Of a DNA stretch of 64,000 nt, positions 1 through 64,000 are shown in pieces. Numbering within the stretch: position 1 is the first letter of the stretch; every line of letters begins with the position of its first letter. The position numbers and the translations under genes were made by a program. The notes below the pieces were generated by a model. The model ran no database searches and was not told where the DNA came from. It saw only the letters and a list, made by a program, of their open reading frames with translations. Location: NCBI GenBank assembly GCA_950097015.1, contig CATNEN010000010.1, forward strand, positions 3,162,001 through 3,226,000, read 5' to 3'. Origin of the DNA: Macrostomum hystrix. Taxonomy: Eukaryota > Animalia > Platyhelminthes.

Positions 1-1119
1 TTAAATAAAGTGTATAACATTATATATTAAATACATTAAAAATGCACAATATTATTCAACAAATCCTCATAATAGATTGCAAACATTTTATACTAAGCCC
101 ACATCCACGCAAGGACTAGCAAGCTCAGTATATAGGGCTGTATCCTCTATTGCCTTGTCACCACAGTGAATGCTGGCAATGACTGCACATTCATAAAATG
201 AATTATAATTAAACTATTATTATAAAAATATTATTATAATACTAAATACACAAAAAACTATAATTATATTATCAAAAAAATTGTTGTATTATCTTACAAA
301 AGATAAAAAGATAATTATATTATCTGAATTTTTAGGAATATTAGTTTCATTATTATCATCATTATTAGTTAATAACTTTTTTCTTCATTCGAAGGATTTT
401 CTAAGAAACTAAGTCACAAATAAGTCCTACAATATTGTCACAACATTAAATTTTTATATTTTAGCATTTAAATTAAATGCTAAAATATTTAGGTTAACCA
501 CAAAAACACAAAAATGTGTTCCTGTGCACACTCTGCCACTATTCTGACTATGGCATTTTCTTTTTTGAAGGCATCTAGGTAGACTTGGTACAATCTGATT
601 GACTTTGACAATTAACTAATTTAATTTTAGGTATTCATTTTTATTAATTTCTTTTTGAGTTATGATGACATATTAGTTGTGGCCCAAAGAATGGACTCAA
701 GTGTGTTTAAGCATTTTAGTCAATACATTTTTATAATGTCTTATGGTTTGATAGGAGCCCTCTTTATAATTTTATTATTCTTAGTAAAGCATTAGACAGA
801 CAATTTTTTCTGTGTAATAAAAATAAAATTTCATTTTAACTACTTTATTTAACTACTAAAGATTTTAGGCATTTGCTTCCCTACTTTCAGAAAATTTTCC
901 TAAAGCGAAAAAACTTTAAGCCAAAACTGATAGCTTGCTTTACTTTTAGAAATTCTGAATTAAAGGCTCCAAAAGAAGTTCAAAATGCTAATTTTCAGAG
1001 TTTAAACAAATTGGGCATAAGTATGGTTTTGTTCGCGCGAAAAACAATAACTGGCGTAACAAGGATAACATGTAACATGGAGAAATGTCAGAATAATGTC
1101 CTTTGGGTAGAAGCTACCT

Positions 1120-1441
1120 AAAGCTAGCTACCTTCAAAAATGGAGCCCTTTCACACTGAAGATTGGCCATGGCAGGTGTTACAACTCTAGGCCCAACCAT
1201 CTATAAACCATTCTACTTGCCGGCGCTGAAGCTTCATAGCTTGTCCGCAGCATTGGCAACTATTCGCAATTAGGTGGTACTTTGCAAGGAAGTGCATCGT
1301 GGCCCTTGCACCTTCATCGCCAGCCACTGTGACAGCATGTATGGATCGTAGGTCACATGGGGGGTGCTCCAGCATGGCCGGGTTCTCCACCTCGTTGGCA
1401 GGGATGAGGACAATCGGTGCTGATGGGCATCTGCCAGCCAT
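1120..1441 (-). pseudogene. Decayed Merlin/ISXO2 (IS1595-like) transposase, N-terminal fragment
   Basis: The ORF reads FLAKYHLIANSCQCCGQAMKL...DGWA*SCNTC...SV*KGSIFEGS*L. This matches the Merlin N-terminal pattern (L..n...C..C...M.l....DG..W.C..C....SiR.gsiFe.S.l) with stops at conserved W/R positions. Confidence 0.5.
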
Positions 1442-3198
1442 ATCAAAGTATCTGATTTGAATTAAAAAAATGTGCTCCTCACCAGCTAAACTGCCATGTC
1501 AGCACCACCGACCATGGGGTATATTTTGGCCATAGACGATTTTTTTGGCCGAATTTGAGTTTAACAAACAAAACCATACTTATGCCACAAATTAGAGTAT
1601 AAAAGTACATTTGCAATGCTATAAATAAGGTTAGGACAAGCTACCTGTATAGAAAAAAGCTGACAATCTATGGTCTGCTTCTCTGATTTTTCTAAAGCAC
1701 AGCAGGAGCATAAAGCCATAAGCATATAGTGTTGGTATGTGTGCTTTTCCTTCTTAACTGCTGCTTGAAAAAACACTTGTGGGTAGCCAACAACAGACAT
1801 TGACGGGCCCCAAAGACAGGCACAGTTGAACACATTGTGTTGTGTTCTAGGTGCCATGGGCAAGCTAAAATTAGTTAGCATTGTTGAATTCTATTACTCT
1901 AGTCAGGATCATGTAGAATATGCCAAAAATGTTGGGTGTGCATCTGTTTTGCCTGCCAAATTATGTGTGCATGGTTAGTGACATTAGTGTGTACTTGCCT
2001 CACACTCAATTCTCATCATGCACACTTAGTGCTCGATGTGGGTATAACGCACACATAGAACTAATAGTAACAAGCCTGTAATGTAATGTAACAAGAACAG
2101 CAATGTAAGTTAAGCCTGTAAATAACAAAAACTGAATACCTAACAGAATCACGTGTGTAACAAAAAACATGCTTTACATTCTTTTTTAACTATAATAGTT
2201 TAGCTATACTTTTAATAAAACACAAAAGTTTATCCGGAACTTTTCTTTATGTAGGCAATCCCCAGTTAGAAATAGGTAATAAACATTAAATGCCGATACA
2301 CGACGCGAATTAGTGTAATCGGCAAGTAAGATCAATACTAAAAAAATTGTTCGACGAATGAAAATCATTTTAAAATTTAAAGCAAAAGCAAGTAGTCCAT
2401 TGTTTTTAATGTTTGTAGCAGACTTATTAACTAATTAATTATATGTTTGCATCGTTTATATGTGACTGATTATCTGATCGGCATAGCGCGTCATTTTATT
2501 TGTTTTAGTATTACTGTCCTAATTGGCCCACATGACGTATATTTTCCGGTCTTTTTAGAAAACTATCGGTCAATCAATGCTCTATTAGCGGAACTCGTAG
2601 AAAAAGTAGTGATTGCTATTCAAGAAAATGTGAATTTTTTTAATTTAGTACTTTTTGCTAATTATAATTTATTGAACCTCAGACTGAACAATTCGCACCA
2701 ATTCGCACTTTCTGAGAAATTGTAAGAACAGGGATTAGCTAGTGCTATATTTTTTAAGTATCCGTTTTTATTGAAGTGCATGCTTTCGTAATACTAAGAA
2801 TGAGTTTTTTAAATTAGAATTTGATACAAAAAATTAAAAAAAAATCTAAATCAAAAAGCTTTCAATTGATAATCGCATCATACAGCTTGAGTTATTGACA
2901 GCTACGGCTATTATTAAAATGTGCCGTAAACTGTAGAGTGTAGAGACACAGTCGTCTATAATAGCCATTTTATCGGGCCAGCTCACAATATTGGATTCGA
3001 TTGGCAGAAAGAATTGGACCAATAAAGCGCGTGTCGGATAGGCAGAAATACAGTTGCAGAGGGGAGTCCTATACAGAGATGTAACTCAAGAACCAGACAT
3101 TTCGTATCCTCTTTTTAATTAAGGGCCGATTACTAATACGGTAGCAAATCCATGACATAAACAGCAGCTCTCCCGAAGTGCCAGCCTGTATAGTCACA

Positions 3199-6100
3199 AT
3201 GCACCAGCTGACAGCTGTTTTCCAGCGTTCCACTGTACACGGCCTCGCCCACGCGTCCAACTCGCACAGCCGCTTGGGCCAGGCCTTCTGGGCCACCCTG
3301 TGCCTCACAGGCCTCGTTGCCTTCATTTACAACGTTTCCTTCACGCTGGACCACTTCCGCTCCTTGCCGCTATTAACCTCTTACTTTCCTAACGCCGTGC
3401 TGATGGACTGGCCAGATCTGACCTTCTGCAACAACGTGCCGGTGAGCCTGTCAGGGCGCGATGCCAACGCCAAGTGGCAGGAGGCCCTGGCCAACGCTTC
3501 GCTGTTCCAGCGCTCCGAGGACATGCTGCAGTTTTTTCGCCTGTTTCGCGATCGCGCCCGCATGGAGACTCAGGCCGACTTGGAGGACTTCATCCTGGTG
3601 AACCTCACCCTGGCTCTGTCCACCGTGCAGATCGTCACCCTGGAGGGCATACAGAAGAGCTTGGCTGCCGTGGGCTACAACACTGGACAGCGCGCCATCT
3701 CGCTAAATGTTCAGGTTGACTCCAGCGTGGAGCAGCTGGACTCTCTGCCCGCCAAGTTTCTGACGGCCACCACAAACTTCCACCGCTACCGCACGCCCTG
3801 CCTCACCCTGCACACTAGCCGCATGTTCCAGAACCAGTCAAACCATCACCACCTCCAGGGCCTGTTTTTCGTCATCCTGAACGACTTTCACTCGTACATG
3901 CTATTCAACTCGGCCTACTCGCACCAGGGCACGCGCCTGTTCGTCCACTATCCCGGCACGCTGCCAACAGACGAGGGCATCATGATTGTTCCTGGCCATT
4001 CACAGCGGGTCAACTTCAAAGCAGTTGTGAGCCACCTGCTGCGCCAGAAGCGCAACTGTCGAGAGCGGGAGGAATTCGTTGAATTGTACGACACATCGCT
4101 TCAGGAGGCCAGGCCGGTGAAGCTGGACTACGACCTGTGCAAGATTTTGGTGTCCGCAAGGCAATACTTCACCAACTGCAGCTGCCACAGCCCGTTCCTG
4201 CCGGCATTCAAGTTCGACAACTCCACGCCAAGGCTCTGCTTCAACATGAGCGCCTTCAGCCGCGACCAGCTGCTAGCAAACGCCAGGTGCCTGGCCGCAG
4301 TGTACTGGCACTTCTCCAACGAGGAGCTCTTCCAAGCCCTGCTGGCTGCCCAGTGCGGCCATGTGAAGGAGGGCCTGTGCGTCCACACGGAGTACATCAT
4401 TGAGGGCTCGGACTACATGTGGCCCGAACTTTGGTCCGAGATGATGAACCCGGCCAGGCTGGACCTGATGCGGGTGAGCTCAGATAAACCGCTATTTCGT
4501 TTAGTTTCAGTTGTGTCACGTGACTTGAAAAGCCATCTTTCAAAAGTGCATCTCTTACGAGTTGTCACAAAAGAATACTGCGGTACTTGAATGTAGGGAG
4601 AAGTTATGCAAATGAATTAATTGTACGCAAAATATCGAAATTTCTCCCACTTCAACTTGAACTCGTTCGTATGCGATGCCATTCGCCATGTGGGACTTGA
4701 TTTCAGTGGTGACTGGCCGAAACACTTGAACGGATGGAATTGGATATTGATGCCAATGAGATTGGGTCTGACTCTCACCTGCCTTCAGCTTAATGTATAT
4801 TAGTATGATGGAATTTTTCAGCTGGAACTGCAAGGCAGATGAGACGTGGGAAAATATGAGAAAGGATAAAAAGCGCTTCCTTCTCACTGCAGGGCGTAGG
4901 CGGAGGAGGCGGAGGAGGTGGGGCAGGGCAGACAGGCAGGGCAGGCAGGGCAGGCAGGCAGGGCAGGCAGGCAGGGCAGGCAGGCAGGGCAGGCAGGGCA
5001 GGCAGGGCAGGCAGGCAGGGCAGGGCAGGGCAGGCAGGCAGGGCAGGCAAGGCAGGCAGGGCAGACAGGGCAGGCAAGGCAGACAGGGCAGACAGGGCAG
5101 GCAAGGCAGACAGGGCAGACAGGGCAGGCAAGGCAGACAGGGCAGGCAGGGCAGGGCAGGCAGGCAGGGCAGGCAAGGCAGGCAGGGCAGACAGGGCAGG
5201 CAAGGCAGGCAGGGCAGACAGGGCAGACAGGGCAGGCAGGGCAGGCAGGGCAGGCAGGGCAGGCAGGCAGGGCAGGCAGGCAGGGCAGGCAGGGCAGGCA
5301 GGCAGGGCAGGCAGGCAGGGCAGGCAGGGCAGGCAGGCAGGGCAGGCAGGCAGGCAGGGCAGGGCAGGGCAGGCAGGCAGGGCAGGCAAGGCAGGCAGGG
5401 CAGACAGGGCAGGCAAGGCAGACAGGGCAGACAGGGCAGGCAAGGCAGACAGGGCAGACAGGGCAGGCAAGGCAGACAGGGCAGACAGGGCAGGCAAGGC
5501 AGACAGGGCAGGCAGGGCAGGGCAGGCAGGCAGGGCAGGCAAGGCAGGCAGGGCAGACAGGGCAGGCAAGGCAGGCAGGGCAGACAGGGCAGACAGGGCA
5601 GGCAGGGCAGGCAGGGCAGGCAGGGCAGGCAGGCAGGGCAGGCAGGCAGGGCAGGCAGGGCAGGCAGGCAGGGCAGGCAGGCAGGGCAGGCAGGGCAGGC
5701 AGGCAGGGCAGGCAGGCAGGGCAGGCAGGGCAGGCAGGGCAGGCAGGCAGGGCAGGCAGGCAGGGCAGGCAGGGCAGGCAGGCAGGGCAGGGCAGGGCAG
5801 GCAGGGCAGGGCAGGGCAGGCAGGCAGGGCAGGCAGACAGGGCAGGCAGGGCAGGCAGACAGGGCAGACAGGGCAGGGCAGGCAGACAGGGCAGGCAGGG
5901 CAGGCAGGCAGGGCAGGGCAGGGCAGGCAGGGCAGGGCAGGGCAGGCAGGGCAGGCAGGGCAGACAGGGCAGGCAGGCAGGGCAGACAGGGCAGGCAGGG
6001 CAGAGGCTGTAAGCTATTATTCACAAGCCATACAAGGCTTCGGAAACCCAAAATAGCGGCATTAAAAAGCATCGCTCAGCTCCAAGTCGCCGGTGGCAGC

Positions 6101-7742
6101 CGTGCTACGAGGATCAGAGAATGCTATCTGCGCCGAGAGTAGCCGGGAATCTCTAAGATTAGAGCAGCAGCGCGGCCAGCTCACATAGAAATCAATTAAG
6201 CTTTGCTGTCTCCACTGCCCCTAGTGGATGGGGGGAATTTTGGCCAGGGGACTTAAGAAGTCTGCGCGAATCAATACTGGCCAGCTCAGGCGGCTGACTG
6301 CGTGATCGATGCCGTCTCAGCGCTGCGGATTTGCACTTTCAAAAATTCATGTCGTCGGGCTCGTCGACGACGAGCCCGGATTTCTGGCGTCGCTGACTAA
6401 AGACAAAGAATGTCGCAAAATCTAAGCTTTCATTGTGCATTGATTTATTGATAAGTTCACACCGTGCTTTTCCTAAGCTTAATTTATCTACCATAATTGA
6501 CAATCAAGTGAGAATTTTCCGTGTAGGGCGTACAAGCATTAATGATTTTGTTAAAGATTTCGGATTAAAATAATAATTATGACTTGGTACCTGATACCCA
6601 TGGAATATTATATAGGACTCGATTCTGACTTCGGTGAAAGAAAGCTTGCAACAAGGACAGGTCTGAGTAGCATGATTGACTGGTCCTGAGTATGATTGAC
6701 TGGTACTGAGTAGCATGATTGACTGGTACTGAGTAGCATGATTGACTGGTACTGAGTAGCATGATTGACTGGTACTGAGTAGCATGATTGACTGGTACTG
6801 AGTAGCATGATTGACTGGTACTGAGTAGCATGATTGACTGGTACTGAGTAGCATGATTGACTGGTACTGAGTAGCATGATTGACTGGTACTGAGTAGCAT
6901 GATTGACTGGTACTGAGTAGCATGATTGACTGGTACTGAGTAGCATGATTGACTGGTACTGAGTAGCATGATTGACTGGTACTGAGTAGCATGATTGACT
7001 GGTACTGAGTAGCATGATTGACTAGCAGGAGTGACGGGTCCTGAGGAGTGACGGGTCCTGAGGAGTGCCGGGTCCTGAGGAGTGACGGGTCCTGAGGAGT
7101 GACGGGTCCTGATTCAAGTCGAAAAGAAAGCGAAGAGAGGGAGAGTGTGCACCACCCACCCCCATTGCCTGACCCTCGCAGAAGGCCGCCTTCCAGGTGC
7201 TGAGCCGCATGCATCCGGAGCGGAACGAGTCGGAGCTGGCAGACCAGGCACAGGCGATGTCCGTGCAGGCGGTGAGCCACCTGCTGCGCACAGACTGCTC
7301 AGACCTGCAGCTGCGGGCCCGCAGCATCTACTCGGACATGGTGGTCGAGACGGCCGAGTTCCCGTTCTCGCAGCTCATGTCTGATATTGGCGGCCAGCTG
7401 GGACTGTACCTCGGCGTCAGCTTCGTCGGCCTCTTCGAAGTGCTGGAAGTGGCCCTTGCCTTGGTGACTGGCGTCTTCCAGGTGCTGCGGCTTCGACTTC
7501 TCGGCCGTCGGAGAATGCGAGCGCGAAGTCGGGCTGCCAGGCGACGTCGACATGGCAACGGCACGGCTTCGGCTGGGCCGTCTTCGACGGCAGCGTCGTC
7601 CTCTTCGACTCGGGGTACGGCGACTGCTGCGGCGCCGCTGTTGCCTACGCCATTCACTGCACTGCCTCCGCCGTCACCACCGCCGCCGCCTCTGCTGGGC
7701 GACTCTCTGGACTCGGTGGTTGTCATGGCAACGCAGTTTTAA
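3199..7742 (+). CDS. DEG/ENaC (amiloride-sensitive sodium channel family) subunit; exons 3199-4473 and ~7182(or 7197)-7742
   Basis: N-terminal STVHGLAH (HG motif) plus TM1, P.LTFCN motif, Cys-rich thumb (CNCSC..P, C...C), and FSQLMSDIGGQLGLYLGVSFVGLFEV (TM2/selectivity filter). Phase-0 donor CGG|GTGAGC at 4474; in-frame acceptors CGCAG| at 7181 or TTCCAG| at 7196. Confidence 0.92.
4923..6003. repeat. Intronic (GGCA/GGGCA/GACA) compound microsatellite
   Basis: About 1.1 kb of GGCA-based units inside the DEG/ENaC intron; it explains the spurious GRQ/LPC ORFs. Confidence 0.97.
6664..7022. repeat. 23-bp tandem repeat (ACTGGTACTGAGTAGCATGATTG)n
   Basis: About 15 near-identical units seen directly. 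Confidence 0.97.
7026..7111. repeat. 17-bp tandem repeat (GTGACGGGTCCTGAGGA)n
   Basis: About 5 units seen directly. Confidence 0.9.
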
Positions 7743-7814
7743 TTCAATATATTAAAATAACTGACTGCTTTTATACGAAAATTTTCGGTATTTTCATACT
7801 GCCATTGCACTGAG

Positions 7815-10800
7815 TGACGGACACCTCACTGAGTGTGGGTGAAGGGCAGCGGGCACCTCACTGAGTGTGGGTGAAGGGCAGCGGGCACCTCACTGAGTGT
7901 GGGTGAAGGGCAGCGGGCACCTCACTGAGTCTGGGTGAAGGGCAGCGGGCACCTCACTGAGTGTGGGTGAAGGGCAGCGGGCACCTCACTGAGTGTGGGT
8001 GAAGGGCAGCGGGCACCTCACTGAGTGTGGGTGAAGGGCAGCGGGCACCTCACTGAGTGTAGGTGAAGGGCAGCGGGCACCTCACTGAGTGTGGGTGAAG
8101 GGCAGCGGGCACCTCACTGAGTGTAGGTGAAGGGCAGTGGGCACCTCACTGAGTGTGGATGAAGGGCAGCGGGCACCTCACTGAGTGTAGGTGAAGGGCA
8201 GCGGGCACCTCACTGAGTGTAGGTGAAGGGCAGCGGGCACCTCACTGAGTGTAGGTGAAGGGCAGCGGGCACCTCACTGAGTGTGGGTGAAGGGCAGCGG
8301 GCACCTCACTGAGTGTGGGTGAAGGGCAGCGGGCACCTCACTGAGTGTGGGTGAAGGGCAGCGGGCACCTCACTGAGTGTGGGTGAAGGGCAGCGGGCAC
8401 CTCACTGAGTGTGGGTGAAGGGCAGCGGGCACCTCACTGAGTGTGGGTGAAGGGCAGCGGGCACCTCACTGAGTGTGGGTGAAGGGCAGCGGGCACCTCA
8501 CTGAGTGTGGGTGAAGGGCAGTGGGCACCTCACTGAGTGTAGGTGAAGGGCAGCGGGCACCTCACTGAGTGTGGGTGAAGGGCAGCGGGCACCTCACTGA
8601 GTGTAGGTGAAGGGCAGCGGGCACCTCACTGAGTGTGGGTGAAGGGCAGCGGGCACCTCACTGAGTGTGGGTGAAGGGCAGCGGGCACCTCACTGAGTGT
8701 AGGTGAAGGGCAGCGGGCACCTCACTGAGTGTAGGTGAAGGGCAGCGGGCACCTCACTGAGTGTGGGTGAAGGGCAGCGGGCACCTCACTGAGTGTGGGT
8801 GAAGGGCAGTGGGCACCTCACTGAGTGTAGGTGAAGGGCAGCGGGCACCTCACTGAGTGTAGGTGAAGGGCAGCGGGCACCTCACTGAGTGTAGGTGAAG
8901 GGCAGCGGGCACCTCACTGAGTGTGGGTGAAGGGCAGCGGGCACCTCACTGAGTGTGGGTGAAGGGCAGCGGGCACCTCACTGAGTGTGGGTGAAGGGCA
9001 GTGGGCACCTCACTGAGTGTAGGTGAAGGGCAGCGGGCACCTCACTGAGTGTAGGTGAAGGGCAGCGGGCACCTCACTGAGTGTGGGTGAAGGGCAGCGG
9101 GCACCTCACTGAGTGTAGGTGAAGGGCAGCGGGCACCTCACTGAGTGTGGGTGAAGGGCAGCGGGCACCTCACTGTGTATGGAGTGGGTGAAGGGCAGCG
9201 GGCACCTCACTGTGTATGGAGTGGGTGAAGGGCAGCGGGCACCTCACTGAGTGTGGGTGAAGGGCAGCGGGCACCTCACTGTGTATGGAGTGGGTGAAGG
9301 GCAGCGGGCACCTCACTGTGTATGGAGTGGGTGAAGGGCAGCGGGCACCTCACTGAGTGTGGGTGAAGGGCAGCGGGCACCTCACTGTGTATGGAGTGGG
9401 TGAAGGGCAGCGGGCACCTCACTGAGTGTGGGTGAAGGGCAGCGGGCACCTCACTGTGTATGGAGTGGGTGAAGGGCAGCGGGCACCTCACTGAGTGTAG
9501 GTGAAGGGCAGCGGGCACCTCACTGTGTATGGAGTGGGTGAAGGGCAGCGGGCACCTCACTGTGTATGGAGTGGGTGAAGGGCAGCGGGCACCTCACTGA
9601 GTGTGGGTGAAGGGCAGCGGGCACCTCACTGAGTGTGGGTGAAGGGCAGTGGGCACCTCACTGAGTGTGGGTGAAGGGCAGTGGGCACCTCACTGAGTGT
9701 GGGTGAAGGGCAGCGGGCACCTCACTGAGTGTGGGTGAAGGGCAGCGGGCACCTCACTGAGTGTGGGTGAAGGGCAGCGGGCACCTCACTGAGTGTGGGT
9801 GAAGGGCAGTGGGCACCTCACTGAGTGTGGGTGAAGGGCAGCGGGCACCTCACTGAGTGTGGGTGAAGGGCAGTGGGCACCTCACTGAGTGTAGGTGAAG
9901 GGCAGCGGGCACCTCACTGAGTGTGGGTGAAGGGCAGCGGGCACCTCACTGAGTGTAGGTGAAGGGCAGCGGGCACCTCACTGAGTGTGGGTGAAGGGCA
10001 GCGGGCACCTCACTGAGTGTGGGTGAAGGGCAGCGGGCACCTCACTGAGTGTAGGTGAAGGGCAGCGGGCACCTCACTGAGTGTAGGTGAAGGGCAGCGG
10101 GCACCTCACTGAGTGTGGGTGAAGGGCAGCGGGCACCTCACTGAGTGTGGGTGAAGGGCAGTGGGCACCTCACTGAGTGTAGGTGAAGGGCAGCGGGCAC
10201 CTCACTGAGTGTAGGTGAAGGGCAGCGGGCACCTCACTGAGTGTAGGTGAAGGGCAGCGGGCACCTCACTGAGTGTGGGTGAAGGGCAGCGGGCACCTCA
10301 CTGAGTGTGGGTGAAGGGCAGCGGGCACCTCACTGAGTGTGGGTGAAGGGCAGTGGGCACCTCACTGAGTGTAGGTGAAGGGCAGCGGGCACCTCACTGA
10401 GTGTAGGTGAAGGGCAGCGGGCACCTCACTGAGTGTGGGTGAAGGGCAGCGGGCACCTCACTGAGTGTAGGTGAAGGGCAGCGGGCACCTCACTGAGTGT
10501 GGGTGAAGGGCAGCGGGCACCTCACTGTGTATGGAGTGGGTGAAGGGCAGCGGGCACCTCACTGTGTATGGAGTGGGTGAAGGGCAGCGGGCACCTCACT
10601 GAGTGTGGGTGAAGGGCAGCGGGCACCTCACTGTGTATGGAGTGGGTGAAGGGCAGCGGGCACCTCACTGTGTATGGAGTGGGTGAAGGGCAGCGGGCAC
10701 CTCACTGAGTGTGGGTGAAGGGCAGCGGGCACCTCACTGTGTATGGAGTGGGTGAAGGGCAGCGGGCACCTCACTGAGTGTGGGTGAAGGGCAGCGGGCA

Positions 10801-13284
10801 CCTCACTGTGTATGGAGTGGGTGAAGGGCAGCGGGCACCTCACTGAGTGTAGGTGAAGGGCAGCGGGCACCTCACTGTGTATGGAGTGGGTGAAGGGCAG
10901 CGGGCACCTCACTGTGTATGGAGTGGGTGAAGGGCAGCGGGCACCTCACTGAGTGTGGGTGAAGGGCAGCGGGCACCTCACTGAGTGTGGGTGAAGGGCA
11001 GTGGGCACCTCACTGAGTGTGGGTGAAGGGCAGTGGGCACCTCACTGAGTGTGGGTGAAGGGCAGCGGGCACCTCACTGAGTGTGGGTGAAGGGCAGCGG
11101 GCACCTCACTGAGTGTGGGTGAAGGGCAGCGGGCACCTCACTGAGTGTGGGTGAAGGGCAGTGGGCACCTCACTGAGTGTGGGTGAAGGGCAGCGGGCAC
11201 CTCACTGAGTGTGGGTGAAGGGCAGTGGGCACCTCACTGAGTGTGGGTGAAGGGCAGTGGGCACCTCACTGAGTGTAGGTGAAGGGCAGCGGGCACCTCA
11301 CTGAGTGTGGGTGAAGGGCAGCGGGCACCTCACTGAGTGTGGGTGAAGGGCAGCGGGCACCTCACTGTGTATGGAGTGGGTGAAGGGCAGCGGGCACCTC
11401 ACTGTGTATGGAGTGGGTGAAGGGCAGCGGGCACCTCACTGTGTATGGAGTGGGTGAAGGGCAGCGGGCACCTCACTGAGTGTAGGTGAAGGGCAGCGGG
11501 CACCTCACTGAGTGTGGGTGAAGGGCAGCGGGCACCTCACTGAGTGTGGGTGAAGGGCAGCGGGCACCTCACTGAGTGTAGGTGAAGGGCAGCGGGCACC
11601 TCACTGAGTGTAGGTGAAGGGCAGCGGGCACCTCACTGAGTGTGGGTGAAGGGCAGCGGGCACCTCACTGAGTGTGGGTGAAGGGCAGTGGGCACCTCAC
11701 TGAGTGTAGGTGAAGGGCAGCGGGCACCTCACTGAGTGTAGGTGAAGGGCAGCGGGCACCTCACTGAGTGTAGGTGAAGGGCAGCGGGCACCTCACTGAG
11801 TGTGGGTGAAGGGCAGCGGGCACCTCACTGAGTGTGGGTGAAGGGCAGCGGGCACCTCACTGAGTGTGGGTGAAGGGCAGTGGGCACCTCACTGAGTGTA
11901 GGTGAAGGGCAGCGGGCACCTCACTGAGTGTAGGTGAAGGGCAGCGGGCACCTCACTGAGTGTGGGTGAAGGGCAGCGGGCACCTCACTGAGTGTAGGTG
12001 AAGGGCAGCGGGCACCTCACTGAGTGTGGGTGAAGGGCAGCGGGCACCTCACTGTGTATGGAGTGGGTGAAGGGCAGCGGGCACCTCACTGTGTATGGAG
12101 TGGGTGAAGGGCAGCGGGCACCTCACTGAGTGTGGGTGAAGGGCAGCGGGCACCTCACTGTGTATGGAGTGGGTGAAGGGCAGCGGGCACCTCACTGTGT
12201 ATGGAGTGGGTGAAGGGCAGCGGGCACCTCACTGAGTGTGGGTGAAGGGCAGCGGGCACCTCACTGTGTATGGAGTGGGTGAAGGGCAGCGGGCACCTCA
12301 CTGAGTGTGGGTGAAGGGCAGCGGGCACCTCACTGTGTATGGAGTGGGTGAAGGGCAGCGGGCACCTCACTGAGTGTAGGTGAAGGGCAGCGGGCACCTC
12401 ACTGTGTATGGAGTGGGTGAAGGGCAGCGGGCACCTCACTGTGTATGGAGTGGGTGAAGGGCAGCGGGCACCTCACTGAGTGTGGGTGAAGGGCAGCGGG
12501 CACCTCACTGAGTGTGGGTGAAGGGCAGTGGGCACCTCACTGAGTGTGGGTGAAGGGCAGTGGGCACCTCACTGAGTGTGGGTGAAGGGCAGCGGGCACC
12601 TCACTGAGTGTGGGTGAAGGGCAGCGGGCACCTCACTGAGTGTGGGTGAAGGGCAGCGGGCACCTCACTGAGTGTGGGTGAAGGGCAGTGGGCACCTCAC
12701 TGAGTGTGGGTGAAGGGCAGCGGGCACCTCACTGAGTGTGGGTGAAGGGCAGTGGGCACCTCACTGAGTGTGGGTGAAGGGCAGTGGGCACCTCACTGAG
12801 TGTAGGTGAAGGGCAGCGGGCACCTCACTGAGTGTGGGTGAAGGGCAGCGGGCACCTCACTGAGTGTGGGTGAAGGGCAGCGGGCACCTCACTGAGTGTG
12901 GGTGAAGGGCAGCGGGCACCTCACTGTGTATGGAGTGGGTGAAGGGCAGCGGGCACCTCACTGTGTATGGAGTGGGTGAAGGGCAGCGGGCACCTCACTG
13001 TGTATGGAGTGGGTGAAGGGCAGCGGGCACCTCACTGTGTATGGGTGAAGGGCAGCGGGCACCTCACTGAGTGTGGGTGAAGGGCAGCGGGCACCTCACT
13101 GAGTGTGGGTGAAGGGCAGTGGGCACCTCACTGAGTGTGGGTGAAGGGCAGCGGGCACCTCACTGAGTGTGGGTGAAGGGCAGCGGGCACCTCACTGAGT
13201 GTGGGTGAAGGGCAGCGGGCACCTCACTGTGTATGGAGTGGGTGAAGGGCAGCGGGCACCTCACTGTGTATGGAGTGGGTGAAG
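7815..13284. repeat. 5.5-kb minisatellite of 32-bp units (GCACCTCACTGAGTGTGGGTGAAGGGCAGCGG) with a 37-bp variant and higher-order blocks
   Basis: Period of 32 measured directly. The TGTATGGAG variant adds 5 bp. Identical variant-unit blocks recur near 9.28, 10.63 and 12.16 kb. Confidence 0.98.
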
Positions 13285-13529
13285 CAGCCACTTACTCCAT
13301 TAAAAACAGTCCATCTTAATTGCAGTCTTGCTTTTTGCACTGTAATCCTGATAATCATGCATTACGCCTGTATATTTTCTGTTAAAAGTTATTCTGTTCT
13401 GTTCTGCAACAAGTGCTTCGTGTTTAAAATCAAAGTAAAAGAAAACGAAGTTTTCCATCAATTTTAGACCAGGTCATGCCTCTTCACTCTGCTTTGCAGC
13501 TACAAAATATAACTGAGCAGGCAGACATA

Positions 13530-14260
13530 TCTGTGAGACAGTAGATGGTCAGGTCAGTGAGACAGTAGATGGACAGGTGAGTGAGAAAGCAGATGGACAG
13601 GTGAGTGAGACAGCAGGTGGACAGGTGTGAGACAGCAGGTGGACAGGTGTGAGACAGCAGGTGGACAGGTGAGTGAGACAGTAGGAGGACAGGTGAGTGA
13701 GACAGCAGGTGGACAGGTGTGTGAGACAGTAGATGGACAGGTGAGTGAGACAGCAGGTGGACAGTTGTGTGAGACAGTAGATGGACAGGTGAGTGAGACA
13801 GTAGATGGACAGTTGTGTGAGACAGTAGGTGGACAGGTGTGTGAGACAGTAGGAGGACAGGTGAGTGAGACAGTAGGTGGACAGGTGTGTGAGACAGTAG
13901 GAGGACAGGTGAGTGAGACAGCAGGTGGACAGTTGTGTGAGACAGTAGGTGGACAGGTGTGTGAGACAGTAGGAGGACAGGTGAGTGAGACAGTAGGTGG
14001 ACAGGTGTGTGAGACAGTAGGAGGACAGGTGAGTGAGACAGTAGGTGGACAGGTGTGTGAGACAGTAGGAGGACAGGTGAGTGAGACAGTAGGTGGACAG
14101 GTGTGTGAGACAGTAGGAGGACAGGTGAGTGAGACAGCAGGTGGACAGTTGTGTGAGACAGTAGGTGGACAGGTGTGTGAGACAGTAGGAGGACAGGTGA
14201 GTGAGACAGCAGGTGGACAGGTGAGTTAGTGAGCAGTTGGACAGTGAGAGAGCTGATGAG
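13530..14260. repeat. ~24-bp minisatellite (GTGAGACAGTAGGTGGACAGGT[GT/GA]..)
   Basis: Repeated units seen directly; they give the spurious GGQVSETV/CLTHLSTY ORFs. Confidence 0.95.
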
Positions 14261-14699
14261 ACAAGTATCAAAAGTAGCGAAGCAGGAAGCGCTGACTGGG
14301 TATGATTCTTTAATTCAAAGATTGCTTCATCGAGTCTTCAGTGCAGCACAATCAAGCGGCAGCAGGGTAGGCAGCCATCAAGGCACTCCAGCATATTGCA
14401 GGGCTGGTCAGTTTGCCCTGAGGCAACGCACAGACTCCTCCTCCATCTCCGTAAGAGTCGCGGCATCAGGTTGGTCAAGGCCGGTTGTTTGAGAGCCCGT
14501 GCAGATATTCCCATAGTCTGGGTGGGGGCAGAATGTCTGCCCGGCTCTTTGACTAACTGATCAGAATAGAGCTCTTATAGGGAAGTAGCATCCATGGCTG
14601 CTGCCTGCTTGGGCATGTAACAAGTTTAACTGCTTCAGCAAATTTACTTCACCGTGCAGGAGCCGCAGTATAGCACAGTATAAACACTATAGCAACCCA

Positions 14700-15200
14700 A
14701 TAGATCAGACTGAGCATATTATAGCAGCCCGATAGATCAGGCTGAGCACAGTATGGCAACCCAATAGATCAGGCTGAGCACAGTATGGCAACCCAATAGA
14801 TCAGGCTGAGCACAGTATGGCAACCCAATAGATCAGGCTGAGCACAGTATGGCAACCCAATAGATCAGGCTGAGCACAGTATGGCAACCCAATAGATCAG
14901 GCTGAGCACAGTATGACAACCCAATAGATCAGGCTGAGCACAGTATGGCAACCCAATAGATCAGGCTGAGCACAGTATGGCAACCCAATAGATCAGGCTG
15001 AGCACAGTATGACAACCCAATAGATCAGGCTGAGCACAGTATGGCAACCCAATAGATCAGGCTGAGCACAGTATGGCAACCCAATAGATCAGGCTGAGCA
15101 CAGTATGACAACCCAATAGATCAGGCTGAGCACAGTATGGCAACCCAATAGATCAGGCTGAGCACAGTATGGCAACCCAATAGATCATGCTGTGCACTGT
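14700..15200. repeat. 32-bp tandem repeat (CCAATAGATCAGGCTGAGCACAGTATGGCAAC)n
   Basis: About 15 near-identical units, period 32. Confidence 0.97.
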
Positions 15201-15693
15201 ATGGCATTTACATAGCTCAAAAGCAGAAGACATTCAAGCCATTAAACTTTCGGGCTAAAAGGCGTGTTAAATTTTGGCTGGGTGAACTAAACAGCTCCAT
15301 GCGGGTGTCCTGCAGCGAATTCCCTGAAGGGGAGAAACACAAATCCTGCAAGAGCCAGTTCTGCAGCTCATCCCGCTGATTGCCGAAGCCTTGAAATTGC
15401 CAAAAGGGAATTTTTAACTCCCAGCTTCTAATTCCCACAGGAGAAGAAAATTGAAATTTGAAACAAAAACCTGACCACAGGAGGAGCTTCAGTGCTAAAG
15501 GTAATTTATTGCCCAGAAAAAAGGAAACAAATTAAAAAGCTGGCAACTAATAGAATTTCAATTAGGCTGAAAGCAATCAACAATGCGAAGCGGCCAGAAC
15601 TCCCATCTTATTTGTCCCTTCTATTGACTCGGGGTCTGAGAGTTCAGACAGACTTTTAAAAAGTAACTTTTGTCTGGCGAGTTTGACTATGGC

Positions 15694-16565
15694 CAGTGAG
15701 CAGATTACTCTAAGAATCGGTCATTCAGTGAGCAGATTACTCTAAGAATCGGTCATTCAGTGAGCAGATTACTTTAAGAATCGGTCATTCAGTTAGCAGA
15801 TTACTTTAAGAATCGGTCATTCAGTGAGCAGATTACTCTAAGAATCGGTCATTCAGTGAGCAGATTACTCTAAGAATCGGTCATTCAGTGAGCAGATTAC
15901 TCTAAGAATCGGTCATTCAGTGAGCAGATTACTCTAAGAATCGGTCATTCAGTTAGCAGATTACTTTAAGAATCGGTCATTCAGTGAGCAGATTACTCTA
16001 AGAATCGGTCATTCAGTGAGCAGATTACTCTAAGAATCGGTTATTCAGTGAGCAGATTACTCTAAGAATCGGTCATTCAGTGAGCAGATTACTCTAAGAA
16101 TCGGTCATTCAGTGAGCAGATTACTCTAAGAATCGGTCATTCAGTGAGCAGATTACTCTAAGAATCGGTCATTCAGTGAGCAGATTACTCTAAGAATCGG
16201 TCATTCAGTGAGCAGATTACTCTAAGAATCGGTCATTCAGTGAGCAGATTACTCTAAGAATCGGTCATTCAGTGAGCAGATTACTCTAAGAATCGGTCAT
16301 TCAGTGAGCAGATTACTCTAAGAATCGGTTATTCAGTGAGCAGATTACTCTAAGAATCGGTCATTCAGTGAGCAGATTACTCTAAGAATCGGTCATTCAG
16401 TGAGCAGATTACTCTAAGAATCGGTCATTCAGTGAGCAGATTACTCTAAGAATCGGTCATTCAGTGAGCAGATTACTCTAAGAATCGGTCATTCAGTGAG
16501 CAGATTACTCTAAGAATCGGTCATTCAGTGAGCAGATTACTCTAAGAATCGGTCATTCAGTGAGA
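15694..16565. repeat. 32-bp tandem repeat (CAGTGAGCAGATTACTCTAAGAATCGGTCATT)n
   Basis: About 27 near-identical units, period 32. Confidence 0.97.
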
Positions 16566-17999
16566 CCTAGTAAATCGTTTTATGACAGAAAATGAACAAG
16601 AAGGCGAATAAAACTTGGCACACTTCGATTAAAAGTGCAAAGCATGTCGGGACGAATTAAACCGGTCACAAACGGAACATACCTCGGGTCTTAAGAGACC
16701 ATATCAGCATATTTTATTATAATCAACTATTATTTTCGCATTTTCGCTGGCAGTAAAGAAGCAACGGCCATCAAATAAGCAAATCTGACAGGCGAAGCGA
16801 ATTTTAAAAGAAAAATTAATTCAGTGCTTAATAAAAATCACTCGTTGCTACTTCTAGTAGCCACAAAAGAGCATTAGGAGAGGGAGATTGGAAAAAATAA
16901 AAAAATCTCGTTACACCAAGTTGCGAACTAGAAAAGAACCTGACAAACTCAAACTTAGGGCCGCTAATTCGGTTTGGACCATAGAAGGACAGCCCTGCAC
17001 AGATCAGAGTCGGCTTATTCTTGAATCATTGATGCAGACGAAAAACTGCGGCCCAAAAACCTAGTGTTTTAGTTCATGTTGGATAAATACAATTACTTGA
17101 ATAATATAACCAAGCAAGGCTAGTATTGTGCAGGCAGGCCGACAGAAATAGATGAGAACGGCATTGATTAGCGAGAAGAACAGGAAAGCACAATTGAATT
17201 CTCGACAGTCGCTGTGTCGAAAATGTGAAACGTGCCGAAATTGATAGCAATACACTTTAAGTAGTATATAAGGAGCGGTAGCGAGGAAATTAAAGCAGAC
17301 TATCGAGCATTCGGATTTATCGATATAAGCCTTCCCAGGACGCCAGGCTTAAGAGTAAAAGAGCAGACAACGATTGCACAAGTAATCTGAGAAACCAATA
17401 TTTACTGAGGCTACTGTCTGCTAGGCTAATTTAGTTTAGTCATATTTGAATAGTTCTTTGTTACAACAAAATACTTCATCACAGAGCGGCTATAAACACC
17501 ATAGAGAGCAGGCCGAGAGCTCATATCAGATCTAGGCTTACAGAAGAGGAATAAAATGGGGGAGAAAACTAGACCAAATGACGAATTCGAAGATGAAGAG
17601 AGCATTGTTGAATAGTTGAATCAGATAAGCTGTAGATGAGTCACAATTAACGATTCTCTGTTGCAAATTTAATAAAAAAGACAAGTCAAGTTTCATGAAC
17701 AACGAATTAGGCTGGAGCGAAAACTCTACTCTTGTCCACCGCTAAAGAACCTGTTACCAGGTGCCGACAGAGAAATTAACCAGAGTGCTCAAACACAACA
17801 CAGCAGCGATACCGTAGGCATTGTTGGCGGGCGATGAGGCAAGGCGAAACTGGGGGGAAGGTGCTGGCAAATCCGTGACCAAGGCAACACCGATGGGCAT
17901 ACAAAAATATAAGAGGGGACACTCCAATCAATAATCAATGCGATACAAAGACTGTCCGACAGAGCAGAATAAACAGAAAGAAGATTTGCAGCAATTGCA

Positions 18000-20900
18000 T
18001 CACAACTTATTCAATTCTGAGGCGCCTTCCATCTGGTTCTGATGCTCGCTTCCGCCCACGCCGCCTGAACCTGAACCTGACGGCGACGATGAAGCGCTTG
18101 ACGATCGATGCAGGGCCGCGCTGCCGCTTCCCCCGCCGGCCCGACAACTGGTCCTGGATGAAGACTTGAGCACGGAGGATTCCGTGCCGCTGCTGCCACC
18201 GCCACCGACAGCACCTAGCAGCTCCTCCGGCTGCTCATTCGCCGCCTCATCGCCAGGCGCCTCCTCTGACTGATTTTTGGCGCCCCCGCTATTGGACGAC
18301 TCACTGTCGCCCTCCTTTCGGCAGCCGTCTTCGACGTTGCTATCCTCGTCGTCGTCATCGTCATCATCGTCACTGCCTCCGGCTTGCGACTCTGGACGGT
18401 CCTCTAAAGCTCCGGCAATCTCGGTGTCGCCGCCATCGCCAGCGCGCAAAAGGGCGAGAATTTCCGAAGCGAGGGTGCCGATAGCGACGCAGAGTCGCTG
18501 CTGACGGTCCGCATCGGCTGTGGCCGCAGCTGCGTCGTCGACATCGCCGCAAGTCGTCGAATTGACTTCCACTTCGGCCTCAGCGTCAGCATCGGCGGGG
18601 ACATCGTCGCGGTAACGATCGTCGTCTTCATCGGCTTCGTCCAACTGCTCGGCCATTGACGCAGCGGCGGCGGCAGCGGCCTCCGGCGGCAGGAGGGCGC
18701 GAATGTTGCGCAGGAGCCTGGGCGACAGCAGCGGCAGGTAGGTGGGGCGGTTTCGGCAGCAGACCTGCCGGATGGCCCACAGCGACCACAGCTGGGCGCT
18801 GGGGTGCCGGCCGGGCTCCAGCAGGCGCACAAACGGCCGGAACGACCGATAGGCGACCATCTCGGCATCCGGCGAGGACCAGGAAAGCACAGCGTTGCCA
18901 ACAGCTGGCAGGAGGCGACGGCGAGGCCGCTCACTGAGTCGTTCTAGCCAGACGCGGTCGGGCAGGAGGCTGAGGTTTGCCAGGACTCCGGCGGCGAAGT
19001 AGGCAACGCTAAGGCAAGTGTCGGTCAGCAGCTGGCTCAGCGTCTGAGTGGGTGAGGAGGATATTCGGGAGGAATTCGAAACTGCTGCACAATAAAAACT
19101 GCTGAACTAAGAAAGTACTGGAAGAAGATAAGGAGAGATGGAGAAAGGATAAAATGAGGAGCTATATGTATGATAAAACGAGAAGACAGGATAAGCGCGG
19201 AGATAGGAGAAAATGAGGAGATAGGGGGATAGAGTAGGGGGTCTGAGATGAGGCTATAGATGAGAGATGAAGGTTTGTGCTACCCATGGGGATGGAATGG
19301 GACTAATACATGAATTACTCACAGTGATGAGGTCGCTATCCAGCAGGGACTCCCTGGTGGCCGGCATTTCGGCGATATTGTTGAGCAGGCCGAGGCACTT
19401 TGGCAGGATGCACTGCCTGGCGTCGGCAGCGGCGGCGCAGTCCAGCAGTCGGAAGAGCTTCAGGTAGGCCTCGATGCCGCCGGCGCCAACAAACAGGCGG
19501 CAGCTGGGCTCGCATTCGTCTGTGAGGTTCCAGAGTGCGCTGAGAGCGAATTTCAGCGTCGGGTCCAGGTCTGACGGGCCTGGCGGCTTGGGCAGGTCGG
19601 TGAGCTGCGAGCGCAGCAGGCGGCGGCGCTCCTGCACCAGGGCCACCAGGCGGGCGAACAGCCGGTCCTGGGAGGTCAGGAGGGCCAGATCCCGGCTGCT
19701 GACCTTGGCTGACACAATGCTGACTATGGCCACCAGCATGCGCACCATGTGCTGGTCTGTGAACTGCACCAGGCCGTCGCACACCAGGGACAGGCACCAG
19801 AGCCGGTCGAACTCTGCCTGATGCAGGAAGCAATCGTTGCACAGCGTCAGCAGGGCATTCTTCTGCAACTGTTGCTGCTTTGGAAAATTGCCCATGGCGT
19901 TTAGCACCAGGTCTACGACTGTGTTCCGAACTGCGGGACTGAGCTTGAAGCTCAGCTGATAGCGGGTGAGATTGTACAGTACGGCCGTGCCAGCCAGCTG
20001 CAGCTGCATCCTGTGCGAATACTTGCGCAGCACGGGAAAGGTGGCCCTCAGGAGGCGCTCTCTCAGGTTGAACATGTGATTGGTGTGCAGGAACACCGCG
20101 CACAGAGTTTGCTGCATGTAGTTTTCCCTGTCTCTGTAACGCTCCAGACAACGGATGAGCTGGTCCTCGGTGTCGAAGCCGGCGATTTCAACCGGCAGCT
20201 CCGGCTCGCCAGTCAGCTGTTCGTCAACCATGGCGAAGCCGAGGAATTTCAGACTTGGCCTGGCCAGCACGAACTGGCGCAGCAGGGGGATTTCCAGCTT
20301 GAGCTTGTTGCCAGACACGTCCAGATGCTCCAGGCGGGGCAGGAAGCTGGGTGAGCTGAACAGTTCGCGCACCTGCTGCTGGATCTGCGGCTTGCCAAAT
20401 CTGCAATTCGATCAATAGGCGATCGATAAGCGATCAATAGACACGCGATAATACCAGAAATTCTAGAACACGTGAAAACTTTCCTAAAAATGAATAATTA
20501 AAGATTCTGAAATGATCTGCATCATCTCAGACTTCGGTGTCTGCTGGCCTTCATTTAGGCGAAGCTTCTGGACCTTCAACGGGTGGCCCCAGCTGTGTAC
20601 ACATGCTGGGATGCGAATTCTACAGTCTCGATCATCAAGCAAATAACAATCCTTGAAAATTCACTGGAAAATACATTTTCAGCTGAAGACTTCGGCACAC
20701 ATACACACACTGGCACAGAAGAACACGTACAACCAAGCTACATAAATTGTGAGAAAAAATTGTCGTCATCTCGCCCAATTTTTATGGTTGTTTTTACTAA
20801 AATTGAAGATAAAATAGGCGGCGGATGGGCGCCGGAGGCGGGAGACAGGGCGCTGAGAAAACCGAGACGCGGGAAACAATTACATCAAAAGCAAATTATG

Positions 20901-22172
20901 ATTAGCACAGCGCGGACTCAAAATATATCTGCGTGCGGGCCAATTTGGGGCTTGTGTAGGCATGAAGACTGTTGTGTGAGTCGCAGGATTTACTACTCAA
21001 ATCAATCGGCGAGCACATCTCCATAAGCACACGAACAGACTAGTACTACTCATAGAAATAGTAGATGCAATAATATTAGCTGAGCAGACCTGGCCAGGCT
21101 GGTGTCATCGCTGATGTCTAACAGCAGCAGATTCTCCAGCTCGGACAGTACAGTGAGGAATCTGCCGGCCTGCTTCGGCTTCACGCCGTACAGTCGCAGA
21201 TACTTCAGCCGGTGTCGCATTCGCCTCAGCGGCCAGATGTCTACCACGTCAGTCTTGGAGATGTCCAAATGGACCAGGTGACGCAGATCGTTGCAGATGA
21301 CCTCCAGGCATTTGCAGTCGAGCTCAGTGTTGGCCAGGTTGAGGCTGGCTAGGCTGCGGAACACAGACAGGCAGACAATCACTGGCAGCTTGTCGCACAG
21401 GATGGAAGTGCCAGCCAGGTTGAATGAGATCATCTGCTGCTTGCTGGCGTCAGAAAGGCAGCTGACCAGAGAGTACAGATTCACCTGTTCCAGGTGCACG
21501 CAGGTTAGTCGCAGAAGGCGATGCCGCTTCAGCACCTGTTTTGGAGTTCAATAAAAGTTCAGTGAAACGTGACAGTTGCAATGCAATTACAAATGTGAAC
21601 ATGCTTAGATCCAGTCAGCTTTAGTTTCCTAACAACGATGGCAATAATGGAATTGCATTACATATCGTATAATTTCCCCAATGCCTTAACATCTTAAGAA
21701 CTCAATGTCTTAAGGTAAATTTTATTTTGCTTCAGCAAGCAAGCAATCCTGTTTAATAACAATTGCTAACCTTCAGGCTCTCTAGAGACAGATCCTCAGC
21801 GTTCTCGAGGTGGACGCACTGCAGGCCGCATCTGTCCGGCGTGAAGGCGCCTAGCAGCGGGTCGGTCAGCTTGCCACCGGCCGCCAGAGCATTCAGCAGC
21901 TTGTCGGCCACGGCCGGGTACAAGTAGGGCACAAAGGGGTAGAAGGAGACGCGGGAGCTGCAGACGCTGTCGCCAGCTGGGCCGGCCAGATCGCGAAGTC
22001 CGCGAGAGGCGAGCAGGCGAACGCACAGATCCTCCAGGCTAGGCGGCAGGCTTGGCGACTGAGACGCTGTGGCAGCCGCTGCGGCTGCTGCCGACGAGCC
22101 AGACGCCGATGCTGGTAAAGCGGCCACGGCCGCAGCAGCCGAAGCTGCAGGCTGCTGCTGACGTTGGCTCAT
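18000..22172 (-). CDS. zyg-11: ZYG-11/ZER1-family Cul2 substrate receptor (VHL/BC box + LRR + ARM); exons 22172-21771, 21535-21090, 20400-19323, 19043-18000
   Basis: PPSLEDLCVRLL (BC box), LRRs (LASLNLANT, LVHLDISKT, LEHLDVSGN), then QLQKNALLTL, TLKFALSALWNLTDE, LGLLNNIAE, VAYFAAGVLANL and MVAYRSFRPF. All three GT-AG introns keep the frame (phases 0, 2, 0). Confidence 0.9.
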
Positions 22173-22849
22173 AGAGATGATAAATCAAGATCCGTGTCAG
22201 CTGTTCTGTCGTCCTTCTTTTACAGAAATCAGTCAATATTGAAGCACACACAAGACTGTATTCACAGATGCCCAACTCCTGCTGACGTTTTATCTGGTCT
22301 GTGAAAATAATACAATGCGTGCTTAGTTACCAAATTATTTTTGGATTTTTTATGAAACAATTATTTCCCTTTAGTTAGTATTTATTAATGACATTTTTAT
22401 GGTTTAATAAAAAATATTATAAATTGTCCACTTCAAAATTCTTAAAAATGAATGGCCAGGGGTACAGATATAGTTGTGTATATTAGCTACACTAGTGCAT
22501 GAAATTATAAGAGTAGATGACAATGATTCCATCATTTTTAGCATATAAATACAAACTGCTTACAAGTTACTATTTTAACCCAGCATATTGCAGTTTACCA
22601 ATGTTCTTAGATAAATTAGGTAAGCTGTGTTAAAGTAAAGGAAAATATAGTAAATTATTTCCCTTTCTGATGAAAACGATTAGAGGGAGAGAAAACTATT
22701 TCTCTTACATGTCATGTATAGCCATATAATAAAAATATATAAAGGCAAACTCTTATTTTGTGACATTTAATTATTTAACAACTTTTTCTTCACATTTCAG
22801 CCTACGAGTAATGGGTGACTATTAATATGGCTAAATGACCTAGGCCACC

Positions 22850-23110
22850 TATGACAATTGCAACCTATGCCAATTGAGAATATGCTGATGAACTATGCAA
22901 CCTGAATTTTACCATGCGCAGTTGGTCACATGTGGGCTGCTTTGCAACACCTGAACTGCAATGCCAAGTTGGAGCCTATTCTTTGTGGACCCCAATGACC
23001 CCACCTAAACACATAATTGATGTGACAATTTCTGGAGGATGTGTGGCACAAGTGACACATTGTTTCAGACTCACCTGAATGAGTACCTCTGGCACTGCCT
23101 TTTCCTAGAA
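22850..23110 (+). pseudogene. Decayed Merlin/ISXO2-like transposase, C-terminal fragment
   Basis: Reads FFVDPNDPT*THN*CDNFWRMCGTSDTLFQTHLNEYLWH, resembling Merlin FVdp...HTq.IE..W....gts..l...yL.EylWr; several stops. Confidence 0.45.
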
Positions 23111-23419
23111 AAGATGCTTGGCAAATTTCAGTACTGGGTTGCCCACTACTATTAATTGCTGGCTATGTCCTTTTAGCAGTTATCATATAAGTTTTGCTAA
23201 GGAAAAAGAAGCAAAATAATTTATCTCCACAGACTAGGAGTTTGCCATATTATTAATCATATTGTTATTTGTCTATTTGATTTGATGTATTTATTCATTC
23301 ATTTAATCAAACCAACAAACATTTTATGTTACAACAGTTCCTTGCACTTTGAGAAATAAGAAATGATAGCCAATTAAAATTTTTTGTCTCTAAAGGAAGC
23401 ATAGGGCCTAGCTCAGGTC

Positions 23420-23485
23420 AGAGGTTGATAAACTCTGGCCTGCAGGCCAAATCTGGCCCACAAAGACTTTATCTGGCCCATGTCT
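23420..23485 (+). mobile_element. Degenerate hAT (Charlie-type) terminal sequence
   Basis: CAGAGGTTGATAAACTCTGGCCTGCAGGCCAAATCTGGCCC resembles the hAT 5' end CAGGGGT..GCAAAC...GGCCCG.GGGCC..ATC.GGCCC; no partner end found. Confidence 0.35.
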
Positions 23486-26469
23486 TTCTGCAATCTCTTA
23501 AAAGTAATGTAAACTGCAAACTCTGATTTCACAAACTCCCTTATCTTTAGGCTTTGGGAGAGAAAGTCCCATGCTTAGCAGCTAAGGATTTTTTCTAGTC
23601 TATAAGCCAACATGTAAAAGGCCAAAAAAGCTTTAAAGCTGGTCTATGATTTAGACTGGTGGGGATTGCACTTATTTGGGTGGCTTAGGATAGAGGAGGA
23701 GGGATTGGTGTAAATGTAATGTATGAGTGTGAGTTCTGCATATCAATCTGGTTGTCTTTATCACTATCCATACATGCACAACACCCGGCCGAAACGGCCG
23801 GGTGAAACGAGGGCCAAGCAAGGTAAGTTGCAAAAACCAATCAACCAAGCGCAAAAAATCAAAGGGGGGACCAAGGGACAAAAAAGGAAGGCGTGAAGAA
23901 TAGAAAAAAGGGGAGAGAAAAAAAGAGCAAATGAGAGCAAACTAAGTCGTAAATAGAGCAATGAAACAAACTCAGTTGCAACTGAGAGCAAACTTAGTTG
24001 TAAATAGAGCAAAAACTATGTCGCATGGCTGGCTAAGATTTGGGAGGTTGCACATGTATGTCACTATCTATCACATAATAAAGGATAAGGGTTATACCTG
24101 AATAAAGAACCAAGAATTTACTTTCCCAACAGCAAAAATGACAAGGCCTTTTTAATATATAGCTTGTATTGAAACACTATTGACTCTAAAACACAATGGC
24201 TTCAGCACTGCCACAGATAAATTACAAGGTAGACACAGAGCACAGTGCATTGTTTTGTCAGACTTGTGGTGCCAGTTGGCATAATAGGTCCAAATCTAGT
24301 GTCAACTCAAACCAGCTGGCCTGGCTTGCATATATTAAATTGTAAGATTTTAAATGGAAAAAATCACATTTTTGCATTTTTTTAGTTTTCAAATTTCAGT
24401 TTTATTTGCTTTCTTTATTATATTAAAGAATTTATCTATGATTTTGAAATTCATATATTTTATCACTTAATTGTATTTCTCTTTATAAAATTGTATTAAG
24501 TTTTGGCACCAACCAATATTACTAGGGCCTATTATAAACAAAGTAAATAAAAACAGTTATGCAGCTTAAACTATATTAATGCCTAAATAGAACATCTTAC
24601 AACAAAAAGCTAAAAATACATTTTAAGCAGATATGTTTTGTTTTGCTTTGGTTAAGATAAATAAATATATAGAACTTGCTACTTCTATATTTCAATTTAA
24701 GAATAGGGAACTTAAATACTTGTGATGTGGTTGGAGTAGGTTTAAAGTTTGTTACTTTGTGCATTAAGTCTAGAAAATTAGAAATGACATTAGCCATAGC
24801 CTGGATAATTGGCTATAGTATAGATAAGACAATGACTAATACAATAGAGTGAATTATTATTTTTAATGAATAGGCCTATACTGCTATAGTAGAGCTTCTA
24901 TAAATCAAGACTTGGTTAAATACTTAATTAGAAACCTAGCAATTTATTTTGTGTTTTCCTCAGTAGCTATTATATTATTAAATATTTATGAGAAATTTAG
25001 TTGTTTAATTGTTATTGCATCTTTCTAATGTTTTATGTTCACTATATATATTTTTTGTTTTTATGTCTATGGTACATTAGGCATATTTATCCTAGTCTAT
25101 TATATCAAAACAACAAAAAAACAAAATGATCACAAATTGTGCAAAGAAGGAAACCTGTTGCTCACACAACAGTGTTTGTGTCAGCTTCTAGGTTATTTTG
25201 GTCCATGAAGTTTGTTTTTTGACCAATTGATGTTTGGTGTATGTAGCCCATGGGTTATTTATCAGTAAAATAGGTACCTAAAATAATTCAGATCAGAAAA
25301 CTGATAGGCCCCTAGGGCCTAGATTCTCAAGATGTCATTTGTCAAACTATCACTGCATGCTATCCCATACATTAAGTATGAGTCAAGGAAGACCAGCTGT
25401 ATAATTTGGTACATTATGCACCATACAGGCCATGGCTCATGGGTCTTTTCTAATTTTCTAGACTGAATGCACGAGAACAAAGTAACAAACTTTAAGCATT
25501 TAAATATGAAATCCAGCCTGCATTTCCAAATATTGTATAGCACTCTCTACATAGCACTAGTAGGTGCTCCCCCGAGATTAAAGCTAGCATTTAATCTTTT
25601 TAGAACTAGAAATCTGGTATCTCAATAACCAAGTAAAACTAGCGTGCTGAATAGGCCCTAGCGTGCGGAATAGTGTTCGGAATAGCATGCGGTGAAAGTT
25701 TAACACTTGAGATTTCCAAAGCAAATGTAAGTAAAAATGCCTAATCACTCTTTATTTCATTCAAGTAATAAAACGCAACAAAGAATAAAATATAAAACCA
25801 GTTTTATCATAGAGCTAATTAATATTTCCTTAAATTGCAAATCTTCAAAAGTCCTAAAAAGTATTACTGCGACACCGCCGGTAGTGTTAGGATTCTTTAT
25901 ACGAAATAAAAAAGTCTTCAATTTAAAGCAAAGTCGAAAATAAACACTAGCAATGGTAAAGCGCAAGAAGTGTAAAACTAAGTTGTACGTTAATAGCATT
26001 TACATATAGTTAAGAATTATTTCATTGCTTTTCTGATACAATCACTCTATATTTTATATTTTGTTTGTTTACACTTTTGTTCCTAAAATGGGTAAATCCG
26101 AAACGATCTGCTGAAATCTGTAGAAATGTGTCCGGTGCAAATATTCTCTTAACTCAATAATATAATTGGGCAATTTTATATACAAACCAACCGTATGGTC
26201 ACCCAAAGCTTTGTAGCAGAAAGAACAGCTGAAGGCCGATTTGTTTTAGTATTAGCAGACAATTTATTTCTCGAAACGCGTGCAACTATGATGTCCGTAG
26301 TAAGAGCTGTTTTTTAATATCCTATTTTATTCCACTAAAAGTCTAGAATCGGCTGTTGGGCAAATGAAATATACAAAGACAGCATTCCAAAGATGGAGCT
26401 TTATGTGTTGTTTTCGAATTTTTGCAGAAAATGAAAATTCTCTGAGCGATAAATCGATGTCCGTAAATC

Positions 26470-26840
26470 GGCGTGTAACCTAACCGACGCCGTTTCTTCG
26501 CTCCTTATGAATATCTAGGAATAGAACTTTACTAAAATGTGTAAATGTTTCTCATAAATTCAATGCGCTAATCAGGTTGACGCATCTCGTCGAGATTTTT
26601 TCGAGGTTTGATATTTTTTCAAGTCATAAACTTTTTGGTGAGCACGTACCGCATGTAACATAACCGACGCCGAAATTTTGTCGCTATAAAGGAAAGCATT
26701 TTAAAGGCATAGATTTCGACATAAAAAATGAATATAACTCTACAACACGTATTGAACAAAGTATTAGATATTAATTATGTGCTTTGCCTTCACTTTAGAA
26801 AGCATGAAAACACCACAAATGTAACATAACCGACGCTTGG
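26470..26840. repeat. Three dispersed copies of GTAAC(A/C)TAACCGACGC (subterminal-repeat-like)
   Basis: Copies near 26475, 26655 and 26820, seen directly; a transposon-end role is inference. Confidence 0.5.
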
Positions 26841-27392
26841 GTAGCATGATTGTAACTGTATTAAAACAAAGCTATGGTAATGTTCTTGAACAGCACTTTG
26901 CTGGACCTCACTGAAAAAATTATGTTATACACAGTTAGTTATCAGAATTTTAAGCATAAGATAATAGCGTATGGAAATAAAAATGCCTGGAAATTAAGTG
27001 CGTTTGTAATTCCACGTACATTGAAATGTCGCTATTGATTATGATGGTAAATGAAACACATTTTATAGCCTGATTTGCTTTAGAGATTTGCTTTAGAAAG
27101 TCAAAGTTCTCATTGTGGAAGCCACTACTGAGAACAATATTTTTAGCTTCACTGAGTAAAAATGGGGCATCCCAATTTTGCTGGACTTTTTTTACCATAC
27201 AATTTCTTGTGTCTGTTGTGAGAATGTCAGACTCTTCTTTTATTTATTCTCCCTAGATGCATATGTATTGTACTTTTTTCTGAACATACCAATCAAGCAT
27301 TAGATTTATAATGTTTTATTTCTATTGGAGGACCCAATTACATCCTTTCATAGAATCTATATATATAAAAGTGAAAACTCTGTCTGTCTGTC

Positions 27393-27424
<32 letters not shown>

Positions 27425-28015
27425 CAACCTTTTGTCTTTATAGACGCCGAAACCGCTCAACCAAATCGCACCAAACTTTGCACATACCTAAAACCACCTA
27501 CGCTGAGTGCAATAGGCTACTCAAATTCCCGAAAAATCATTTCCTTCCTGCTCAAAAGTGCAAAAAAACTGCTCAAAAATCGTCAAAAAATCACTCAATT
27601 CGACATATCGTCGCCCCACTTTGTCAGATTTTCTCCAAATTTGATCCACTTACACTTTACATGTTTTCCAACAATGCTGTCAATTTTGAACATCTCTACT
27701 CAATCCAGAGCAAAGCTGCATCATCTCAAAGTGAGTCACTTTTTGTTTTCCGAGGACAGCCACCCCAACTCCCCTCCGCCACTCTGCGGGCCAAATTTTA
27801 TTACAGCCACCCCCTCCCTTCCCCGGGCGCCGAAGCCCCAGACTGTACATTGTATTTCAAGCCGTGAATGTACACAGCCCAAACCCCTAGACTGTCTACT
27901 GGCCCCCAAGCAGCACTGAGACTGAGTGCGGTGAGTGCGGTGGCGTCCCAGTGCGCAGGGCTCTCCGGTTGATATTTCTCTCCAGCCAGCCTATTTCTCT
28001 CGATATGCTGACGTT

Positions 28016-28630
28016 GACTGGCTGTCAGAGAGGGCAATTCTGTGTCCTAGAAATGATGCCACCAACGAAATTAACTACCAACTGCTTCAGGAGTTGCCAG
28101 GTGCAGTTTTCACCTACAAGTCAATTGATACAACGTTGACTGATGACACCGCTGTGGAGTATCCTGTTGAGTTTCTGAACTCTCTAGATCCTCCTGGAAC
28201 TCCATCGCACAACTTGCAGCTGAAAGTTGGGGCACCAATTATGCTCCTCCGCAACCTGAATGCGCCAAGGCTGTGTAACGGCACCAGACTGATAGTCAGG
28301 CGGCTCTTCCCACACGTGATTGAGGCCACGATAATGACTGGATCTGGCAGAGGAGAGTCTGTGTTCGTTCCCCGGATTCCAATTATCCCCACGGACCTGC
28401 CATTTCAGTTCAAGCGACTGCAGTTCCCTGTGAGAGTGTGCTTTGCGATGACTATTAACAAGGCTCAGGGACAGTCGCTGAAGGTGGCTGGCATCAACCT
28501 GGAGACTCCTTGCTTCTCGCATGGGCAGCTTTATGTCGCCTGCTCCCGTGTTGGAACTCCAGCTGGCCTATTCATTTTCGCACCAAGGGGAAGAACGAAG
28601 AATGTGGTGTATCCCCAGGACTTGAGGTGA
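28016..28630 (+). pseudogene. Helitron PIF1-like helicase, C-terminal fragment (copy 1)
   Basis: WLSERAILCPRN, YPVEFLNSL..PG.P.H.L.LKVGAPIMLLRNL....LCNGTRL, FKRLQFPVRVCFAMTINKAQGQSL and FSHGQLYVACSRV. The Rep domain and N-terminal helicase motifs are missing. Confidence 0.93.
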
Positions 28631-28782
28631 CTCGCAAGCAATTAATAGAAAAGTAGTCACGAATTGACCTTGACCTGTCTAACTCTGAACTCTGAAACAG
28701 TTTAATTTTGTTTCTTTGACATTGTTATTGTTATGCCATGGCTATTTTCCTTATGTATACGCGTGTACATGCATACTGTATA

Positions 28783-29057
28783 CAGAGGCAGATTTAGGGG
28801 GGGGGGCGGGGGGGCAGTCGCCCCCCTAAATTTTAATCATGGGAATAAGATGCCCCCACCAGGGGCGCCAGTCGCAGCACTGGCGCTCCTTTTCGGCCGC
28901 TGGCGCCCCTTTTTCAGCCGCTGGCTCCCGTTTTTCAGCCACTGGCGCCCTTTCTTGGCTCCTGGCGCCCTTTTTCGGCCGCTGGCACCCCCTCTGTGAT
29001 TCTCATGGCGCTCCCCTGACAGACCGCCCCAAAACAAAATTCCTGGATCTGCCACTG
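28783..29057. mobile_element. 275-bp hAT-type MITE nested in Helitron copy 1
   Basis: TIRs CAGAGGCAGATT / GGATCTGCCACTG with 8-bp TSD ACTGTATA at 28775-28782 and 29058-29065. Confidence 0.85.
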
Positions 29058-29935
29058 ACTGTATAGAGGAGTGGCTAAGAGACATGTTTCTAAAGAAGTA
29101 ATCAAGAGGGGGCTGTTTGGACAAACTTTTCACTTATTTTTTACTTAAAACGCCCTTAAACAAACTCTTCACTTTTCATTAATGCAGTAAATAAATAAAT
29201 GGTGACCTTCACTATAAAGTTAATACAGAGACGTGAATTGCTTACTGCTTTGCTTTAAATTTCTGCCCCAAAAACAACGGGCAAAAAAAGCTAGTATCTA
29301 TATATATAAAAGTGAAAACTCTGTCTGTCTGTGTGTGTGCAACCTTTTGTCTTTATAGACGCCGAAACCGCTCAACCAAATCGCACCAAACTTTGCACAT
29401 ACCTAAAACCACCTACGCTGAGTGCAATAGGCTACTCAAATTCCCGAAAAATCATTTCCTTCCTGCTCAAAAGTGCAAAAAACTGCTCAAAAATCGTCAA
29501 AAAATCACTCAATTCGACATATCGTCGCCCCACTTCGTCAGATTTTCTCCAAATTTGATCCACTTACACTTTACATGTTTTCCAACAATGCTGTCAATTT
29601 TGAACATCTCTACTCAATCCAGAGCAAAGCTGCATCATCTCAAAGTGAGTCACTTTTTGTTTTCCGAGGACAGCCACCCCAACTCCCCTCCGCCACTCTG
29701 CGGGCCAAATTTTATTACAGCCACCCCCTCCCTTCCCCGGGCGCCGAAGCCCCAGACTGTACATTGTATTTCAAGCCGTGAATGTACACAGCCCAAACCC
29801 CTAGACTGTCTACTGGCCCCCAAGCAGCACTGAGACTGAGTGCGGTGAGTGCGGTGGCGTCCCAGTGCGCAGGGCTCTCCGGTCGATATTTCTCTCCAGC
29901 CAGCCTGGGATAGAAGAAAGAGAGAGGCTGGCGTT

Positions 29936-30550
29936 GACTGGCTGTCAGAGAGGGCAATTCTGTGTCCTAGAAATGATGCCGCCAACGAAATTAACTGCCA
30001 ACTGCTTCAGGAGTTGCCAGGTGCAGTTTTCACCTACAAGTCAATTGATACAACGTTGACTGATGACACCGCTGTGGAGTATCCTGTTGAGTTTCTGAAC
30101 TCTCTAGATCCTCCTGGAACTCCATCGCACAACTTGCAGCTGAAAGTTGGGGCACCAATTATGCTCCTCCGCAACCTGAATGCGCCAAGGCTGTGTAACG
30201 GCACCAGACTGATAGTCAGGCGGCTCTTCCCACACGTGATTGAGGCCACGATAATGACTGGATCTGGCAGAGGAGAGTCTGTGTTCGTTCCCCGGATTCC
30301 AATTATCCCCACGGACCTGCCATTTCAGTTCAAGCGACTGCAGTTCCCTGTGAGAGTGTGCTTTGCGATGACTATTAACAAGGCTCAGGGACAGTCGCTG
30401 AAGGTGGCTGGCATCAACCTGGAGACTCCTTGCTTCTCGCATGGGCAGCTTTATGTCGCCTGCTCCCGTGTTGGAACTCCAGCTGGCCTATTCATTTTCG
30501 CACCAAGGGGAAGAACGAAGAATGTGGTGTATCCCCAGGCCTTGAGGTGA
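29936..30550 (+). pseudogene. Helitron PIF1-like helicase, C-terminal fragment (copy 2)
   Basis: Same motifs as copy 1; ends VVYPQALR. Confidence 0.93.
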
Positions 30551-30702
30551 CTCGCAAGCAATTAATAGAAAAGTAGTCACGAATTGACCTTGACCTGTCT
30601 AACTTTGAACTCTGAAACAGTTTAATTTTGTTTCTTTGACATTGTTATTGTCATGCCATGGCTATTTTCCTTATGTATACGCGTGTACATGCATACTGTA
30701 TA

Positions 30703-30977
30703 CAGAGGCAGATTTAGGGGGGGGGGCGGGGGGGCAGTCGCCCCCCTAAATTTTAATCATGGGAATAAGATGCCCCCACCAGGGGCGCCAGTCGCAGCAC
30801 TGGCGCCCCTTTTCGGCCGCTGGCGCCCCTTTTTCAGCCGCTGGCTCCCGTTTTTCAGCCGCTGGCGCCCTTTCTTGGCTCCTGGCGCCCTTTTTCGGCC
30901 GCTGGCACCCCCTCTGTGATTCTCATGGCGCTCCCCTGACAGACCGCCCCAAAACAAAATTCCTGGATCTGCCACTG
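30703..30977. mobile_element. hAT-type MITE nested in Helitron copy 2
   Basis: Same TIRs and ACTGTATA TSD as the copy at 28783. Confidence 0.85.
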
Positions 30978-31986
30978 ACTGTATAGAGGAGTGGCTAAGA
31001 GACATGTTTCTAAAGAAGTAATCAAGAGGGGGCTGTTTGGACAAACTTTTCACATATTTTTTACTTAAAACGCCCTTAAACAAACTCTTCACTTTTCATT
31101 AATGCAGTAAATATATAAATGGTGACCTTCACTATAAAGTTAATACAGAGACGTGAATTGCTTACTGCTTTGCTTTAAATTTCTGCCCCAAAAACAACGG
31201 GCAAAAAAAGCTAGTACATATTATAATTTATTGGTTAATAATTTGCAGCCTTCAAATGACTTTGTGATGTTTGTCAAGTTGCATACCAGTGCAAGAAAAC
31301 TGTTCCTCCTGCTCCTGTTTTCAAAAAATCTTGTTTTGACAGAAAGTGCCTATTTTGTAATTCTTTACATTATGATATACTCTATTGTTTAATAGTATCT
31401 GTTACAGACATAAAATGGCATATGCAACATATGGCATAGAATGAAGCATTGGGATACTACGTGGGGTAGTATAGTATGCCATTGGGATACTACTATGGAC
31501 ACATAAGTAATCCAAAAAAGTATTTTGTGTACCATAATGTGCATACACTATATATATAATGTATCATGCCTGCAATAAATGAATTGAATAAGCTTAAATG
31601 CTTACAATATGCATGATCATTGCATATAAACGTGACATGTTGTAGTTGCATGTGCATGAAGTACAACAAAATTATTTTGCAGATTCAAATCATAAAAATA
31701 TAACTCAGAAGTGTATTGCAGCTAAACTGAAAATATTTTAGTTAAAATTATTGAAAGTTTATGTATATTGACTGTAAAAATATAGGCCCTACCCATAAGC
31801 TTATGCTACTTCCATTAAAAGGGATTATGAGGCACAAATTTGAGGACTAGGGAGAGTCGATTTATATATTTTTCATTCTATCATGTCCAGCAGATTAATG
31901 TTACCATTTAAGTATTTTACACTACTTAATTTGTAAATTTTACAATATATGTACTCTATGCTATTGGTTGCATAGAGTGAGACAAT

Positions 31987-34900
31987 GTGGCTTTTATGCA
32001 TACCTGCGTCAGCACTGCTTCCACTCTGTATACCCTTTCAGGAATGCCAGTTGACATTCAAAAGAAGAAACTGCGCGACCGTCGGTACCGCGAAAGGAAG
32101 TTATCAACCGATCCAGATGGCTACAGGGCTGCGAGACAGGAATCTGCCAGAAAAGCATATATTAAGCAGTGTCAGACAAGGAGTCAACGTAAGCTGATCG
32201 TCAGTCGCAACAACACCCATGATCGTGTTAGGGCATGCCGCGATAGATTAAAGTACGCAAATGCTGCAGTGAACAATGCGCCAACAGCCAGGGTGGAATC
32301 TCACAATCGTTCTGAAGCAGCTCGTCACCGAGAGAGGAAGAAGCGTCAGATGAATCGTCAGAAACTTCTCAAGGAGAGGGACATGCTCCGCAGGAAGGTG
32401 TTTCGTCTTGAGAAGAGACTTACAAGACAGGTATGAACTAACACTATTTTACATTCTTAATTTATATCGCGTTGTAATAAATAACAGTATATTGCAAGTC
32501 GAATCGCGCCAACCTATTCATGACAATGGTTAAAGACGATTATGTCGACATCAACCTCGTTTATATTCACATTTGTTAGCTTGCAGGGTTGCAAAAAAAA
32601 TGTCCCCAAACGACACTGACTGATAGTGACATAGACAATGAGAATGACAAGTATAAATTACAATTCAAAATCTATATTATGTCACACAGAAAACTATTTT
32701 TTGTCATGAAATCAACAGTCATCATAAGTCATCATACAATTTTCTAGGCTAAGGATACCAATGAAATACGTGCAGCTCCAGCTCGAACGCCAATCAGTGA
32801 CAGATGGAAATTTGCTGGCTCACGGGTGGCAGCCATATTGAAAGCGAAGGTCTATATTGTGTCATCACTAGCCCACAGCAAGCGAAATAGGGCGACGGCC
32901 GCACTGGTAAAGAAGGTACCTGCTGAAACGATACAGACGTGTTTACCAATTATGTATCGTGCAGTTTTGTTCACATCAAAATATTGTTTCATTTTAAGAT
33001 CTGCTTAAACGCGCAGCTGACATTGCGTCGGACAGTGAAACAGCAGCTGGATGTTCGAAATTCATCAGCTGTACTTCCCGAGGTCCGCAAGCCAGCATCT
33101 CTCCTTCACCGTGCGGTCTTTGACTTCTACTGCCGAGATGACAATTCACGCATCACGGCAGGGAAAAAAGAAACCGTCACGTTTAAGAAGCAGAAGGCAC
33201 AGCGGCGCTATCTCTGTTTTACAGTGGAATCGCTGTATGAGAAAGTTCTTAGCGAGAATCCGAAGCAGCGAATTAGTCGGACACAGTTTTACTGTTTACG
33301 ACCCTTCTTTGTGCTGCGGCCAAGTCTCAAAAATCGTCAGGTGTGCTTATGTAGCCAATGCTCTAATGTCGATGTAAGAATCTCTCGCAATTGTTTCTCC
33401 AATTTAAGGCATACTTCTTTTTTTTAAAGCACTTCCATACTTAATTTTTACATGCAGCTGCTAGCTGGGGCTCTTCACGGACAGAAAGTCCTGAATACAA
33501 GGGACAAGTACCAATTGTTACAACAAATGACCTGCAGTATCGACAAACCAGATTGTCTGCTACGTCGGTGTACCGCCTGCAAAGATCGGACCGTCATGCA
33601 ACCCGTTGACACGACTCCAAGAAGTCTAACGTACTATTCTTGGTGCGTGGTTACCAGCAATACCGGTTCTTCTTCGACACAGTGTGTACCGGTAGGTGAA
33701 TATTGTAATGAGAATTACACCTGTACATGTATAGTATATAATTCTTTCTTACCATTGTGTTCCACTGCTGGCTCGACATTGATTTCGAATGCCCATCTGA
33801 GGCTGTATGAATGTCGTATGTTTTGTTTTAGTAATTTTCTAGAAAACTGTTGACTTCAGGGACGCATCTGCGCGATTCGAAGCACTGCTAATTGCGTATG
33901 CAGCTCACTTTTACCGCGTGCGACATCAGTTTGCAGCTATTCGCACAGCCAAGGCGATGCTGTCTGACGGCGAAGTTCTGCTTCATGTTGACTTCTCCGA
34001 GAATTTCTCGGGAAAGTGTGCCCGCGAGGTGCAGGCTTGCCATTTTGGGTATCGACCCGAAGTAGTCATTCACCAGGGTTTGATTTACCTACCAGTAAGC
34101 TACTGTACATGCAATATACAGCTATCTGATGGCTACAGTTGCAGTCAGTAGTGCAATATTACTTTTGAATTCACCATTCCAATTTCAGGGTCAGGACCCA
34201 ATTTCATTTGCATCTTTGTCTGAGGACAAACGCAAAACTGCAGATGCTGTGTGTGCTCATCTGGAGCCTGTCATTGAACACTGTGTGCTTGTCGCTGGCC
34301 GCGTTAGAAAAATAACAATTGTGTCCGACTCACCATCCAGTCAATACAGGAACAAGTACCTTGTACATTTGTTCCAACTCCTGATGCAGCGGATGGGGTG
34401 TACAGAATGGCAATGGCTCTACACTGAAGCTGGTCATGGAAAGGGTCCGGCAGATGGCGTTGGAGCTGCTATCAAGCGGCGATGCGACGAAGCAGTTGCT
34501 GCTGGCTCTAGAGTGCTTTCGGTAGACGATGTTTTTGCTGCCATGCACAACCAAAGGGAAATTGCAACCCATCTGTTCAGGGTGGGTGTAAGGTGCTATC
34601 GATGATGCACCCCTAGATTGCTTGTCATTAGAATCTGTACATTAGTATAAAAATTCAAAGTGCTATATACTTTCTGCTCATTTTACTACAGGTGTCTTCG
34701 AACGAGATTGATCGTCATAGACTGCACATCGATGCCGTTCCAATCCGACCGATTCCTGGAATCAGTCGCGTTCACCAGGTTGTAAGCAGCAGGCTTGGCA
34801 TTATCTACCGTGAACTGGCATGTGATTGCCCACGTGCGGACGTACGTATATGTCAGTGCCATAATGCGGAGGCACTTGAAGTTCTACGTACTAGTAGACA

Positions 34901-35501
34901 TGCGGGCACAGACAGTGCCAGGCCAGCAGCCACAGCGACCGCAACAACAGCAACGCCTGCAGCCACCATGCGCACTGCATCATCTGCAGCCACAGCGACC
35001 GCAACAACAGCAACGCCTGCAGCCACCATGCGCACTGCATCATCTGCAGCCACTGTGCGAACTGCAGCACCTGCTGTCACTGTGCGATGTGCATTGCCAG
35101 AAGCCATAATACGTACAGTGACAGTGGCAGGTCAAGGAACTTCACTGCCAACAGGAGCATCTGCAGTCATAGTGCGTGCCAAAAATGTCGCGACTGCTCC
35201 ATCACCGGCAGCTTCAGCAACTGTCAGTCGAGATGCATCGACAACACTTGCTAGCACAGCACGTGGCTTCACCATCATAACATCCAGTCGAGATGCATCG
35301 ACAACACCTGCTAGCACAGCACGTGGCTTCACCATCATAACATCAGTATCGGCAGAGAAGTCAGCTGTTTATTCCGCCCGACCAGGCAAGTTGCTGTACA
35401 TTGGAAGATCTCACGGCACATCAACGCGTTGTGCTGATGATTCAGGCATTGATGCATCAATTCCTGGGCCGCACAGTAGCTCTGACTACAGGGAAGAGTA
35501 A
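31987..35501 (+). mobile_element. Multi-exon DDD transposase gene, Sola-type (probably Sola2); exact exon limits and TIRs not resolved
   Basis: Ordered motifs FYCRDDNSR..GKKE.V....QRRYL, FY.LRP..V......CLC, C......C...C..C, HQF..IR..K..L..GEVLLHVDFSENF (D1), IVSDSPSSQYRNK (D2), EAGHGKGPADGVGAAIKR (D3) and PIPGISRVHQV..CDC..C.C. The superfamily name is from motif recall. Confidence 0.7.
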
Positions 35502-36982
35502 ACTTTAAATAATCGTCCAATTTTTACAAAATGGTATGTCCAAGTCTTCACCAGGAAGGAAATTCAACTTCAATGTCTATCAGCTTCACTGCATGACTTT
35601 CAGTGTGCTATTGTTTTTGAGGATTATAGGGATTGTGGTTGAAAGCAATAAAAAATGTTGTGTCCTTGAGTGGGATTTTCATGGCTGAGGCGAGACTCGA
35701 ATGTTCTGTATGGTCCAGTTGGTTGAACAGTTCAGCAGCCATACCAGTTTCTTCTAATTGCATTGTACTGCAAAGAATGGCTTTTACAGCAGCACAGATT
35801 TTGACCAGACTACAATCAGAATTTCTGGGGCCATTAGATTGAAGGAACAAGAAAGAAAAACAAAAAATTACAGTGTACTTGAGAGTGCTATAAATTGACA
35901 CTGATGATTCATTGAGTATTGGTTTAACTAATTTTCTCCTCATGTTTTATTCATATCTTTTGGGATCCATGAATATGTCCTACTCAGTATATATTTCTCT
36001 GCCAAACACTATATATGCAGAGTTGCACTTTTTTCAATTACTGTGTACTTTTGTTGTATGTGCCCATCAAATTGCATAACAAAATGCTTACATTCTTTCT
36101 TCCATTTCAATATACAATTGTTTTGGATGACACTGTTTCTATGCAGTTTAAAATTCTTCATACTGTCATATACTTATGCCATGTTGCATATGCTTATCTA
36201 TGTTTTTCAAGTTTAATCTCATCATTAAAGTCCTACATCAGTTCATATTATAGAAAAATGTTGTACTTGCTGAATTGAAACTTAATTAGTAATAAAAATG
36301 TTACTTTGCTTGTCAAACTACTATATTATCTTATATTATAGTTCCACAGCTTAATTTACTGACAGACTCCAGCTCAAATTGTTTAGACGATGCCTTTCCT
36401 TATATCAGTTGCTCTATTCAGTTTGTAAACTAGCAGTTGTTTTCAAAACTATACTTTCAATTAAACCTACACATAATGCATTGATAACCCACAGTATATG
36501 TATACTCTATTATTGTATAGGCCTACATAAACCTTTTAAACCATCTGAGGCAGCAAAAAATATGAAGATGTAATTTCAGAAGATGACTTTGCAATGGTGC
36601 ATAATAATAATTAACAGCTGCAAATTGAACGTCTAATAACTTTCGACACATTGCGGTCTTGTCAATTAAAACACATGCCAACCATGCATGCATGATTCTT
36701 GGGAAGACGCTAGGAAAAATACAATTTTAGGTTCTTACACTTTACATGTAAATAGGTTACGCTGTTCAGCTCCATTCCTTTGATACGATGAGCTGTCTTA
36801 TCGATGTAGGATTAATATGATTGAATTGACTTGATACAATACAATTGCTTTCATTCATGGAAATTCCGATAATCAAAAATAATATCCGCCAATTACGCGC
36901 CATAATGTTCATTCCGGAAATTAAAATTAAAATTGGAGAAAAAAAAAGTTTGGAATTAATGTGCTTATCGTAACAAAAAACG

Positions 36983-39321
36983 ATGCACCCGATAGAAGAA
37001 CTATTGATTGGTGTAATCTTTATCCTCCGTGATCTTATATTTTGGTCTAGTGGTATTCAGGTTAAATTCACGGATTCTTTCTATAAAGATTACTACACCT
37101 GATTCGATCTCCAATGGCTCGCACTAAAGAGAGTTCTTACGTATCTACCTAACTTAATCTATCTCTTCTACTCTGATAGCGTCGTAATCAAAGCAAATTA
37201 ATCTTTGAGATAACTTTTATAATTCGTTAAAACTGATGAGCTATCGTCGGGCGGGTTGCGCTCCTGCGGCGCTCCGCGTTTCATATTTATTGACAAAATA
37301 TCCCCACCTCTCACCAGGAGGGTGGGGTGCGTAATGTTGTGGTTAGTTACAGTACACTTGCTTTGATTTGAGTTATGTTGGGTCGCAGCCCCTGAATTTG
37401 ACATATTTTCTATTAATCTAGTAGGTTGCCATGCAAGACAACTCCTTTCTTAGGTAGGGTCTGGTTATTACATTGGTTGCGTTAGATCGCGTTGGGATGG
37501 TGGTATTTCTATTCACTTTTAATATTGATTAATCTCTCCCTTCTCGTCTCTTTTCTGTCTGACCGCCACGCTCGGTTGTCATGCGCCTTCTTTGTCTTCT
37601 CCCCTCTTCTCCAGCACGTTTTCCTCTTGTACCTCGCCCTCGGCCGCGTGCCGCTCAGACTCGTTTTGGCCGGCGCCGGTTTGACCTGTGGGTGGGTCTC
37701 CATTGTTCTTGGCTGGGGGGTTAGTTTTTTTAGCGTCTCTTTTGGCATTTGATGAATTGCGGTATTTTCTACTTTCATTGTCCTTTTCTTATTCTATATC
37801 ATCTGGTTTTAAAGTTCTTTAAGTCCCGATCTTCGATGTTATTTCTAACTCTTATATCACTCCCCCTTTTTGAAGTCCTTGACTCTTCAAGGTATAGACC
37901 TGAAAGGAAAAACACGCTTTCACCCTTGCGGGTGGTTGTAAACGGTTGGACAATTGGATGTGATTTGACATATAGAGTTAGAAATTTATATTTTCTGTGT
38001 ACGCTCTGGCGTCTATTGACTTATCTTCCTTTCTATAGTCTGAGCGCGTCCTAATGTACATTGATTTGCCTCATGGCCCTGGCGGGGTTTGCAAAATTGC
38101 CTCACTTGGGCAGCGAGTTTATTTTTAGCCTAGTTCTGGGGCCCTGGTTTGGGGTAGGTTTTCTAATCCTACTTTGACCTCACATTCTCTCCCTCTGCTG
38201 GGTGCAGTGAGTTTATTTATTTGGGTGGTAGGCCCCACTTTCACTTTAGAAGGCGTCCATCCATTCCTCGCGTAATACTAAACTGTTCTGCATTACAACT
38301 ATGTCCGGATACACACTTTCCAAGCTGGTTCAACTGCTGGCCGAGCAGAATGCGCGCATAGCTCGGCTTGAGATTGCGCTTCAGAGTGCCCGTTCTCGCT
38401 TGTCTACTCTGGAAATAAGTATGTCCGTTCTCGCGGTCTAACTGGAGGATTGGGCGGTGGCGGTCTTGTTCTTATCGTCATTCTGATCTGCGCGTTCTGC
38501 CTGTTGCTACGAATTCGCTATCGTCCCCTGGGTGCCTAGAGGTTCAGCCTTCTTCCGCTTAACTTGCTCAGGACCGTTTATGGCTATTGACTGTATGCAT
38601 TGTTCTCGTCAATTTTGCCTAATTTTAAAAATAAACATTCGGGATAACGCGTGTGAGTAAATATTTGACATACAATGGTTGTATTTTTGGATATGAAGGT
38701 TGGTTGTCTCTCTTCCTTTTTTTATAGTTATGTCTTCCTGGTTAAACTAAGGTATTAATTGTGGTGATATTACTTTGTTGTTATCGCGTCTAGCGTTATG
38801 ATTGCTTGAGGCCTGCTGTTGTTAGTATGCCAGTCCGCTATCAGTGTGTTAATTGCCTACCAGAATTGAGTGCACTGCACTCGCGATTCTCTAGCGTTGC
38901 TATGGGGGGTTAGTTTTTTTAGCGTCTCTTTTGGCATTTGATGAATTGCGGTATTTTCTACTTTCATTGTCCTTTTCTTATTCTTTATCATCTGGTTTTA
39001 AAGTTCTTTAAGTCCCGATCTTCGATGTTATTTCTAACTCTTATAATTGGTACGCTTTGAATTACACAGAAGCAATTACTTTTTCGCGCAACAATAATTG
39101 CAGTTGCTTTTGGATTTACCCATATGTTGAAAGGGGGGGTCTGGTCAAGCCAAATGGGGTGTCTGGTCCCGCCAAGCCCCAGCCAAGGACCCAGCAAGAC
39201 CAAAACGGACCTATGTTGTACGTGTATTCTAAATCGGTGCGTGTTTTCCCCAGAGACGACGACCCTAATTGGGATAGCCTATTTAGAATGTTCTATATTT
39301 AGAAATACACTACGGAGGTAA
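36983..39321 (+). other. Cluster of small, mostly hydrophobic ORFs that stay open if TGA=Trp (foreign-code insert?)
   Basis: ORFs 36983-37201, 37334-37453, 37492-37812, 38073-38231, 38759-39001 and 39025-39321 contain in-frame TGA in Trp-like contexts. TAATG stop/start overlaps occur at 37332 and 38052. A ~140-bp direct duplication lies at ~37715-37855 and ~38905-39043. Confidence 0.4.
38301..38441 (+). CDS. 46-aa coiled-coil ORF (MSGYTLSKLVQLLAEQNARIARLEIALQSARSRLSTLEISMSVLAV)
   Basis: ATG..TAA with clear heptad periodicity; below the ORF-track size cutoff. Confidence 0.4.
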   Translation: MSGYTLSKLVQLLAEQNARIARLEIALQSARSRLSTLEISMSVLAV

Positions 39322-39634
39322 AAAAATGTCATTCGGCTTTTGCGCTGGCTTGCATGCGTCCATGGTTAGCAGTGGGATACTACTTACAGCCATAGACGTG
39401 TTCAAGAAATACACTAAGGAGATCAAAAAAAGGTCTTTCAGCCTTTTTCGCTACGCATGCCTGCTGTTAGTAGTAGCTATAGCAGTGCAGAAGCTGGCGA
39501 GTCAGTGAGTTGCAGCTAGAACAAGCTGCAAATTTGGATTTCGGCTTTGGTTTTTGGCTTTGGATGTTTGATCGTTTTCTTCGAACTGATCTCAACTGAT
39601 CGTTCCAACAAAAGCACTCTGGTACCATTCATTG

Positions 39635-40090
39635 ACGTGTTACTTTCGCGAAAACATAATTGGAGGATAGTGAAATCGAGGTAGAGTGAAGAGAGGATCA
39701 GATCGAAGGAAGGAAGAAAGGAAGGGGAGGAAGCTAGGACAGAGTGAAGGGAGGATATGAGAGTGAGACACCACCACCACCTACCCAACCACCTGCACTC
39801 TGCATCCACCCACCCAAATTCGTACGACTGATTAATTGTATTTATTGATTCATTGTACTGATGTGTTACTTTCGCGAAAACATATTCGGTGGATAGTACA
39901 GGAGGAAATTGATAGCGAGGGAGAGTGAAGAGAGGCTCAGGGTAGATCGAAGGAAGGAAGAAAGGAAGGGGAGGAAAGCGAAGGTAGGGGAGGAAGCTAG
40001 GACAGAGTGAAGGGAGGATATGAGAGTGAGACACCATGCACCACCTACCCAACCTGCACCTGCACTCTGCATCCACCCACCCAACACCAC
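39635..40090. repeat. Two diverged copies of a ~200-bp unit (GTTACTTTCGCGAAAACATA head, GAAGG purine tract, CACC/CCA pyrimidine-rich tail)
   Basis: Copies start near 39638 and 39865 and share GAAGCTAGGACAGAGTGAAGGGAGGATATGAGAGTGAGACACCA...CACCTGCACTCTGCATCCACCCACCC. Confidence 0.85.
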
Positions 40091-40236
40091 ACACCACACC
40101 ACACCACACCCTAGCTGCAGCACTCCAATTATAAGAGTTTATGGACTTAGAGAATTTACAATCTGTAAATTCTCGACCGTCCCAAGGCTTAAATAGAGTA
40201 GTGGGATCGAGGATGGATAGAGGGAGCCAGTTAGTA

Positions 40237-40562
40237 TATACTCTAAAGAAAGGTGCGCGCCGTATATATTACCGCCGTGTATATGCGGCCTCGCTAGTTG
40301 ACGTCGGCATAGGAAAGCTGCTACTCCACGGAAAAACCGCGCAGGCGCACCTTTCTTAAGAGTATAGACGTGGCTCGTGTGTGTATTCAAGTGGCAGCCA
40401 TGTAAGTCTATGGGACACGCAAGTCAATATATACTCTTAAGAAAGGTGCGCCTTGCTAAAAATAGAATCGCCCGGGGTTTCCCCGTGCAGCGGCAAGCCA
40501 GCTCGGCTATACTAGGCCCTATATCGAAAAAACAGCTCGCGCACCTTTCTTAAGAGTATATA
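40237..40562. repeat. Four alternating-orientation copies of TATACTCT(T/A)AAGAAAGGTGCGC forming nested inverted repeats
   Basis: Arms at 40237-40258 (fwd), 40345-40366 (rev), 40428-40451 (fwd) and 40539-40562 (rev); the last pair is a perfect 24-bp IR. Confidence 0.9.
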
Positions 40563-41247
40563 TATATACCTGCATGTATAGCATTTACTACTCCACCAGC
40601 CACACCAACTAAGCTCTTGGGACGGAAGATAATTTTATCACTGACATGATAAAATTCTCTAAGTCCGTAAACTCGAGTTTAAAATTATATAGATGTCAGA
40701 GGCCTGCTATATGTGATGGATGTCGATTCGCAAACTGACTTGACTGTGAATAGACTCAAATGCTGATGATTGTTGATGGAGGTATTTTCGCGAAAAGTGT
40801 ATTTATCGTTCGTGTATTTATTATGTATTTATATAAAATTAAAGTTGGTATTTGATTAACACATCTAAGTATTCAAAGTCGACAGTTCATGATGCCTGCA
40901 AATTTTTTAAACTACTTTTACATACACTAGCTCTCGTTCACCTACGTGGTAATATTCAAAGCATAAGACAGTTTGCCGTCTCTATTGACAATATATTGTC
41001 GCGTTCACCATTAATCATAATCAGATGACTGATGAGATCAGTCAGTCAGTAATAAAATATTAATACGCTAACACAGATGTGTGCAGCTAGTCAATCGGTT
41101 ATTAATAATACTGTTATTATTAAATTTCACCAATACATATATATAAAGTATAAATATATGTAGAATTTCATTGATTAAACAAATGATCGTGCTATTCTAC
41201 AATTAGTCTGATTTGCAAAGTCGCGAGAGCAAAAATAAACGTGTAAA

Positions 41248-41628
41248 CTATAATACATAAAATTCTGTATAAATTCTGTATTTTACAGCATTCATTGTTC
41301 GATGTACCAGTAGCGAACTCCATGTATGATGAGCTGTCATATGATACCAGTCATGTATGATACCAGTCACGAACAAGACAGCCTTATAGTCTTCTGCTGA
41401 CCGGTGCTGTTGCAGCCATTCTTGAGTGCGCCGTAATAATAAGCATAACTCATTAGCGCTATACTCAGCATTTGGAACACCGCGCTGCAAACTAGGTAGC
41501 TGCTCGAAGCACCCTCGATGCGCTATGAACCGGCCAATGCAATCTATGCGACAGCTGAGAAAGAGTTGAAATATGTGCGGGTGAAGATACATTTGCACTA
41601 ACTGCATCTGATGGGCAATGAACGACAT
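41248..41628 (-). pseudogene. Orphan helical protein family H, copy 1 (frameshifted C-terminus)
   Basis: Near-identical to 61735-62115 for about 90 aa. Then 69 bp are replaced by a 25-bp ATGATACCAGTC-type filler, shifting the frame. Confidence 0.7.
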
Positions 41629-41890
41629 GTTCAGTCAGTTAGTAAATCAAGCCAGCATAAAGCTAAAAAATAGTTAATTAAAAAATATTTTAAACTTGAA
41701 TCAAAGTCCCCATAGAGTATACTTTAGCAAACACAGCTGAGTCAGTCCACAGACAAATCAAATGAATACAGGCCAGTCTGGGAAATAAGAACAAGAAATA
41801 TCTTATCGGCCAAGAAATCAGCCCACAACCTACGCCACAGCAGCAGCAGCAGTAGCAACAGCTATTAGACTAATTGAAGACTAATTGAAA

Positions 41891-42282
41891 ATGGCAAGCA
41901 GCAGCAACAACAACAGCAGCAGCTGTTTTCATTTGTTCCCCGCGGCCTTCCGGGAACACGTCCTGGACTCCGCTGCAGCGGAGTTGGAATCCGCCCTACA
42001 TGATGCGAATAGCGCCGCGAGTTCATTGGCGTCAGCGGAGGCCTGGGCGCCCGGACGTCGCGGGGCGGAGGACGCGATGGCCGCAGCTATGCGGCGGGTC
42101 AGGGCGGACATGGTCCGCATGGCCCGGGCCCGCCGCATAGCGGCAGGGCTGGATCCATATGTGAGTAGTAGATTTCGATTCCTTTCATTTGAATATTTAT
42201 GAACTCATCTGATAACATCTGAGCTAACAAAATAAATGGAACCTAAAACCCATCCTTCATCCCGCAGCCGGGTGTGCTATGA
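41891..42282 (+). CDS. Orphan Ala/Arg-rich helical protein family R, copy 1; exons 41891-42160, 42268-42282
   Basis: Homolog of 62357-62739 (LFPAAFR..VL.SAAAELE...AEAW.P.RR.AE..M.AA.RRVRA.M.RMARARRIAAGLDPY). Donor TAT|GTGAGT and acceptor CCCGCAG|CCG GGT GTG CTA TGA are conserved in both copies. Confidence 0.72.
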
Positions 42283-43044
42283 GTGATCTGTAGCATGAGC
42301 ATTGAGGACCCGGTAAACCAGAAACCAGAAACCAGAACCAGAAACAGAAGCTGATTGATGAGAACTGATTGATTTGAATTGAATTGAATTGAATTGAATT
42401 GAATTGAACTGAGCTGATTGATGAGAATAAAATATAAAATATTGTTTGTTAGAGTTTTCACAATAAATAACTTCTTATCTTGGTTATTTATTTTATCATT
42501 TAAATAATATGAACTGACTGGCGGTTATGTGGTGTACATTGGCGATGAGACATACTACAATAGCGACGTAATCGTAATTGATCAGTCTGCAATATAATTT
42601 CAAGTAAAGTTTATACAAGTTTCTCATGTAAAAAAACATTAATAAAAACGGATTCGTTTAAAAAAGTAAAGTACAAACGCATAATAATATAGTATAATAT
42701 AATATATGCGCGCTGGATTGATGAACCACATCTCGACTGTGACATTGATTGCGTGTAGGAGACGACTAGTTGTAGCATGATAGTTTCGCTGGATTGCTTT
42801 CCTACGGCTAAAATGCGATGCGTTCTCTTCTACACAGCAATGACCCTTGAACCAGATGTCGCCGACATTGTCTAGTTGCTTGTACATGTGTTCAGATGCA
42901 ACGTGGTAGTCTGGGCCAGGCCAAGCTAAAAGTCGAGATTGAATTCGCCGAAATTGCATTTGAATTCGCACTGGTGAGGTGTCTATATGTTGCTAAAATC
43001 GCAGCAATTTAAATTCGGCAGTACTTCTCTATCCTGTTTTCAAA

Positions 43045-43263
43045 ATGCTGAGAGGACTTGCCATGCCAGTTCGTGCGGAACTGCTCAATACGGCTGCAGC
43101 AGCAAACCTTGGCATCACATTTCACACCTGGAGAATGGGAATTCTGAGACGTGAGGTGACGGTCGCCCTACAGCAGATCACACAGCAGAAGTGCTTGCAG
43201 TGGGCTAATCACACGGCAACCTACTTGAATCGCTGCCTGAATCATGAAGACATTTTGGCATAA
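43045..43263 (+). CDS. 72-aa hypothetical protein
   Basis: ATG in AAAATG context and non-repetitive protein-like composition; no homolog in the window. Confidence 0.35.
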   Translation: MLRGLAMPVRAELLNTAAAANLGITFHTWRMGILRREVTVALQQITQQKCLQWANHTATYLNRCLNHEDILA

Positions 43264-43726
43264 TTGATTGCTCTTTTCTTTGATCGTTCGGTTGACTTCA
43301 TTCTACTCGTACATCAGTTCGCAAACTTTGTTTCCTCTTTGATTGTTTCCCCTTCGAAGCTTTTTGTCCTGTCAAATGAATACAAGCCATTGGCGCGTAA
43401 CGCGAATTCAAATGAAATTTCGGCGAATTCAATCTCGCTTTTAGCTTAATTTCTATGGGCTTACTATTTTTAGACCACATTGGCTTCTATGGGAAATAGT
43501 TTTGCAGTTTCGGCGAATTCAATTGCAAAAAGGTATATTCATACATGAATTTTCGCGAAAAAGTTTGGTCTATAGCCAGACCTAGAACTACAGTCCAGTA
43601 CAGTCGCAAAAGTGAGCTATCTAAGACGGAGCGCGGTTAACAGATACTTTGTGACCGACTGACTGACTGACCGAGCGAGCAACCACATTTACGAGTTAAT
43701 TCCTACGCCTCGACTTTAAGTTTGAA

Positions 43727-43989
43727 ATGTCAGCATTTCGTGGCCGTGGTAAGAAGGCTCGTGTGGATGCCAGCATTGCTACATCGGATTCTAATGGTCT
43801 ACGCCAGACTAGGATCGTGGACTACTTTAGATCTGAGCAGTCAACCGATCGTCCTACTGGCAACTCAATTAGACCGAGTGGGCAAGCAGCATCGGCATCA
43901 TTCGCAGCACTGGCAGGAACGGCTGGCCGGGCATCGGCTGCCTTCAATGTTCCCCGCCGTGCAGCAGTAGTACAGCAGCAACAGCAACC

Positions 43990-44023
<34 letters not shown>

Positions 44024-46366
44024 ACTGTTATTACAACCGCAGTTCAGAAGCGTCGACGTGTCCGATCGACTCTACGCAAGCGGACGCGTGTAGTTGTCGA
44101 CTTGGATGCTTCGTCTAGCACTACATCGTCGTCTGATGCTGAAGACACTGGCGTTGGATCTTTGGTAGCCATGCGACAGCCTCTGGTTATTGCCGCACAA
44201 TCAATTGGTGGCGCCGGCGACCATGCTAATCGCATAGAGTCCACGCCTAAAGTGCTATCATCTGAAGATGACTCAGCGGACGACTTGCTAGCAGACGACG
44301 TACAGCTGGAGATTGTGGACGAGTGGACGAGCAATACAGACAATGTAGAGTCGAATACTGCCCCTGTTTTGACGGCTTCTAATAGTTCAGCCTTGTCATC
44401 GCAGCTAGTCGATGATAAGTACAAAACGGAGGTGGCAGAATTATTGCGCGCAAATGGCGAGTCGACTATTCCTAAAAATAGTGCCGCACTTGGTGCCTGT
44501 CCGACTTCGCCAGATTATGCGCCTCGCTCTACACCGGCAATGTCTGTCATCGAGAATGGGACAATATCCGATGATGATGAACCAGCTCTCGCAGTATTTT
44601 CTCCAGCGTATGTCGACGCTTTTGAATCAACAGCGCAACAGTCGGGACGACGGCAGCAATCGCAGCAGCAGCATCATCAGCGAGATCAACAACCGCAGCA
44701 GCGGCAACAGCAGCAGCAGCAAGTTGGTGGCGTGGCATTTGCTCCGATGAATATGCGTTGTGTCGTTCGACATCACCACTTCTATGTCCTCGAGCTCCAA
44801 TTACCGACTACGCCTCTTTAACAGCAGAGGGCAGGTCGGTTCTTATGACTAGAAGGACGCTACATCTTATAGAGATTGCATTCATCTCGAGCGATGTGGA
44901 AAAATTCAAGGCGTTTCTAGAAGATGAATTGGTAGCTCCATGTGCACAGTTTGCCATCGGCGCAACATCATGTATTCAAGTTGACATGCTGACCAGCGAA
45001 GAAATCCGAGCGCGTCGTCAGCAGAAATACAACATGTCAATCCGTGAATGTTTAGGAGCTCCGAATCATCCCAATGGTTTGCTGATGTTCCTGAACCTGC
45101 GCCAACCAGAAGATGGTTACACTGTTTACTGCGGACTGCATGCCCTTTTGATGGAATCTGCGGAAGCTTCGGCCTACCTGCATCCTACAATGTGTAGAAT
45201 GACAGTGTCTGGTGTACGCAGTGCGTCAAGTGCAATTAAGCTAGTTACCAGTACGGACGAGTTTCCAGCTCTTTTCCGCGTTTCTACTCAAGAGTGCAGC
45301 TTGCTGACCAAGGCCTTTTGCTGGGTTGCTGCTCATGAGACGTCATCTACTGAGCCTTTGCTAGATAGTGGCTTCATGTTCGAACACTTTCGTGTCAGAC
45401 AAGAGCTCAGCGATTACTTTAAGGTGACTCAGATGAAACGCGTAATAGCAACAGAGGTGCTAGCTGGTTGCCAAAACTGTCGCCCTACTGCCGCTGCCGC
45501 CGCCGCCGCTGCTGATGATGCTGCAACAGCCGACTATGCGAGGACGACCTTGCCTACTCAGCTGGAGGTATGCAAAATATTATAATACATGACATTTTTA
45601 GCACACGTACGAGTATTGATCATTGAATTTTTGCTGTTGTTTTAATTCAAATAATTATTACTTTTGGACAATTAATTAATTAATTGTATGCGAACCTACC
45701 TAACAACACAACACCATCCAACAGGTCTCTGCTGCTGCTGATGTTGCTGCTTCCGCTGCTACTGCTGTTCAAGTACTTGATGCCGCCGTCGCTCATGTTC
45801 CCCGGCTGATCGCCGCCGCCACCAACGTGTGCCCAACTGTAAAGGCTGTGTGCAGCGCGTTACAATCGCCAACTGGTGTCGTCTATCTATACGGCCCGTC
45901 TGGCGTTGGGAAGACCCACTCTGTGCAAAGCCATCTCGGTTCTACGAAAGTGCTGAATATCCAGGTGCAGAAGCGGTCTAACACGTTTATGTTTGACAAG
46001 CTCTGCGAGACTATACACACTGCCATGTTTATTGACGAGCTACGCCCGCAACTGTTTGATGACACATCTGAAGTCATGTGCACACTACTTCGTTTGGTCA
46101 ATGGAGACACTTTTGAAGTCAATGCTAAATACAAGGCTATTCGACACGTCTCTTGGCTCAATCGACTGTTAGTGCTTGCTGGGCATGCTCCGGTCAGTGC
46201 GTATTCGATGGACTTTCAGCGCCGATTAGAACCGACACCTGATGGGCACAAGCGTCCGGTAGTTGCCATCTTCATTGGTCATTCCCTCAGTACCGACTAC
46301 CAATGCGATGGACAATGCCACCCAATACGCAATGTGTTTGGCGATCACCCGGACCGGCGAGTATGA
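43727..46366 (+). CDS. Rep-like protein 1: low-complexity N-terminus (PIP box, NLS) + unknown conserved domain + SF3 helicase; -1 frame break near 44608-44633; intron 45568-45724
   Basis: GPSGVGKT (Walker A), MFIDE (Walker B), LLRLVNG..FEVNAKYK (B'), LVLAGH (motif C position) and FQRRL (Arg finger). Phase-0 intron GAG|GTATGC...CAACAG|GTC joins 44758-45567 to the helicase ORF. The middle domain aligns with Rep-like protein 2. Confidence 0.8.
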
Positions 46367-46729
46367 GCGACAAGACGGTGCTGTTAGCAGGTTTTTTTAC
46401 ACCAAACTGCCTGCATGCTGCTATTTTATCGACTATATTTTTACTCGGTCATTCAGTCAGTCTTTCAGCTGTTTTTTTATATTTTTTGCTGTTTCATACT
46501 GTTTTTGTATGCAATTTTATAATTAGTCATACAAATAAAATCAATTTAAATGCTCAGTTTTGAGCTTTTATTGTTGTGAAGTAGGTAATTGCTACTTCTG
46601 TTGCAAAAAATCATATTTCTTGCTAATTGTAGTCAATTGACTGATTAATGAAGCCCAACACGAATACAATAAATGTATTGAGCGTTTGCATGCATAAAAA
46701 TACAAACAATAGTTACGATAATCAGTAGA

Positions 46730-46860
46730 TTTATAATATAACTGCATAATGAATCATAGTGATTGTATTATTTTACATTCTGACGTTATGACGCCTCTGC
46801 TTCCTTCAACTGTGGCATACAAAAGCTCGTCCTCAACTGGGTCTTATGTGCAATTTTTCT
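46730..46860 (-). pseudogene. Single-unit remnant of the acidic-repeat gene at 59972-60532
   Basis: Reads DPVEDELLYATVE versus DPADDELLYAAAE; the downstream AT-rich flank (ATAACTG.A.TAATGAATCATAGT) is also shared. Confidence 0.65.
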
Positions 46861-47019
46861 ATATATAGTATTACTATCTTCAAACGAAGGTATATGCAAA
46901 GTGTCAAAGTATTGATTAATACAATTTATTTATAGGTGTTATCGCGAAAAAAAATAACGACTTCTAAACCAAAAGTAAATACGGAATTTTAGCGAAAAGA
47001 CTGATATGTTCTCAAAACG

Positions 47020-47690
47020 AAGGTAAGAGCAGTATTTTTGCAAAAGTTCTTAAAGTAGTGTGCATGGCTACATATTATGGTATTTTCGCGAAAATACTGA
47101 TATCCTATTAAACAGATGTAGTTGGCGGTATTTTTGCAAAAGTTATTAAAATAGGTAGTGGTGTGCATGGCTACATATTATGGTATTTTCGCGAAACTAC
47201 TGCTATGCTATTAAACAAAGGTAGTTGGCGGTATTTTTGCAAAAGTTATTAAAGTAGGTGTGTGCATGGCTATATATTATGGTATTTTCGCGAAAATACT
47301 GATATCCTATTAAACAGTTGTAGTTGGAAGGTATTTTTGCAAAAGTTCTTAAAGTAGTGTGCATGGCTACATCTATGGTATTTTCGCGAAAATACTGATA
47401 TGCTCTAAACGAAGGTAAGGGCATTATTTTTGCAAAAGTTCTTAAAGTAGTGTGCATGGCTACATCTTATGGTATTTTCGCTAAAATACTGCTATGCTAT
47501 TAAACAAAGGTAGTTGGCGGTATTTTTGCAAAAGTTCTTAAAGTAGGTGTGTGCATGGCTATATATAATGGTATTTTCGCGAAAATACATGCATATTATT
47601 AGACTAAGTATCTTGTACATTTTTAACCATAGACACATTTAGTATTTCTGCAAATTGCCAAGAGTCATGAGTGGATTTTTTTCGCGAAAA
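47020..47690. repeat. Array of ~94-105-bp units each containing palindromes TTTTGCAAAA and TTTTCGCGAAAA
   Basis: TTTTCGCGAAAA or a 1-nt variant at 47083, 47186, 47285, 47381, 47475, 47574 and 47679. Confidence 0.92.
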
Positions 47691-47874
47691 GACTATATGC
47701 TATCTATATATTGTAATGAATACCTGTGAATGAAAAATAATGACAGTTTTTTTGCAAAAATACTAACGATACGAAGATGAACATATTTTCCTCGCTCGCA
47801 CTCACTCTCTCTATTGAAATTGCAATAGCGGCAATTCAGCCCGGCTGTGTAGTCTATGGTTTTTTATGTAGCGA

Positions 47875-48257
47875 TTCTTATGCAGCAAAAGAGCCCGGCC
47901 GAGTCCCCTATGCTTTCTTATGCAGCAAAAGAGCCCGGCCGAGTCCCCTATGCTTTCTTATGCAGCAAAAGAGCCCGGCCGAGTCCCCTATGCTTTCTTA
48001 TGCAGCAAAAGAGCCCGACTCAACCCTTAATGCTTTCTTATGCAGCAAAAGAGCCCGACTCAACCCTTAATGCTTTCTTATGCAGCAAAAGAGCCCGACT
48101 CAACCCTTAATGCTTTCTTATGCAGCAAAAGAGCCCGACTCAACCCTTAATGCTTTCTTATGCAGCAAAAGAGCCCGACTCAACCCTTAATGCTTTCTTA
48201 TGGAGCAAAAGAGCCCGACTCAACCCTTAATGCTTTCTTATGCAGCAAAAGAGCCCG
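47875..48257. repeat. 40-bp tandem array (TTCTTATGCAGCAAAAGAGCCCG + 2 variant halves), ~9.5 units
   Basis: Period exactly 40. The first 3 units have GCCGAGTCCCCTA and the next 6 have ACTCAACCCTTAA. Confidence 0.95.
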
Positions 48258-48633
48258 CGACCCGCTTTGCTATAATTCTAAATTGATGACTACTGATAGC
48301 AATTGTTGCAGTGTTAGGTGCGAGATCGGTTGGCTGATTGAATACATATACCTGTCATGATAATTTTGTTTCAAATGGCGCAGTTGTGACAGCAGCGGAA
48401 TGCAGTTCGAACATTCTATGAAATGAGTTTCATGCAGGGTATTATCTTACGTTACATGATGACTGCAGCCCCATGCCACTGCCCGCACCTGAGTTAGGGA
48501 CCCATTTCGCACTGTGATGATCGATCGAAATTTTTCCAATATACTGTGGGATATATAGTGACTATAGCGGTATTAGCTAGTGTTAGACGCGTTGCTGCTG
48601 CACTCACGACATTGTTGGGTGCGTAGAACCACG

Positions 48634-49053
48634 ATGAATGCTCATCCTGTGGCGCTGTTCGGCTCGCCGGCCATCGTGGCACTCCTGGCCAGATGCGACA
48701 TCGCCTGCCTGGCCCCGTTCCTGGCGCACCGAGGACGACTGGAGCAGCTGACCTGCCTGCAGCGCCACTGCCCGAATGCTGAGCTGAATGCCACCCAGCT
48801 ACACACCTTGCTGAAGAGCCTCCTGGACTGGCTGCTACAACACCAGACAGCTGCGGGCTACGAGACCATCCTGGAGGTGACCTGCCTAACAGAGAACGAG
48901 GCTTTCGACTTGGCCGAGCTGCTAGGCCTGCTGGAGGACACCTGTTCGGAGCTGCAGCACATTCTACACGGGCTGGACTACTGGCGCGGCGTGCAGCAAA
49001 TTGCTAGACTGCGAGAGTTGCTCCGGAGTCGCCAATATCGAATGGAGCAGTAG
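48634..49053 (+). CDS. Orphan helical protein family H, copy 2 (139 aa, GC-rich divergent paralog)
   Basis: CDIACLAPFLAHRGRLEQL..LQR..PNAE.NA..L..LL.....WL..H..A..Y...L.VT.....EA.D..E.L.LLE....ELQ.I.HG..YW aligns with 61735-62115. Confidence 0.8.
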   Translation: MNAHPVALFGSPAIVALLARCDIACLAPFLAHRGRLEQLTCLQRHCPNAELNATQLHTLLKSLLDWLLQHQTAAGYETILEVTCLTENEAFDLAELLGLLEDTCSELQHILHGLDYWRGVQQIARLRELLRSRQYRMEQ

Positions 49054-49218
49054 CAGCAGCAAAAAGACTTAGCTAGACAGTTTAAATAACTTATCCCTGT
49101 TTGTGAACCCAAACCAACTCTGCACCAATAAAAGAATGGTTTAGTATCAACTAAGTTGGCAGATCCAACTCGATACCGGTAAGTTTATTTTTGATAACCT
49201 AAAAATAGACCGTATAAG

Positions 49219-49351
49219 AGTACAGTTCGTGGTGCGCGCACAATCCCTAAGAAATATATACATAAGACGATGCGAGGTGCTTATCTACCTAAAAATAGCA
49301 GGCAAGTCCTTATATATTTTTAAGTAATGTGCGCGCACTATGAACTGTACT
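49219..49351. repeat. Inverted-repeat cassette (~40-bp imperfect arms, ~50-bp spacer) upstream of Rep-like gene 2
   Basis: AGTACAGTTCGTGGTGCGCGCACAATCCCTAAGAAATATATA ... TATATATTTTTAAGTAATGTGCGCGCACTATGAACTGTACT. Confidence 0.88.
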
Positions 49352-49649
49352 TCTAGCTAAAAGTACACAATCAACTTAACGGGATCCGAATTAACCTAAT
49401 TAAGCACCTATTAATAGAATCTCAATCTATCAGTTTAAAGCTAGTAACACTGGTACTATCTGCTGCTCATCCTAAATAGCCTGCTCCTCCTCCTTGGGAC
49501 GTACTTGGGACTCTATTATTAATAGCGAATCCCACCCTGTTGCACCCAGTTGAAGTTGAGTACCTGGGACTGCGTTGGCTTTCTGCAGCCTGCTCATTTT
49601 CATACATCCAAATTTGAACGCGCCTATAATTAACCTGCGGAAGCACAGA

Positions 49650-52442
49650 ATGTCGTTCAACTTTTCAACCGGCTGCGACAGCGACGATGAGCGAATTGCG
49701 GCCGCGCTGGACGAGTTTGAGAGAGTTGCCCAAGATAGTAACTCCGCCGGGCCGGTAGCGTCATCAACTCGCCAGCCACCATCACAGCGAAAAAGAAAGA
49801 GCGCTCCCTCTCAACGTCGGATTGTCAATGCAGCAGCCGCAGAATCTACGCCAGGCCCAAAGCGTATATATACTTTCACCCCAGTGCAGACAGCAGCGGT
49901 GGCTAACATCAGCAGCGACGCCGACGACTTCAGCCTGCTGCCATTGAGCGGTGTCATGCGCCTAAACACTGGAGAGCAGCAGCCTGCCAGTGACCAGATG
50001 TCCACAGGCAATCAGCAGCCACCGCCTGCCAGTATATCGGCCGTCTACGCGCCCATCTCCCACGCGATGGCAGCCTCAGCCTCGACTGCGCCAAAAGGGA
50101 GCATGCTGGCTTGGCTCGGAGATCAGCACCGGAGTGCCAAGAAGGCCACCAGCAGATGGTCATCGCCGGCAGCGATCAGGCACGTCAGGCGACATGCTCC
50201 TGCCAACTGCGGCGATGGCGACGGGGCGGCGTCTGATGCGCCCGACATGTCCACGGCAGCCCTACAGCCTCGCAGCCCCGTCGTCATCGAGATTGAGGAC
50301 GTCGACGACGAGCGCGCCGATAACGGCAGGCCGACAGCGGCAACTCGCACAAAGGCGGAGCCATCGGAGCCTAACGAGCAGGAGGCGGCGATGGATAGCG
50401 ACGACCGCGATGCTCTGCAGGCACTGCTGGACTACGAGGCGTCCACCGTTGCGCTGTCAGTCGCTGCAGATCCCCCACCGTCGGGCGCTGATGCGGAAAT
50501 GGAGGAGGCCGCCAGCACGGTGCCGAAACCGCCTCAAGTCGCGGCCGACCAACAACAGCAGCCAGGGAGGCGGAGATTCCGTTTCCAGCGGCTCGAAACG
50601 ACTGCTCCCGCTGTTGCTGCTGCTGCCGACTGCTCCATTGTGGGCGCCATGGTGCCAGACTCGCAGCCCGATGGCCGACGATTAGCAGTCGCCAAGACCA
50701 CACCGTCTCAGCGTCCGGAAGATGAGACGACGGCCTACGTGGTGTCGCCTGGCACAGCGGCATTCGCAGCAGCCGTGGTGGCCGCTATGAATGAGGCCAG
50801 CCAGTCCGTCCCTGTCGGCGAGGAGTGGTGGCGCATATTAACACCACAGCCGCTGCAGCAACAAGAGCAGGTGCAGCTCGAGCGTCCTCCCTCGCTGGTG
50901 CCCTTCAGCTACAGTCCGCCGGCGTCTGCGGCACAGCTTATTCACTTCCTCCAGCAACAGCAGGGGGACAGCGAGGCGAGCGGGAGCGGGGTCGGCGGCG
51001 CCAGAGGACAACGAGGCGGCCGAGGGGTGCGACGGCTGGGCCAAAATCCGCTGCTTAATGCGGCAGCAGCACAGCAGCAGTTCACTGTGACGCGCTCAGT
51101 CAGCCGGCCGCTCGCAATGACCGGTGCTGCTCCTGCGGAGCGACTGCCCGAGGACAGCGGCATTCTGACCGGGCGCCGCTATTTGCACGTCTTCCACATC
51201 GACAAGGTGCGCTTCGTCGGTGAGTCACTTGCTTTGTTCATAAGCTCTGAATCATATAACCAGCTGCTGGCATCCACTGTTTGCATGCTGCCTACATAAA
51301 CAGGTCGTGCCAAAGTATATCTGGGCGAGGCTCTGGAGGCACACTGTGTCGAGCTCGTCCTGGCGTCCAGCCCGGGCCTCTGCGTCGGCATGGATGAGTT
51401 CTGCGACCGGCGGCTAGTCGCTGACCCGCTCTCCGTCGACGAGATGGAGCAACAGCAGCAGCAGCAGCAGCACAGCGAGTATCGGCCACACCGCACTCTG
51501 TCCGGCTTCGTGCGCCTGGAGACCAACGCGGCCGGCTGGCATTTGTACGAGCTGCTGTTCAGCCTGCTGCCTAGCCGAGACGAGGGACGCTGCTTTGTGG
51601 TGCCCGACCGGACCACCCTGACGCTGTGCGGCGTCCGCTCGCCAGACAGTGTGCTGCGGAGCCTGACGCAGCACGACGGCTACCCGCTGCTGATCGGGAT
51701 CGGCGCCACGCAGTGCAGCATGCTGGTGCAAGCGACTCGGTGGGCGCTGTCCTACCCGCTGACTGCCAACCTGCCCGACCAGACTGACGGCTTCTTGTTG
51801 GCCCACCAGCAGATGCGCGCCACGTTGCTGGGGGTCTTTAGAGACGTGCAGCGCCAGCGCCGGATTCGCAGGGAGCAGCTCGCCGGCTGTTCCGCATGTT
51901 CCACCGAGGCTGCCGACATTAGGAACCTGTGCCCGCTCCGAGAGGCCGTCTGCACAGCCCTTCGCCACCAGTCGGGCGTTGTGTACCTTTACGGGCCGTC
52001 GGGAGTCGGCAAGACCACCGCCGTCGAGCGCCACCTGGGCCAGGAGCGCGTCTTCTGTCCGGTCATCAAGCGCTTCGGTGGCAATGACTTCATGTTCGAC
52101 GGCCTGGACACCGCGCGCCACTCCGTCATCTTTCTGGACGAGGTGCGGCCGCACATGTTCGAGGGCGGCGACCTGGAGACCACGCTGTTGCGCCTGCTGA
52201 ACGGCAACAGCTTCCTGGTCAATGCGAAGCACCAGGCGCACGTCTACCTGGACTGGGGCCAACGGCTGGTGATCATGGCCGGCCACGCCTCACCTGACGA
52301 CTACCCGGCTGACGTGCAGCGGCGCCTGCGCAACGAGGGCAACACGTGCGTCGAGGTCGACCACGACATCGAGGCCTGCCAGGGGGGGTGCCGCCAGCAG
52401 CCAATGTTCGGAGCCGCCGCCGCCAACGCCCAGGTTGAATGA
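49650..52442 (+). CDS. Rep-like protein 2: acidic/low-complexity N-terminus + unknown conserved domain + CxxC..C...C + SF3 helicase; exons 49650-51219, 51304-52442
   Basis: Phase-1 intron GTC G|GTGAGT...AAACAG|GT joins the two ORFs in frame. Motifs GPSGVGKT, IFLDE, LLRLLNG.SFLVNAKHQ, VIMAGH and VQRRL are present. Confidence 0.87.
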
Positions 52443-53937
52443 GGCCGCCTTTATATGTCTGTCTGTCTGTCTGTCTATTGCTAAATTATTTCATCCCTGC
52501 GCCCGTATTTTGTCTCCACCACCATCTTAAAGCGGGTTAGCAGATGTGGGCAGGCAGAAATAGCTAGACGGCCAAAATATTACATAACAAAATATTACAT
52601 AACACAAAATATAAGTCCTTATTGGGCTAAATAAGGAATGGCTTTTGGGTTCGGCTGTTTAACAGCACCATATATTATAATCTATACCTGGCACGCAGTT
52701 GCAGAAAACGGGGTAGCAGAAATGTGCGCGGACTATAGCAATTTATAAAGCATTAGATGGGATTAGTTTAATTGAATTAAATAGCGCGCAGTGTTTTCCT
52801 AGTGTTTTTGTTGCTCGTCAGTCTAGATGTGCTAAGAGATGGAGATGGCATTTATTACTTGTTCTCAGGATCGCTTCTCGCTCTTATCTGATTGCTTTTA
52901 TTTTGAGTTCTATTATTTCAGAGTCAATATTTTCATTTAGCATATGTCGCAGGCTGTCGACAATTTCAATTGTCCCCATTTTATTGCCGTTCTACTTTTT
53001 CTGTACCGGCTCCATTAAACTTTTTAATCCCTCACCGCCAACAAATAGTTGTTGTTGTTGTTGCTGTTGCTGCTCTCCAACAAGTTAGATAGATGGGCAG
53101 CTAGAATAATTAACAATGATTGCCTACCTTGTGGAGCGCAGATAAAAATCACTTTAAACGCAGTCGTCGTCGTTGGGGTCGCAGCTGGAGCGGAGCAATC
53201 GGAACAGTGTAGGGGGCAGTCGAAACGAAATAGTAGATCACGAAGGAGCTGATTTGGTTGATTAATAGAGTTGGTATTGAAAATCAAAGTGTAGCTTGGG
53301 AACGATCGAGTCTGTCTTAATCGATTGGCATAGAGAAATCAATCAGTGCGCGAGCTAGCTCTCTTTGACTTGTGTGCTCAAGATGAGCAATACAGTCCTT
53401 CCTGATAAAATTTAGTTTCTATGTGCCTAAGCTTTGTCTATGTCTTGAGTTTATCGCATTCCTTTATTAATAGTAGTCTAAAAATAATTTTACACACACG
53501 CAGTTGTTATGTGCTTATTTGGGCGCTATTTGTGTTATTATAATTTATAATAATTGAGCTATAATAATTTGAGCAAGTATACTAGTATATGGTATGAAAA
53601 GCTGACTGCATGCATTAATGTGTGAATAAAGGACATAAATCAAGAAAAAGCATTCGATCAAGAACTACATGTAGACGGTACGTATGGATTTGAAAAAAAC
53701 TAATTTAAGATGATAATCAACAAGCGCATCTGAAACAACAATCTATTAAAATACATGTAGTAATGATGTGTGCATTAAAATACAATTTGGATGGACGCAA
53801 AAAGCTATACATATAATATAGTAGTACGATTTAATAACGGCAATTAACAGCTGCATATAGTGCTACTCAGTTATTTATAGATTTTATATAAGAAACTAAA
53901 ATTTCAAATTCGCGCTAAATTCTACGAAATTCAATGT

Positions 53938-54052
53938 GTACAGTCTGTAGTGCGCGCACATTCCCTAAAAAATATATAAGGCATGTCAGCTCTAATTTTA
54001 GAACGACGATCCTTATATTTTTTAAGTATTGTGCGCGCACTATGAACTGTAC
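53938..54052. repeat. Inverted-repeat cassette, second copy of the 49219 type
   Basis: GTACAGTCTGTAGTGCGCGCACATTCCCTAAAAAATATATAAGG ... CCTTATATTTTTTAAGTATTGTGCGCGCACTATGAACTGTAC. Confidence 0.88.
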
Positions 54053-54259
54053 CTAAATCTAAAATTAAATTGCTTACTTGACTACTATAAGTAGAGCAGT
54101 TAGCAGCATTTGTTTAATAATTGTCAGATAAATCTATGGCTAATTAAATAATTCTATCAACAAAAACAATAAAGTATAATATTATCAACGGGAGTAATCA
54201 GTCAATCAATACAATCAATATTCTTAACTATAGCATATAATATCAATTATAATAACATT

Positions 54260-54297
54260 AGCGTATAAAGCGCGCACATGTGCGCGCTTTATACGCT
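54260..54297. other. Perfect 38-bp palindrome AGCGTATAAAGCGCGCACA|TGTGCGCGCTTTATACGCT
   Basis: Checked base by base; it lies ~215 bp beyond the recombinase stop codon. Confidence 0.97.
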
Positions 54298-54512
54298 GCA
54301 GTAACATGCAGTCAAACGAATTCAATTATCCCTCCCTCGAAGGCCTGTGCATGTTTTCTCTGCGTGTTTTCTCTCTGTCCCGGCCCCCTTTATCTGCCCC
54401 ACGGTGTTTTTCACTCACTATTTAAATATTTAAATATATATATACTATATATATTGTATATATAAAATCTTAAATAAAGCAGGCAGACAGACAGGCGGGC
54501 AGGCAGGGCGAA

Positions 54513-57382
54513 TCAATCAAAATTATGCTCCGCCACTGAGTGCAGCCGCCGTCGCTTTCCGGCCACCGGTCTACCGTGCAGGACTGCGTCGGCTCGTTGG
54601 GTGCTCGCCGCCACCTCCCCACTTCCACCAGCCAGGCTGCTGATGAGTCCCTGGGTCGGCGGCCTAACTATTGGTCGCATCTCTGCGTCACCTGATGGCA
54701 CCACAAACCGGCGGACAATATCGCGGCTGCGAATTACTGTGCCCATCTCGGTGGCCATCTGGGCATTGTGCCCATAATTGTACCGGATGACAGCTGCAGA
54801 TGTGCCGTGCGCTCTGGCGAACATATCCAGCTGCTCCGGCTCCATCATGAGCACTACGGCACAGAGGGTGCGACGCCAGTGCGTGGCCACATAGTGCCGA
54901 CCCAGTACTCGCTGCCCGCCTGCGCTGATCATGCGGCTCATTGCCGACTGGCTGTACACACCGCCGAACACATCAATGAAGACGGTCGGCGACTCCGGTT
55001 GCTCGATGCCGCGAGCAGCAAGCGACGGCACGATATATTCGTCGTGCAGGCGCAGCAAGGCCTCGCAGAATAGATCCGGCAGCACCATCCTGGCTGGGTC
55101 GCCGGAGTGTCCGACCTTGTGCGGCACTTCACGCAGCGGCAGGACGAGATGCGAGTGCCCAGCCAGATCGGCAGCGGACGGCCCGCTCTCCCCATCTGCA
55201 CTTTGCGTGTGTTGGCGGAACAGCTGTTTTTGGTCGGCCGACGCGTTTCGCCGAACCGAACGGTCGACCAGGTGTCGCCGACGGATGTAGATCCACGGCA
55301 GGAGTCGCAGGGGCTGCTCAATGCTGCAGTAGAACAGCATCTCCTGCACAATCCTCCGCAGACAAACCATCCGGCGACTGAAGGCACCATCATCTGCTTC
55401 GCCGTTGTCTTTGGTGACATCAGCGATGCCATCAGCGACCACACCTGCTGCCTGCATGCCCCATTCGCCGTCGACTGGCAGCAAAGTCCAGCTGTGCCTT
55501 TGTAGCATGGCAAAAAAACGATCACGGCGGGCGAACACGGCATCGACCTCGTCCACGTTGACGTAGGTGTCCATGAAGGCCACCTGCCGCTCGTTGTGGC
55601 CAAGCTTGTAGACTGCCTGCATAGTATAAATGTGGTTGCGTTTACTTATAGTAGATAGCAGCACGAAACCAAATAGAACTAACTGTCATTAATGCAGCTG
55701 CTGTGCAGCTAGCTCACCTGCTGGATGGCGCGGACGTTGCCGAACTCGCCGCGAGCCTGCTGCACCACGCTGCTAAGGCGGGCGATGAGAGCCTGCTCAG
55801 CCGCCAGCGGGTTGTTGGCCTTCTGCGCCAACTGCATTCTCCAGCAGACGCCACTGCCGACAGAGTCGACGTCCTCAATAGCAGGGCGCTCGCTGTCAGG
55901 CGAGGGTGAGTCGATGCTGCAGAACAGCTCGGCTTCGCGCAAGCCAACGGCGGCCATGATGGCATTGGCGCCTCGCAGGCCCCTCACGCGCAGCCAGCCC
56001 TCCATGCAGCGGCAGATGCTGACAAGCTCCTGGCACTTGCGCGCAGCAGTCGACTGGGCCAGCTGCATGGCATCACCGACTGTTTCAGCGCTGAAGCAGT
56101 CCTGCACCCTGTCCGGCTGAAGCAGCAGGTCTGCAAGCGATATGCCCGCTCGCTGCCAGGTGCGTAGAAGCGTCGAGCTCACGGACCTGCTGATGTCGCG
56201 CCAACGCTGCTGGTGGCACAAGTTGGCCGCAATCCTGGCCCGCGATGGGTCCCTCCACCATAGCTCCCGCAGGCGTTCCACCGTTGCGGAGATGCTGGGC
56301 CGGTCACCCAACGGCTGCAGCAGCTCTGGTGGCACGGGCTTCGCAGGTGGCGACGTGCGAAAGTGTCGACAGCGCGGACCGCGACGCTGTTGCTGCTGCT
56401 TCTGATCGGCTGTCGACGCTTCCTGCTGCAGTTCTGCTCCGAAGATGGACAATCGAAGCCGGTCGAATTCGGCATTAGCCAGCCTTCTCTTTGCAGCAGT
56501 CCACTTTGCTGCAGCTGCTCGACGCTGCCTCGGCGGGGTAGCTGCCAGCTTCACTAGCGGCCTCTGTGCAGCTGACAGCACAGCCGATGACGTGCTGGGA
56601 CGACAAAGTGCTGCCTTGGTGGCCTGCACCGCCAACTGCAGACAGGCAGCCGAAGAGGAAGACTCTGCTGCCACCGTCTGGACCGTCGGCAGCGTCCGCA
56701 TTCTGATGCTGGTTCCGGGCAGCAAGCCGACATCGTCATCTCCATCATCGTCATCGTCAGCGACTACGGGGGCCTCCTGTGAGGACATCAGCAGCAGCGG
56801 CGCAGTCGGGTCAAATAGGCGTCGCCGGACGGCTGGACGGCTGGCTGACAACAGCCGAGCACTGGCCGCTGACTGTCGACCGTCAACGGACGGCGCGGCG
56901 ATGCTGTAGAGCTCGGCCAACAGAGACCCAGCCTCGTATTCAGCTGGTTCTGCCTCTGAAGGCTGCTGCGGAGGCGGTGGTGGCATCTGCTGCGGAGGCG
57001 GTGGTGGCATCTGCTGCGGAGGCTGTGGCTGCTGGTGTTCCACAGCAACGGTAGCGACAATAGCTGGCACTGCTGGACACCTGTGCTGCCTTGCTGTCCT
57101 ACGCAGCACCTTGCCGCAGGCTGGGCACGCGTGTACATGCTCAGTGTTGGCTGAGCTGCGCGTGTGGGTGCTGCACGTCAGGCAGAGCCAGACCATCTGG
57201 GCACGCTGCTTGGCTGACGCCGCTGCCCAAGATGCCTCGGACGGCCGCACCTTGACTGGGGCATCCTCGAGTCGGAATTGGCGCACAGCCTCCTCCGCGT
57301 GCCTCCTCAGGAAGTGGCGTTTCGGGTGCGTCTGCGGTCTGCCGTCGCCACAGAAGATGCAGCACGACTCGTTGTCTGTCAT
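54513..57382 (-). CDS. Zinc-finger tyrosine recombinase (~920 aa); exons 57382-55718 and 55616-54513
   Basis: C-terminal catalytic pattern: R (IEQPLRLLPW), K (VPHKVGH...RMVLP), VFIDVFGGVYS, HxxR (THWRRT), ARAHGTS..VIRYNY (GTS variant, Tyr nucleophile). Phase-0 intron CAG|GTGAGC...ATGCAG|GCA. N-terminal CIFC..H....H, CLTC and CPAC..H.C zinc fingers. Confidence 0.8.
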
Positions 57383-58499
57383 AGCTATTGTTATTACAAA
57401 TTGATGCAGTGCCATATAGGTGTATGAACTGAATTCAGTATGCATGCAACACATGCTATATACAGTCCGTTGTGCGTGCATCTAAATAAATATATATATG
57501 CCCCTTTATCCCATTATGGAATACACTATTTTAAGTGTTGTGCGCGCACATTGTCCCGTACTGTTGTCATCGCTGCTGCATTTATATTCGATTGAGTGCT
57601 GCGTTGAGCACATAAATCACTTATTTTTCTGTTGTCCCTAACAACAACAACAACAACAACAACATCCCGGCTGTAAAAATTATAAGCCTCTGAATCATTT
57701 ATAAATTTTAAAAACAAAATTTTTCATTTGCAATGTAGTACAATCAGCTCAGACATTCGATTTTCCAGTGAACAGCACACCCACCCCCTCCAACTCGATC
57801 TTCCTCCCTCAAAAGCAGTGCCGAGCCAGCCAGACAGACCTGCAGATGGAAAGAGAGACGACTTCGATCGTCTTCAGTCTATGGCCACAGGGGTGACATT
57901 ATCGATTGGTTAAAGCAGACACACTGCTTCTCTTTTTCAAGGCAGAGCAGTGGCCTTCCACACCCTTTTACCATAGACTATGAATTTAGAGACAGGGCCG
58001 CCCCCTTTCGCTTTCGAAGGTTTAAAGAAAGGGTGGCAAGCAAAGTAGCAGTCTTTTAGTTTTAGCCCGGCCCAACTGCTCGATCGAACTGCAGCTTACA
58101 GTCAAATATAATTCAGAGATTCATCCACAATTCGAATCAACAGTCTGCCTTCTATTTGCTTGGACTATATTAAAACAGGCTACAGATATAATATCGACAG
58201 AGAGCCACAGGATCTATTATTATGTCAACAGCAAGCATTAGGATCTAATATATTTCTAGGCAGCTCAGAACTGCATAACACTTACAGAGATTACTAATAT
58301 ATTATAATTATAGAGAACTGCATGCGCTATTATCTATTAGATTAACAGACCGATTGTTATATGTATACAAATACTAATTGAAGGGCCTATTATATATACA
58401 AAGACTAATCTGAGGGCCTATTATATTAACACAGCTTGTAATGCATATTTATGAACAGATACTTATATGGCCTATTTAAAATACATAGCCTTTTTCTTA

Positions 58500-59120
58500 T
58501 TTGCAGCGCAACAGACAGCATCAGCAGAAGCATCAGCAGAAGCAACCGACAGCATCAGCAGAAGCATCAGCAGTAGCAGCAGTAGCAGCTCAGTAGCAGC
58601 TCAACAGCTCTAGCAGCATCAGTACCAGCAGCCAGCCCCATCTGCCCGTGCCCACTTCGAGGTGCAGCAGAAGCAGCAGTACCAGCAGCCAACCCCGTCC
58701 GCCTGTGCCCACTTCGAGGTGAGATAAAAATTAAATTGTACAGCTGGATAGCATTAGTTAGCCTCAGCAACTATATTCGAGTAGACTTTAGCGTCGAAAT
58801 TATATTCTAATTGCTTTTTTCCATGCTCATCCTCAGCTCAGTGCAGCTAAACCGGCCGGCACCAGCCAGCAGCATCAGTAGCCGAAGCCAGCCCCGTCCG
58901 CCTGTGCCCATTTGCCAAGCAGCAGCAGTAGCAGCAATAGCAGCAGTAGCAGCAGTTGCAGCACAAGCAGCAGAAGCAGCAGTACCAGCAGCCAGCCCCC
59001 GTCCGCCTGTGCCCACTTCGAGGTGAGATAAATATTCAATTGTACAGCTGGATAGCATTAGTTAGCCTCTGCGAAATATAATCGAGTAGACTTTAGCATA
59101 GAAATTATATTCTAATTGCC
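58500..59120. repeat. Low-complexity CAG/GCA region with a duplicated ~140-bp block ending in a splice-donor-like GAG|GTGAGA
   Basis: CAGCAGCCA.CCCCGTCCGCCTGTGCCCACTTCGAGGTGAGATAAA...CTAATTGC occurs at ~58680-58815 and ~58985-59118. Confidence 0.75.
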
Positions 59121-59971
59121 TTTCCGTGTTTTTTGCTTGTCGTCGCTGCCGCCGCCAGTCAAAGTTAAATCAAATTATTGAATGTCATAAGACATAGAGT
59201 CTGTGTCAATCAGTGTCAATCAGTCAGTCAATCGATCTCGAACGAAACAATACATTCAGTATACTGTACACTGCTGCTGCTCTAATGCAATATCAATAAC
59301 GAGAGAAAAAGAGTGCTTGCGAGCAAAGCCATAGAGGAAGCGTGGTCTTCCCAGTTCTAAAAATAGCTGCAGAGCTAGCGCGTGAATTTAAATACGCGTG
59401 AATTTAAATACACTGTTTACGTTGCTATAAACGAGAGAAGATGAAAGTGATTTTAGGAAGGCCTTAATGTTCATTTTTTGTCTTAATCTGACTTCCGAAT
59501 AAATAAATCTAAATAGTAAGCTAAATGGAGCAGAACTGAACTGCTGCGCACTGAAATATAAGCGCTATACGAAAATTGCTATTTGCGTTTCAATGAGGCC
59601 CAAATGGCTCTCCGAAAAGACCGAATAATGAGTCGAAAAAAGCTGGGCAAAAATCTGAAAATTAGGAAAGTATAGTGACATATTTTTGCGAAAGAACATG
59701 TTCTAAAACAAATACAAACTGCTGTATTTATGCGAAATTGCATTGAGCATTAAAATAATATGAACGTTTACAAACAAAAAAATACAAACAATAATGCTTA
59801 CGTTTGTGCTTATGATTGTTGGTGATGGTATTTTCACGAAAAGATTAGTGTATTTTCAATCACTAACAAAACAACACCAATATGTATATCAAATCGTTAT
59901 GATAATCAGAGGCTTTATTTATAAAATAACTGTAATGAATCATAGTTTCTGCATTATTTTATAATATAATT

Positions 59972-60532
59972 TCAAACGTATGCCTCCGCCTCTTCAGCTG
60001 CGGCATACAATAGGCAGTCGTCAGCTGGGTCAAATAAACAGCTACTGGCTGCCATCGCTGCCGCTGCTGCTGACGCCTCCGCCTCTTCAGCTGCGGCATA
60101 CAAAAGCTCGTCATCAGCTGGGTCAAACAAGCAGCTACTGGCTGCCATCGCTGCCGCTGCTGCTGACGCCTCCGCCTCTTCAGCTGCTGCATACAAAAGC
60201 TCGTCATCAGCTGGGTCAAATAAACAGCTACTGGCTGCCATCGCTGCCGCTGCTGCTGACGCCTCCGCCTCTTCAGCTGCTGCATACAAAAGCTCGTCAT
60301 CAGCTGGGTCAAAGCAATTGGCTGCCATCGCCGCTTCGACCTCTTCAGCTACGGCGTATAACAAATGGTCGTCTGCCAGGCCGAATACAAAACTGTATGT
60401 TGAATTGTATGTTTCATCATACCCGTAGTCATCATAGCCTGGCTATTCATTCAGCTCAACGTCATCGTCGTGACAGTTGGATTTTTCCGCATCGTTTAGA
60501 GTTGGCCCTGATGATGATGTTGATGTAGGCAT
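59972..60532 (-). CDS. Acidic tandem-repeat protein (LFDPADDELLYAAAEEAEASAAAAAMAASSC x3-4, 90-bp units); one in-frame TAG near 60443 after ATG 60532
   Basis: The repeat preserves the frame and amino-acid motif. The upstream frame MPTSTSSSGPTLND...LNE*PGYDDYGYDETYNSTYSFVFGLADDHLLY continues into it. Confidence 0.6.
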
Positions 60533-60766
60533 GGCGAGACAATGGGGGCAGTATTTAAAATGTTGAACTTGTTTTATTTACTTCATTAATTGTCCAAAGT
60601 TTCAACTGCATTGATTACATATTCCCAATCACATAAGATTATCAGCAATCTTGTTACCATAGACTAGAAATAGGGTTTTTAGTTGGTTACTTTACTAAGG
60701 TAAGTGGCGTAACTTATTTACACATTTTAGATTCTTAATTATTGTTTCAAATAAAAAAACTACAAC

Positions 60767-61224
60767 ATGTCATCCCTGGGTGGGCGGCACAATGGCGGAG
60801 ATCGAGATCGAGATATCGACAGAGAGGATCACAACTCTGGCAACGACAAACCGATCTCGTGCCCTACCGTCAGTAGCAGCACGGATGTCGTGATTGGCAC
60901 TGAGCGACGTCGACGAAGGCACAGCTCGGATAGTAGTTCAGACTCCGATTTTGCTATATTCTGCCTTCACGTCAACGTGTTCAGTACGTATTGCATCGTC
61001 CAGGTGTCGTGCGCATTTACAATCAGAGATTTTCTATTGTGAACGCCAATCCGACACGTGATTTAGCCGGCCAATTGCAACTGCCGCAGCATGCGCAAGT
61101 GACCGATATACAGTCACCAATTGTAAGCAGTAGCAGCAGCATCAACAATGGCGGCACTGGCACTGAAAGACAGCGCGGCAATGCCAATCGTGCTGCTAAT
61201 AACCCAGATTTGAATGACATGTAG
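60767..61224 (+). CDS. Hypothetical protein in two overlapping frames (60767-61042, 60991-61224); frameshift or unrecognised intron
   Basis: ATG in ACAACATG context, RS/DS-rich N-terminus with RRRRRH, and an overlapping second frame; no homolog recognised. Confidence 0.35.
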
Positions 61225-61734
61225 CAATTCTTTTGTTAAGCACTGTTGCCATTAGTTATAATGAAATTAATTAACTGAATAATATAATTAAAAGTTGGTA
61301 TTTGATTAACACATCTAAGTATTCAAAGTCGACAGTTCATGATACCTGCAAATGTTTTAAACTACTTTTACATACACTAGCTCTCGTTCACCTTCACGTG
61401 GTATATTCAAAGCATAAGAGTTTGCCGTCACTATTGACAATATATTGTCGCGTTTACCATTAATCATAATCAGACGACTGATGAGATCAGTCAGTAATAA
61501 AATATTAATACGCGAACACAGATGTGTGCAGGTAGTCAACCGGTAATTATTAATACGGTTTTTATTAAATTTCACCAATACATATAGAGTATAAATATAT
61601 ATAGAATTTCATTGGTTGAACAAATAATCGTGCCATTCTACAATTAGTCTGATTTGCAAAGTCGCGAGAGCAAAAATAAACGTGTAAACTATAATACATA
61701 AAATTCTGCATATAAATTCTGTATTTTACAGCAT

Positions 61735-62115
61735 TCATTGTTCGATGTACCAATAGCGAACTCCATGTATGATGAGCTGAAGTTCAGCTTGGGCTTCCTC
61801 TAAAAGCTCTAGCACTTCGATGATGTCTTGTGCTTCATCGTCTCTTACACCAGTCACGGACAAGACAGCCTGATAGTCTTCTGCTGACCGGTGCTTTTGC
61901 AGCCATTGTTGAGTGCGCCGTAATAATAAACATAGCTCATTAGCGTTATACTCTGCATTTGGAACACCGCGTTGCAAACTAGGTAGTTGCTCGAAGCACC
62001 CTCGATGCGCTATGAACCGGCCAATGCAATCTATGCGACAGCTGAGAAAGAGTTGAAATACGCGCGGCTGAAGATACATTTGTACTAACTGCATCTGATC
62101 GGCAATTAACGACAT
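61735..62115 (-). CDS. Orphan helical protein family H, copy 3 (126 aa, intact)
   Basis: ATG..stop intact; homologous to 48634-49053 and 41248-41628. Confidence 0.8.
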   Translation of the reverse strand: MSLIADQMQLVQMYLQPRVFQLFLSCRIDCIGRFIAHRGCFEQLPSLQRGVPNAEYNANELCLLLRRTQQWLQKHRSAEDYQAVLSVTGVRDDEAQDIIEVLELLEEAQAELQLIIHGVRYWYIEQ

Positions 62116-62356
62116 GTTCAGTCAGTTAGTAAATCAAGTAAAGCAAAAAATAGTTTTGTCTAAAAAAATTCTAAACTTTAATCAAAGCCCACATAGAGTA
62201 TATTTTTTCGAACACAGATGAGTCAGTCCACAGACAAATCCAATGAATACAGGCCAGCCAGGGTATTAAGAACAAGAAATTTTTTATCGGCCAAGAAATC
62301 AGCCCACAACCAAACTTCGCAAGCAAAGCAGCAACAACAGCACAACAACAGCAGCT

Positions 62357-62739
62357 ATGTCTACTTTCCCATTATTCCCGGCGGCGTTCCGGCACTACGT
62401 ACTGGCGTCAGCCGCCGCCGAGTTAGAAGACGCAATGAGATCAACCATGGAGGTGGCAATGGAGGTAGCGGCGGCGGAAGCCTGGACGCCGGAACGGCGC
62501 CGGGCTGAAGAAAATATGACAGCCGCTATACGGCGGGTCCGGGCGGCCATGTTACGCATGGCCCGGGCCCGTCGTATAGCGGCAGGGCTGGATCCATATG
62601 TGAGTAGTAGATTTTGATTCCTTTCATTTGAATATTTATGAACACATCTGAATTGTAACATCTAAGCTACTAAAGGAAACCTAACAAAATAAATGAAACC
62701 TAAAACCCATCTTTCATCCCGCAGCCGGGTGTCCTATGA
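62357..62739 (+). CDS. Orphan family R, copy 2; exons 62357-62599, 62725-62739
   Basis: Homolog of 41891-42282 with the same donor and acceptor and the terminal PGVL*. Confidence 0.72.
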
Positions 62740-63642
62740 GAACCAGAGAACCTGGTTCAACACCAACAACACCAGCCGATCTGAGACATTCAATCGTTTC
62801 TCTTTGATAACTTTACCTCCTTTGTTATCTTACTGTCAATACTGATTGGTCATACATCTCTGATACTGATACTGAAACGGATACATAAATAAATCAAAAC
62901 AATAAAACTGATTAAATGATTGAATGATTAAATTATTCATGCTAATCTCGTCAATACGTGTTATGAATCGTTCTGTTATTTTATTACGTCTATTATTAAC
63001 ATTTGTGCGACAATAAGAACTCACTAACTGACAAGCAAAAAGAAACGAATTTTCGAGATGCATTATTCCTTGTACATTATTGTACATTATTGTACATTAT
63101 TCAGCCATATAAGTTAGTTGGATAAGTTTGAAAAAGTAAAGTACAAACGACGAATAAATTATTATACACTTTCGTATCGCTAAATATAAGATGTTACAAG
63201 ATGCACTTTTAAAACGTGCAGACTATAGGTATGTAGTGCATTAAATTGTGCGTATTTTACCAAAGACATGTCTGCTTGGTACAGCTCGATTTTTCGCTAT
63301 TTTTTATGTTCTTCGCATCCAAATTTTTCTTTCGAAAATACAGTCAGATGTTTTTGGCCGTAGACACAAAAAACGGCTGCATATAATTCATATTGTATGC
63401 AGTATTTTTGCAAAAGTTCTTTAAGTAGCGTGGCCATATCTATGGTATTTTCGCGAATATAGCCAGACATTTCATCTATAATTAGTATTTGCGCACTGCC
63501 AAAAACTTTTTCGCGAAAGTACATACGTATTCTTAAGTCAAAACGACTATGATCGTTGACTACTTGAGATCTGTGCATATTGTGCCAGTGGTAAAAAGGT
63601 AAGAAGGCTCTTGTGGAAGACAGTATCATTAGCCATCGTTAC

Positions 63643-63714
63643 CATCGGGCCGTACGTTAGCCAGATTTCAGTTTTTTTCTGAAAGCTTTCATCTGGCTAA
63701 CGTACGGCCCGATG
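63643..63714. other. Perfect 24-bp inverted repeat with 24-bp spacer (hairpin)
   Basis: CATCGGGCCGTACGTTAGCCAGAT ... ATCTGGCTAACGTACGGCCCGATG; the spacer holds a further TTCAG/CTGAA mini-stem. Confidence 0.95.
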
Positions 63715-63817
63715 ATAATGTGAGCATTAGCCAGCCCTGCTCTGCACCCGGACATCCCCGCGTTTCAAAATATAAATATACCGGACTGCTATGGTATTGT
63801 AGTGTATAGTGATTCGG

Positions 63818-63961
63818 TGTGACGGTTCAGTGGTTCACATACTGCGACATGTCACATACTGGTTGAACAGTATAATGTATTTTCGCGTCCTTCAACGGAA
63901 GCTGCTAAGATATCTGCTGGCTATGTGACATGTCGCAGTATGTGAACCACGAACCGTCACA
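63818..63961. other. ~40-bp inverted repeat (one bulge) flanked by ~40-bp direct repeats
   Basis: TGTGACGGTTCAGTGGTTCACATACTGCGACATGTCACATA ... TATGTGACATGTCGCAGTATGTGAACCACGAACCGTCACA; TGCTCTGCACCCGG...CGTTTCAAAATATAAATA at ~63738 and ~63963. Confidence 0.92.
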
Positions 63962-64000
63962 TTGCTCTGCACCCGGTCACCCGTTTCAAAATATAAATAA

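Follow-up and report, generated by a model that had tools for sequence, protein, structure and literature searches.

What fills the right-hand part of the window, the 64,000-nucleotide stretch of Macrostomum hystrix DNA analysed here? An initial annotation had proposed one element of more than 24 kb at 39,635-64,000. We find that this flatworm region is multi-copy foreign DNA built from two nested related modules, A and B, each with its own helicase gene. The annotated genes are real, but the partition of motifs and the joints that skip B speak against a single element. The modular nature was recognised correctly, as the majority joints skip B or skip RepB. The proposed bounds have to be moved: the read depth in DNA run X1 jumps from 93-105 to >800 between 38,932 and 39,155, left of the annotated start, and the right end is not closed within the window.

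Features of blocks A and B

39,046-47,789: left part of block A, left end uncertain (~36.8-39.15 kb); depth rise; 14 TTTCGCGAAA-type sites
39,633-40,084: local duplication (79%, self-comparison) with two TTTCGCGAAA sites
40,230-40,568: two inverted-repeat cassettes with T[AT]A[AG]G-N4-GTGCGC, putatively origin-like (fold z -4.8 and -6.8; 0/200 shuffles each)
41,251-41,634, minus: orphan gene H1, a truncated H2 paralogue (86% to H2 over 95 aa)
41,891-42,282, plus: orphan gene R1, predicted intron 42,161-42,267 (70% to R2; GT-AG sites common with R2)
42,642-43,442: two ORFs (117 aa, minus; 88 aa, plus) and a 41-bp inverted repeat (42,929-42,969/43,402-43,442); no Pfam match at E<=10
43,727-46,366, plus: RepA, with disordered N-terminus, novel central domain and SF3 domain; intron 45,568-45,724; broken near 44.75 kb, where it is split across two frames (HHalign; spliced X3 contig)
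46,708-46,843, minus: acidic-repeat gene remnant, 72% to 59,892-60,031
46,986-47,588: non-coding array of ~6 units (~99 bp apiece), TTTCGCGAAA lying within an 18-bp palindrome in every unit; putatively iteron/hr-like (repeat analysis)
47,781-47,792: left B junction, predicted recombination site; core repeat 47,781-47,789, right arm 47,783-47,792 (joint with 9 shared letters)
47,790-59,686: block B, 11.9 kb, missing from most A copies (joint depth, motif partition, GC)
47,875-48,257: 40-bp tandem array, 9.6 copies (repeat analysis)
48,634-49,053, plus: orphan gene H3 (45% to H2 over 112 aa); an X3 contig of depth 41 spans 48,207-48,880
49,219-49,351: cassette upstream of RepB, an inverted repeat holding two GTGCGCGCAC sites (z -7.1)
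49,650-52,442, plus: RepB (~900 aa), frames open, C-terminal SF3, predicted intron 51,220-51,303 (HHalign; P0001 70%)
53,938-54,052: another GTGCGCGCAC cassette, matching the first at 73% (z -8.8)
54,260-54,297: perfect 38-bp palindrome, left arm replaced in the depth-347 variant
54,513-57,382, minus: predicted tyrosine recombinase (YR), frames open, zinc fingers at the N-terminus and a predicted intron at 55,617-55,717 (Atlas 0.95; residues by eye)
57,529-57,549: the fifth GTGCGCGCAC site, 5' of the YR gene (motif search)
58,500-59,123, plus: duplicated low-complexity units with splice-like sites, possibly a further gene (self-comparison)
59,664-59,686: right B junction; left arm 59,664-59,673, 6-bp spacer, core repeat 59,678-59,686 (joint)
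59,687-64,000: right part of block A, end beyond the window (depth; 4 TTTCGCGAAA-type sites)
59,972-60,442, minus: acidic-repeat ORF, 93-bp unit, 3.6 copies (ORF and repeat analysis)
61,735-62,121, minus: orphan gene H2 (paralogy with H1 and H3)
62,357-62,739, plus: orphan gene R2, predicted intron 62,600-62,724 (paralogy with R1)
63,297-63,638, minus: 113-codon frame overlapping one array-like unit; a diverged X3 contig spans 63,131-63,623
63,639-63,961: two long hairpins, which may belong to A (z -12.5 and -11.7)

The three annotated H genes are indeed paralogous (H1/H2 86%, H3 42-45%), but H1 is truncated after ~95 codons. The R genes form a pair at 70%. Only one acidic-repeat gene is an ORF; its supposed second copy is the 136-bp remnant.

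One motif grammar had been claimed for the whole of 39.6-63.5 kb. Allowing at most one mismatch, we counted 19 TTTCGCGAAA sites in the window against 1.8 expected (0/100 shuffles reach 19): 14 in A-left, 4 in A-right, one in the host part and none in B. The corresponding count for GTGCGCGCAC was seven against 1.8 expected (0/100 shuffles reach 7), and its exact form occurs five times in B and nowhere else. The grammar is thus not shared, as neither motif crosses between the blocks. What does recur is T[AT]A[AG]G-N4-GTGCGC, with 4 matches in A and 5 in B; the Markov null of a near-identical pattern had a mean of 0.37 and a maximum of 2 among 60. The GC content is 0.52 in B versus 0.43/0.41 in A.

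Copy excess and joints that skip block B

All eight element contigs listed for X1, which may be the source sample, have depths of 460-916. Host DNA shows 72-98 in three contigs at position 21-27 kb and 86-128 at 31-39 kb, and A-right exceeds 1000 in each bin up to 64,000. Contig depth is not copy number; the step of ~6-12 fold, together with diverged paralogues (70% and 43%) elsewhere in the M. lignano protein set, sets the region apart from single-copy host DNA. Available text of PMC10733133 describes polyploidy with three subgenomes. This does not account for the element depth, because the host bins sum every allele at >=90% (79-98 outside repeats). Element depth scales alike in X1 and a second run, X2, a pattern as compatible with integrated copies as with episomes.

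Most A copies lack B and have 47,780 joined directly to 59,678. This empty site, whose search the annotation had suggested, was found in both runs with 9 shared letters, at depth 586 in X1, where the shorter side spans 45 letters, and at 6.4 in X2. A variant that bears the YR but lacks RepB (joint 49,443>54,270) has a depth of 347. Comparing B contigs with the window, we find 0 differences in 534, 855 and 487 letters; the majority RepA contig shows 9 letter differences and 8 gaps in 1546. The near-identical B contigs, next to a window RepA that is broken and unlike the majority, fit a recent arrival of B in an older copy of A. Among the listed contigs, the only one to span the host-element boundary at 38.9-39.05 kb does so with a 24-letter side.

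One predicted SF3 helicase per block

RepA and RepB are paralogues, as annotated, with 48.5% identity over 136 aa in the helicase domain and 27% over 201 aa in the preceding domain. In-frame GT-AG introns are present in both, as in YR, R1 and R2. Performing HHalign against 42 CRESS-type Reps, a set picked by a motif partly present in RepA/RepB, we obtained an SF3 match from Walker A to motif C (97.2%, E 3.5e-11, 105 columns); the central domain gave 0.1% with the same profile. PF00910 and PF19263 remained below the cut-off (E 0.004-0.016). Without Walker A, the RepA score lies within shuffles (52/300 reach it), and the scores of RepB and its M. lignano paralogue P0001 are reached by 0/300. Motif C is AGH in all four helicase copies instead of the TSN of CRESS Reps, and helicase activity is therefore a prediction.

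Profile comparison gave no alignment of RepA/RepB to the HUH part, and neither an HUH nor a YxxK motif was found; a structural remnant of the endonuclease is possible. A polymerase or primase domain was not detected in either protein. The annotated twin Reps without nuclease are thus SF3-type with no HUH domain detected, but they do not share one element; one helicase per module is the better reading. Both retain Walker A/B and the central domain despite 27-48% identity, and each block has its own palindromic motifs, which suggests selection on a helicase-origin pair.

A contig of the RNA-like run X3 (record 17) skips the RepA intron. Another, diverged X3 contig ends at 51,218, beside the predicted start of the RepB intron. 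Pieces of RepA, H3 and YR are present in X5, from a second study, and likewise point to transcription.

The predicted recombinase and the ends of block B

What was annotated as a spliced zinc-finger YR is a large gene on the minus strand that has Cys/His zinc-finger motifs, residues in YR order and an in-frame GT-AG intron. Its predicted identity rests on the language-model match and this motif order. The first Atlas hits are YR clusters (0.95; recognition 2672), the best being a Nucleocytoviricota EsV-1-213-like cluster, and by eye the exon-2 frame contains R127, K190, H269-x-x-R272, H293 and Y302. Searches of Pfam, PHROGs, NCBIfam and PDB sequences returned no match to the YR, and in Pfam its exons matched none of DUF3504, GCR1_C and DUF3435; weak zinc-ribbon matches were seen for the gene. 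A profile of 44 Xer-like integrases gave 0.7%, within shuffles. Two structure predictions, YR included, reached a pLDDT of 33 only.

A 9-bp direct repeat, with copies at 47,781 and 59,678, marks the limits of block B; no long TIR or LTR surrounds the block. Its ends, once joined, would give a YR-site-like 10-6-10 inverted repeat with a 9/10 arm match around 6 bp; control junctions reach at least 9 of 10 in 71/4112 and 78/5000 cases (null ~2%). Excerpts of PMC3212892 give 11-13-bp inverted repeats with a 6-8-bp spacer for YR sites. The matching left arm is absent from the A target. In an insertion-direction test, the empty site fitted the A array with a score of 36 (6/758 controls reach it), but the B-right/A-right junction of the window fitted it too, scoring 41. 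In the suggested search for a circle junction, no contig among the joints listed (15 of 95) runs from the right end of B to its left end. A B contig at depth 522 tracks 59,059-59,680 and then departs from the window sequence, where an exact circle junction would suggest 59,677 or 59,686.

Proposed mechanism and alternative explanations

We give an even chance to the following reading: block B leaves as a circle, is copied via its own helicase and host polymerases, and is inserted in the block A repeat array, the region being a multi-copy composite of two related elements. Directly observed are the copy excess, the separate A form, the 9-bp terminal direct repeat, the motif partition, the SF3 relationship and RepA splicing. 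The YR would join the B ends at a site made up of a 6-bp spacer between two inverted arms of 10 bp each. Each Rep would assemble into a ring helicase, use the unclassified central domain to bind the palindromic repeats of its own block (TTTCGCGAAA arrays in A, GTGCGCGCAC cassettes in B) and open the origin without nicking. Origin opening without a nick is also the mode of papillomavirus E1 and polyomavirus large T. Block A, with no recombinase in the window, would borrow the YR of B or enter the genome through repair. Modules would be lost or shuffled between repeated cassettes, and no virion would be made. If true, this is a plasmid-like parasite of a kind not found in the literature searched.

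Since neither A end is closed, a fragment of a larger virus is possible. We consider it unlikely, though a real prospect, that both blocks belong, as pieces or segments, to a larger DNA virus with a capsid (polinton-like, multipartite or other), its structural genes lying outside the window or among the orphan ORFs. Such an origin would suit the best Atlas match of the YR and the H, R and four small ORFs, which are unclassified. It would also suit the pairing of YR and SF3 helicase in polinton-like viruses (available text of PMC12220804) and the C2H2 zinc fingers of nimaviral YRs, some of them multi-exon (excerpts of PMC10871703). Yet B looks complete between its direct repeats with three clear genes only, and the helicase is CRESS-like with no primase/polymerase fusion as far as detected. 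Window ORFs (A runs past the window) have no capsid, packaging ATPase, protease or polymerase match in Pfam/PHROGs/NCBIfam, which served for capsids in place of specialised capsid HMMs. This agrees with the annotation, which had recognised no capsid, packaging ATPase, polymerase or reverse transcriptase gene. IMG/VR holds no relative of helicase, YR or H, and none was found outside Macrostomum lignano.

It is distinctly improbable that B is a Crypton-like cut-and-paste transposon whose cargo, the helicase gene and H, came from A-type sequence, with copies made by transposition instead of helicase-driven replication and A an older endogenous virus-derived repeat serving as its target. The YR and short terminal direct repeats fit the broad Crypton definition (PMC13465315 and PMC3212892, as far as available), some Cryptons have an extra peptidase gene (excerpts of PMC3212892), and the RepB-less form at depth 347 keeps the YR. 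Mere cargo fits poorly with diverged Reps in which Walker A/B and the central domain are both retained, and with a palindromic motif set per block, and the word helicase has 0 mentions in the available portions of both papers.

We find little to recommend an old immobile virus-derived region, amplified through tandem or segmental duplication, with the 9-bp repeat a chance microhomology deletion. The window A copy shows decay in H1, RepA and the acidic remnant, 9-bp AT-rich repeats are frequent (4112 pairs in 39-64 kb) and the depth ratio is alike in two samples; against this stand three B genes with open frames and near-identical copies, a sharp depth step at the element edge that leaves out the host flanks, several discrete module-skipping joints, spliced transcripts and the paralogues elsewhere. 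An assembly chimera, in which a free episome or co-sequenced virus was fused to host DNA to give the A-B nesting, is barely credible: the nested path at 59.68 kb is a minority versus both majority paths and a host contig stops at 38,932 beside a 143-bp duplication, but the window A copy is decayed in a way of its own that the majority form does not share, 37,006 is linked to 39,046 by a joint at single-locus depth (95), and paralogues lie on a 220-kb contig of an older assembly.

Comparison with known systems

DIRS, Ngaro and VIPER elements are characterised by a reverse transcriptase with RNase H and by LTRs that are split or inverted; no ORF scanned matched a reverse transcriptase. In Starships, a DUF3435 captain is the first gene. 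Block B resembles them, and bacterial integrative elements and plasmids, as a putatively YR-mobilised multi-gene block with replicase and integrase logic, but it has no DUF3435 match, its YR is internal, the host is an animal and conjugation genes are absent. Protelomerase linear replicons combine a ResT/TelK enzyme with a conserved replicated-telomere palindrome. B has the 38-bp palindrome, altered in a common variant, and a ResT/TelK cluster is at Atlas rank 23 for its YR (0.93).

CRESS-DNA viruses have an N-terminal HUH endonuclease with motifs I-III and a nonanucleotide origin in a stem-loop. The Reps of these viruses and parvoviruses, endogenous copies included, share the C-terminal SF3 that aligned to CRESS Reps. 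Unlike them, our proteins have no HUH domain detected, a changed motif C and three times the length, on an element of at least 12 kb without a conserved nonanucleotide stem-loop; nonanucleotide matches at 46,866, 41,441 and 61,928 lie in none of the listed hairpins.

PEVE measures ~7.5 kb; its two helicases differ in origin, and it is not known to encode a YR. Set against PEVE by description, and PIVE, the likeness lies in the flatworm host, the virus-like element and the helicase genes; unlike in PEVE, the two helicases here are paralogues on separate modules, and protein searches with the element genes returned no PEVE protein. Excerpts of PMC3198968 group the integrated planarian PIVE and the PEVE small segment with parvoviral proteins, PEVE not being found integrated. 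Endogenous nimaviruses have a zinc-finger YR, as predicted for B, sometimes multi-exon, that targets repeats in an invertebrate, but they span hundreds of kb with naldaviral core genes (PMC10871703, available text), which were not detected here.

Polinton-like (PLV) and MELD viruses differ from A and B, whose genes have spliceosomal introns and a CRESS-like helicase, with no capsid, packaging ATPase, protease, TVpol or primase detected and no long terminal inverted repeats. Polintons, PLVs and MELD viruses carry a double-jelly-roll major capsid, penton and packaging ATPase. Their replicases (pPolB, TVpol-S3H, primase-helicase) are likewise unlike RepA/RepB, which have no polymerase or primase domain detected. 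The likeness is a YR (predicted here) and an SF3 helicase in one integrated element (PMC12220804, PMC8502044 and PMC11071296, in the parts available), with the YR of B nearest NCLDV-type clusters by Atlas.

Block B shares with Cryptons a YR gene (predicted), short terminal direct repeats and a proposed circular intermediate (excerpts of PMC3212892 and PMC13465315). Its 9-bp repeat is longer than the 4-6 bp reported in the available text of PMC3212892. Unlike Cryptons, B has a gene for a 900-aa SF3 helicase plus an orphan gene, bears origin-like cassettes and would target a sister element. CryptonA, F and S have DUF3504 or GCR1_C, with the YR alone or beside a C48 peptidase; the YR of B has neither these nor another Pfam match, and a helicase gene is present. 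Membership of a named Crypton group is thus not supported, while at the integration step B would work like a Crypton.

Gene content of the element region

The genes listed in the initial annotation were all found in the element region, with one correction: of the two copies stated for the acidic-repeat gene, one is an ORF and the second is only a 136-bp remnant. We divide the region into two blocks. Block A (~39.1-47.8 kb and 59.7-64 kb) carries the helicase gene RepA, the orphan genes H1, H2, R1 and R2, and TTTCGCGAAA-type repeats. Block B (47,790-59,686) carries the orphan gene H3, the helicase gene RepB, a predicted zinc-finger tyrosine recombinase (YR) gene and GTGCGCGCAC cassettes. The helicase genes are:

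43,727-46,366, RepA, SF3 helicase gene of block A
49,650-52,442, RepB, SF3 helicase gene of block B

RepA, RepB, YR, R1 and R2 each contain introns with GT-AG boundaries that keep the frame. The three H copies show identities of 86% and 42-45%, H1 being truncated, and the two R copies are 70% alike. H3 and H2 differ at the three codon positions in the ratio 50/32/65, with the fewest differences at position 2, which is the pattern of coding sequence. The window's RepA is broken across two frames near 44.75 kb, where small indels separate the window from the contigs of all four sequencing runs used below. H had no PDB match below E 0.37 and none in PADLOC or IMG/VR, and no Rfam family was found in 36-64 kb. 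A sigma-70 promoter scan, not relevant to an animal host, stayed at chance level.

RepA and RepB are related SF3-type helicases with no HUH match detected

Comparing the two helicases, we find a common central domain (27% over 201 aa), a P-loop domain that is 48.5% identical over 136 aa, and long, unalignable N-termini. The P-loop domain matched a CRESS-type Rep profile (42 sequences kept from 78 frames; 106 IMG/VR loci) with 97.2% probability (E 3.5e-11) across Walker A, Walker B, B' and motif C; this score is biased, as the CRESS set was picked by a motif overlapping B', and the comparison covers the CRESS set only. When Walker A was left out, RepB and the related Macrostomum lignano protein P0001 still outscored 300 of 300 shuffles, while RepA did not. 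Motif C reads AGH in all four helicase copies.

The Reps had been described as nuclease-less. The central domain matched the HUH region at 0.1% and had no family match, so the description holds at the sequence level only. The same domain yielded nothing usable in the ESM Atlas (recognition 1672), and the single-sequence structure prediction of RepB exon 2 had a mean pLDDT of 32.6.

The helicase relatives in the databases are two M. lignano proteins only. P0001 is 70% identical over 60% of RepB exon 2. P0002 bears the annotation of a G-protein-coupled receptor protein but contains a decayed RepA-like stretch with 43% identity to the helicase; its gene model has probably been fused across a further element copy. 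We rejected a metagenome match (a Lon-like bacterial frame), the short, Walker-A-centred matches in 4 of 44 prokaryote genomes, and four plasmid records at E 0.2-0.7.

The zinc-finger gene is very probably a tyrosine recombinase

Judged from its sequence, the zinc-finger gene very probably encodes a YR. In its exon, R127, K190, H269-W-R-R272, H293 and Y302, as assigned by eye, follow the canonical order. In the ESM Atlas (recognition 2672), it matched an NCLDV cluster (EsV-1-213-like), one with PF00589 and one from molluscs at 0.95, and the ten best family-bearing matches have one family or clan in common. We found no match in Pfam, PHROGs, NCBIfam or PDB sequences, nor to a Xer-like integrase profile built on 44 of 120 loci, and no relative among 7997 scored candidates, in IMG/VR or in phage records. 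The predicted structure of the exon from its single sequence had a mean pLDDT of 33.0.

The element lies at higher depth than its host flank, and RepA is spliced

We read copy number and structure from the assembled contigs of four public runs (X1, X2, X3 and X5; four of the eight listed). A joint a>b denotes a contig that jumps from window position a to b, and depth is contig read depth. The flanking DNA contains:

3,145-7,742, ASC amiloride-sensitive channel gene (E 8e-24), satellite-filled introns
18,000-22,300, minus strand, ZER1/ZYG11-like host gene; intron 21,534-21,768 skipped in X3 and X5
23,770-24,060, short interspersed repeat of extremely high abundance (X1 bin depth ~160,000)
27,351-31,225, tandem pair of 1.96-kb Helitron 3' fragments that are 97% alike, with a Pif1 2B domain (E 2e-19); depth very high
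31,900-35,500, transposase-like multi-exon gene, weak DUF3504 match (E 0.022), depth near single-locus
37,007-39,045, 2-kb T-rich insert, 6-letter repeat at its edges

The Helitron fragments have an empty-site joint (27,355>31,215) in X1 and X3. The transposase-like gene, which we take to be KDZ/CxC-like, is spliced in X5 (33,373>33,458), and one allele joins 32,660>35,288. The T-rich insert contains a 143-bp direct repeat (37,714-37,856 and 38,903-39,045, 99%) and is bypassed by the X1 joint 37,006>39,046 (depth 95, with a shorter side of 24 letters). It is probably a separate mobile element at the left edge of A, and the short ORFs to its left and right may be part of A.

Host contigs in X1 had depths of 79, 72 and 98, with no differences over 7290, 2103 and 1250 letters, respectively. 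The flank as far as 38,932 stayed at 86-128, bar one short contig at 333 within the 2-kb insert. The eight listed element contigs reached 460-916, roughly 6-12 times the host, where contig depth is not equal to copy number and X1 is possibly the source sample. The X2 assembly contained the element at depth 6-12 and no unique host DNA.

X3 and X5 have no record as RNA and are labelled RNA-like solely from intron skipping, which ZER1 shows in both. RepA is spliced: a 2489-letter contig of X3 spans it with the intron removed. The same run has H3 in a contig at depth 41, RepB in a diverged contig ending at the predicted donor site, and two YR contigs at depth 2-3, one of which crosses the predicted intron unspliced. 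X5, from a second study, yielded pieces of RepA, H3 and YR. Short pieces of 58,004-58,889 match a contig with depth 87 (single-locus) in X1 and 257 in X3; the contig may stem from a related and strongly transcribed locus elsewhere.

Most copies of block A lack block B

The joint 47,780>59,678 provides an empty-site form, lacking the 11.9-kb block B. This joint, with nine shared letters and a depth of 586 in X1, is also present in X2 and is the strongest listed within the element; thus, most A copies lack B. At depth 522, one B contig tracks 59,059-59,680 and then continues into 33 letters foreign to the window. Taken together, these contigs indicate that the window is a minority co-integrate. 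Two further forms were assembled, one without RepB (49,443>54,270, depth 347) and one placing the acidic gene directly after RepA (46,778>60,071, depth 182).

Block B has a 9-bp direct repeat at both ends. Inverted copies at 59,664-59,673 and 47,783-47,792 (9 of 10 letters) would flank a 6-bp spacer on end joining; such a score was reached at 71 of 4112 and at 78 of 5000 control junctions. These ends fit the YR-site and Crypton-end descriptions in PMC3212892, the 10-bp arms being one short of the stated range. We saw no end-to-end B joint among the 15 of 95 joints displayed, and the depth-522 contig departs three letters off the position expected of an exact circle junction. No matching left arm is present at the A site. 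As the B contigs are near-identical to the window and A is decayed, a recent insertion of B is favoured.

The DNA motifs segregate by block

The initial annotation had proposed a motif grammar shared across the region. Both motifs are indeed enriched (TTTCGCGAAA, 19 against 1.8 expected; GTGCGCGCAC, 7 against 1.8; 0 of 100 shuffles reaching either value), but they are partitioned rather than shared. Across A-left, B and A-right, TTTCGCGAAA-type sites number 14/0/4 and exact GTGCGCGCAC 0/5/0. A longer AT-rich-plus-GTGCGC motif occurs nine times, mostly as inverted pairs and never outside the element. Seven cassettes and hairpins gave fold z-scores of -4.8 to -12.5, which only confirm them, since they were picked for being inverted repeats.

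The 99-bp array (46,986-47,588) was rejected as a coding repeat, since every one of the six frames has stops and its units vary from 94 to 103 bp in length. A rolling-circle nonanucleotide origin was rejected too. The TTTCGCGAAA of this array presumably resembles a palindromic E2F site, and by that analogy could couple the element to the S phase of stem cells.

Proposed mechanism and alternatives

We infer excision, circles, replication and protein-DNA specificity, as follows. The YR would excise B via end joining, RepB would load at the GTGCGCGCAC cassettes and unwind the B circle for host polymerases, and the YR would re-insert B copies, here into the repeat array of A. Block A, with its RepA and TTTCGCGAAA arrays, would be a sister replicon, one in which no recombinase is seen within the window. 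As a whole, we hold this to be the most likely mechanism, with about an even chance of being right.

That the blocks are parts of a larger capsid-encoding virus is unlikely, and is the strongest alternative. According to PMC12220804, PMC8502044 and PMC11071296, polinton-like and MELD viruses have YR and helicases together, yet are defined by capsid genes and polymerase/primase fusions; the YRs of nimaviruses, whose genomes are far larger, possess zinc fingers and in some cases several exons (PMC10871703). A Crypton-like transposon carrying passive cargo is a weaker candidate. The integration step of B would be Crypton-like and B has the short direct repeats; however, no group-defining domain was found in B, and the word "helicase" is absent from the available portions of the Crypton papers (PMC3212892, PMC13465315). 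Passive duplication is very improbable, and an assembly chimera is more remote still.

Relation to known systems

The comparison with PEVE/PIVE (PMC3198968, PMC6186406, PMC9241645) covers their published descriptions. The terms virus, viral, Crypton and extrachromosomal do not occur in the accessible part of PMC10733133, and that of PMC6431247 gives no such element. We found no description of the element in the open literature searched; Repbase, Dfam, subscription papers and supplements could contain one. The YR-plus-SF3 elements are a real, active-looking and apparently undescribed family among YR DNA elements. Tentatively, and with the chances against it, they may form a family of integrative plasmids of the animal nucleus that lack capsids and bear introns: modular replicons, each with a nuclease-free, CRESS-derived SF3 helicase and its own palindromic origin code, replicating as circles and co-integrating through the virus-type YR with each other and the host.

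The host is a laboratory stem-cell model, where circles, origin specificity and site-specific integration are directly testable, and flatworm transgenesis could benefit from a native integrase that has a short site. The helicase and DNA motif, diverging in parallel in A and B, offer a natural test of an SF3 helicase working without an HUH nuclease. If true, our proposal would provide a living model of how a Rep loses nicking en route to E1/large-T-type initiators, and a eukaryotic counterpart to the integrative plasmids of bacteria. To our knowledge, the described animal YR DNA elements either carry little besides the recombinase (Cryptons) or are full capsid-bearing viruses; an element that combines a YR with a replicative-type helicase of its own and lacks virion genes would bridge the two.

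What the first reader, a model, noticed from the sequence alone, without database searches (positions are those of the whole stretch)
43727..52442. Two diverged paralogous Rep-like proteins: SF3 helicase preceded by an unrecognised ~230-aa domain and a Cys cluster instead of an HUH nuclease
Seen: both genes share a middle domain (e.g. GLLMFLNLRQPEDGYTVY vs TLSGFVRLETNAAGWHLY; MTVSGVRSASS vs LTLCGVRSPDS; CSLLTKAFCW vs CSMLVQATRW). Both then have LAGCxxC...CP....VC.AL....GVVYLYGPSGVGKT, and both replace the motif-C Asn with His (AGH). Their introns are at different positions. Established: Walker A/B, the B' VxAK motif and the RR finger resemble CRESS Rep/2C-type SF3 helicases; polyoma large T has an origin-binding domain plus Zn domain before its SF3 without nuclease activity. 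Inference: a new initiator-helicase family whose middle domain binds the repeated origin-like motifs.
Basis: partly seen in the sequence, partly recalled or inferred. Interest (0 to 1): 0.82.

Follow-up and report, generated by a model that had tools for sequence, protein, structure and literature searches.

The report
Domesticated nuclease-dead viral Rep genes
Two neighbouring genes in a Macrostomum-like flatworm genome descend from the replication-initiator (Rep) gene of a small DNA virus; they have lost the DNA-cutting residues, kept the helicase motor and been preserved by selection, so they look like viral genes put to work by the host, not a new protein family.

Summary
Genes A (43727-46366) and B (49650-52442) are + strand paralogues: 29% identity in the middle domain and 48% in the P-loop domain.

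The P-loop domain is an SF3 helicase. The best fold matches are AAV Rep40/68, papillomavirus E1, B19 NS1 and CRESS Reps.

The "unrecognised ~230-aa domain" is not new. It is a degenerate HUH nuclease domain plus the helical oligomerisation domain of a Rep protein. Profile comparison with intact HUH-SF3 Reps gives 99.8% probability (E 1e-29). In every relative of the window genes the two HUH histidine columns and the motif III Tyr and Lys columns are replaced (one relative keeps the second His). Walker A, Walker B, B' Lys and the Arg finger are kept. Seven Cys/His positions are invariant in this clade only.

Gene B has an orthologue at the same position in Macrostomum lignano, with the same intron. 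Replacement differences are 0.16-0.19 per site against 0.63-0.74 for silent sites. Both paralogues predate that species split.

No capsid gene or conserved origin-like array accompanies the genes. They are best read as exapted endogenous Rep genes. This parallels the dead-nuclease initiators of polyoma- and papillomaviruses, but there is no evidence here of a replicon.

The parts
43727..46366 (+). Gene A, the A-type paralogue. It has an N-terminal low-complexity region, a dead-HUH domain, an oligomerisation domain, an SF3 ATPase and a C-terminal Cys/His cluster. Its three ORFs have two interruptions: one frame change and one AT-rich stop-containing spacer.
   Evidence: ORFs; paralogy with B; A-type relative in M. 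lignano (P0004), grouped in 194/200 bootstraps
44851..45282 (+). Gene A degenerate HUH-nuclease-like domain: five strands with two main helices (plus two short ones). The His, His, Tyr and Lys columns all carry other residues.
   Evidence: AF2 model, pLDDT 73.7; alignment and column counts; hhalign 97.8%, E 1.2e-12; weak Foldseek matches to the PCV2 Rep nuclease and the SV40/JCV LT origin-binding domain
45301..45480 (+). Gene A helical oligomerisation domain, ending in CxxC
45830..46228 (+). Gene A SF3 ATPase core, running from C-x6-C through Walker A, Walker B, B', the motif C equivalent (A-G-H) and the Arg finger
46280..46318 (+). Gene A C-terminal His/Cys cluster
49650..52442 (+). Gene B, the B-type paralogue: two exons, apparently intact, 902 codons if spliced as in the M. 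lignano orthologue
49650..51173 (+). Gene B N-terminal low-complexity extension with short conserved acidic motifs. It is 48% identical to the M. lignano orthologue, with dN/dS about 0.28.
51174..51701 (+). Gene B degenerate HUH-nuclease-like domain, split by the intron after its first strand
51220..51303 (+). Gene B intron: 84 nt, GT..AG, phase 1, at the same position as in the M. lignano orthologue
   Evidence: sequence; tblastx and ORFs of L001
51720..51899 (+). Gene B helical oligomerisation domain, ending in CxxC
51930..52328 (+). Gene B SF3 ATPase core
   Evidence: AF2 model with pLDDT above 90 over this part; Foldseek against PDB, top hits AAV2 Rep40/68, BPV E1, B19 NS1 and vientovirus Rep at E 6e-7 to 2e-5; Foldseek against BFVD, CRESS Rep and NS1 at E 5e-12
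52362..52391 (+). Gene B C-terminal His/Cys cluster

Best explanation
Genes A and B are host-resident descendants of one ancient germline capture of a Rep gene (HUH nuclease + oligomerisation domain + SF3 helicase) from a small ssDNA virus-like replicon. They sit in the genome of a Macrostomum-like flatworm.

Shown by the data:
- The captured gene duplicated before the split from M. lignano.
- It gained introns and long low-complexity N-terminal extensions.
- It lost the metal-binding histidines and the nicking tyrosine/lysine of the nuclease.
- It changed the motif C asparagine.
- It gained seven invariant Cys/His positions.
- It kept Walker A, Walker B, the B' lysine and the arginine finger, and both domains are under purifying selection.

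Inferred mechanism: the protein can no longer nick DNA or attach to it covalently. It still assembles through its oligomerisation domain into a ring-shaped ATPase. The dead nuclease fold serves as a DNA-binding module, as the origin-binding domains of large T antigen and E1 do. The Cys/His positions form one or two zinc sites that brace the collar and the C-terminus.

Inferred role: a host DNA transaction that needs ATP hydrolysis. This fits better than a pure decoy role, because the ATPase and inter-subunit residues have stayed invariant over a divergence at which silent sites are saturated.
For: Homology to intact HUH-SF3 Reps:
- The exhaustive profile search gives 38 hits. The distant ones are 340-570 aa proteins with Pfam Gemini_AL1 plus DUF5906, PPV_E1_C or RNA_helicase.
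- hhalign: 99.8%, E 9.6e-30 over 245 columns. The middle domain alone gives 97.8%, E 1.2e-12, starting at the motif II strand.
- tblastn of single intact Reps on the window: E 3e-11 and 6e-12.
- Foldseek against BFVD aligns 350-440 columns to full-length CRESS Reps and NS1, E 5e-12.

SF3 identity:
- Foldseek against PDB.
- The profile of the intact relatives against PDB sequences: E1 8e-10, Rep40 3e-8, NS1 8e-6.

Dead nuclease:
- Intact relatives: His-1 18/18, His-2 17/18, Tyr 19/19, Lys 19/20.
- Clade of the window genes: His-1 0/6, His-2 1/6, Tyr 0/8, and no Lys in 10 rows (8 once the two junk-aligned rows are set aside).
- The ATPase columns are kept in the same clade.

Host residence and selection:
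- The M. lignano locus L001 carries the B orthologue at 68% nt identity, with the same intron and the same downstream neighbour. The host genes EME1/MUS81 and COG7 lie upstream.
- pN 0.19 against pS 0.74 over 239 codons, and pN 0.16 against pS 0.63 over 117 codons.
- Host genes in the window: an ASC channel and a ZER1-like gene.

Old duplication: window A groups with M. lignano P0004 in 194/200 bootstraps, and the clade is monophyletic in 146/200.

Background: polyoma- and papillomavirus initiators combine an SF3 helicase with an inactivated HUH domain (PMC6668415).
Against: - There is no expression or splicing evidence.
- Gene A has one frame change between its N-terminal ORF and the conserved part. 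This may be an intron or a frameshift.
- The M. lignano B orthologue shows one frame change inside the middle domain. The cause (assembly error or a real change) is unknown.
- The M. lignano A-type model (P0004) departs from the family at two ATPase motif positions and lacks 17 residues. The A lineage may therefore be less constrained.
- The fold match of the middle domain to solved HUH/OBD structures is weak: E 0.07-0.3, probability 0.6-0.84.
- The replaced motif C asparagine might mean impaired ATP hydrolysis.
- Zinc binding, ring assembly, DNA binding and the cellular role are all inferred.
- I could not inspect the model coordinates to check Cys/His geometry.
Confidence: 0.75

Rival explanations
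1. Antiviral decoy. The nuclease-dead Rep is kept because it binds the origin of related exogenous viruses, or co-assembles with their Rep and poisons replication, acting as a dominant-negative.
For: The oligomerisation domain and the DNA-binding fold are conserved while nicking is lost. Intact relatives exist in sequencing data. The usual hypothesis for conserved endogenous Rep genes is antiviral (my own knowledge, not tested here).
Against: A decoy does not need its own Walker A/B, B' lysine and arginine finger, yet these are invariant. Selection is strongly purifying over a very deep divergence, with no sign of turnover. Two old paralogues are retained. No closely related exogenous Rep was found; the nearest intact ones share only about 20% identity.
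Confidence: 0.2
2. A and B are initiators of a still-replicating virus-like or episomal element, and the dead-nuclease domain binds the neighbouring 99-bp and 40-bp arrays as origins, in the manner of large T antigen.
For: The architecture parallels LT/E1: OBD-like fold, CxxC, then SF3. Arrays lie between the two genes at 46986-47588 and 47875-48257. Palindromic elements of about 130 bp flank gene B.
Against: Gene B is syntenic with M. lignano and shares an intron with its orthologue. The arrays and palindromes are absent from that locus. Satellites and small palindromes of other sequence are common across the window. No capsid or other viral ORF lies between 42 and 54 kb. There are only two copies in 64 kb.
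Confidence: 0.05
3. Decaying endogenous viral elements. A and B are Rep pseudogenes with no function, whose open frames survive by chance.
For: The nuclease motifs are lost. Gene A has a frame change. The M. lignano copies show one frame change (B-type) and aberrant ATPase motif positions (A-type).
Against: pN/pS is about 0.25, with silent sites saturated. Frames of 794 and 902 codons are open apart from the interruptions. Seven Cys/His positions and all the ATP-binding residues are invariant across the clade.
Confidence: 0.07
4. Cargo of a cut-and-paste or hairpin-ended mobile element whose ends are the two palindromic elements of about 130 bp, at 49221-49350 and 53938-54052.
For: The two palindromes are 73% alike and bracket gene B in a 4.8-kb unit. 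Each folds into a long hairpin, with z-scores of -6.4 and -7.6.
Against: The M. lignano orthologue sits between the same flanks without them: a conserved 49-nt block upstream and the conserved neighbour downstream both lie outside the palindromes. Each palindrome is a complete small TIR element by itself, like others in the window.
Confidence: 0.05

Closest known systems
Rep proteins of CRESS-DNA viruses and NS1/Rep of parvoviruses (HUH nuclease + oligomerisation domain + SF3 helicase)
   Same: The order of domains is the same, and they are homologous by profile and by fold. Walker A, Walker B, B' and the Arg finger are all present. The nearest intact relatives carry an H-x-H motif II and a single-Tyr motif III, and match Pfam Gemini_AL1, DUF5906, PPV_E1_C and RNA_helicase.
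   Different: The catalytic His, His, Tyr and Lys are all replaced. The motif C Asn is replaced. Seven extra invariant Cys/His positions are present. The N-terminal extensions are 330-520 aa long. The genes have introns and a chromosomal, syntenic location. No capsid gene or stem-loop origin is evident.
Polyomavirus large T antigen and papillomavirus E1
   Same: An SF3 helicase is preceded by an HUH-derived fold that lacks the nuclease motifs (PMC6668415). Foldseek lists the SV40/JCV origin-binding domains among the best matches of the middle domain, and E1 among the best matches of the ATPase. A CxxC lies between the two domains, where large T has its zinc module.
   Different: There is no significant sequence match to LT or E1 families for the window genes themselves. 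No DnaJ domain is present. The loss of the nuclease is independent, since it happened within a clade whose sister sequences are intact Reps. This is a host gene, not a viral genome.
Conserved (co-opted) endogenous rep genes of parvoviruses and circoviruses in animal genomes
   Same: The gene is virus-derived and fixed in the germline. It is orthologous between species, has an open reading frame and is under purifying selection.
   Different: This rests on my knowledge of that literature; I found no paper describing such a gene in flatworms. Here the source lineage is an unnamed Rep clade. The nuclease is systematically dead while the helicase motifs are intact. The gene has duplicated and has acquired a Cys/His cluster and introns.

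Membership tests
SF3 helicase | Walker A (P-loop) and a closely spaced Walker B | tested here: met
   Present in A and B, about 40 residues apart. The columns are conserved in 11-12 of 12 clade members.
SF3 helicase | Motif B' with a conserved Lys | tested here: met
   Lys in 10/11 clade members and 18/19 intact relatives; present in both A and B.
SF3 helicase | Motif C ending in Asn (sensor 1) | tested here: not met
   Intact relatives have S-N in 17/18. The window clade has A-G followed by His. No Asn in A or B.
SF3 helicase | Arginine finger after motif C | tested here: met
   Arg in 9/9 clade members; present in both A and B.
SF3 helicase | SF3 fold, with solved SF3 helicases as best structural matches rather than host AAA+ | tested here: met
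   The top 30 Foldseek PDB hits are AAV Rep40/68, E1 and NS1. Lon, RuvB and DmpR come lower. BFVD hits are all Rep or NS1.
SF3 helicase | Hexameric ring and DNA unwinding | not testable with these tools
   No multimer modelling or assay was available.
HUH endonuclease (Rep) superfamily | Motif II: two metal-binding His (HUH) | tested here: not met
   His-1 in 0/6 and His-2 in 1/6 of the clade, against 18/18 and 17/18 in intact relatives. A and B have neither.
HUH endonuclease (Rep) superfamily | Motif III: catalytic Tyr (with Lys) | tested here: not met
   Tyr in 0/8 truly aligned clade members, against 19/19 in intact relatives. No Lys in 10 rows (8 once the two junk-aligned rows are set aside), against 19/20.
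HUH endonuclease (Rep) superfamily | Common descent of the domain (profile homology) | tested here: met
   hhalign 97.8%, E 1.2e-12, from the motif II strand through motif III and the oligomerisation domain; 99.8%, E 9.6e-30 with the ATPase included.
HUH endonuclease (Rep) superfamily | HUH fold (five-stranded sheet with flanking helices) | tested here: inconclusive
   The AF2 model has the expected strand-helix order. Foldseek matches to the PCV2 Rep nuclease and LT origin-binding domains are weak: E 0.07-0.3, probability 0.6-0.84.
Autonomous CRESS-DNA virus or parvovirus genome | Small genome with a capsid gene beside rep | tested here: not met
   No further viral ORF between 42 and 54 kb. 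The locus is chromosomal and syntenic.
Polyomavirus LT / papillomavirus E1 initiators | Sequence membership in the LT or E1 families | tested here: not met
   No LT or E1 family hit for A or B. PPV_E1_C appears only below threshold, and only in intact relatives.
Polyomavirus LT / papillomavirus E1 initiators | Zinc module between the origin-binding domain and the ATPase | tested here: inconclusive
   An invariant CxxC lies at that place, with further invariant Cys/His. The geometry could not be checked because no coordinates were available.
Exapted endogenous viral gene | Orthologous position in a second species | tested here: met
   The B orthologue and the downstream neighbour are collinear in M. 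lignano contig NIVC01001938.1.
Exapted endogenous viral gene | Purifying selection on the coding sequence | tested here: met
   dN/dS is about 0.07 and 0.13 in the conserved parts and 0.28 in exon 1. Silent sites are saturated, so these ratios are upper-bound-like.
Exapted endogenous viral gene | Expression and a host phenotype | not tested
   No transcript data were available in the tools. A paper search for the M. lignano gene id found nothing.

The most novel reading that the evidence does not exclude
This clade may be an independent, still-traceable instance of the same transition that produced the initiators of polyoma- and papillomaviruses: an HUH nuclease turned into a pure DNA-binding domain, a zinc module added, and the SF3 motor kept. 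Here intact-nuclease sister sequences are still at hand. The short environmental contigs that carry other members of the clade have not been placed in any genome. They could belong to an unrecognised lineage of double-stranded, LT-like replicons of flatworms, of which A and B would be captured copies.
Probability: 0.12. Interest if true: 0.8.

Novelty: new variant of a known kind. Interest (0 to 1): 0.55.

Why it matters
Endogenous Rep genes are common, but most are fragments. This case is unusual in several ways:
- Two old paralogues have stayed under strong constraint.
- The nuclease is systematically disabled while every ATP-binding and inter-subunit residue of the helicase is preserved.
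- A new invariant Cys/His cluster has appeared.

The case shows which parts of a Rep protein a host keeps when it reuses one. It also offers a natural parallel to the proposed origin of large T antigen and E1 from HUH Reps, with intact sister sequences available for comparison.

The intact relatives form a Rep clade that no source names, so the source virus group may be undescribed.

For flatworm biology, the locus flags a conserved candidate DNA-binding ATPase of unknown role in a model organism for regeneration and germline studies.

Tried and rejected
- Direct Pfam and PDB sequence searches with the window ORFs gave only sub-threshold P-loop hits: RNA_helicase at 16-18 bits against a cut-off of 21.5, and DUF5906 at 16 bits. 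The clade profile alone reached a CRESS Rep only at E 0.004. The middle-domain profile alone found nothing in PDB sequences and no new relatives. The link to Rep needed the intact intermediates from the exhaustive search.
- Host AAA+ origin: rejected by fold ranking.
- Arrays as origins: they are not conserved in M. lignano.
- Palindromes as element ends: rejected by synteny.
- A search for further copies or viral ORFs in the window found none.
- Rfam: no hit.
- The locus of the M. lignano A-type protein P0004 is not on record.
- Paper searches found no description of these genes.
- The third protein search for named relatives of the intact clade returned only unnamed Logan and JGI proteins.

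Full report
**1. What is there**

The stretch 43727-52442 holds two + strand genes.

- Gene A is read from three ORFs: 43727-44821, 44758-45585 and 45827-46366.
- Gene B is read from two ORFs: 49575-51299 and 51390-52442. Its first ATG is at 49650, just before an acidic motif that the M. lignano orthologue shares.
- The middle domains are 29% identical over 166 residues (E 3e-20).
- The P-loop domains are 48% identical over 135 residues (E 4e-42).
- The long low-complexity N-terminal parts do not align.
- tblastn finds no further copy in the window.

**2. Whose genome**

The best database relative of gene B is a hypothetical protein of the free-living flatworm Macrostomum lignano, at 70% identity. 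Its locus, L001 (contig NIVC01001938.1), lines up with the window as follows.

- It matches across gene B at 68% nucleotide identity.
- It matches again across the downstream minus-strand gene: window 54714-57352 against L001 15298-17648.
- A 49-nt block upstream also matches.
- The L001 orthologue has the same two-exon build, with an intron at the same place.
- The host genes EME1/MUS81 and COG7 lie a few kb upstream in L001.
- The window itself carries an ASC channel gene and a ZER1-like gene.

The window is therefore chromosomal DNA of a related Macrostomum-like flatworm, and gene B is an orthologous, vertically inherited gene. The L001 orthologue shows one frame change within the middle domain. 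Whether that is an assembly error or a real change cannot be told.

**3. The ATPase is SF3**

- Directly, A and B reach only sub-threshold Pfam scores (RNA_helicase, DUF5906, AAA_16), and PDB sequence searches are blank.
- An AlphaFold2 model of gene B's second exon has mean pLDDT 80, above 90 over the ATPase.
- Its best solved matches are AAV2 Rep40/Rep68, bovine papillomavirus E1, B19 NS1 and a vientovirus Rep (E 6e-7 to 2e-5). Host AAA+ proteins rank lower.
- Against predicted viral structures, the top 50 matches are all CRESS-DNA virus Reps or parvovirus NS1 (E from 5e-12). They align over 350-440 columns, that is over both domains.

**4. The 'unrecognised' middle domain is a dead HUH nuclease plus the Rep oligomerisation domain**

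An exhaustive profile search of 1.84 billion representatives gave 38 hits. They fall into two groups.

- Group 1 is the close set: M. lignano proteins and short fragments on 1-3 kb JGI, ENA and Logan contigs.
- Group 2 is the distant set: proteins of 340-570 aa on 2-5 kb contigs. They carry a Pfam Gemini_AL1-type nuclease domain and DUF5906, PPV_E1_C or RNA_helicase. They show clear H-x-H and single-Tyr motifs in the alignment.

The evidence that group 1 descends from group 2-like Reps is this.

- A profile of group 2 matches E1 (8e-10), Rep40 (3e-8), NS1 (8e-6) and, weakly, the TYLCV Rep nuclease (0.02) among solved structures.
- Profile-profile comparison of group 1 with group 2 gives 99.8% probability, E 9.6e-30 over 245 columns.
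- The middle domain alone gives 97.8%, E 1.2e-12, starting at the motif II strand.
- The AF2 model of gene A's middle-domain exon (pLDDT 73.7) has the strand-helix order of an HUH fold, followed by long helices.
- Its Foldseek matches are weak, but the most probable are the PCV2 Rep nuclease and the SV40/JCV large T origin-binding domains.

**5. Which residues are kept and which are lost**

Two rows with junk-aligned N-termini were set aside.

| Column | Group 2 (intact relatives) | Group 1 (window clade) |
|---|---|---|
| HUH His-1 | 18/18 | 0/6 |
| HUH His-2 | 17/18 | 1/6 |
| Motif III Tyr | 19/19 | 0/8 |
| Motif III Lys | 19/20 | 0/10 (0/8 without the two junk-aligned rows) |

- Genes A and B carry non-catalytic residues at all four nuclease positions.
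- The group 1 rows, genes A and B included, keep the Walker A Lys, the Walker B acidic pair (one row, the M. lignano A-type model P0004, departs at its second residue), the B' Lys (one row departs) and the Arg finger.
- Motif C is S-N in group 2, but A-G followed by His in group 1.
- Group 1 alone has invariant Cys/His at a CxxC after the oligomerisation helix, a C-x6-C in the helix before Walker A, one His after Walker A, and an H-x4-C-x3-C near the C-terminus (H-x6-C-x3-C in the A-type).
- A few group 2 members share only the C-terminal part of that pattern.

**6. Selection and age**

Window gene B was compared with the M. lignano orthologue piece by piece.

| Piece | Codons | pN | pS | Ratio |
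|---|---|---|---|---|
| C-terminal piece | 239 | 0.19 | 0.74 | about 0.07 |
| N-terminal piece of exon 2 | 117 | 0.16 | 0.63 | about 0.13 |
| Exon 1 | 272 | 0.39 | 0.69 | about 0.28 |

Silent sites are saturated, so the divergence is deep and the constraint is strong.

A neighbour-joining tree on 155 ATPase columns gives three results:
- window A groups with the M. lignano protein P0004 in 194/200 bootstraps;
- window B groups with P0001;
- group 1 is monophyletic in 146/200.

The A/B duplication is therefore older than the species split. P0004 departs from the family at two ATPase motif positions and lacks 17 residues. It is also fused to a GPCR in its gene model, so the A lineage may be less constrained, or the model may be poor.

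**7. Interruptions**

- Gene B has one intron, 51220-51303. It is GT..AG, phase 1, and shared with M. lignano.
- Gene A has two interruptions. One is a frame change between the N-terminal ORF and the middle-domain ORF. The other is an AT-rich (30% GC), stop-containing spacer with GT..AG ends between the middle-domain ORF and the ATPase ORF.
- No tool predicts these two and no relative is known to share them, so I do not claim them as introns.

I never built, searched or folded a joined-exon protein of either gene. Every search and fold used single exons by reference. The joined step is left out.

**8. Surroundings and the origin idea**

- Between A and B lie a 99/289-bp array (46986-47588) and a 40-bp array (47875-48257).
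- Neither array occurs at the M. lignano locus.
- The window is full of other satellites, such as a 32-bp array of 166 copies at 7818-13273.
- Two palindromic elements of about 130 bp, 73% alike, bracket gene B at 49221-49350 and 53938-54052. Both fold as long hairpins.
- These palindromes are absent from L001. The conserved flanks lie outside them, and other small palindromic elements occur elsewhere in the window.
- No capsid-like or other viral ORF was found, and Rfam finds nothing.

Nothing supports a replicon here.

**9. Interpretation**

- Identity (well supported): A and B are exapted endogenous Rep genes with a dead nuclease and an intact-looking SF3 motor.
- Mechanism (inferred): an oligomeric ATPase that binds DNA through the former nuclease fold, braced by zinc at the invariant Cys/His, and unable to nick.
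- The invariance of the ATP-binding and inter-subunit residues favours a host function that needs ATP turnover over a pure decoy role, though the decoy role is not excluded.
- The parallel with large T antigen and E1, whose origin-binding domains are inactivated HUH domains (PMC6668415), is a likeness of design. It is not family membership.

**10. Novelty**

Endogenous and co-opted rep genes are a known kind. I rate this a new variant of a known kind.

Noticed in passing
window 49221-49350 and 53938-54052: Two palindromic, hairpin-forming elements of about 130 bp, 73% alike and each with terminal inverted repeats of about 28 bp. They bracket gene B in a 4.8-kb unit and are absent from the M. 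lignano locus. They are probably independent MITE-like insertions.
   Followed up: partly
window 46986-47588 and 47875-48257: A 99/289-bp array and a 40-bp array (9.6 copies, 97% alike) lie between genes A and B. Pieces of the first resemble 59892-60310 and 63399-63461. Neither array is present upstream of the M. lignano orthologue.
   Followed up: partly
window 4922-16564: A block of G-rich satellites with strong GC skew: 9-bp units (4922-6003), 23-bp units (6656-7023), 32-bp units (7818-13273, 166 copies), 24-bp units (13533-14252) and two further 32-bp arrays (14684-15206, 15694-16564).
   Followed up: no
window 27311-28630 and 29849-30550: Two ORFs with a Pif1 2B helicase domain, each followed by the same 20-bp repeat (28880-28991 and 30800-30911). 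This is a tandem duplication of about 1.9 kb, and it may be Helitron-like or a Pif1-family gene.
   Followed up: no
window 3178-4590; 18000-20372: Ordinary host genes: an amiloride-sensitive sodium channel (ASC) ORF and a ZER1-like gene on the minus strand.
   Followed up: no
window 49650-52442 against its flanks: Gene B is 64% G+C. Gene A is 50% and the spacer between them 41%. The long antisense ORF at 51414-52286 is probably a by-product of this composition.
   Followed up: no
window 48580-49053: A 157-aa ORF upstream of gene B with no Pfam match and no counterpart in the M. lignano locus.
   Followed up: partly
window 54513-57481 (minus strand); L001 15298-17648: The downstream neighbour gene is conserved between the window and M. 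lignano but has no Pfam family.
   Followed up: partly
L001 8454-10759: The M. lignano orthologue of gene B shows one frame change within its middle domain. The deposited protein (P0001, 252 aa) therefore covers only the C-terminal part.
   Followed up: partly
P0004 (M. lignano, UniRef A0A1I8FT91): The A-type relative is annotated as a 594-aa protein fused to a 7TM receptor part. This is probably a merged gene model.
   Followed up: no
window 40234-40563, 63639-63718, 63830-63950; L001 11201-11922: Further small palindromic or TIR-bounded elements of other sequence, which shows that such elements are common in these genomes.
   Followed up: no

What the first reader, a model, noticed from the sequence alone, without database searches (positions are those of the whole stretch)
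54513..57382. Intron-containing zinc-finger tyrosine recombinase with the GTS variant of the second His/Trp motif
Seen: the two large minus-strand ORFs join in frame through a canonical 101-bp GT-AG intron (55717-55617) into a ~920-aa protein. It has three Zn-finger-like clusters, a long low-complexity linker, a helical region that could be the core-binding domain, and the R...K...HxxR...HGTS...Y pattern. Established: R-K-H-R-H/W-Y is the YR catalytic set, and a GTS..(M/V)I..Y variant occurs in some phage integrases. Inference: an active eukaryote-adapted YR, larger than typical Crypton YRs, that mobilises the surrounding region.
Basis: partly seen in the sequence, partly recalled or inferred. 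Interest (0 to 1): 0.85.

Follow-up and report, generated by a model that had tools for sequence, protein, structure and literature searches.

The report
Orphan tyrosine recombinase gene in flatworm-like genome
The two reverse-strand reading frames form one spliced gene for a ~920-residue zinc-finger protein whose C-terminal domain has the fold and key residues of a tyrosine recombinase, although no sequence database model recognises it, and it sits beside an AAA+ ATPase gene in a unit that looks like a new kind of DNA mobile element.

Summary
ORFs 55709-57481 and 54513-55664 (minus strand) join in frame through a 101-nt GT-AG intron (55717-55617). An intron-less homologue in Macrostomum lignano reads straight across the same point.

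No Pfam, NCBIfam, PHROGs or PDB sequence search recognises the protein. An exhaustive search of 1.84 billion proteins found only 7 relatives, from flatworm and environmental eukaryotes. AlphaFold2 of the family's C-terminal domain (pLDDT 79, pTM 0.74) gives a tyrosine recombinase (YR) / topoisomerase IB fold. All top 50 PDB matches, and 49 of the top 50 viral-structure matches, are of that kind.

Arg, Lys, Arg-Arg and Tyr fall on the canonical structural elements with canonical spacing. The second His/Trp position is an invariant Thr. The His of "HxxR" occurs only in the window copy; relatives have Asp or Thr.

The gene is paired with an AAA+ ATPase gene, as it is in M. lignano. Three copies of a ~110-130-bp palindromic unit bracket the two genes.

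Best reading: a probably active recombinase of an undescribed Crypton-like element family. Activity and mobility are untested, and one M. lignano copy has lost both the first Arg and the Tyr.

The parts
55718..57382 (-). Exon 1 of the recombinase gene. It holds the N-terminal zinc-finger-like motifs, a long low-complexity linker and a conserved helical region. An alternative upstream ATG lies at 57481.
   Evidence: ORF; coordinates. Collinear with M. lignano P0011 and L003 17651-16174. The ATG at 57481 lies inside palindromic unit U3, so 57382 is the likelier start.
55617..55717 (-). 101-nt GT-AG intron, phase 0.
   Evidence: Sequence. The intron-less M. lignano ORF is collinear across the junction.
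54513..55616 (-). Exon 2, the tyrosine-recombinase-like catalytic domain plus a disordered tail. The stop codon is at 54513-54515.
   Evidence: AF2 and Foldseek on this exon give tyrosine recombinases as the ten top hits. The high-confidence model of the homologous domain gives the same fold.
57299..57364 (-). Zinc-finger-like motif 1 (CxxC-x11-H-x4-H).
   Evidence: Conserved in P0011 as CPVC...H....H.
57077..57184 (-). Zinc-finger-like clusters 2 and 3 (CLTC..H.H and CPAC-x10-H-x-C).
   Evidence: The CPAC cluster has a counterpart (CPHC...H....C) in P0011.
55718..56275 (-). Conserved helical region (RLRELWW ... STAARKCQE ...), a candidate core-binding domain.
   Evidence: Conserved in P0011, L003 and L004. 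Its fold was not modelled.
55305..55307 (-). Candidate catalytic Arg I (R104 of exon 2; R659 of the spliced protein).
   Evidence: Aligns with P0011 model residue R96, at the N-cap of helix 97-102. Arg in 4 of 5 family members and Ser in L003.
55116..55118 (-). Candidate catalytic Lys (K167 / K722) in the EVPHK motif.
   Evidence: Lies in the loop between the two modelled beta strands (121-126 and 142-147 in the model). Lys in 6 of 6 members.
54870..54881 (-). H-W-R-R (H246, R248, R249): candidate His I and Arg II.
   Evidence: RR is invariant and lies at the start of helix 212-226 of the model. Window HWRRTLCA parallels lambda Int HELRSLSA. The His is unique to the window copy.
54774..54803 (-). 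T272-S273 ... Y281 (T827 ... Y836): Thr at the His/Trp position and the candidate Tyr nucleophile.
   Evidence: TS is invariant. Tyr is present in 6 of 7 members and is Asp in L003. The T-to-Y spacing is 9, as for lambda H333-Y342 and Cre W315-Y324.
49650..52442 (+). Neighbouring gene with a disordered N-terminal half and a C-terminal AAA+ P-loop ATPase domain (~51855-52439). It has an 84-nt GT-AG intron at 51220-51303. It is convergent with the recombinase gene.
   Evidence: 70% identical to M. lignano BOX15_Mlig013629g1. The same convergent pairing and the same intron position occur in L003.
49220..49350 (.). Palindromic unit U1: two ~39-nt inverted arms, each with the core GTGCGCGCAC.
53938..54052 (.). 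Palindromic unit U2, lying between the 3' ends of the two genes.
57460..57565 (.). Palindromic unit U3 (left arm degenerate), ~80 nt upstream of the ATG at 57382.
42714..42911 (-). Decayed fragment of a second recombinase gene of the P0011-like subfamily.
   Evidence: tblastn with P0011 residues 497-562, 33% identity, E 2e-6.
43727..46366 (+). Diverged paralogue of the AAA+ gene, next to the recombinase fragment.
   Evidence: P-loop domain 48% identical to the 51.9-52.3 kb copy.

Best explanation
The locus encodes a sequence-orphan tyrosine recombinase (YR) about 920 aa long.

Domain order:
- two or three N-terminal zinc-finger-like modules;
- a disordered linker;
- a helical region that probably acts as the core-binding domain;
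- a C-terminal catalytic domain with the integrase/Cre fold.

Inferred mechanism: the zinc fingers and helical domain bind specific DNA. Tyr836 attacks the scissile phosphate and forms a 3'-phosphotyrosyl intermediate. Arg659, Arg804 (or 803) and Lys722 stabilise and protonate the transition state. His801 (Asp in relatives) may act as general base. Thr827 replaces the usual His/Trp contact to the phosphate.

The gene travels with a convergently transcribed AAA+ ATPase gene. I interpret the pair as the core of an undescribed Crypton-like element: a DNA element that depends on a YR and has no reverse transcriptase. The three palindromic units bracketing the two genes are candidate recombination sites.

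Shown: the gene model, the fold, the residue placement, and the pairing of the two genes in two or three independent loci.

Inferred: catalysis, the role of the ATPase, the sites, and mobility.
For: Gene model:
-.

Fold:
- AF2 used only family sequences and no templates. It gave pLDDT 79.3 and pTM 0.74 for the homologous domain of P0011.
- In Foldseek against the PDB, all 50 top hits are YRs or topoisomerase IB: XerA, S. aureus integrase, Cre, XerD, Tn1549 Int, XerH, lambda Int and YopR. E-values start at 1e-3 and probabilities reach 0.99-1.00.
- In Foldseek against BFVD, 49 of the top 50 are integrases, VLF-1 or uncharacterised viral proteins; rank 48, a capillovirus polyprotein fragment at probability 0.18, is the one evident mismatch.
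- The window's own exon-2 model has low confidence (pLDDT 51), yet its ten best hits are also YRs.

Residues:
- R at a helix N-cap, K in the beta-hairpin loop, RR at a helix start, and TS in a loop followed by Y nine residues later.
- Spacings match lambda Int and Cre, read from their real sequences.
- R, K, RR, TS and Y are conserved across the family.

Constraint:
- dN/dS is about 0.19 against the M. lignano copy, although dS is saturated.

Element-like behaviour:
- The same YR + AAA+ pair sits at a locus with different flanks in M. lignano.
- A decayed YR fragment of another subfamily lies next to an AAA+ paralogue in the window.
- M. lignano has several near-identical P0011-type proteins.
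- Both gene families occur in the same environmental sample.
- No reverse transcriptase or other transposase was found nearby.
- The palindromic core occurs 5 times against 0.09 expected, and only around these two genes.
Against: - No sequence-level link to any YR family. Pfam (PF00589, DUF3504 and DUF3435 included), NCBIfam, PHROGs and PDB sequence searches are blank. hhalign against a phage-integrase profile is not significant.
- Foldseek TM-scores are only 0.3-0.4.
- The high-confidence model is of a 29%-identical homologue, not of the window protein.
- The His/Trp position is Thr, and the Glu usually found after Arg I is Pro.
- The closest homologue (L003) lacks Arg I and Tyr, so at least some lineages are inactive.
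- Only one intact copy is visible. Element ends, target-site features and copy number are unknown.
- The palindromic units are absent from the M. lignano locus and could be unrelated MITE-like insertions.
- M. lignano is polyploid-like (from memory), so near-identical proteins there need not mean transposition.
Confidence: 0.5

Rival explanations
1. A domesticated, immobile host gene pair derived from an ancient YR element. The YR-fold protein would now serve as a zinc-finger DNA-binding or chromatin factor, or as a host site-specific recombinase. This would parallel the DUF3504 genes (ZMYM, KCTD1, QRICH1) derived from Cryptons.
For: - The gene has a spliceosomal intron, host-like composition and long low-complexity linkers.
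- The two-gene unit and the intron position in the AAA+ gene are conserved between the window and M. lignano, with dN/dS well below 1.
- The M. lignano copy lost Arg I and Tyr yet keeps a long ORF across the catalytic domain. Domesticated Crypton YRs show the same pattern of lost catalytic residues in conserved genes (PMC3212892).
Against: - The window copy and most relatives keep R, K, RR and Y.
- Flanks differ between the two loci.
- A decayed fragment of another subfamily lies 12 kb away.
- Several divergent lineages (25-55% identity) coexist, with a patchy distribution.
Confidence: 0.25
2. A remnant of an integrated episome or virus-like element. The YR would be its integrase and the P-loop protein its SF3/AAA+-type replicative helicase.
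For: - The ATPase domain gives sub-threshold matches to the SF3-helicase models RNA_helicase (PF00910) and DUF5906 in 3-4 of 4 family members.
- Pairing an integrase with a helicase is common in viruses and plasmids (general knowledge).
- The BFVD structural hits include giant-virus, virophage, phaeovirus and nudivirus YRs.
Against: - No capsid, polymerase or other viral gene is nearby.
- No relative of the recombinase was found in IMG/VR; the ATPase was not searched there.
- Both genes contain spliceosomal introns.
- The only ATPase model that passes its curated cut-off is generic AAA, PF00004.
Confidence: 0.12
3. Not a recombinase at all. The R...K...HxxR...Y pattern would be a chance match in an unrelated helical domain.
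For: All sequence-based family searches and profile comparisons are negative. The first AF2 model was poor.
Against: Two independent models return YR-fold proteins almost exclusively as top hits, in two structure libraries. The conserved residues fall on the expected elements with canonical spacing.
Confidence: 0.05

Closest known systems
Crypton DNA transposons (CryptonF/S/A/I; Goodwin 2003; Kojima & Jurka 2011, PMC3212892)
   Same: A eukaryotic element whose only recognisable recombination enzyme is a YR, with no reverse transcriptase. It can carry a second gene, and domesticated or inactivated derivatives exist.
   Different: - No detectable sequence similarity to the Pfam models that cover Crypton-type YRs (PF00589, DUF3504).
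- N-terminal zinc fingers.
- Thr at the His/Trp position, and Asp/Thr instead of His in most relatives.
- The partner gene is an AAA+ ATPase, which the two papers read do not list among Crypton second genes.
- Element ends are undefined.
Prokaryotic and phage tyrosine recombinases (XerA/XerD/XerH, Cre, lambda Int, Tn1549 Int)
   Same: These are the best structural matches. R, K, R and Y lie in the same order and on the same elements, with the same 22-23 and 9-residue spacings before the Tyr.
   Different: - 10-16% identity in the structural alignments and TM-scores of 0.3-0.4.
- About three times larger.
- Zinc fingers and disordered linkers.
- A spliced eukaryotic gene.
- Thr replaces His/Trp.
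DIRS / Ngaro / VIPER YR retrotransposons
   Same: They encode a YR and use repeated terminal or internal complementary sequences. The three palindromic units here are loosely reminiscent of the DIRS inverted terminal repeats plus internal complementary region.
   Different: No RT, RNase H or methyltransferase gene lies in or near the unit, and there is no PF00589 match.
Starship 'captain' YRs (DUF3435) of fungi
   Same: A large eukaryotic YR that is hard to recognise by sequence and mobilises a multi-gene DNA element.
   Different: No DUF3435 match; animal rather than fungal host; a small two-gene unit rather than a cargo-rich giant element.
AAA+ transposition regulators MuB / TnsC / IstB
   Same: A P-loop AAA+ ATPase encoded next to the recombinase gene. 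There are weak matches to TnsC and to a phage 'DNA transposition protein' family.
   Different: Those proteins partner DDE transposases in bacteria. The matches here rest mostly on the P-loop and are not significant.

Membership tests
Tyrosine recombinase / topoisomerase IB superfamily (DNA breaking-rejoining fold) | Catalytic-domain fold | tested here: met
   AF2 model pLDDT 79.3, pTM 0.74. All top 50 PDB hits and 49 of the top 50 BFVD hits are consistent with this fold, with probabilities up to 1.00. The window's own low-confidence model gives the same top hits.
Tyrosine recombinase / topoisomerase IB superfamily (DNA breaking-rejoining fold) | Arg I, catalytic Lys, Arg II and Tyr nucleophile on the canonical elements | tested here: met
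   R104, K167, R248/249 and Y281 of exon 2 were mapped through alignment A5 onto the secondary structure of the model. Spacings match lambda Int and Cre. 3D clustering could not be measured.
Tyrosine recombinase / topoisomerase IB superfamily (DNA breaking-rejoining fold) | His I (HxxR) and His II/Trp | tested here: not met
   His I is present in the window (HWRR) but is D or T in the other 7 aligned members. The His II/Trp position is an invariant Thr.
Tyrosine recombinase / topoisomerase IB superfamily (DNA breaking-rejoining fold) | Formation of a covalent 3'-phosphotyrosyl intermediate | not testable with these tools
   Requires biochemistry.
Pfam Phage_integrase (PF00589), DUF3504 (PF12012), DUF3435 (PF11917) | Score above the curated threshold of the sequence model | tested here: not met
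   No hit, even at E up to 1-10, for either window exon or for 5 relatives. hhalign of the family profile against a phage integrase + Cre profile gave probability 0.2%.
Crypton | YR-encoding element without reverse transcriptase | tested here: met
   Pfam scans of all sizeable ORFs from 41 to 64 kb found no RT, RNase H or DDE transposase.
Crypton | Phylogenetic or sequence affinity to CryptonF/S/A/I YRs | tested here: inconclusive
   No Crypton sequences were available to align. The Pfam models that cover them gave nothing.
Crypton | Multiple copies with defined ends and short direct repeats or microhomology at the insertion site | tested here: inconclusive
   Only coding regions are shared between the window and L003, so ends are undefined. 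No eukaryotic genome collection was searchable.
DIRS / Ngaro / VIPER | RT and RNase H genes in the same element | tested here: not met
   None found.

The most novel reading that the evidence does not exclude
A new class of eukaryotic DNA element in which a zinc-finger tyrosine recombinase with a non-canonical active site works with a dedicated AAA+ ATPase. The active site would be Asp/His-x-Arg-Arg plus Thr in place of His/Trp. The ATPase would play the role that MuB, TnsC and IstB play for DDE transposases. The recombinase would act on hairpin-capable palindromic sites (U1, U2, U3) that divide the element into two excisable cassettes.
Probability: 0.2. Interest if true: 0.78.

Novelty: new variant of a known kind. 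Interest (0 to 1): 0.55.

Why it matters
YR-driven elements are the least understood class of eukaryotic transposons. Annotation pipelines detect them through Pfam-type sequence models. This family escapes all of those models and is visible only by structure prediction, so similar recombinases may be under-counted in animal genomes.

A YR paired with an AAA+ ATPase appears in none of the papers I read or searched. If the ATPase takes part in recombination, it would be a new solution for target choice or regulation.

A compact, eukaryote-adapted site-specific recombinase with its own candidate sites would also be a potential genome-engineering tool for flatworm models such as Macrostomum.

Tried and rejected
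Sequence searches that gave nothing:
- Pfam, NCBIfam and PHROGs on both exons and on relatives.
- PDB sequence search with a single sequence and with a profile.
- Word-indexed homologue search with the family alignment: only two already-known members.
- The same search with the P0011 region 500-960: nothing.
- IMG/VR scans and both metagenome-contig scans. Two earlier attempts failed because the alignment was too divergent.
- Exact look-ups of the window ORF, P0005 and P0011.
- DNA for the JGI and ENA contigs was unavailable.

Profile comparisons:
- hhalign of the family profile against Cre or lambda Int alone and against an 8-sequence integrase profile built here was not significant. The short segments it aligned were, in two of the three runs, the topologically equivalent ones.

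Other negatives:
- Rfam on the window: nothing.
- The palindromic motif was not found in the M. lignano locus.
- An apparent similarity between a small neighbouring ORF ('orfY') and the N-terminus of P0011 was rejected.
- Literature searches for a described flatworm YR or Crypton found nothing.

Rejected readings:
- DIRS-like retroelement, because there is no RT.
- Chance motif, because the fold evidence contradicts it.
Full report
**1. Observation.**
The minus strand carries ORFs 55709..57481 (590 aa) and 54513..55664 (383 aa). Exon 1 ends with CAG at 55720-55718. The next bases are GTGAGC, and an in-frame TAG follows at once. The sequence ...TATGCAG ends at 55617, and GCA at 55616 continues the second ORF's frame.

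The spliced product is 922 aa from the ATG at 57382 and 955 aa from the ATG at 57481. The upstream ATG lies inside a palindromic repeat unit, so 57382 is the likelier start.

**2. Independent support for the gene model.**
An exhaustive HMMER search of exon 2 against 1.84 billion representatives found only 7 proteins, all fragments. One cluster contains a 1084-aa Macrostomum lignano protein, P0011. P0011 aligns in order with both exons: zinc finger, linker, helical region, then C-terminal domain.

The neighbouring gene led to an M. lignano contig, fetched as L003. L003 carries a closer homologue, 56% identical over exon 2 (E 1e-105). In that copy, an ORF runs uninterrupted across the point homologous to the intron. 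The window reads VRAIQQ|AVYKLGH and M. lignano reads VRSLQEQLHKLGH, with no gap. The splice is therefore well supported without RNA data.

**3. What sequence methods say.**
They say nothing.
- Pfam, NCBIfam, PHROGs and PDB sequence searches are blank for both exons and for the relatives.
- Profile-profile comparison with Cre, with lambda Int, and with an 8-member integrase profile built here is not significant.

The family is a sequence orphan.

**4. Fold.**
AlphaFold2 ran without templates and used only family sequences.
- Window exon 2 with an 8-sequence alignment gave a poor model (pLDDT 51). Its ten best PDB matches were nevertheless all tyrosine recombinases.
- A second run used the compact homologous domain, P0011 670-950, with a 9-sequence alignment that included the window, L003 and a Logan contig, L004. 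It gave pLDDT 79.3 and pTM 0.74.
- In Foldseek against the PDB, all 50 top hits belong to the tyrosine recombinase / topoisomerase IB fold: XerA, S. aureus integrase, Cre, XerD, Tn1549 Int, XerH, lambda Int, YopR and bacterial and poxviral topoisomerase IB. E-values start at 1e-3 and probabilities reach 0.99-1.00.
- In Foldseek against BFVD, 49 of the top 50 hits are phage integrases, baculovirus or nudivirus VLF-1, or uncharacterised viral proteins. The one evident mismatch is a capillovirus polyprotein fragment at rank 48, probability 0.18.

Caveats: TM-scores are modest (0.3-0.4). I could not obtain coordinates to measure active-site geometry.

**5. Active-site residues.**
Alignment A5 maps the model onto the window.

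| Role | Window residue (exon 2 / spliced) | Position in the model | Family conservation |
|---|---|---|---|
| Arg I | R104 / R659 | N-cap of a short helix (PLRLLPW) | 4 of 5; Ser in L003 |
| Lys | K167 / K722 | loop of the beta hairpin (EVPHK) | 6 of 6 |
| Arg II | R248-R249 / R803-R804 | start of a helix | invariant |
| His/Trp position | T272-S273 / T827 | loop | invariant Thr-Ser |
| Tyr | Y281 / Y836 | nine residues after T272 | 6 of 7; Asp in L003 |

I read the reference residues from the real lambda and P1 sequences.
- Arg II to His/Trp is 22 residues in lambda Int and 23 in Cre. In the window, R249 to T272 is 23.
- His/Trp to Tyr is 9 in both references. In the window, T272 to Y281 is 9.
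- Lambda Int HELRSLSA parallels window HWRRTLCA.

The His of HWRR is Asp in five relatives and Thr in two. The His of HGTS is Leu or Tyr in most relatives.

**6. Inactivated copy.**
The closest homologue (L003) has Ser for Arg I (QPISLLPW) and Asp for the Tyr (RNDGYN). It also has a frame change upstream. That copy is catalytically dead. Even so, dN/dS between it and the window copy is about 0.19 over the catalytic domain, with dS saturated. Most of their shared history was therefore under constraint.

**7. Context.**
The host is a metazoan. The window holds an amiloride-sensitive channel gene, a ZER1-like gene and Helitron-type Pif1 fragments. The nearest database relatives of both genes are from M. 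lignano, at 55-70% identity.

A gene at 49650-52442 is convergent with the recombinase gene. It has an 84-nt GT-AG intron (51220-51303) and a C-terminal AAA+ P-loop domain. PF00004 passes its cut-off on the trimmed domain. SF3-type helicase models stay sub-threshold.

The same convergent pair, with the same intron position, occurs in L003, but between different flanking genes, COG7 and EME1. Twelve kilobases upstream in the window, a decayed fragment of a P0011-type recombinase (42714-42911) lies beside a diverged AAA+ paralogue (43727-46366). Homologues of both proteins also come from one environmental sample. The two genes therefore travel together.

No reverse transcriptase or DDE transposase is nearby.

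**8. Candidate sites.**
A ~110-130-bp palindromic unit occurs three times: U1 at 49220-49350, U2 at 53938-54052 and U3 at ~57460-57565. Each unit has two ~39-nt inverted arms centred on GTGCGCGCAC. The layout is U1 - ATPase gene - U2 - recombinase gene - U3.

The 10-nt core occurs 5 times against 0.09 expected, and nowhere else in the 64 kb. These units could be recombination sites, since YR sites are typically short inverted repeats around a crossover region (PMC3212892). They could equally be unrelated MITE-like insertions or regulatory elements. They are absent from L003.

**9. Interpretation.**
I am confident (about 0.9) that this is a YR-fold protein. I am moderately confident that the window copy is catalytically competent, because all four core residues are present and the ORF is intact. 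I am also moderately confident that the two-gene unit is, or recently was, mobile. The joint statement gets 0.5.

Rivals:
- domesticated YR-derived host gene pair (0.25);
- remnant of an integrating episome or virus (0.12);
- chance resemblance (0.05).

**10. Comparison with known families.**
It works like a Crypton-type YR element. It fails the sequence-model tests for PF00589, DUF3504 and DUF3435, it lacks the canonical His residues, and it has a partner gene that none of the papers I read or searched reports for YR elements. I file it as a new variant (a new family) of YR-encoding eukaryotic elements, not as a member of any named family.

Noticed in passing
window 40833-42283 and 61282-62740: A 1.5-kb segment is repeated in direct orientation at 82% identity. 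It carries a divergent pair of small ORFs: 'orfX' at 41248-41628 and 61735-62115 (minus strand), and 'orfY' at 41885-42202 and 62357-62617 (plus strand, 69% aa identity). The two copies bracket the ~19-kb region that holds both recombinase/ATPase loci. A third, more diverged orfX (48580-49053, plus strand) sits just upstream of U1. None of these ORFs has a Pfam match.
   Followed up: partly
window 7818-13273 (also 4922-6003, 6656-7023, 13533-14252, 14684-15206, 15694-16564): A block of several different satellites, including a 32-mer repeated ~166 times (5.5 kb). They are GC-rich with strong GC skew.
   Followed up: no
window 27311-30550: Two tandem, nearly identical Pif1-helicase fragments (Pif1 2B domain, E 2e-19 each), each followed by a copy of the same 20-mer repeat array (28880-28991 and 30800-30911). 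This looks like a duplicated Helitron-like remnant.
   Followed up: no
window 3178-4590 and 18000-20372: Ordinary metazoan genes: an amiloride-sensitive sodium channel (ASC/DEG-ENaC, E 7e-24) and a ZER1-like gene in two ORFs. They identify the host as an animal.
   Followed up: partly
window 46708-46843 and 59892-60313: A 93-nt tandem repeat (3.6 copies at 59982-60313) has a related single copy just downstream of the AAA+ paralogue at 46.7 kb. This suggests the two halves of the region share more history than the coding genes show.
   Followed up: no
L003 11201-11922: In the M. lignano locus, a perfect 48-nt inverted repeat separated by 626 nt (MITE-like) lies between the ATPase and recombinase genes. 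U2 occupies the corresponding interval in the window, but the sequences are unrelated.
   Followed up: no
L004 (Logan SRR31628394 contig) 1194-1412: Another family member has an AT-rich, intron-like interruption inside the catalytic domain, between Arg I and the Lys hairpin. This position differs from the window's intron, so introns were gained independently in this family.
   Followed up: partly
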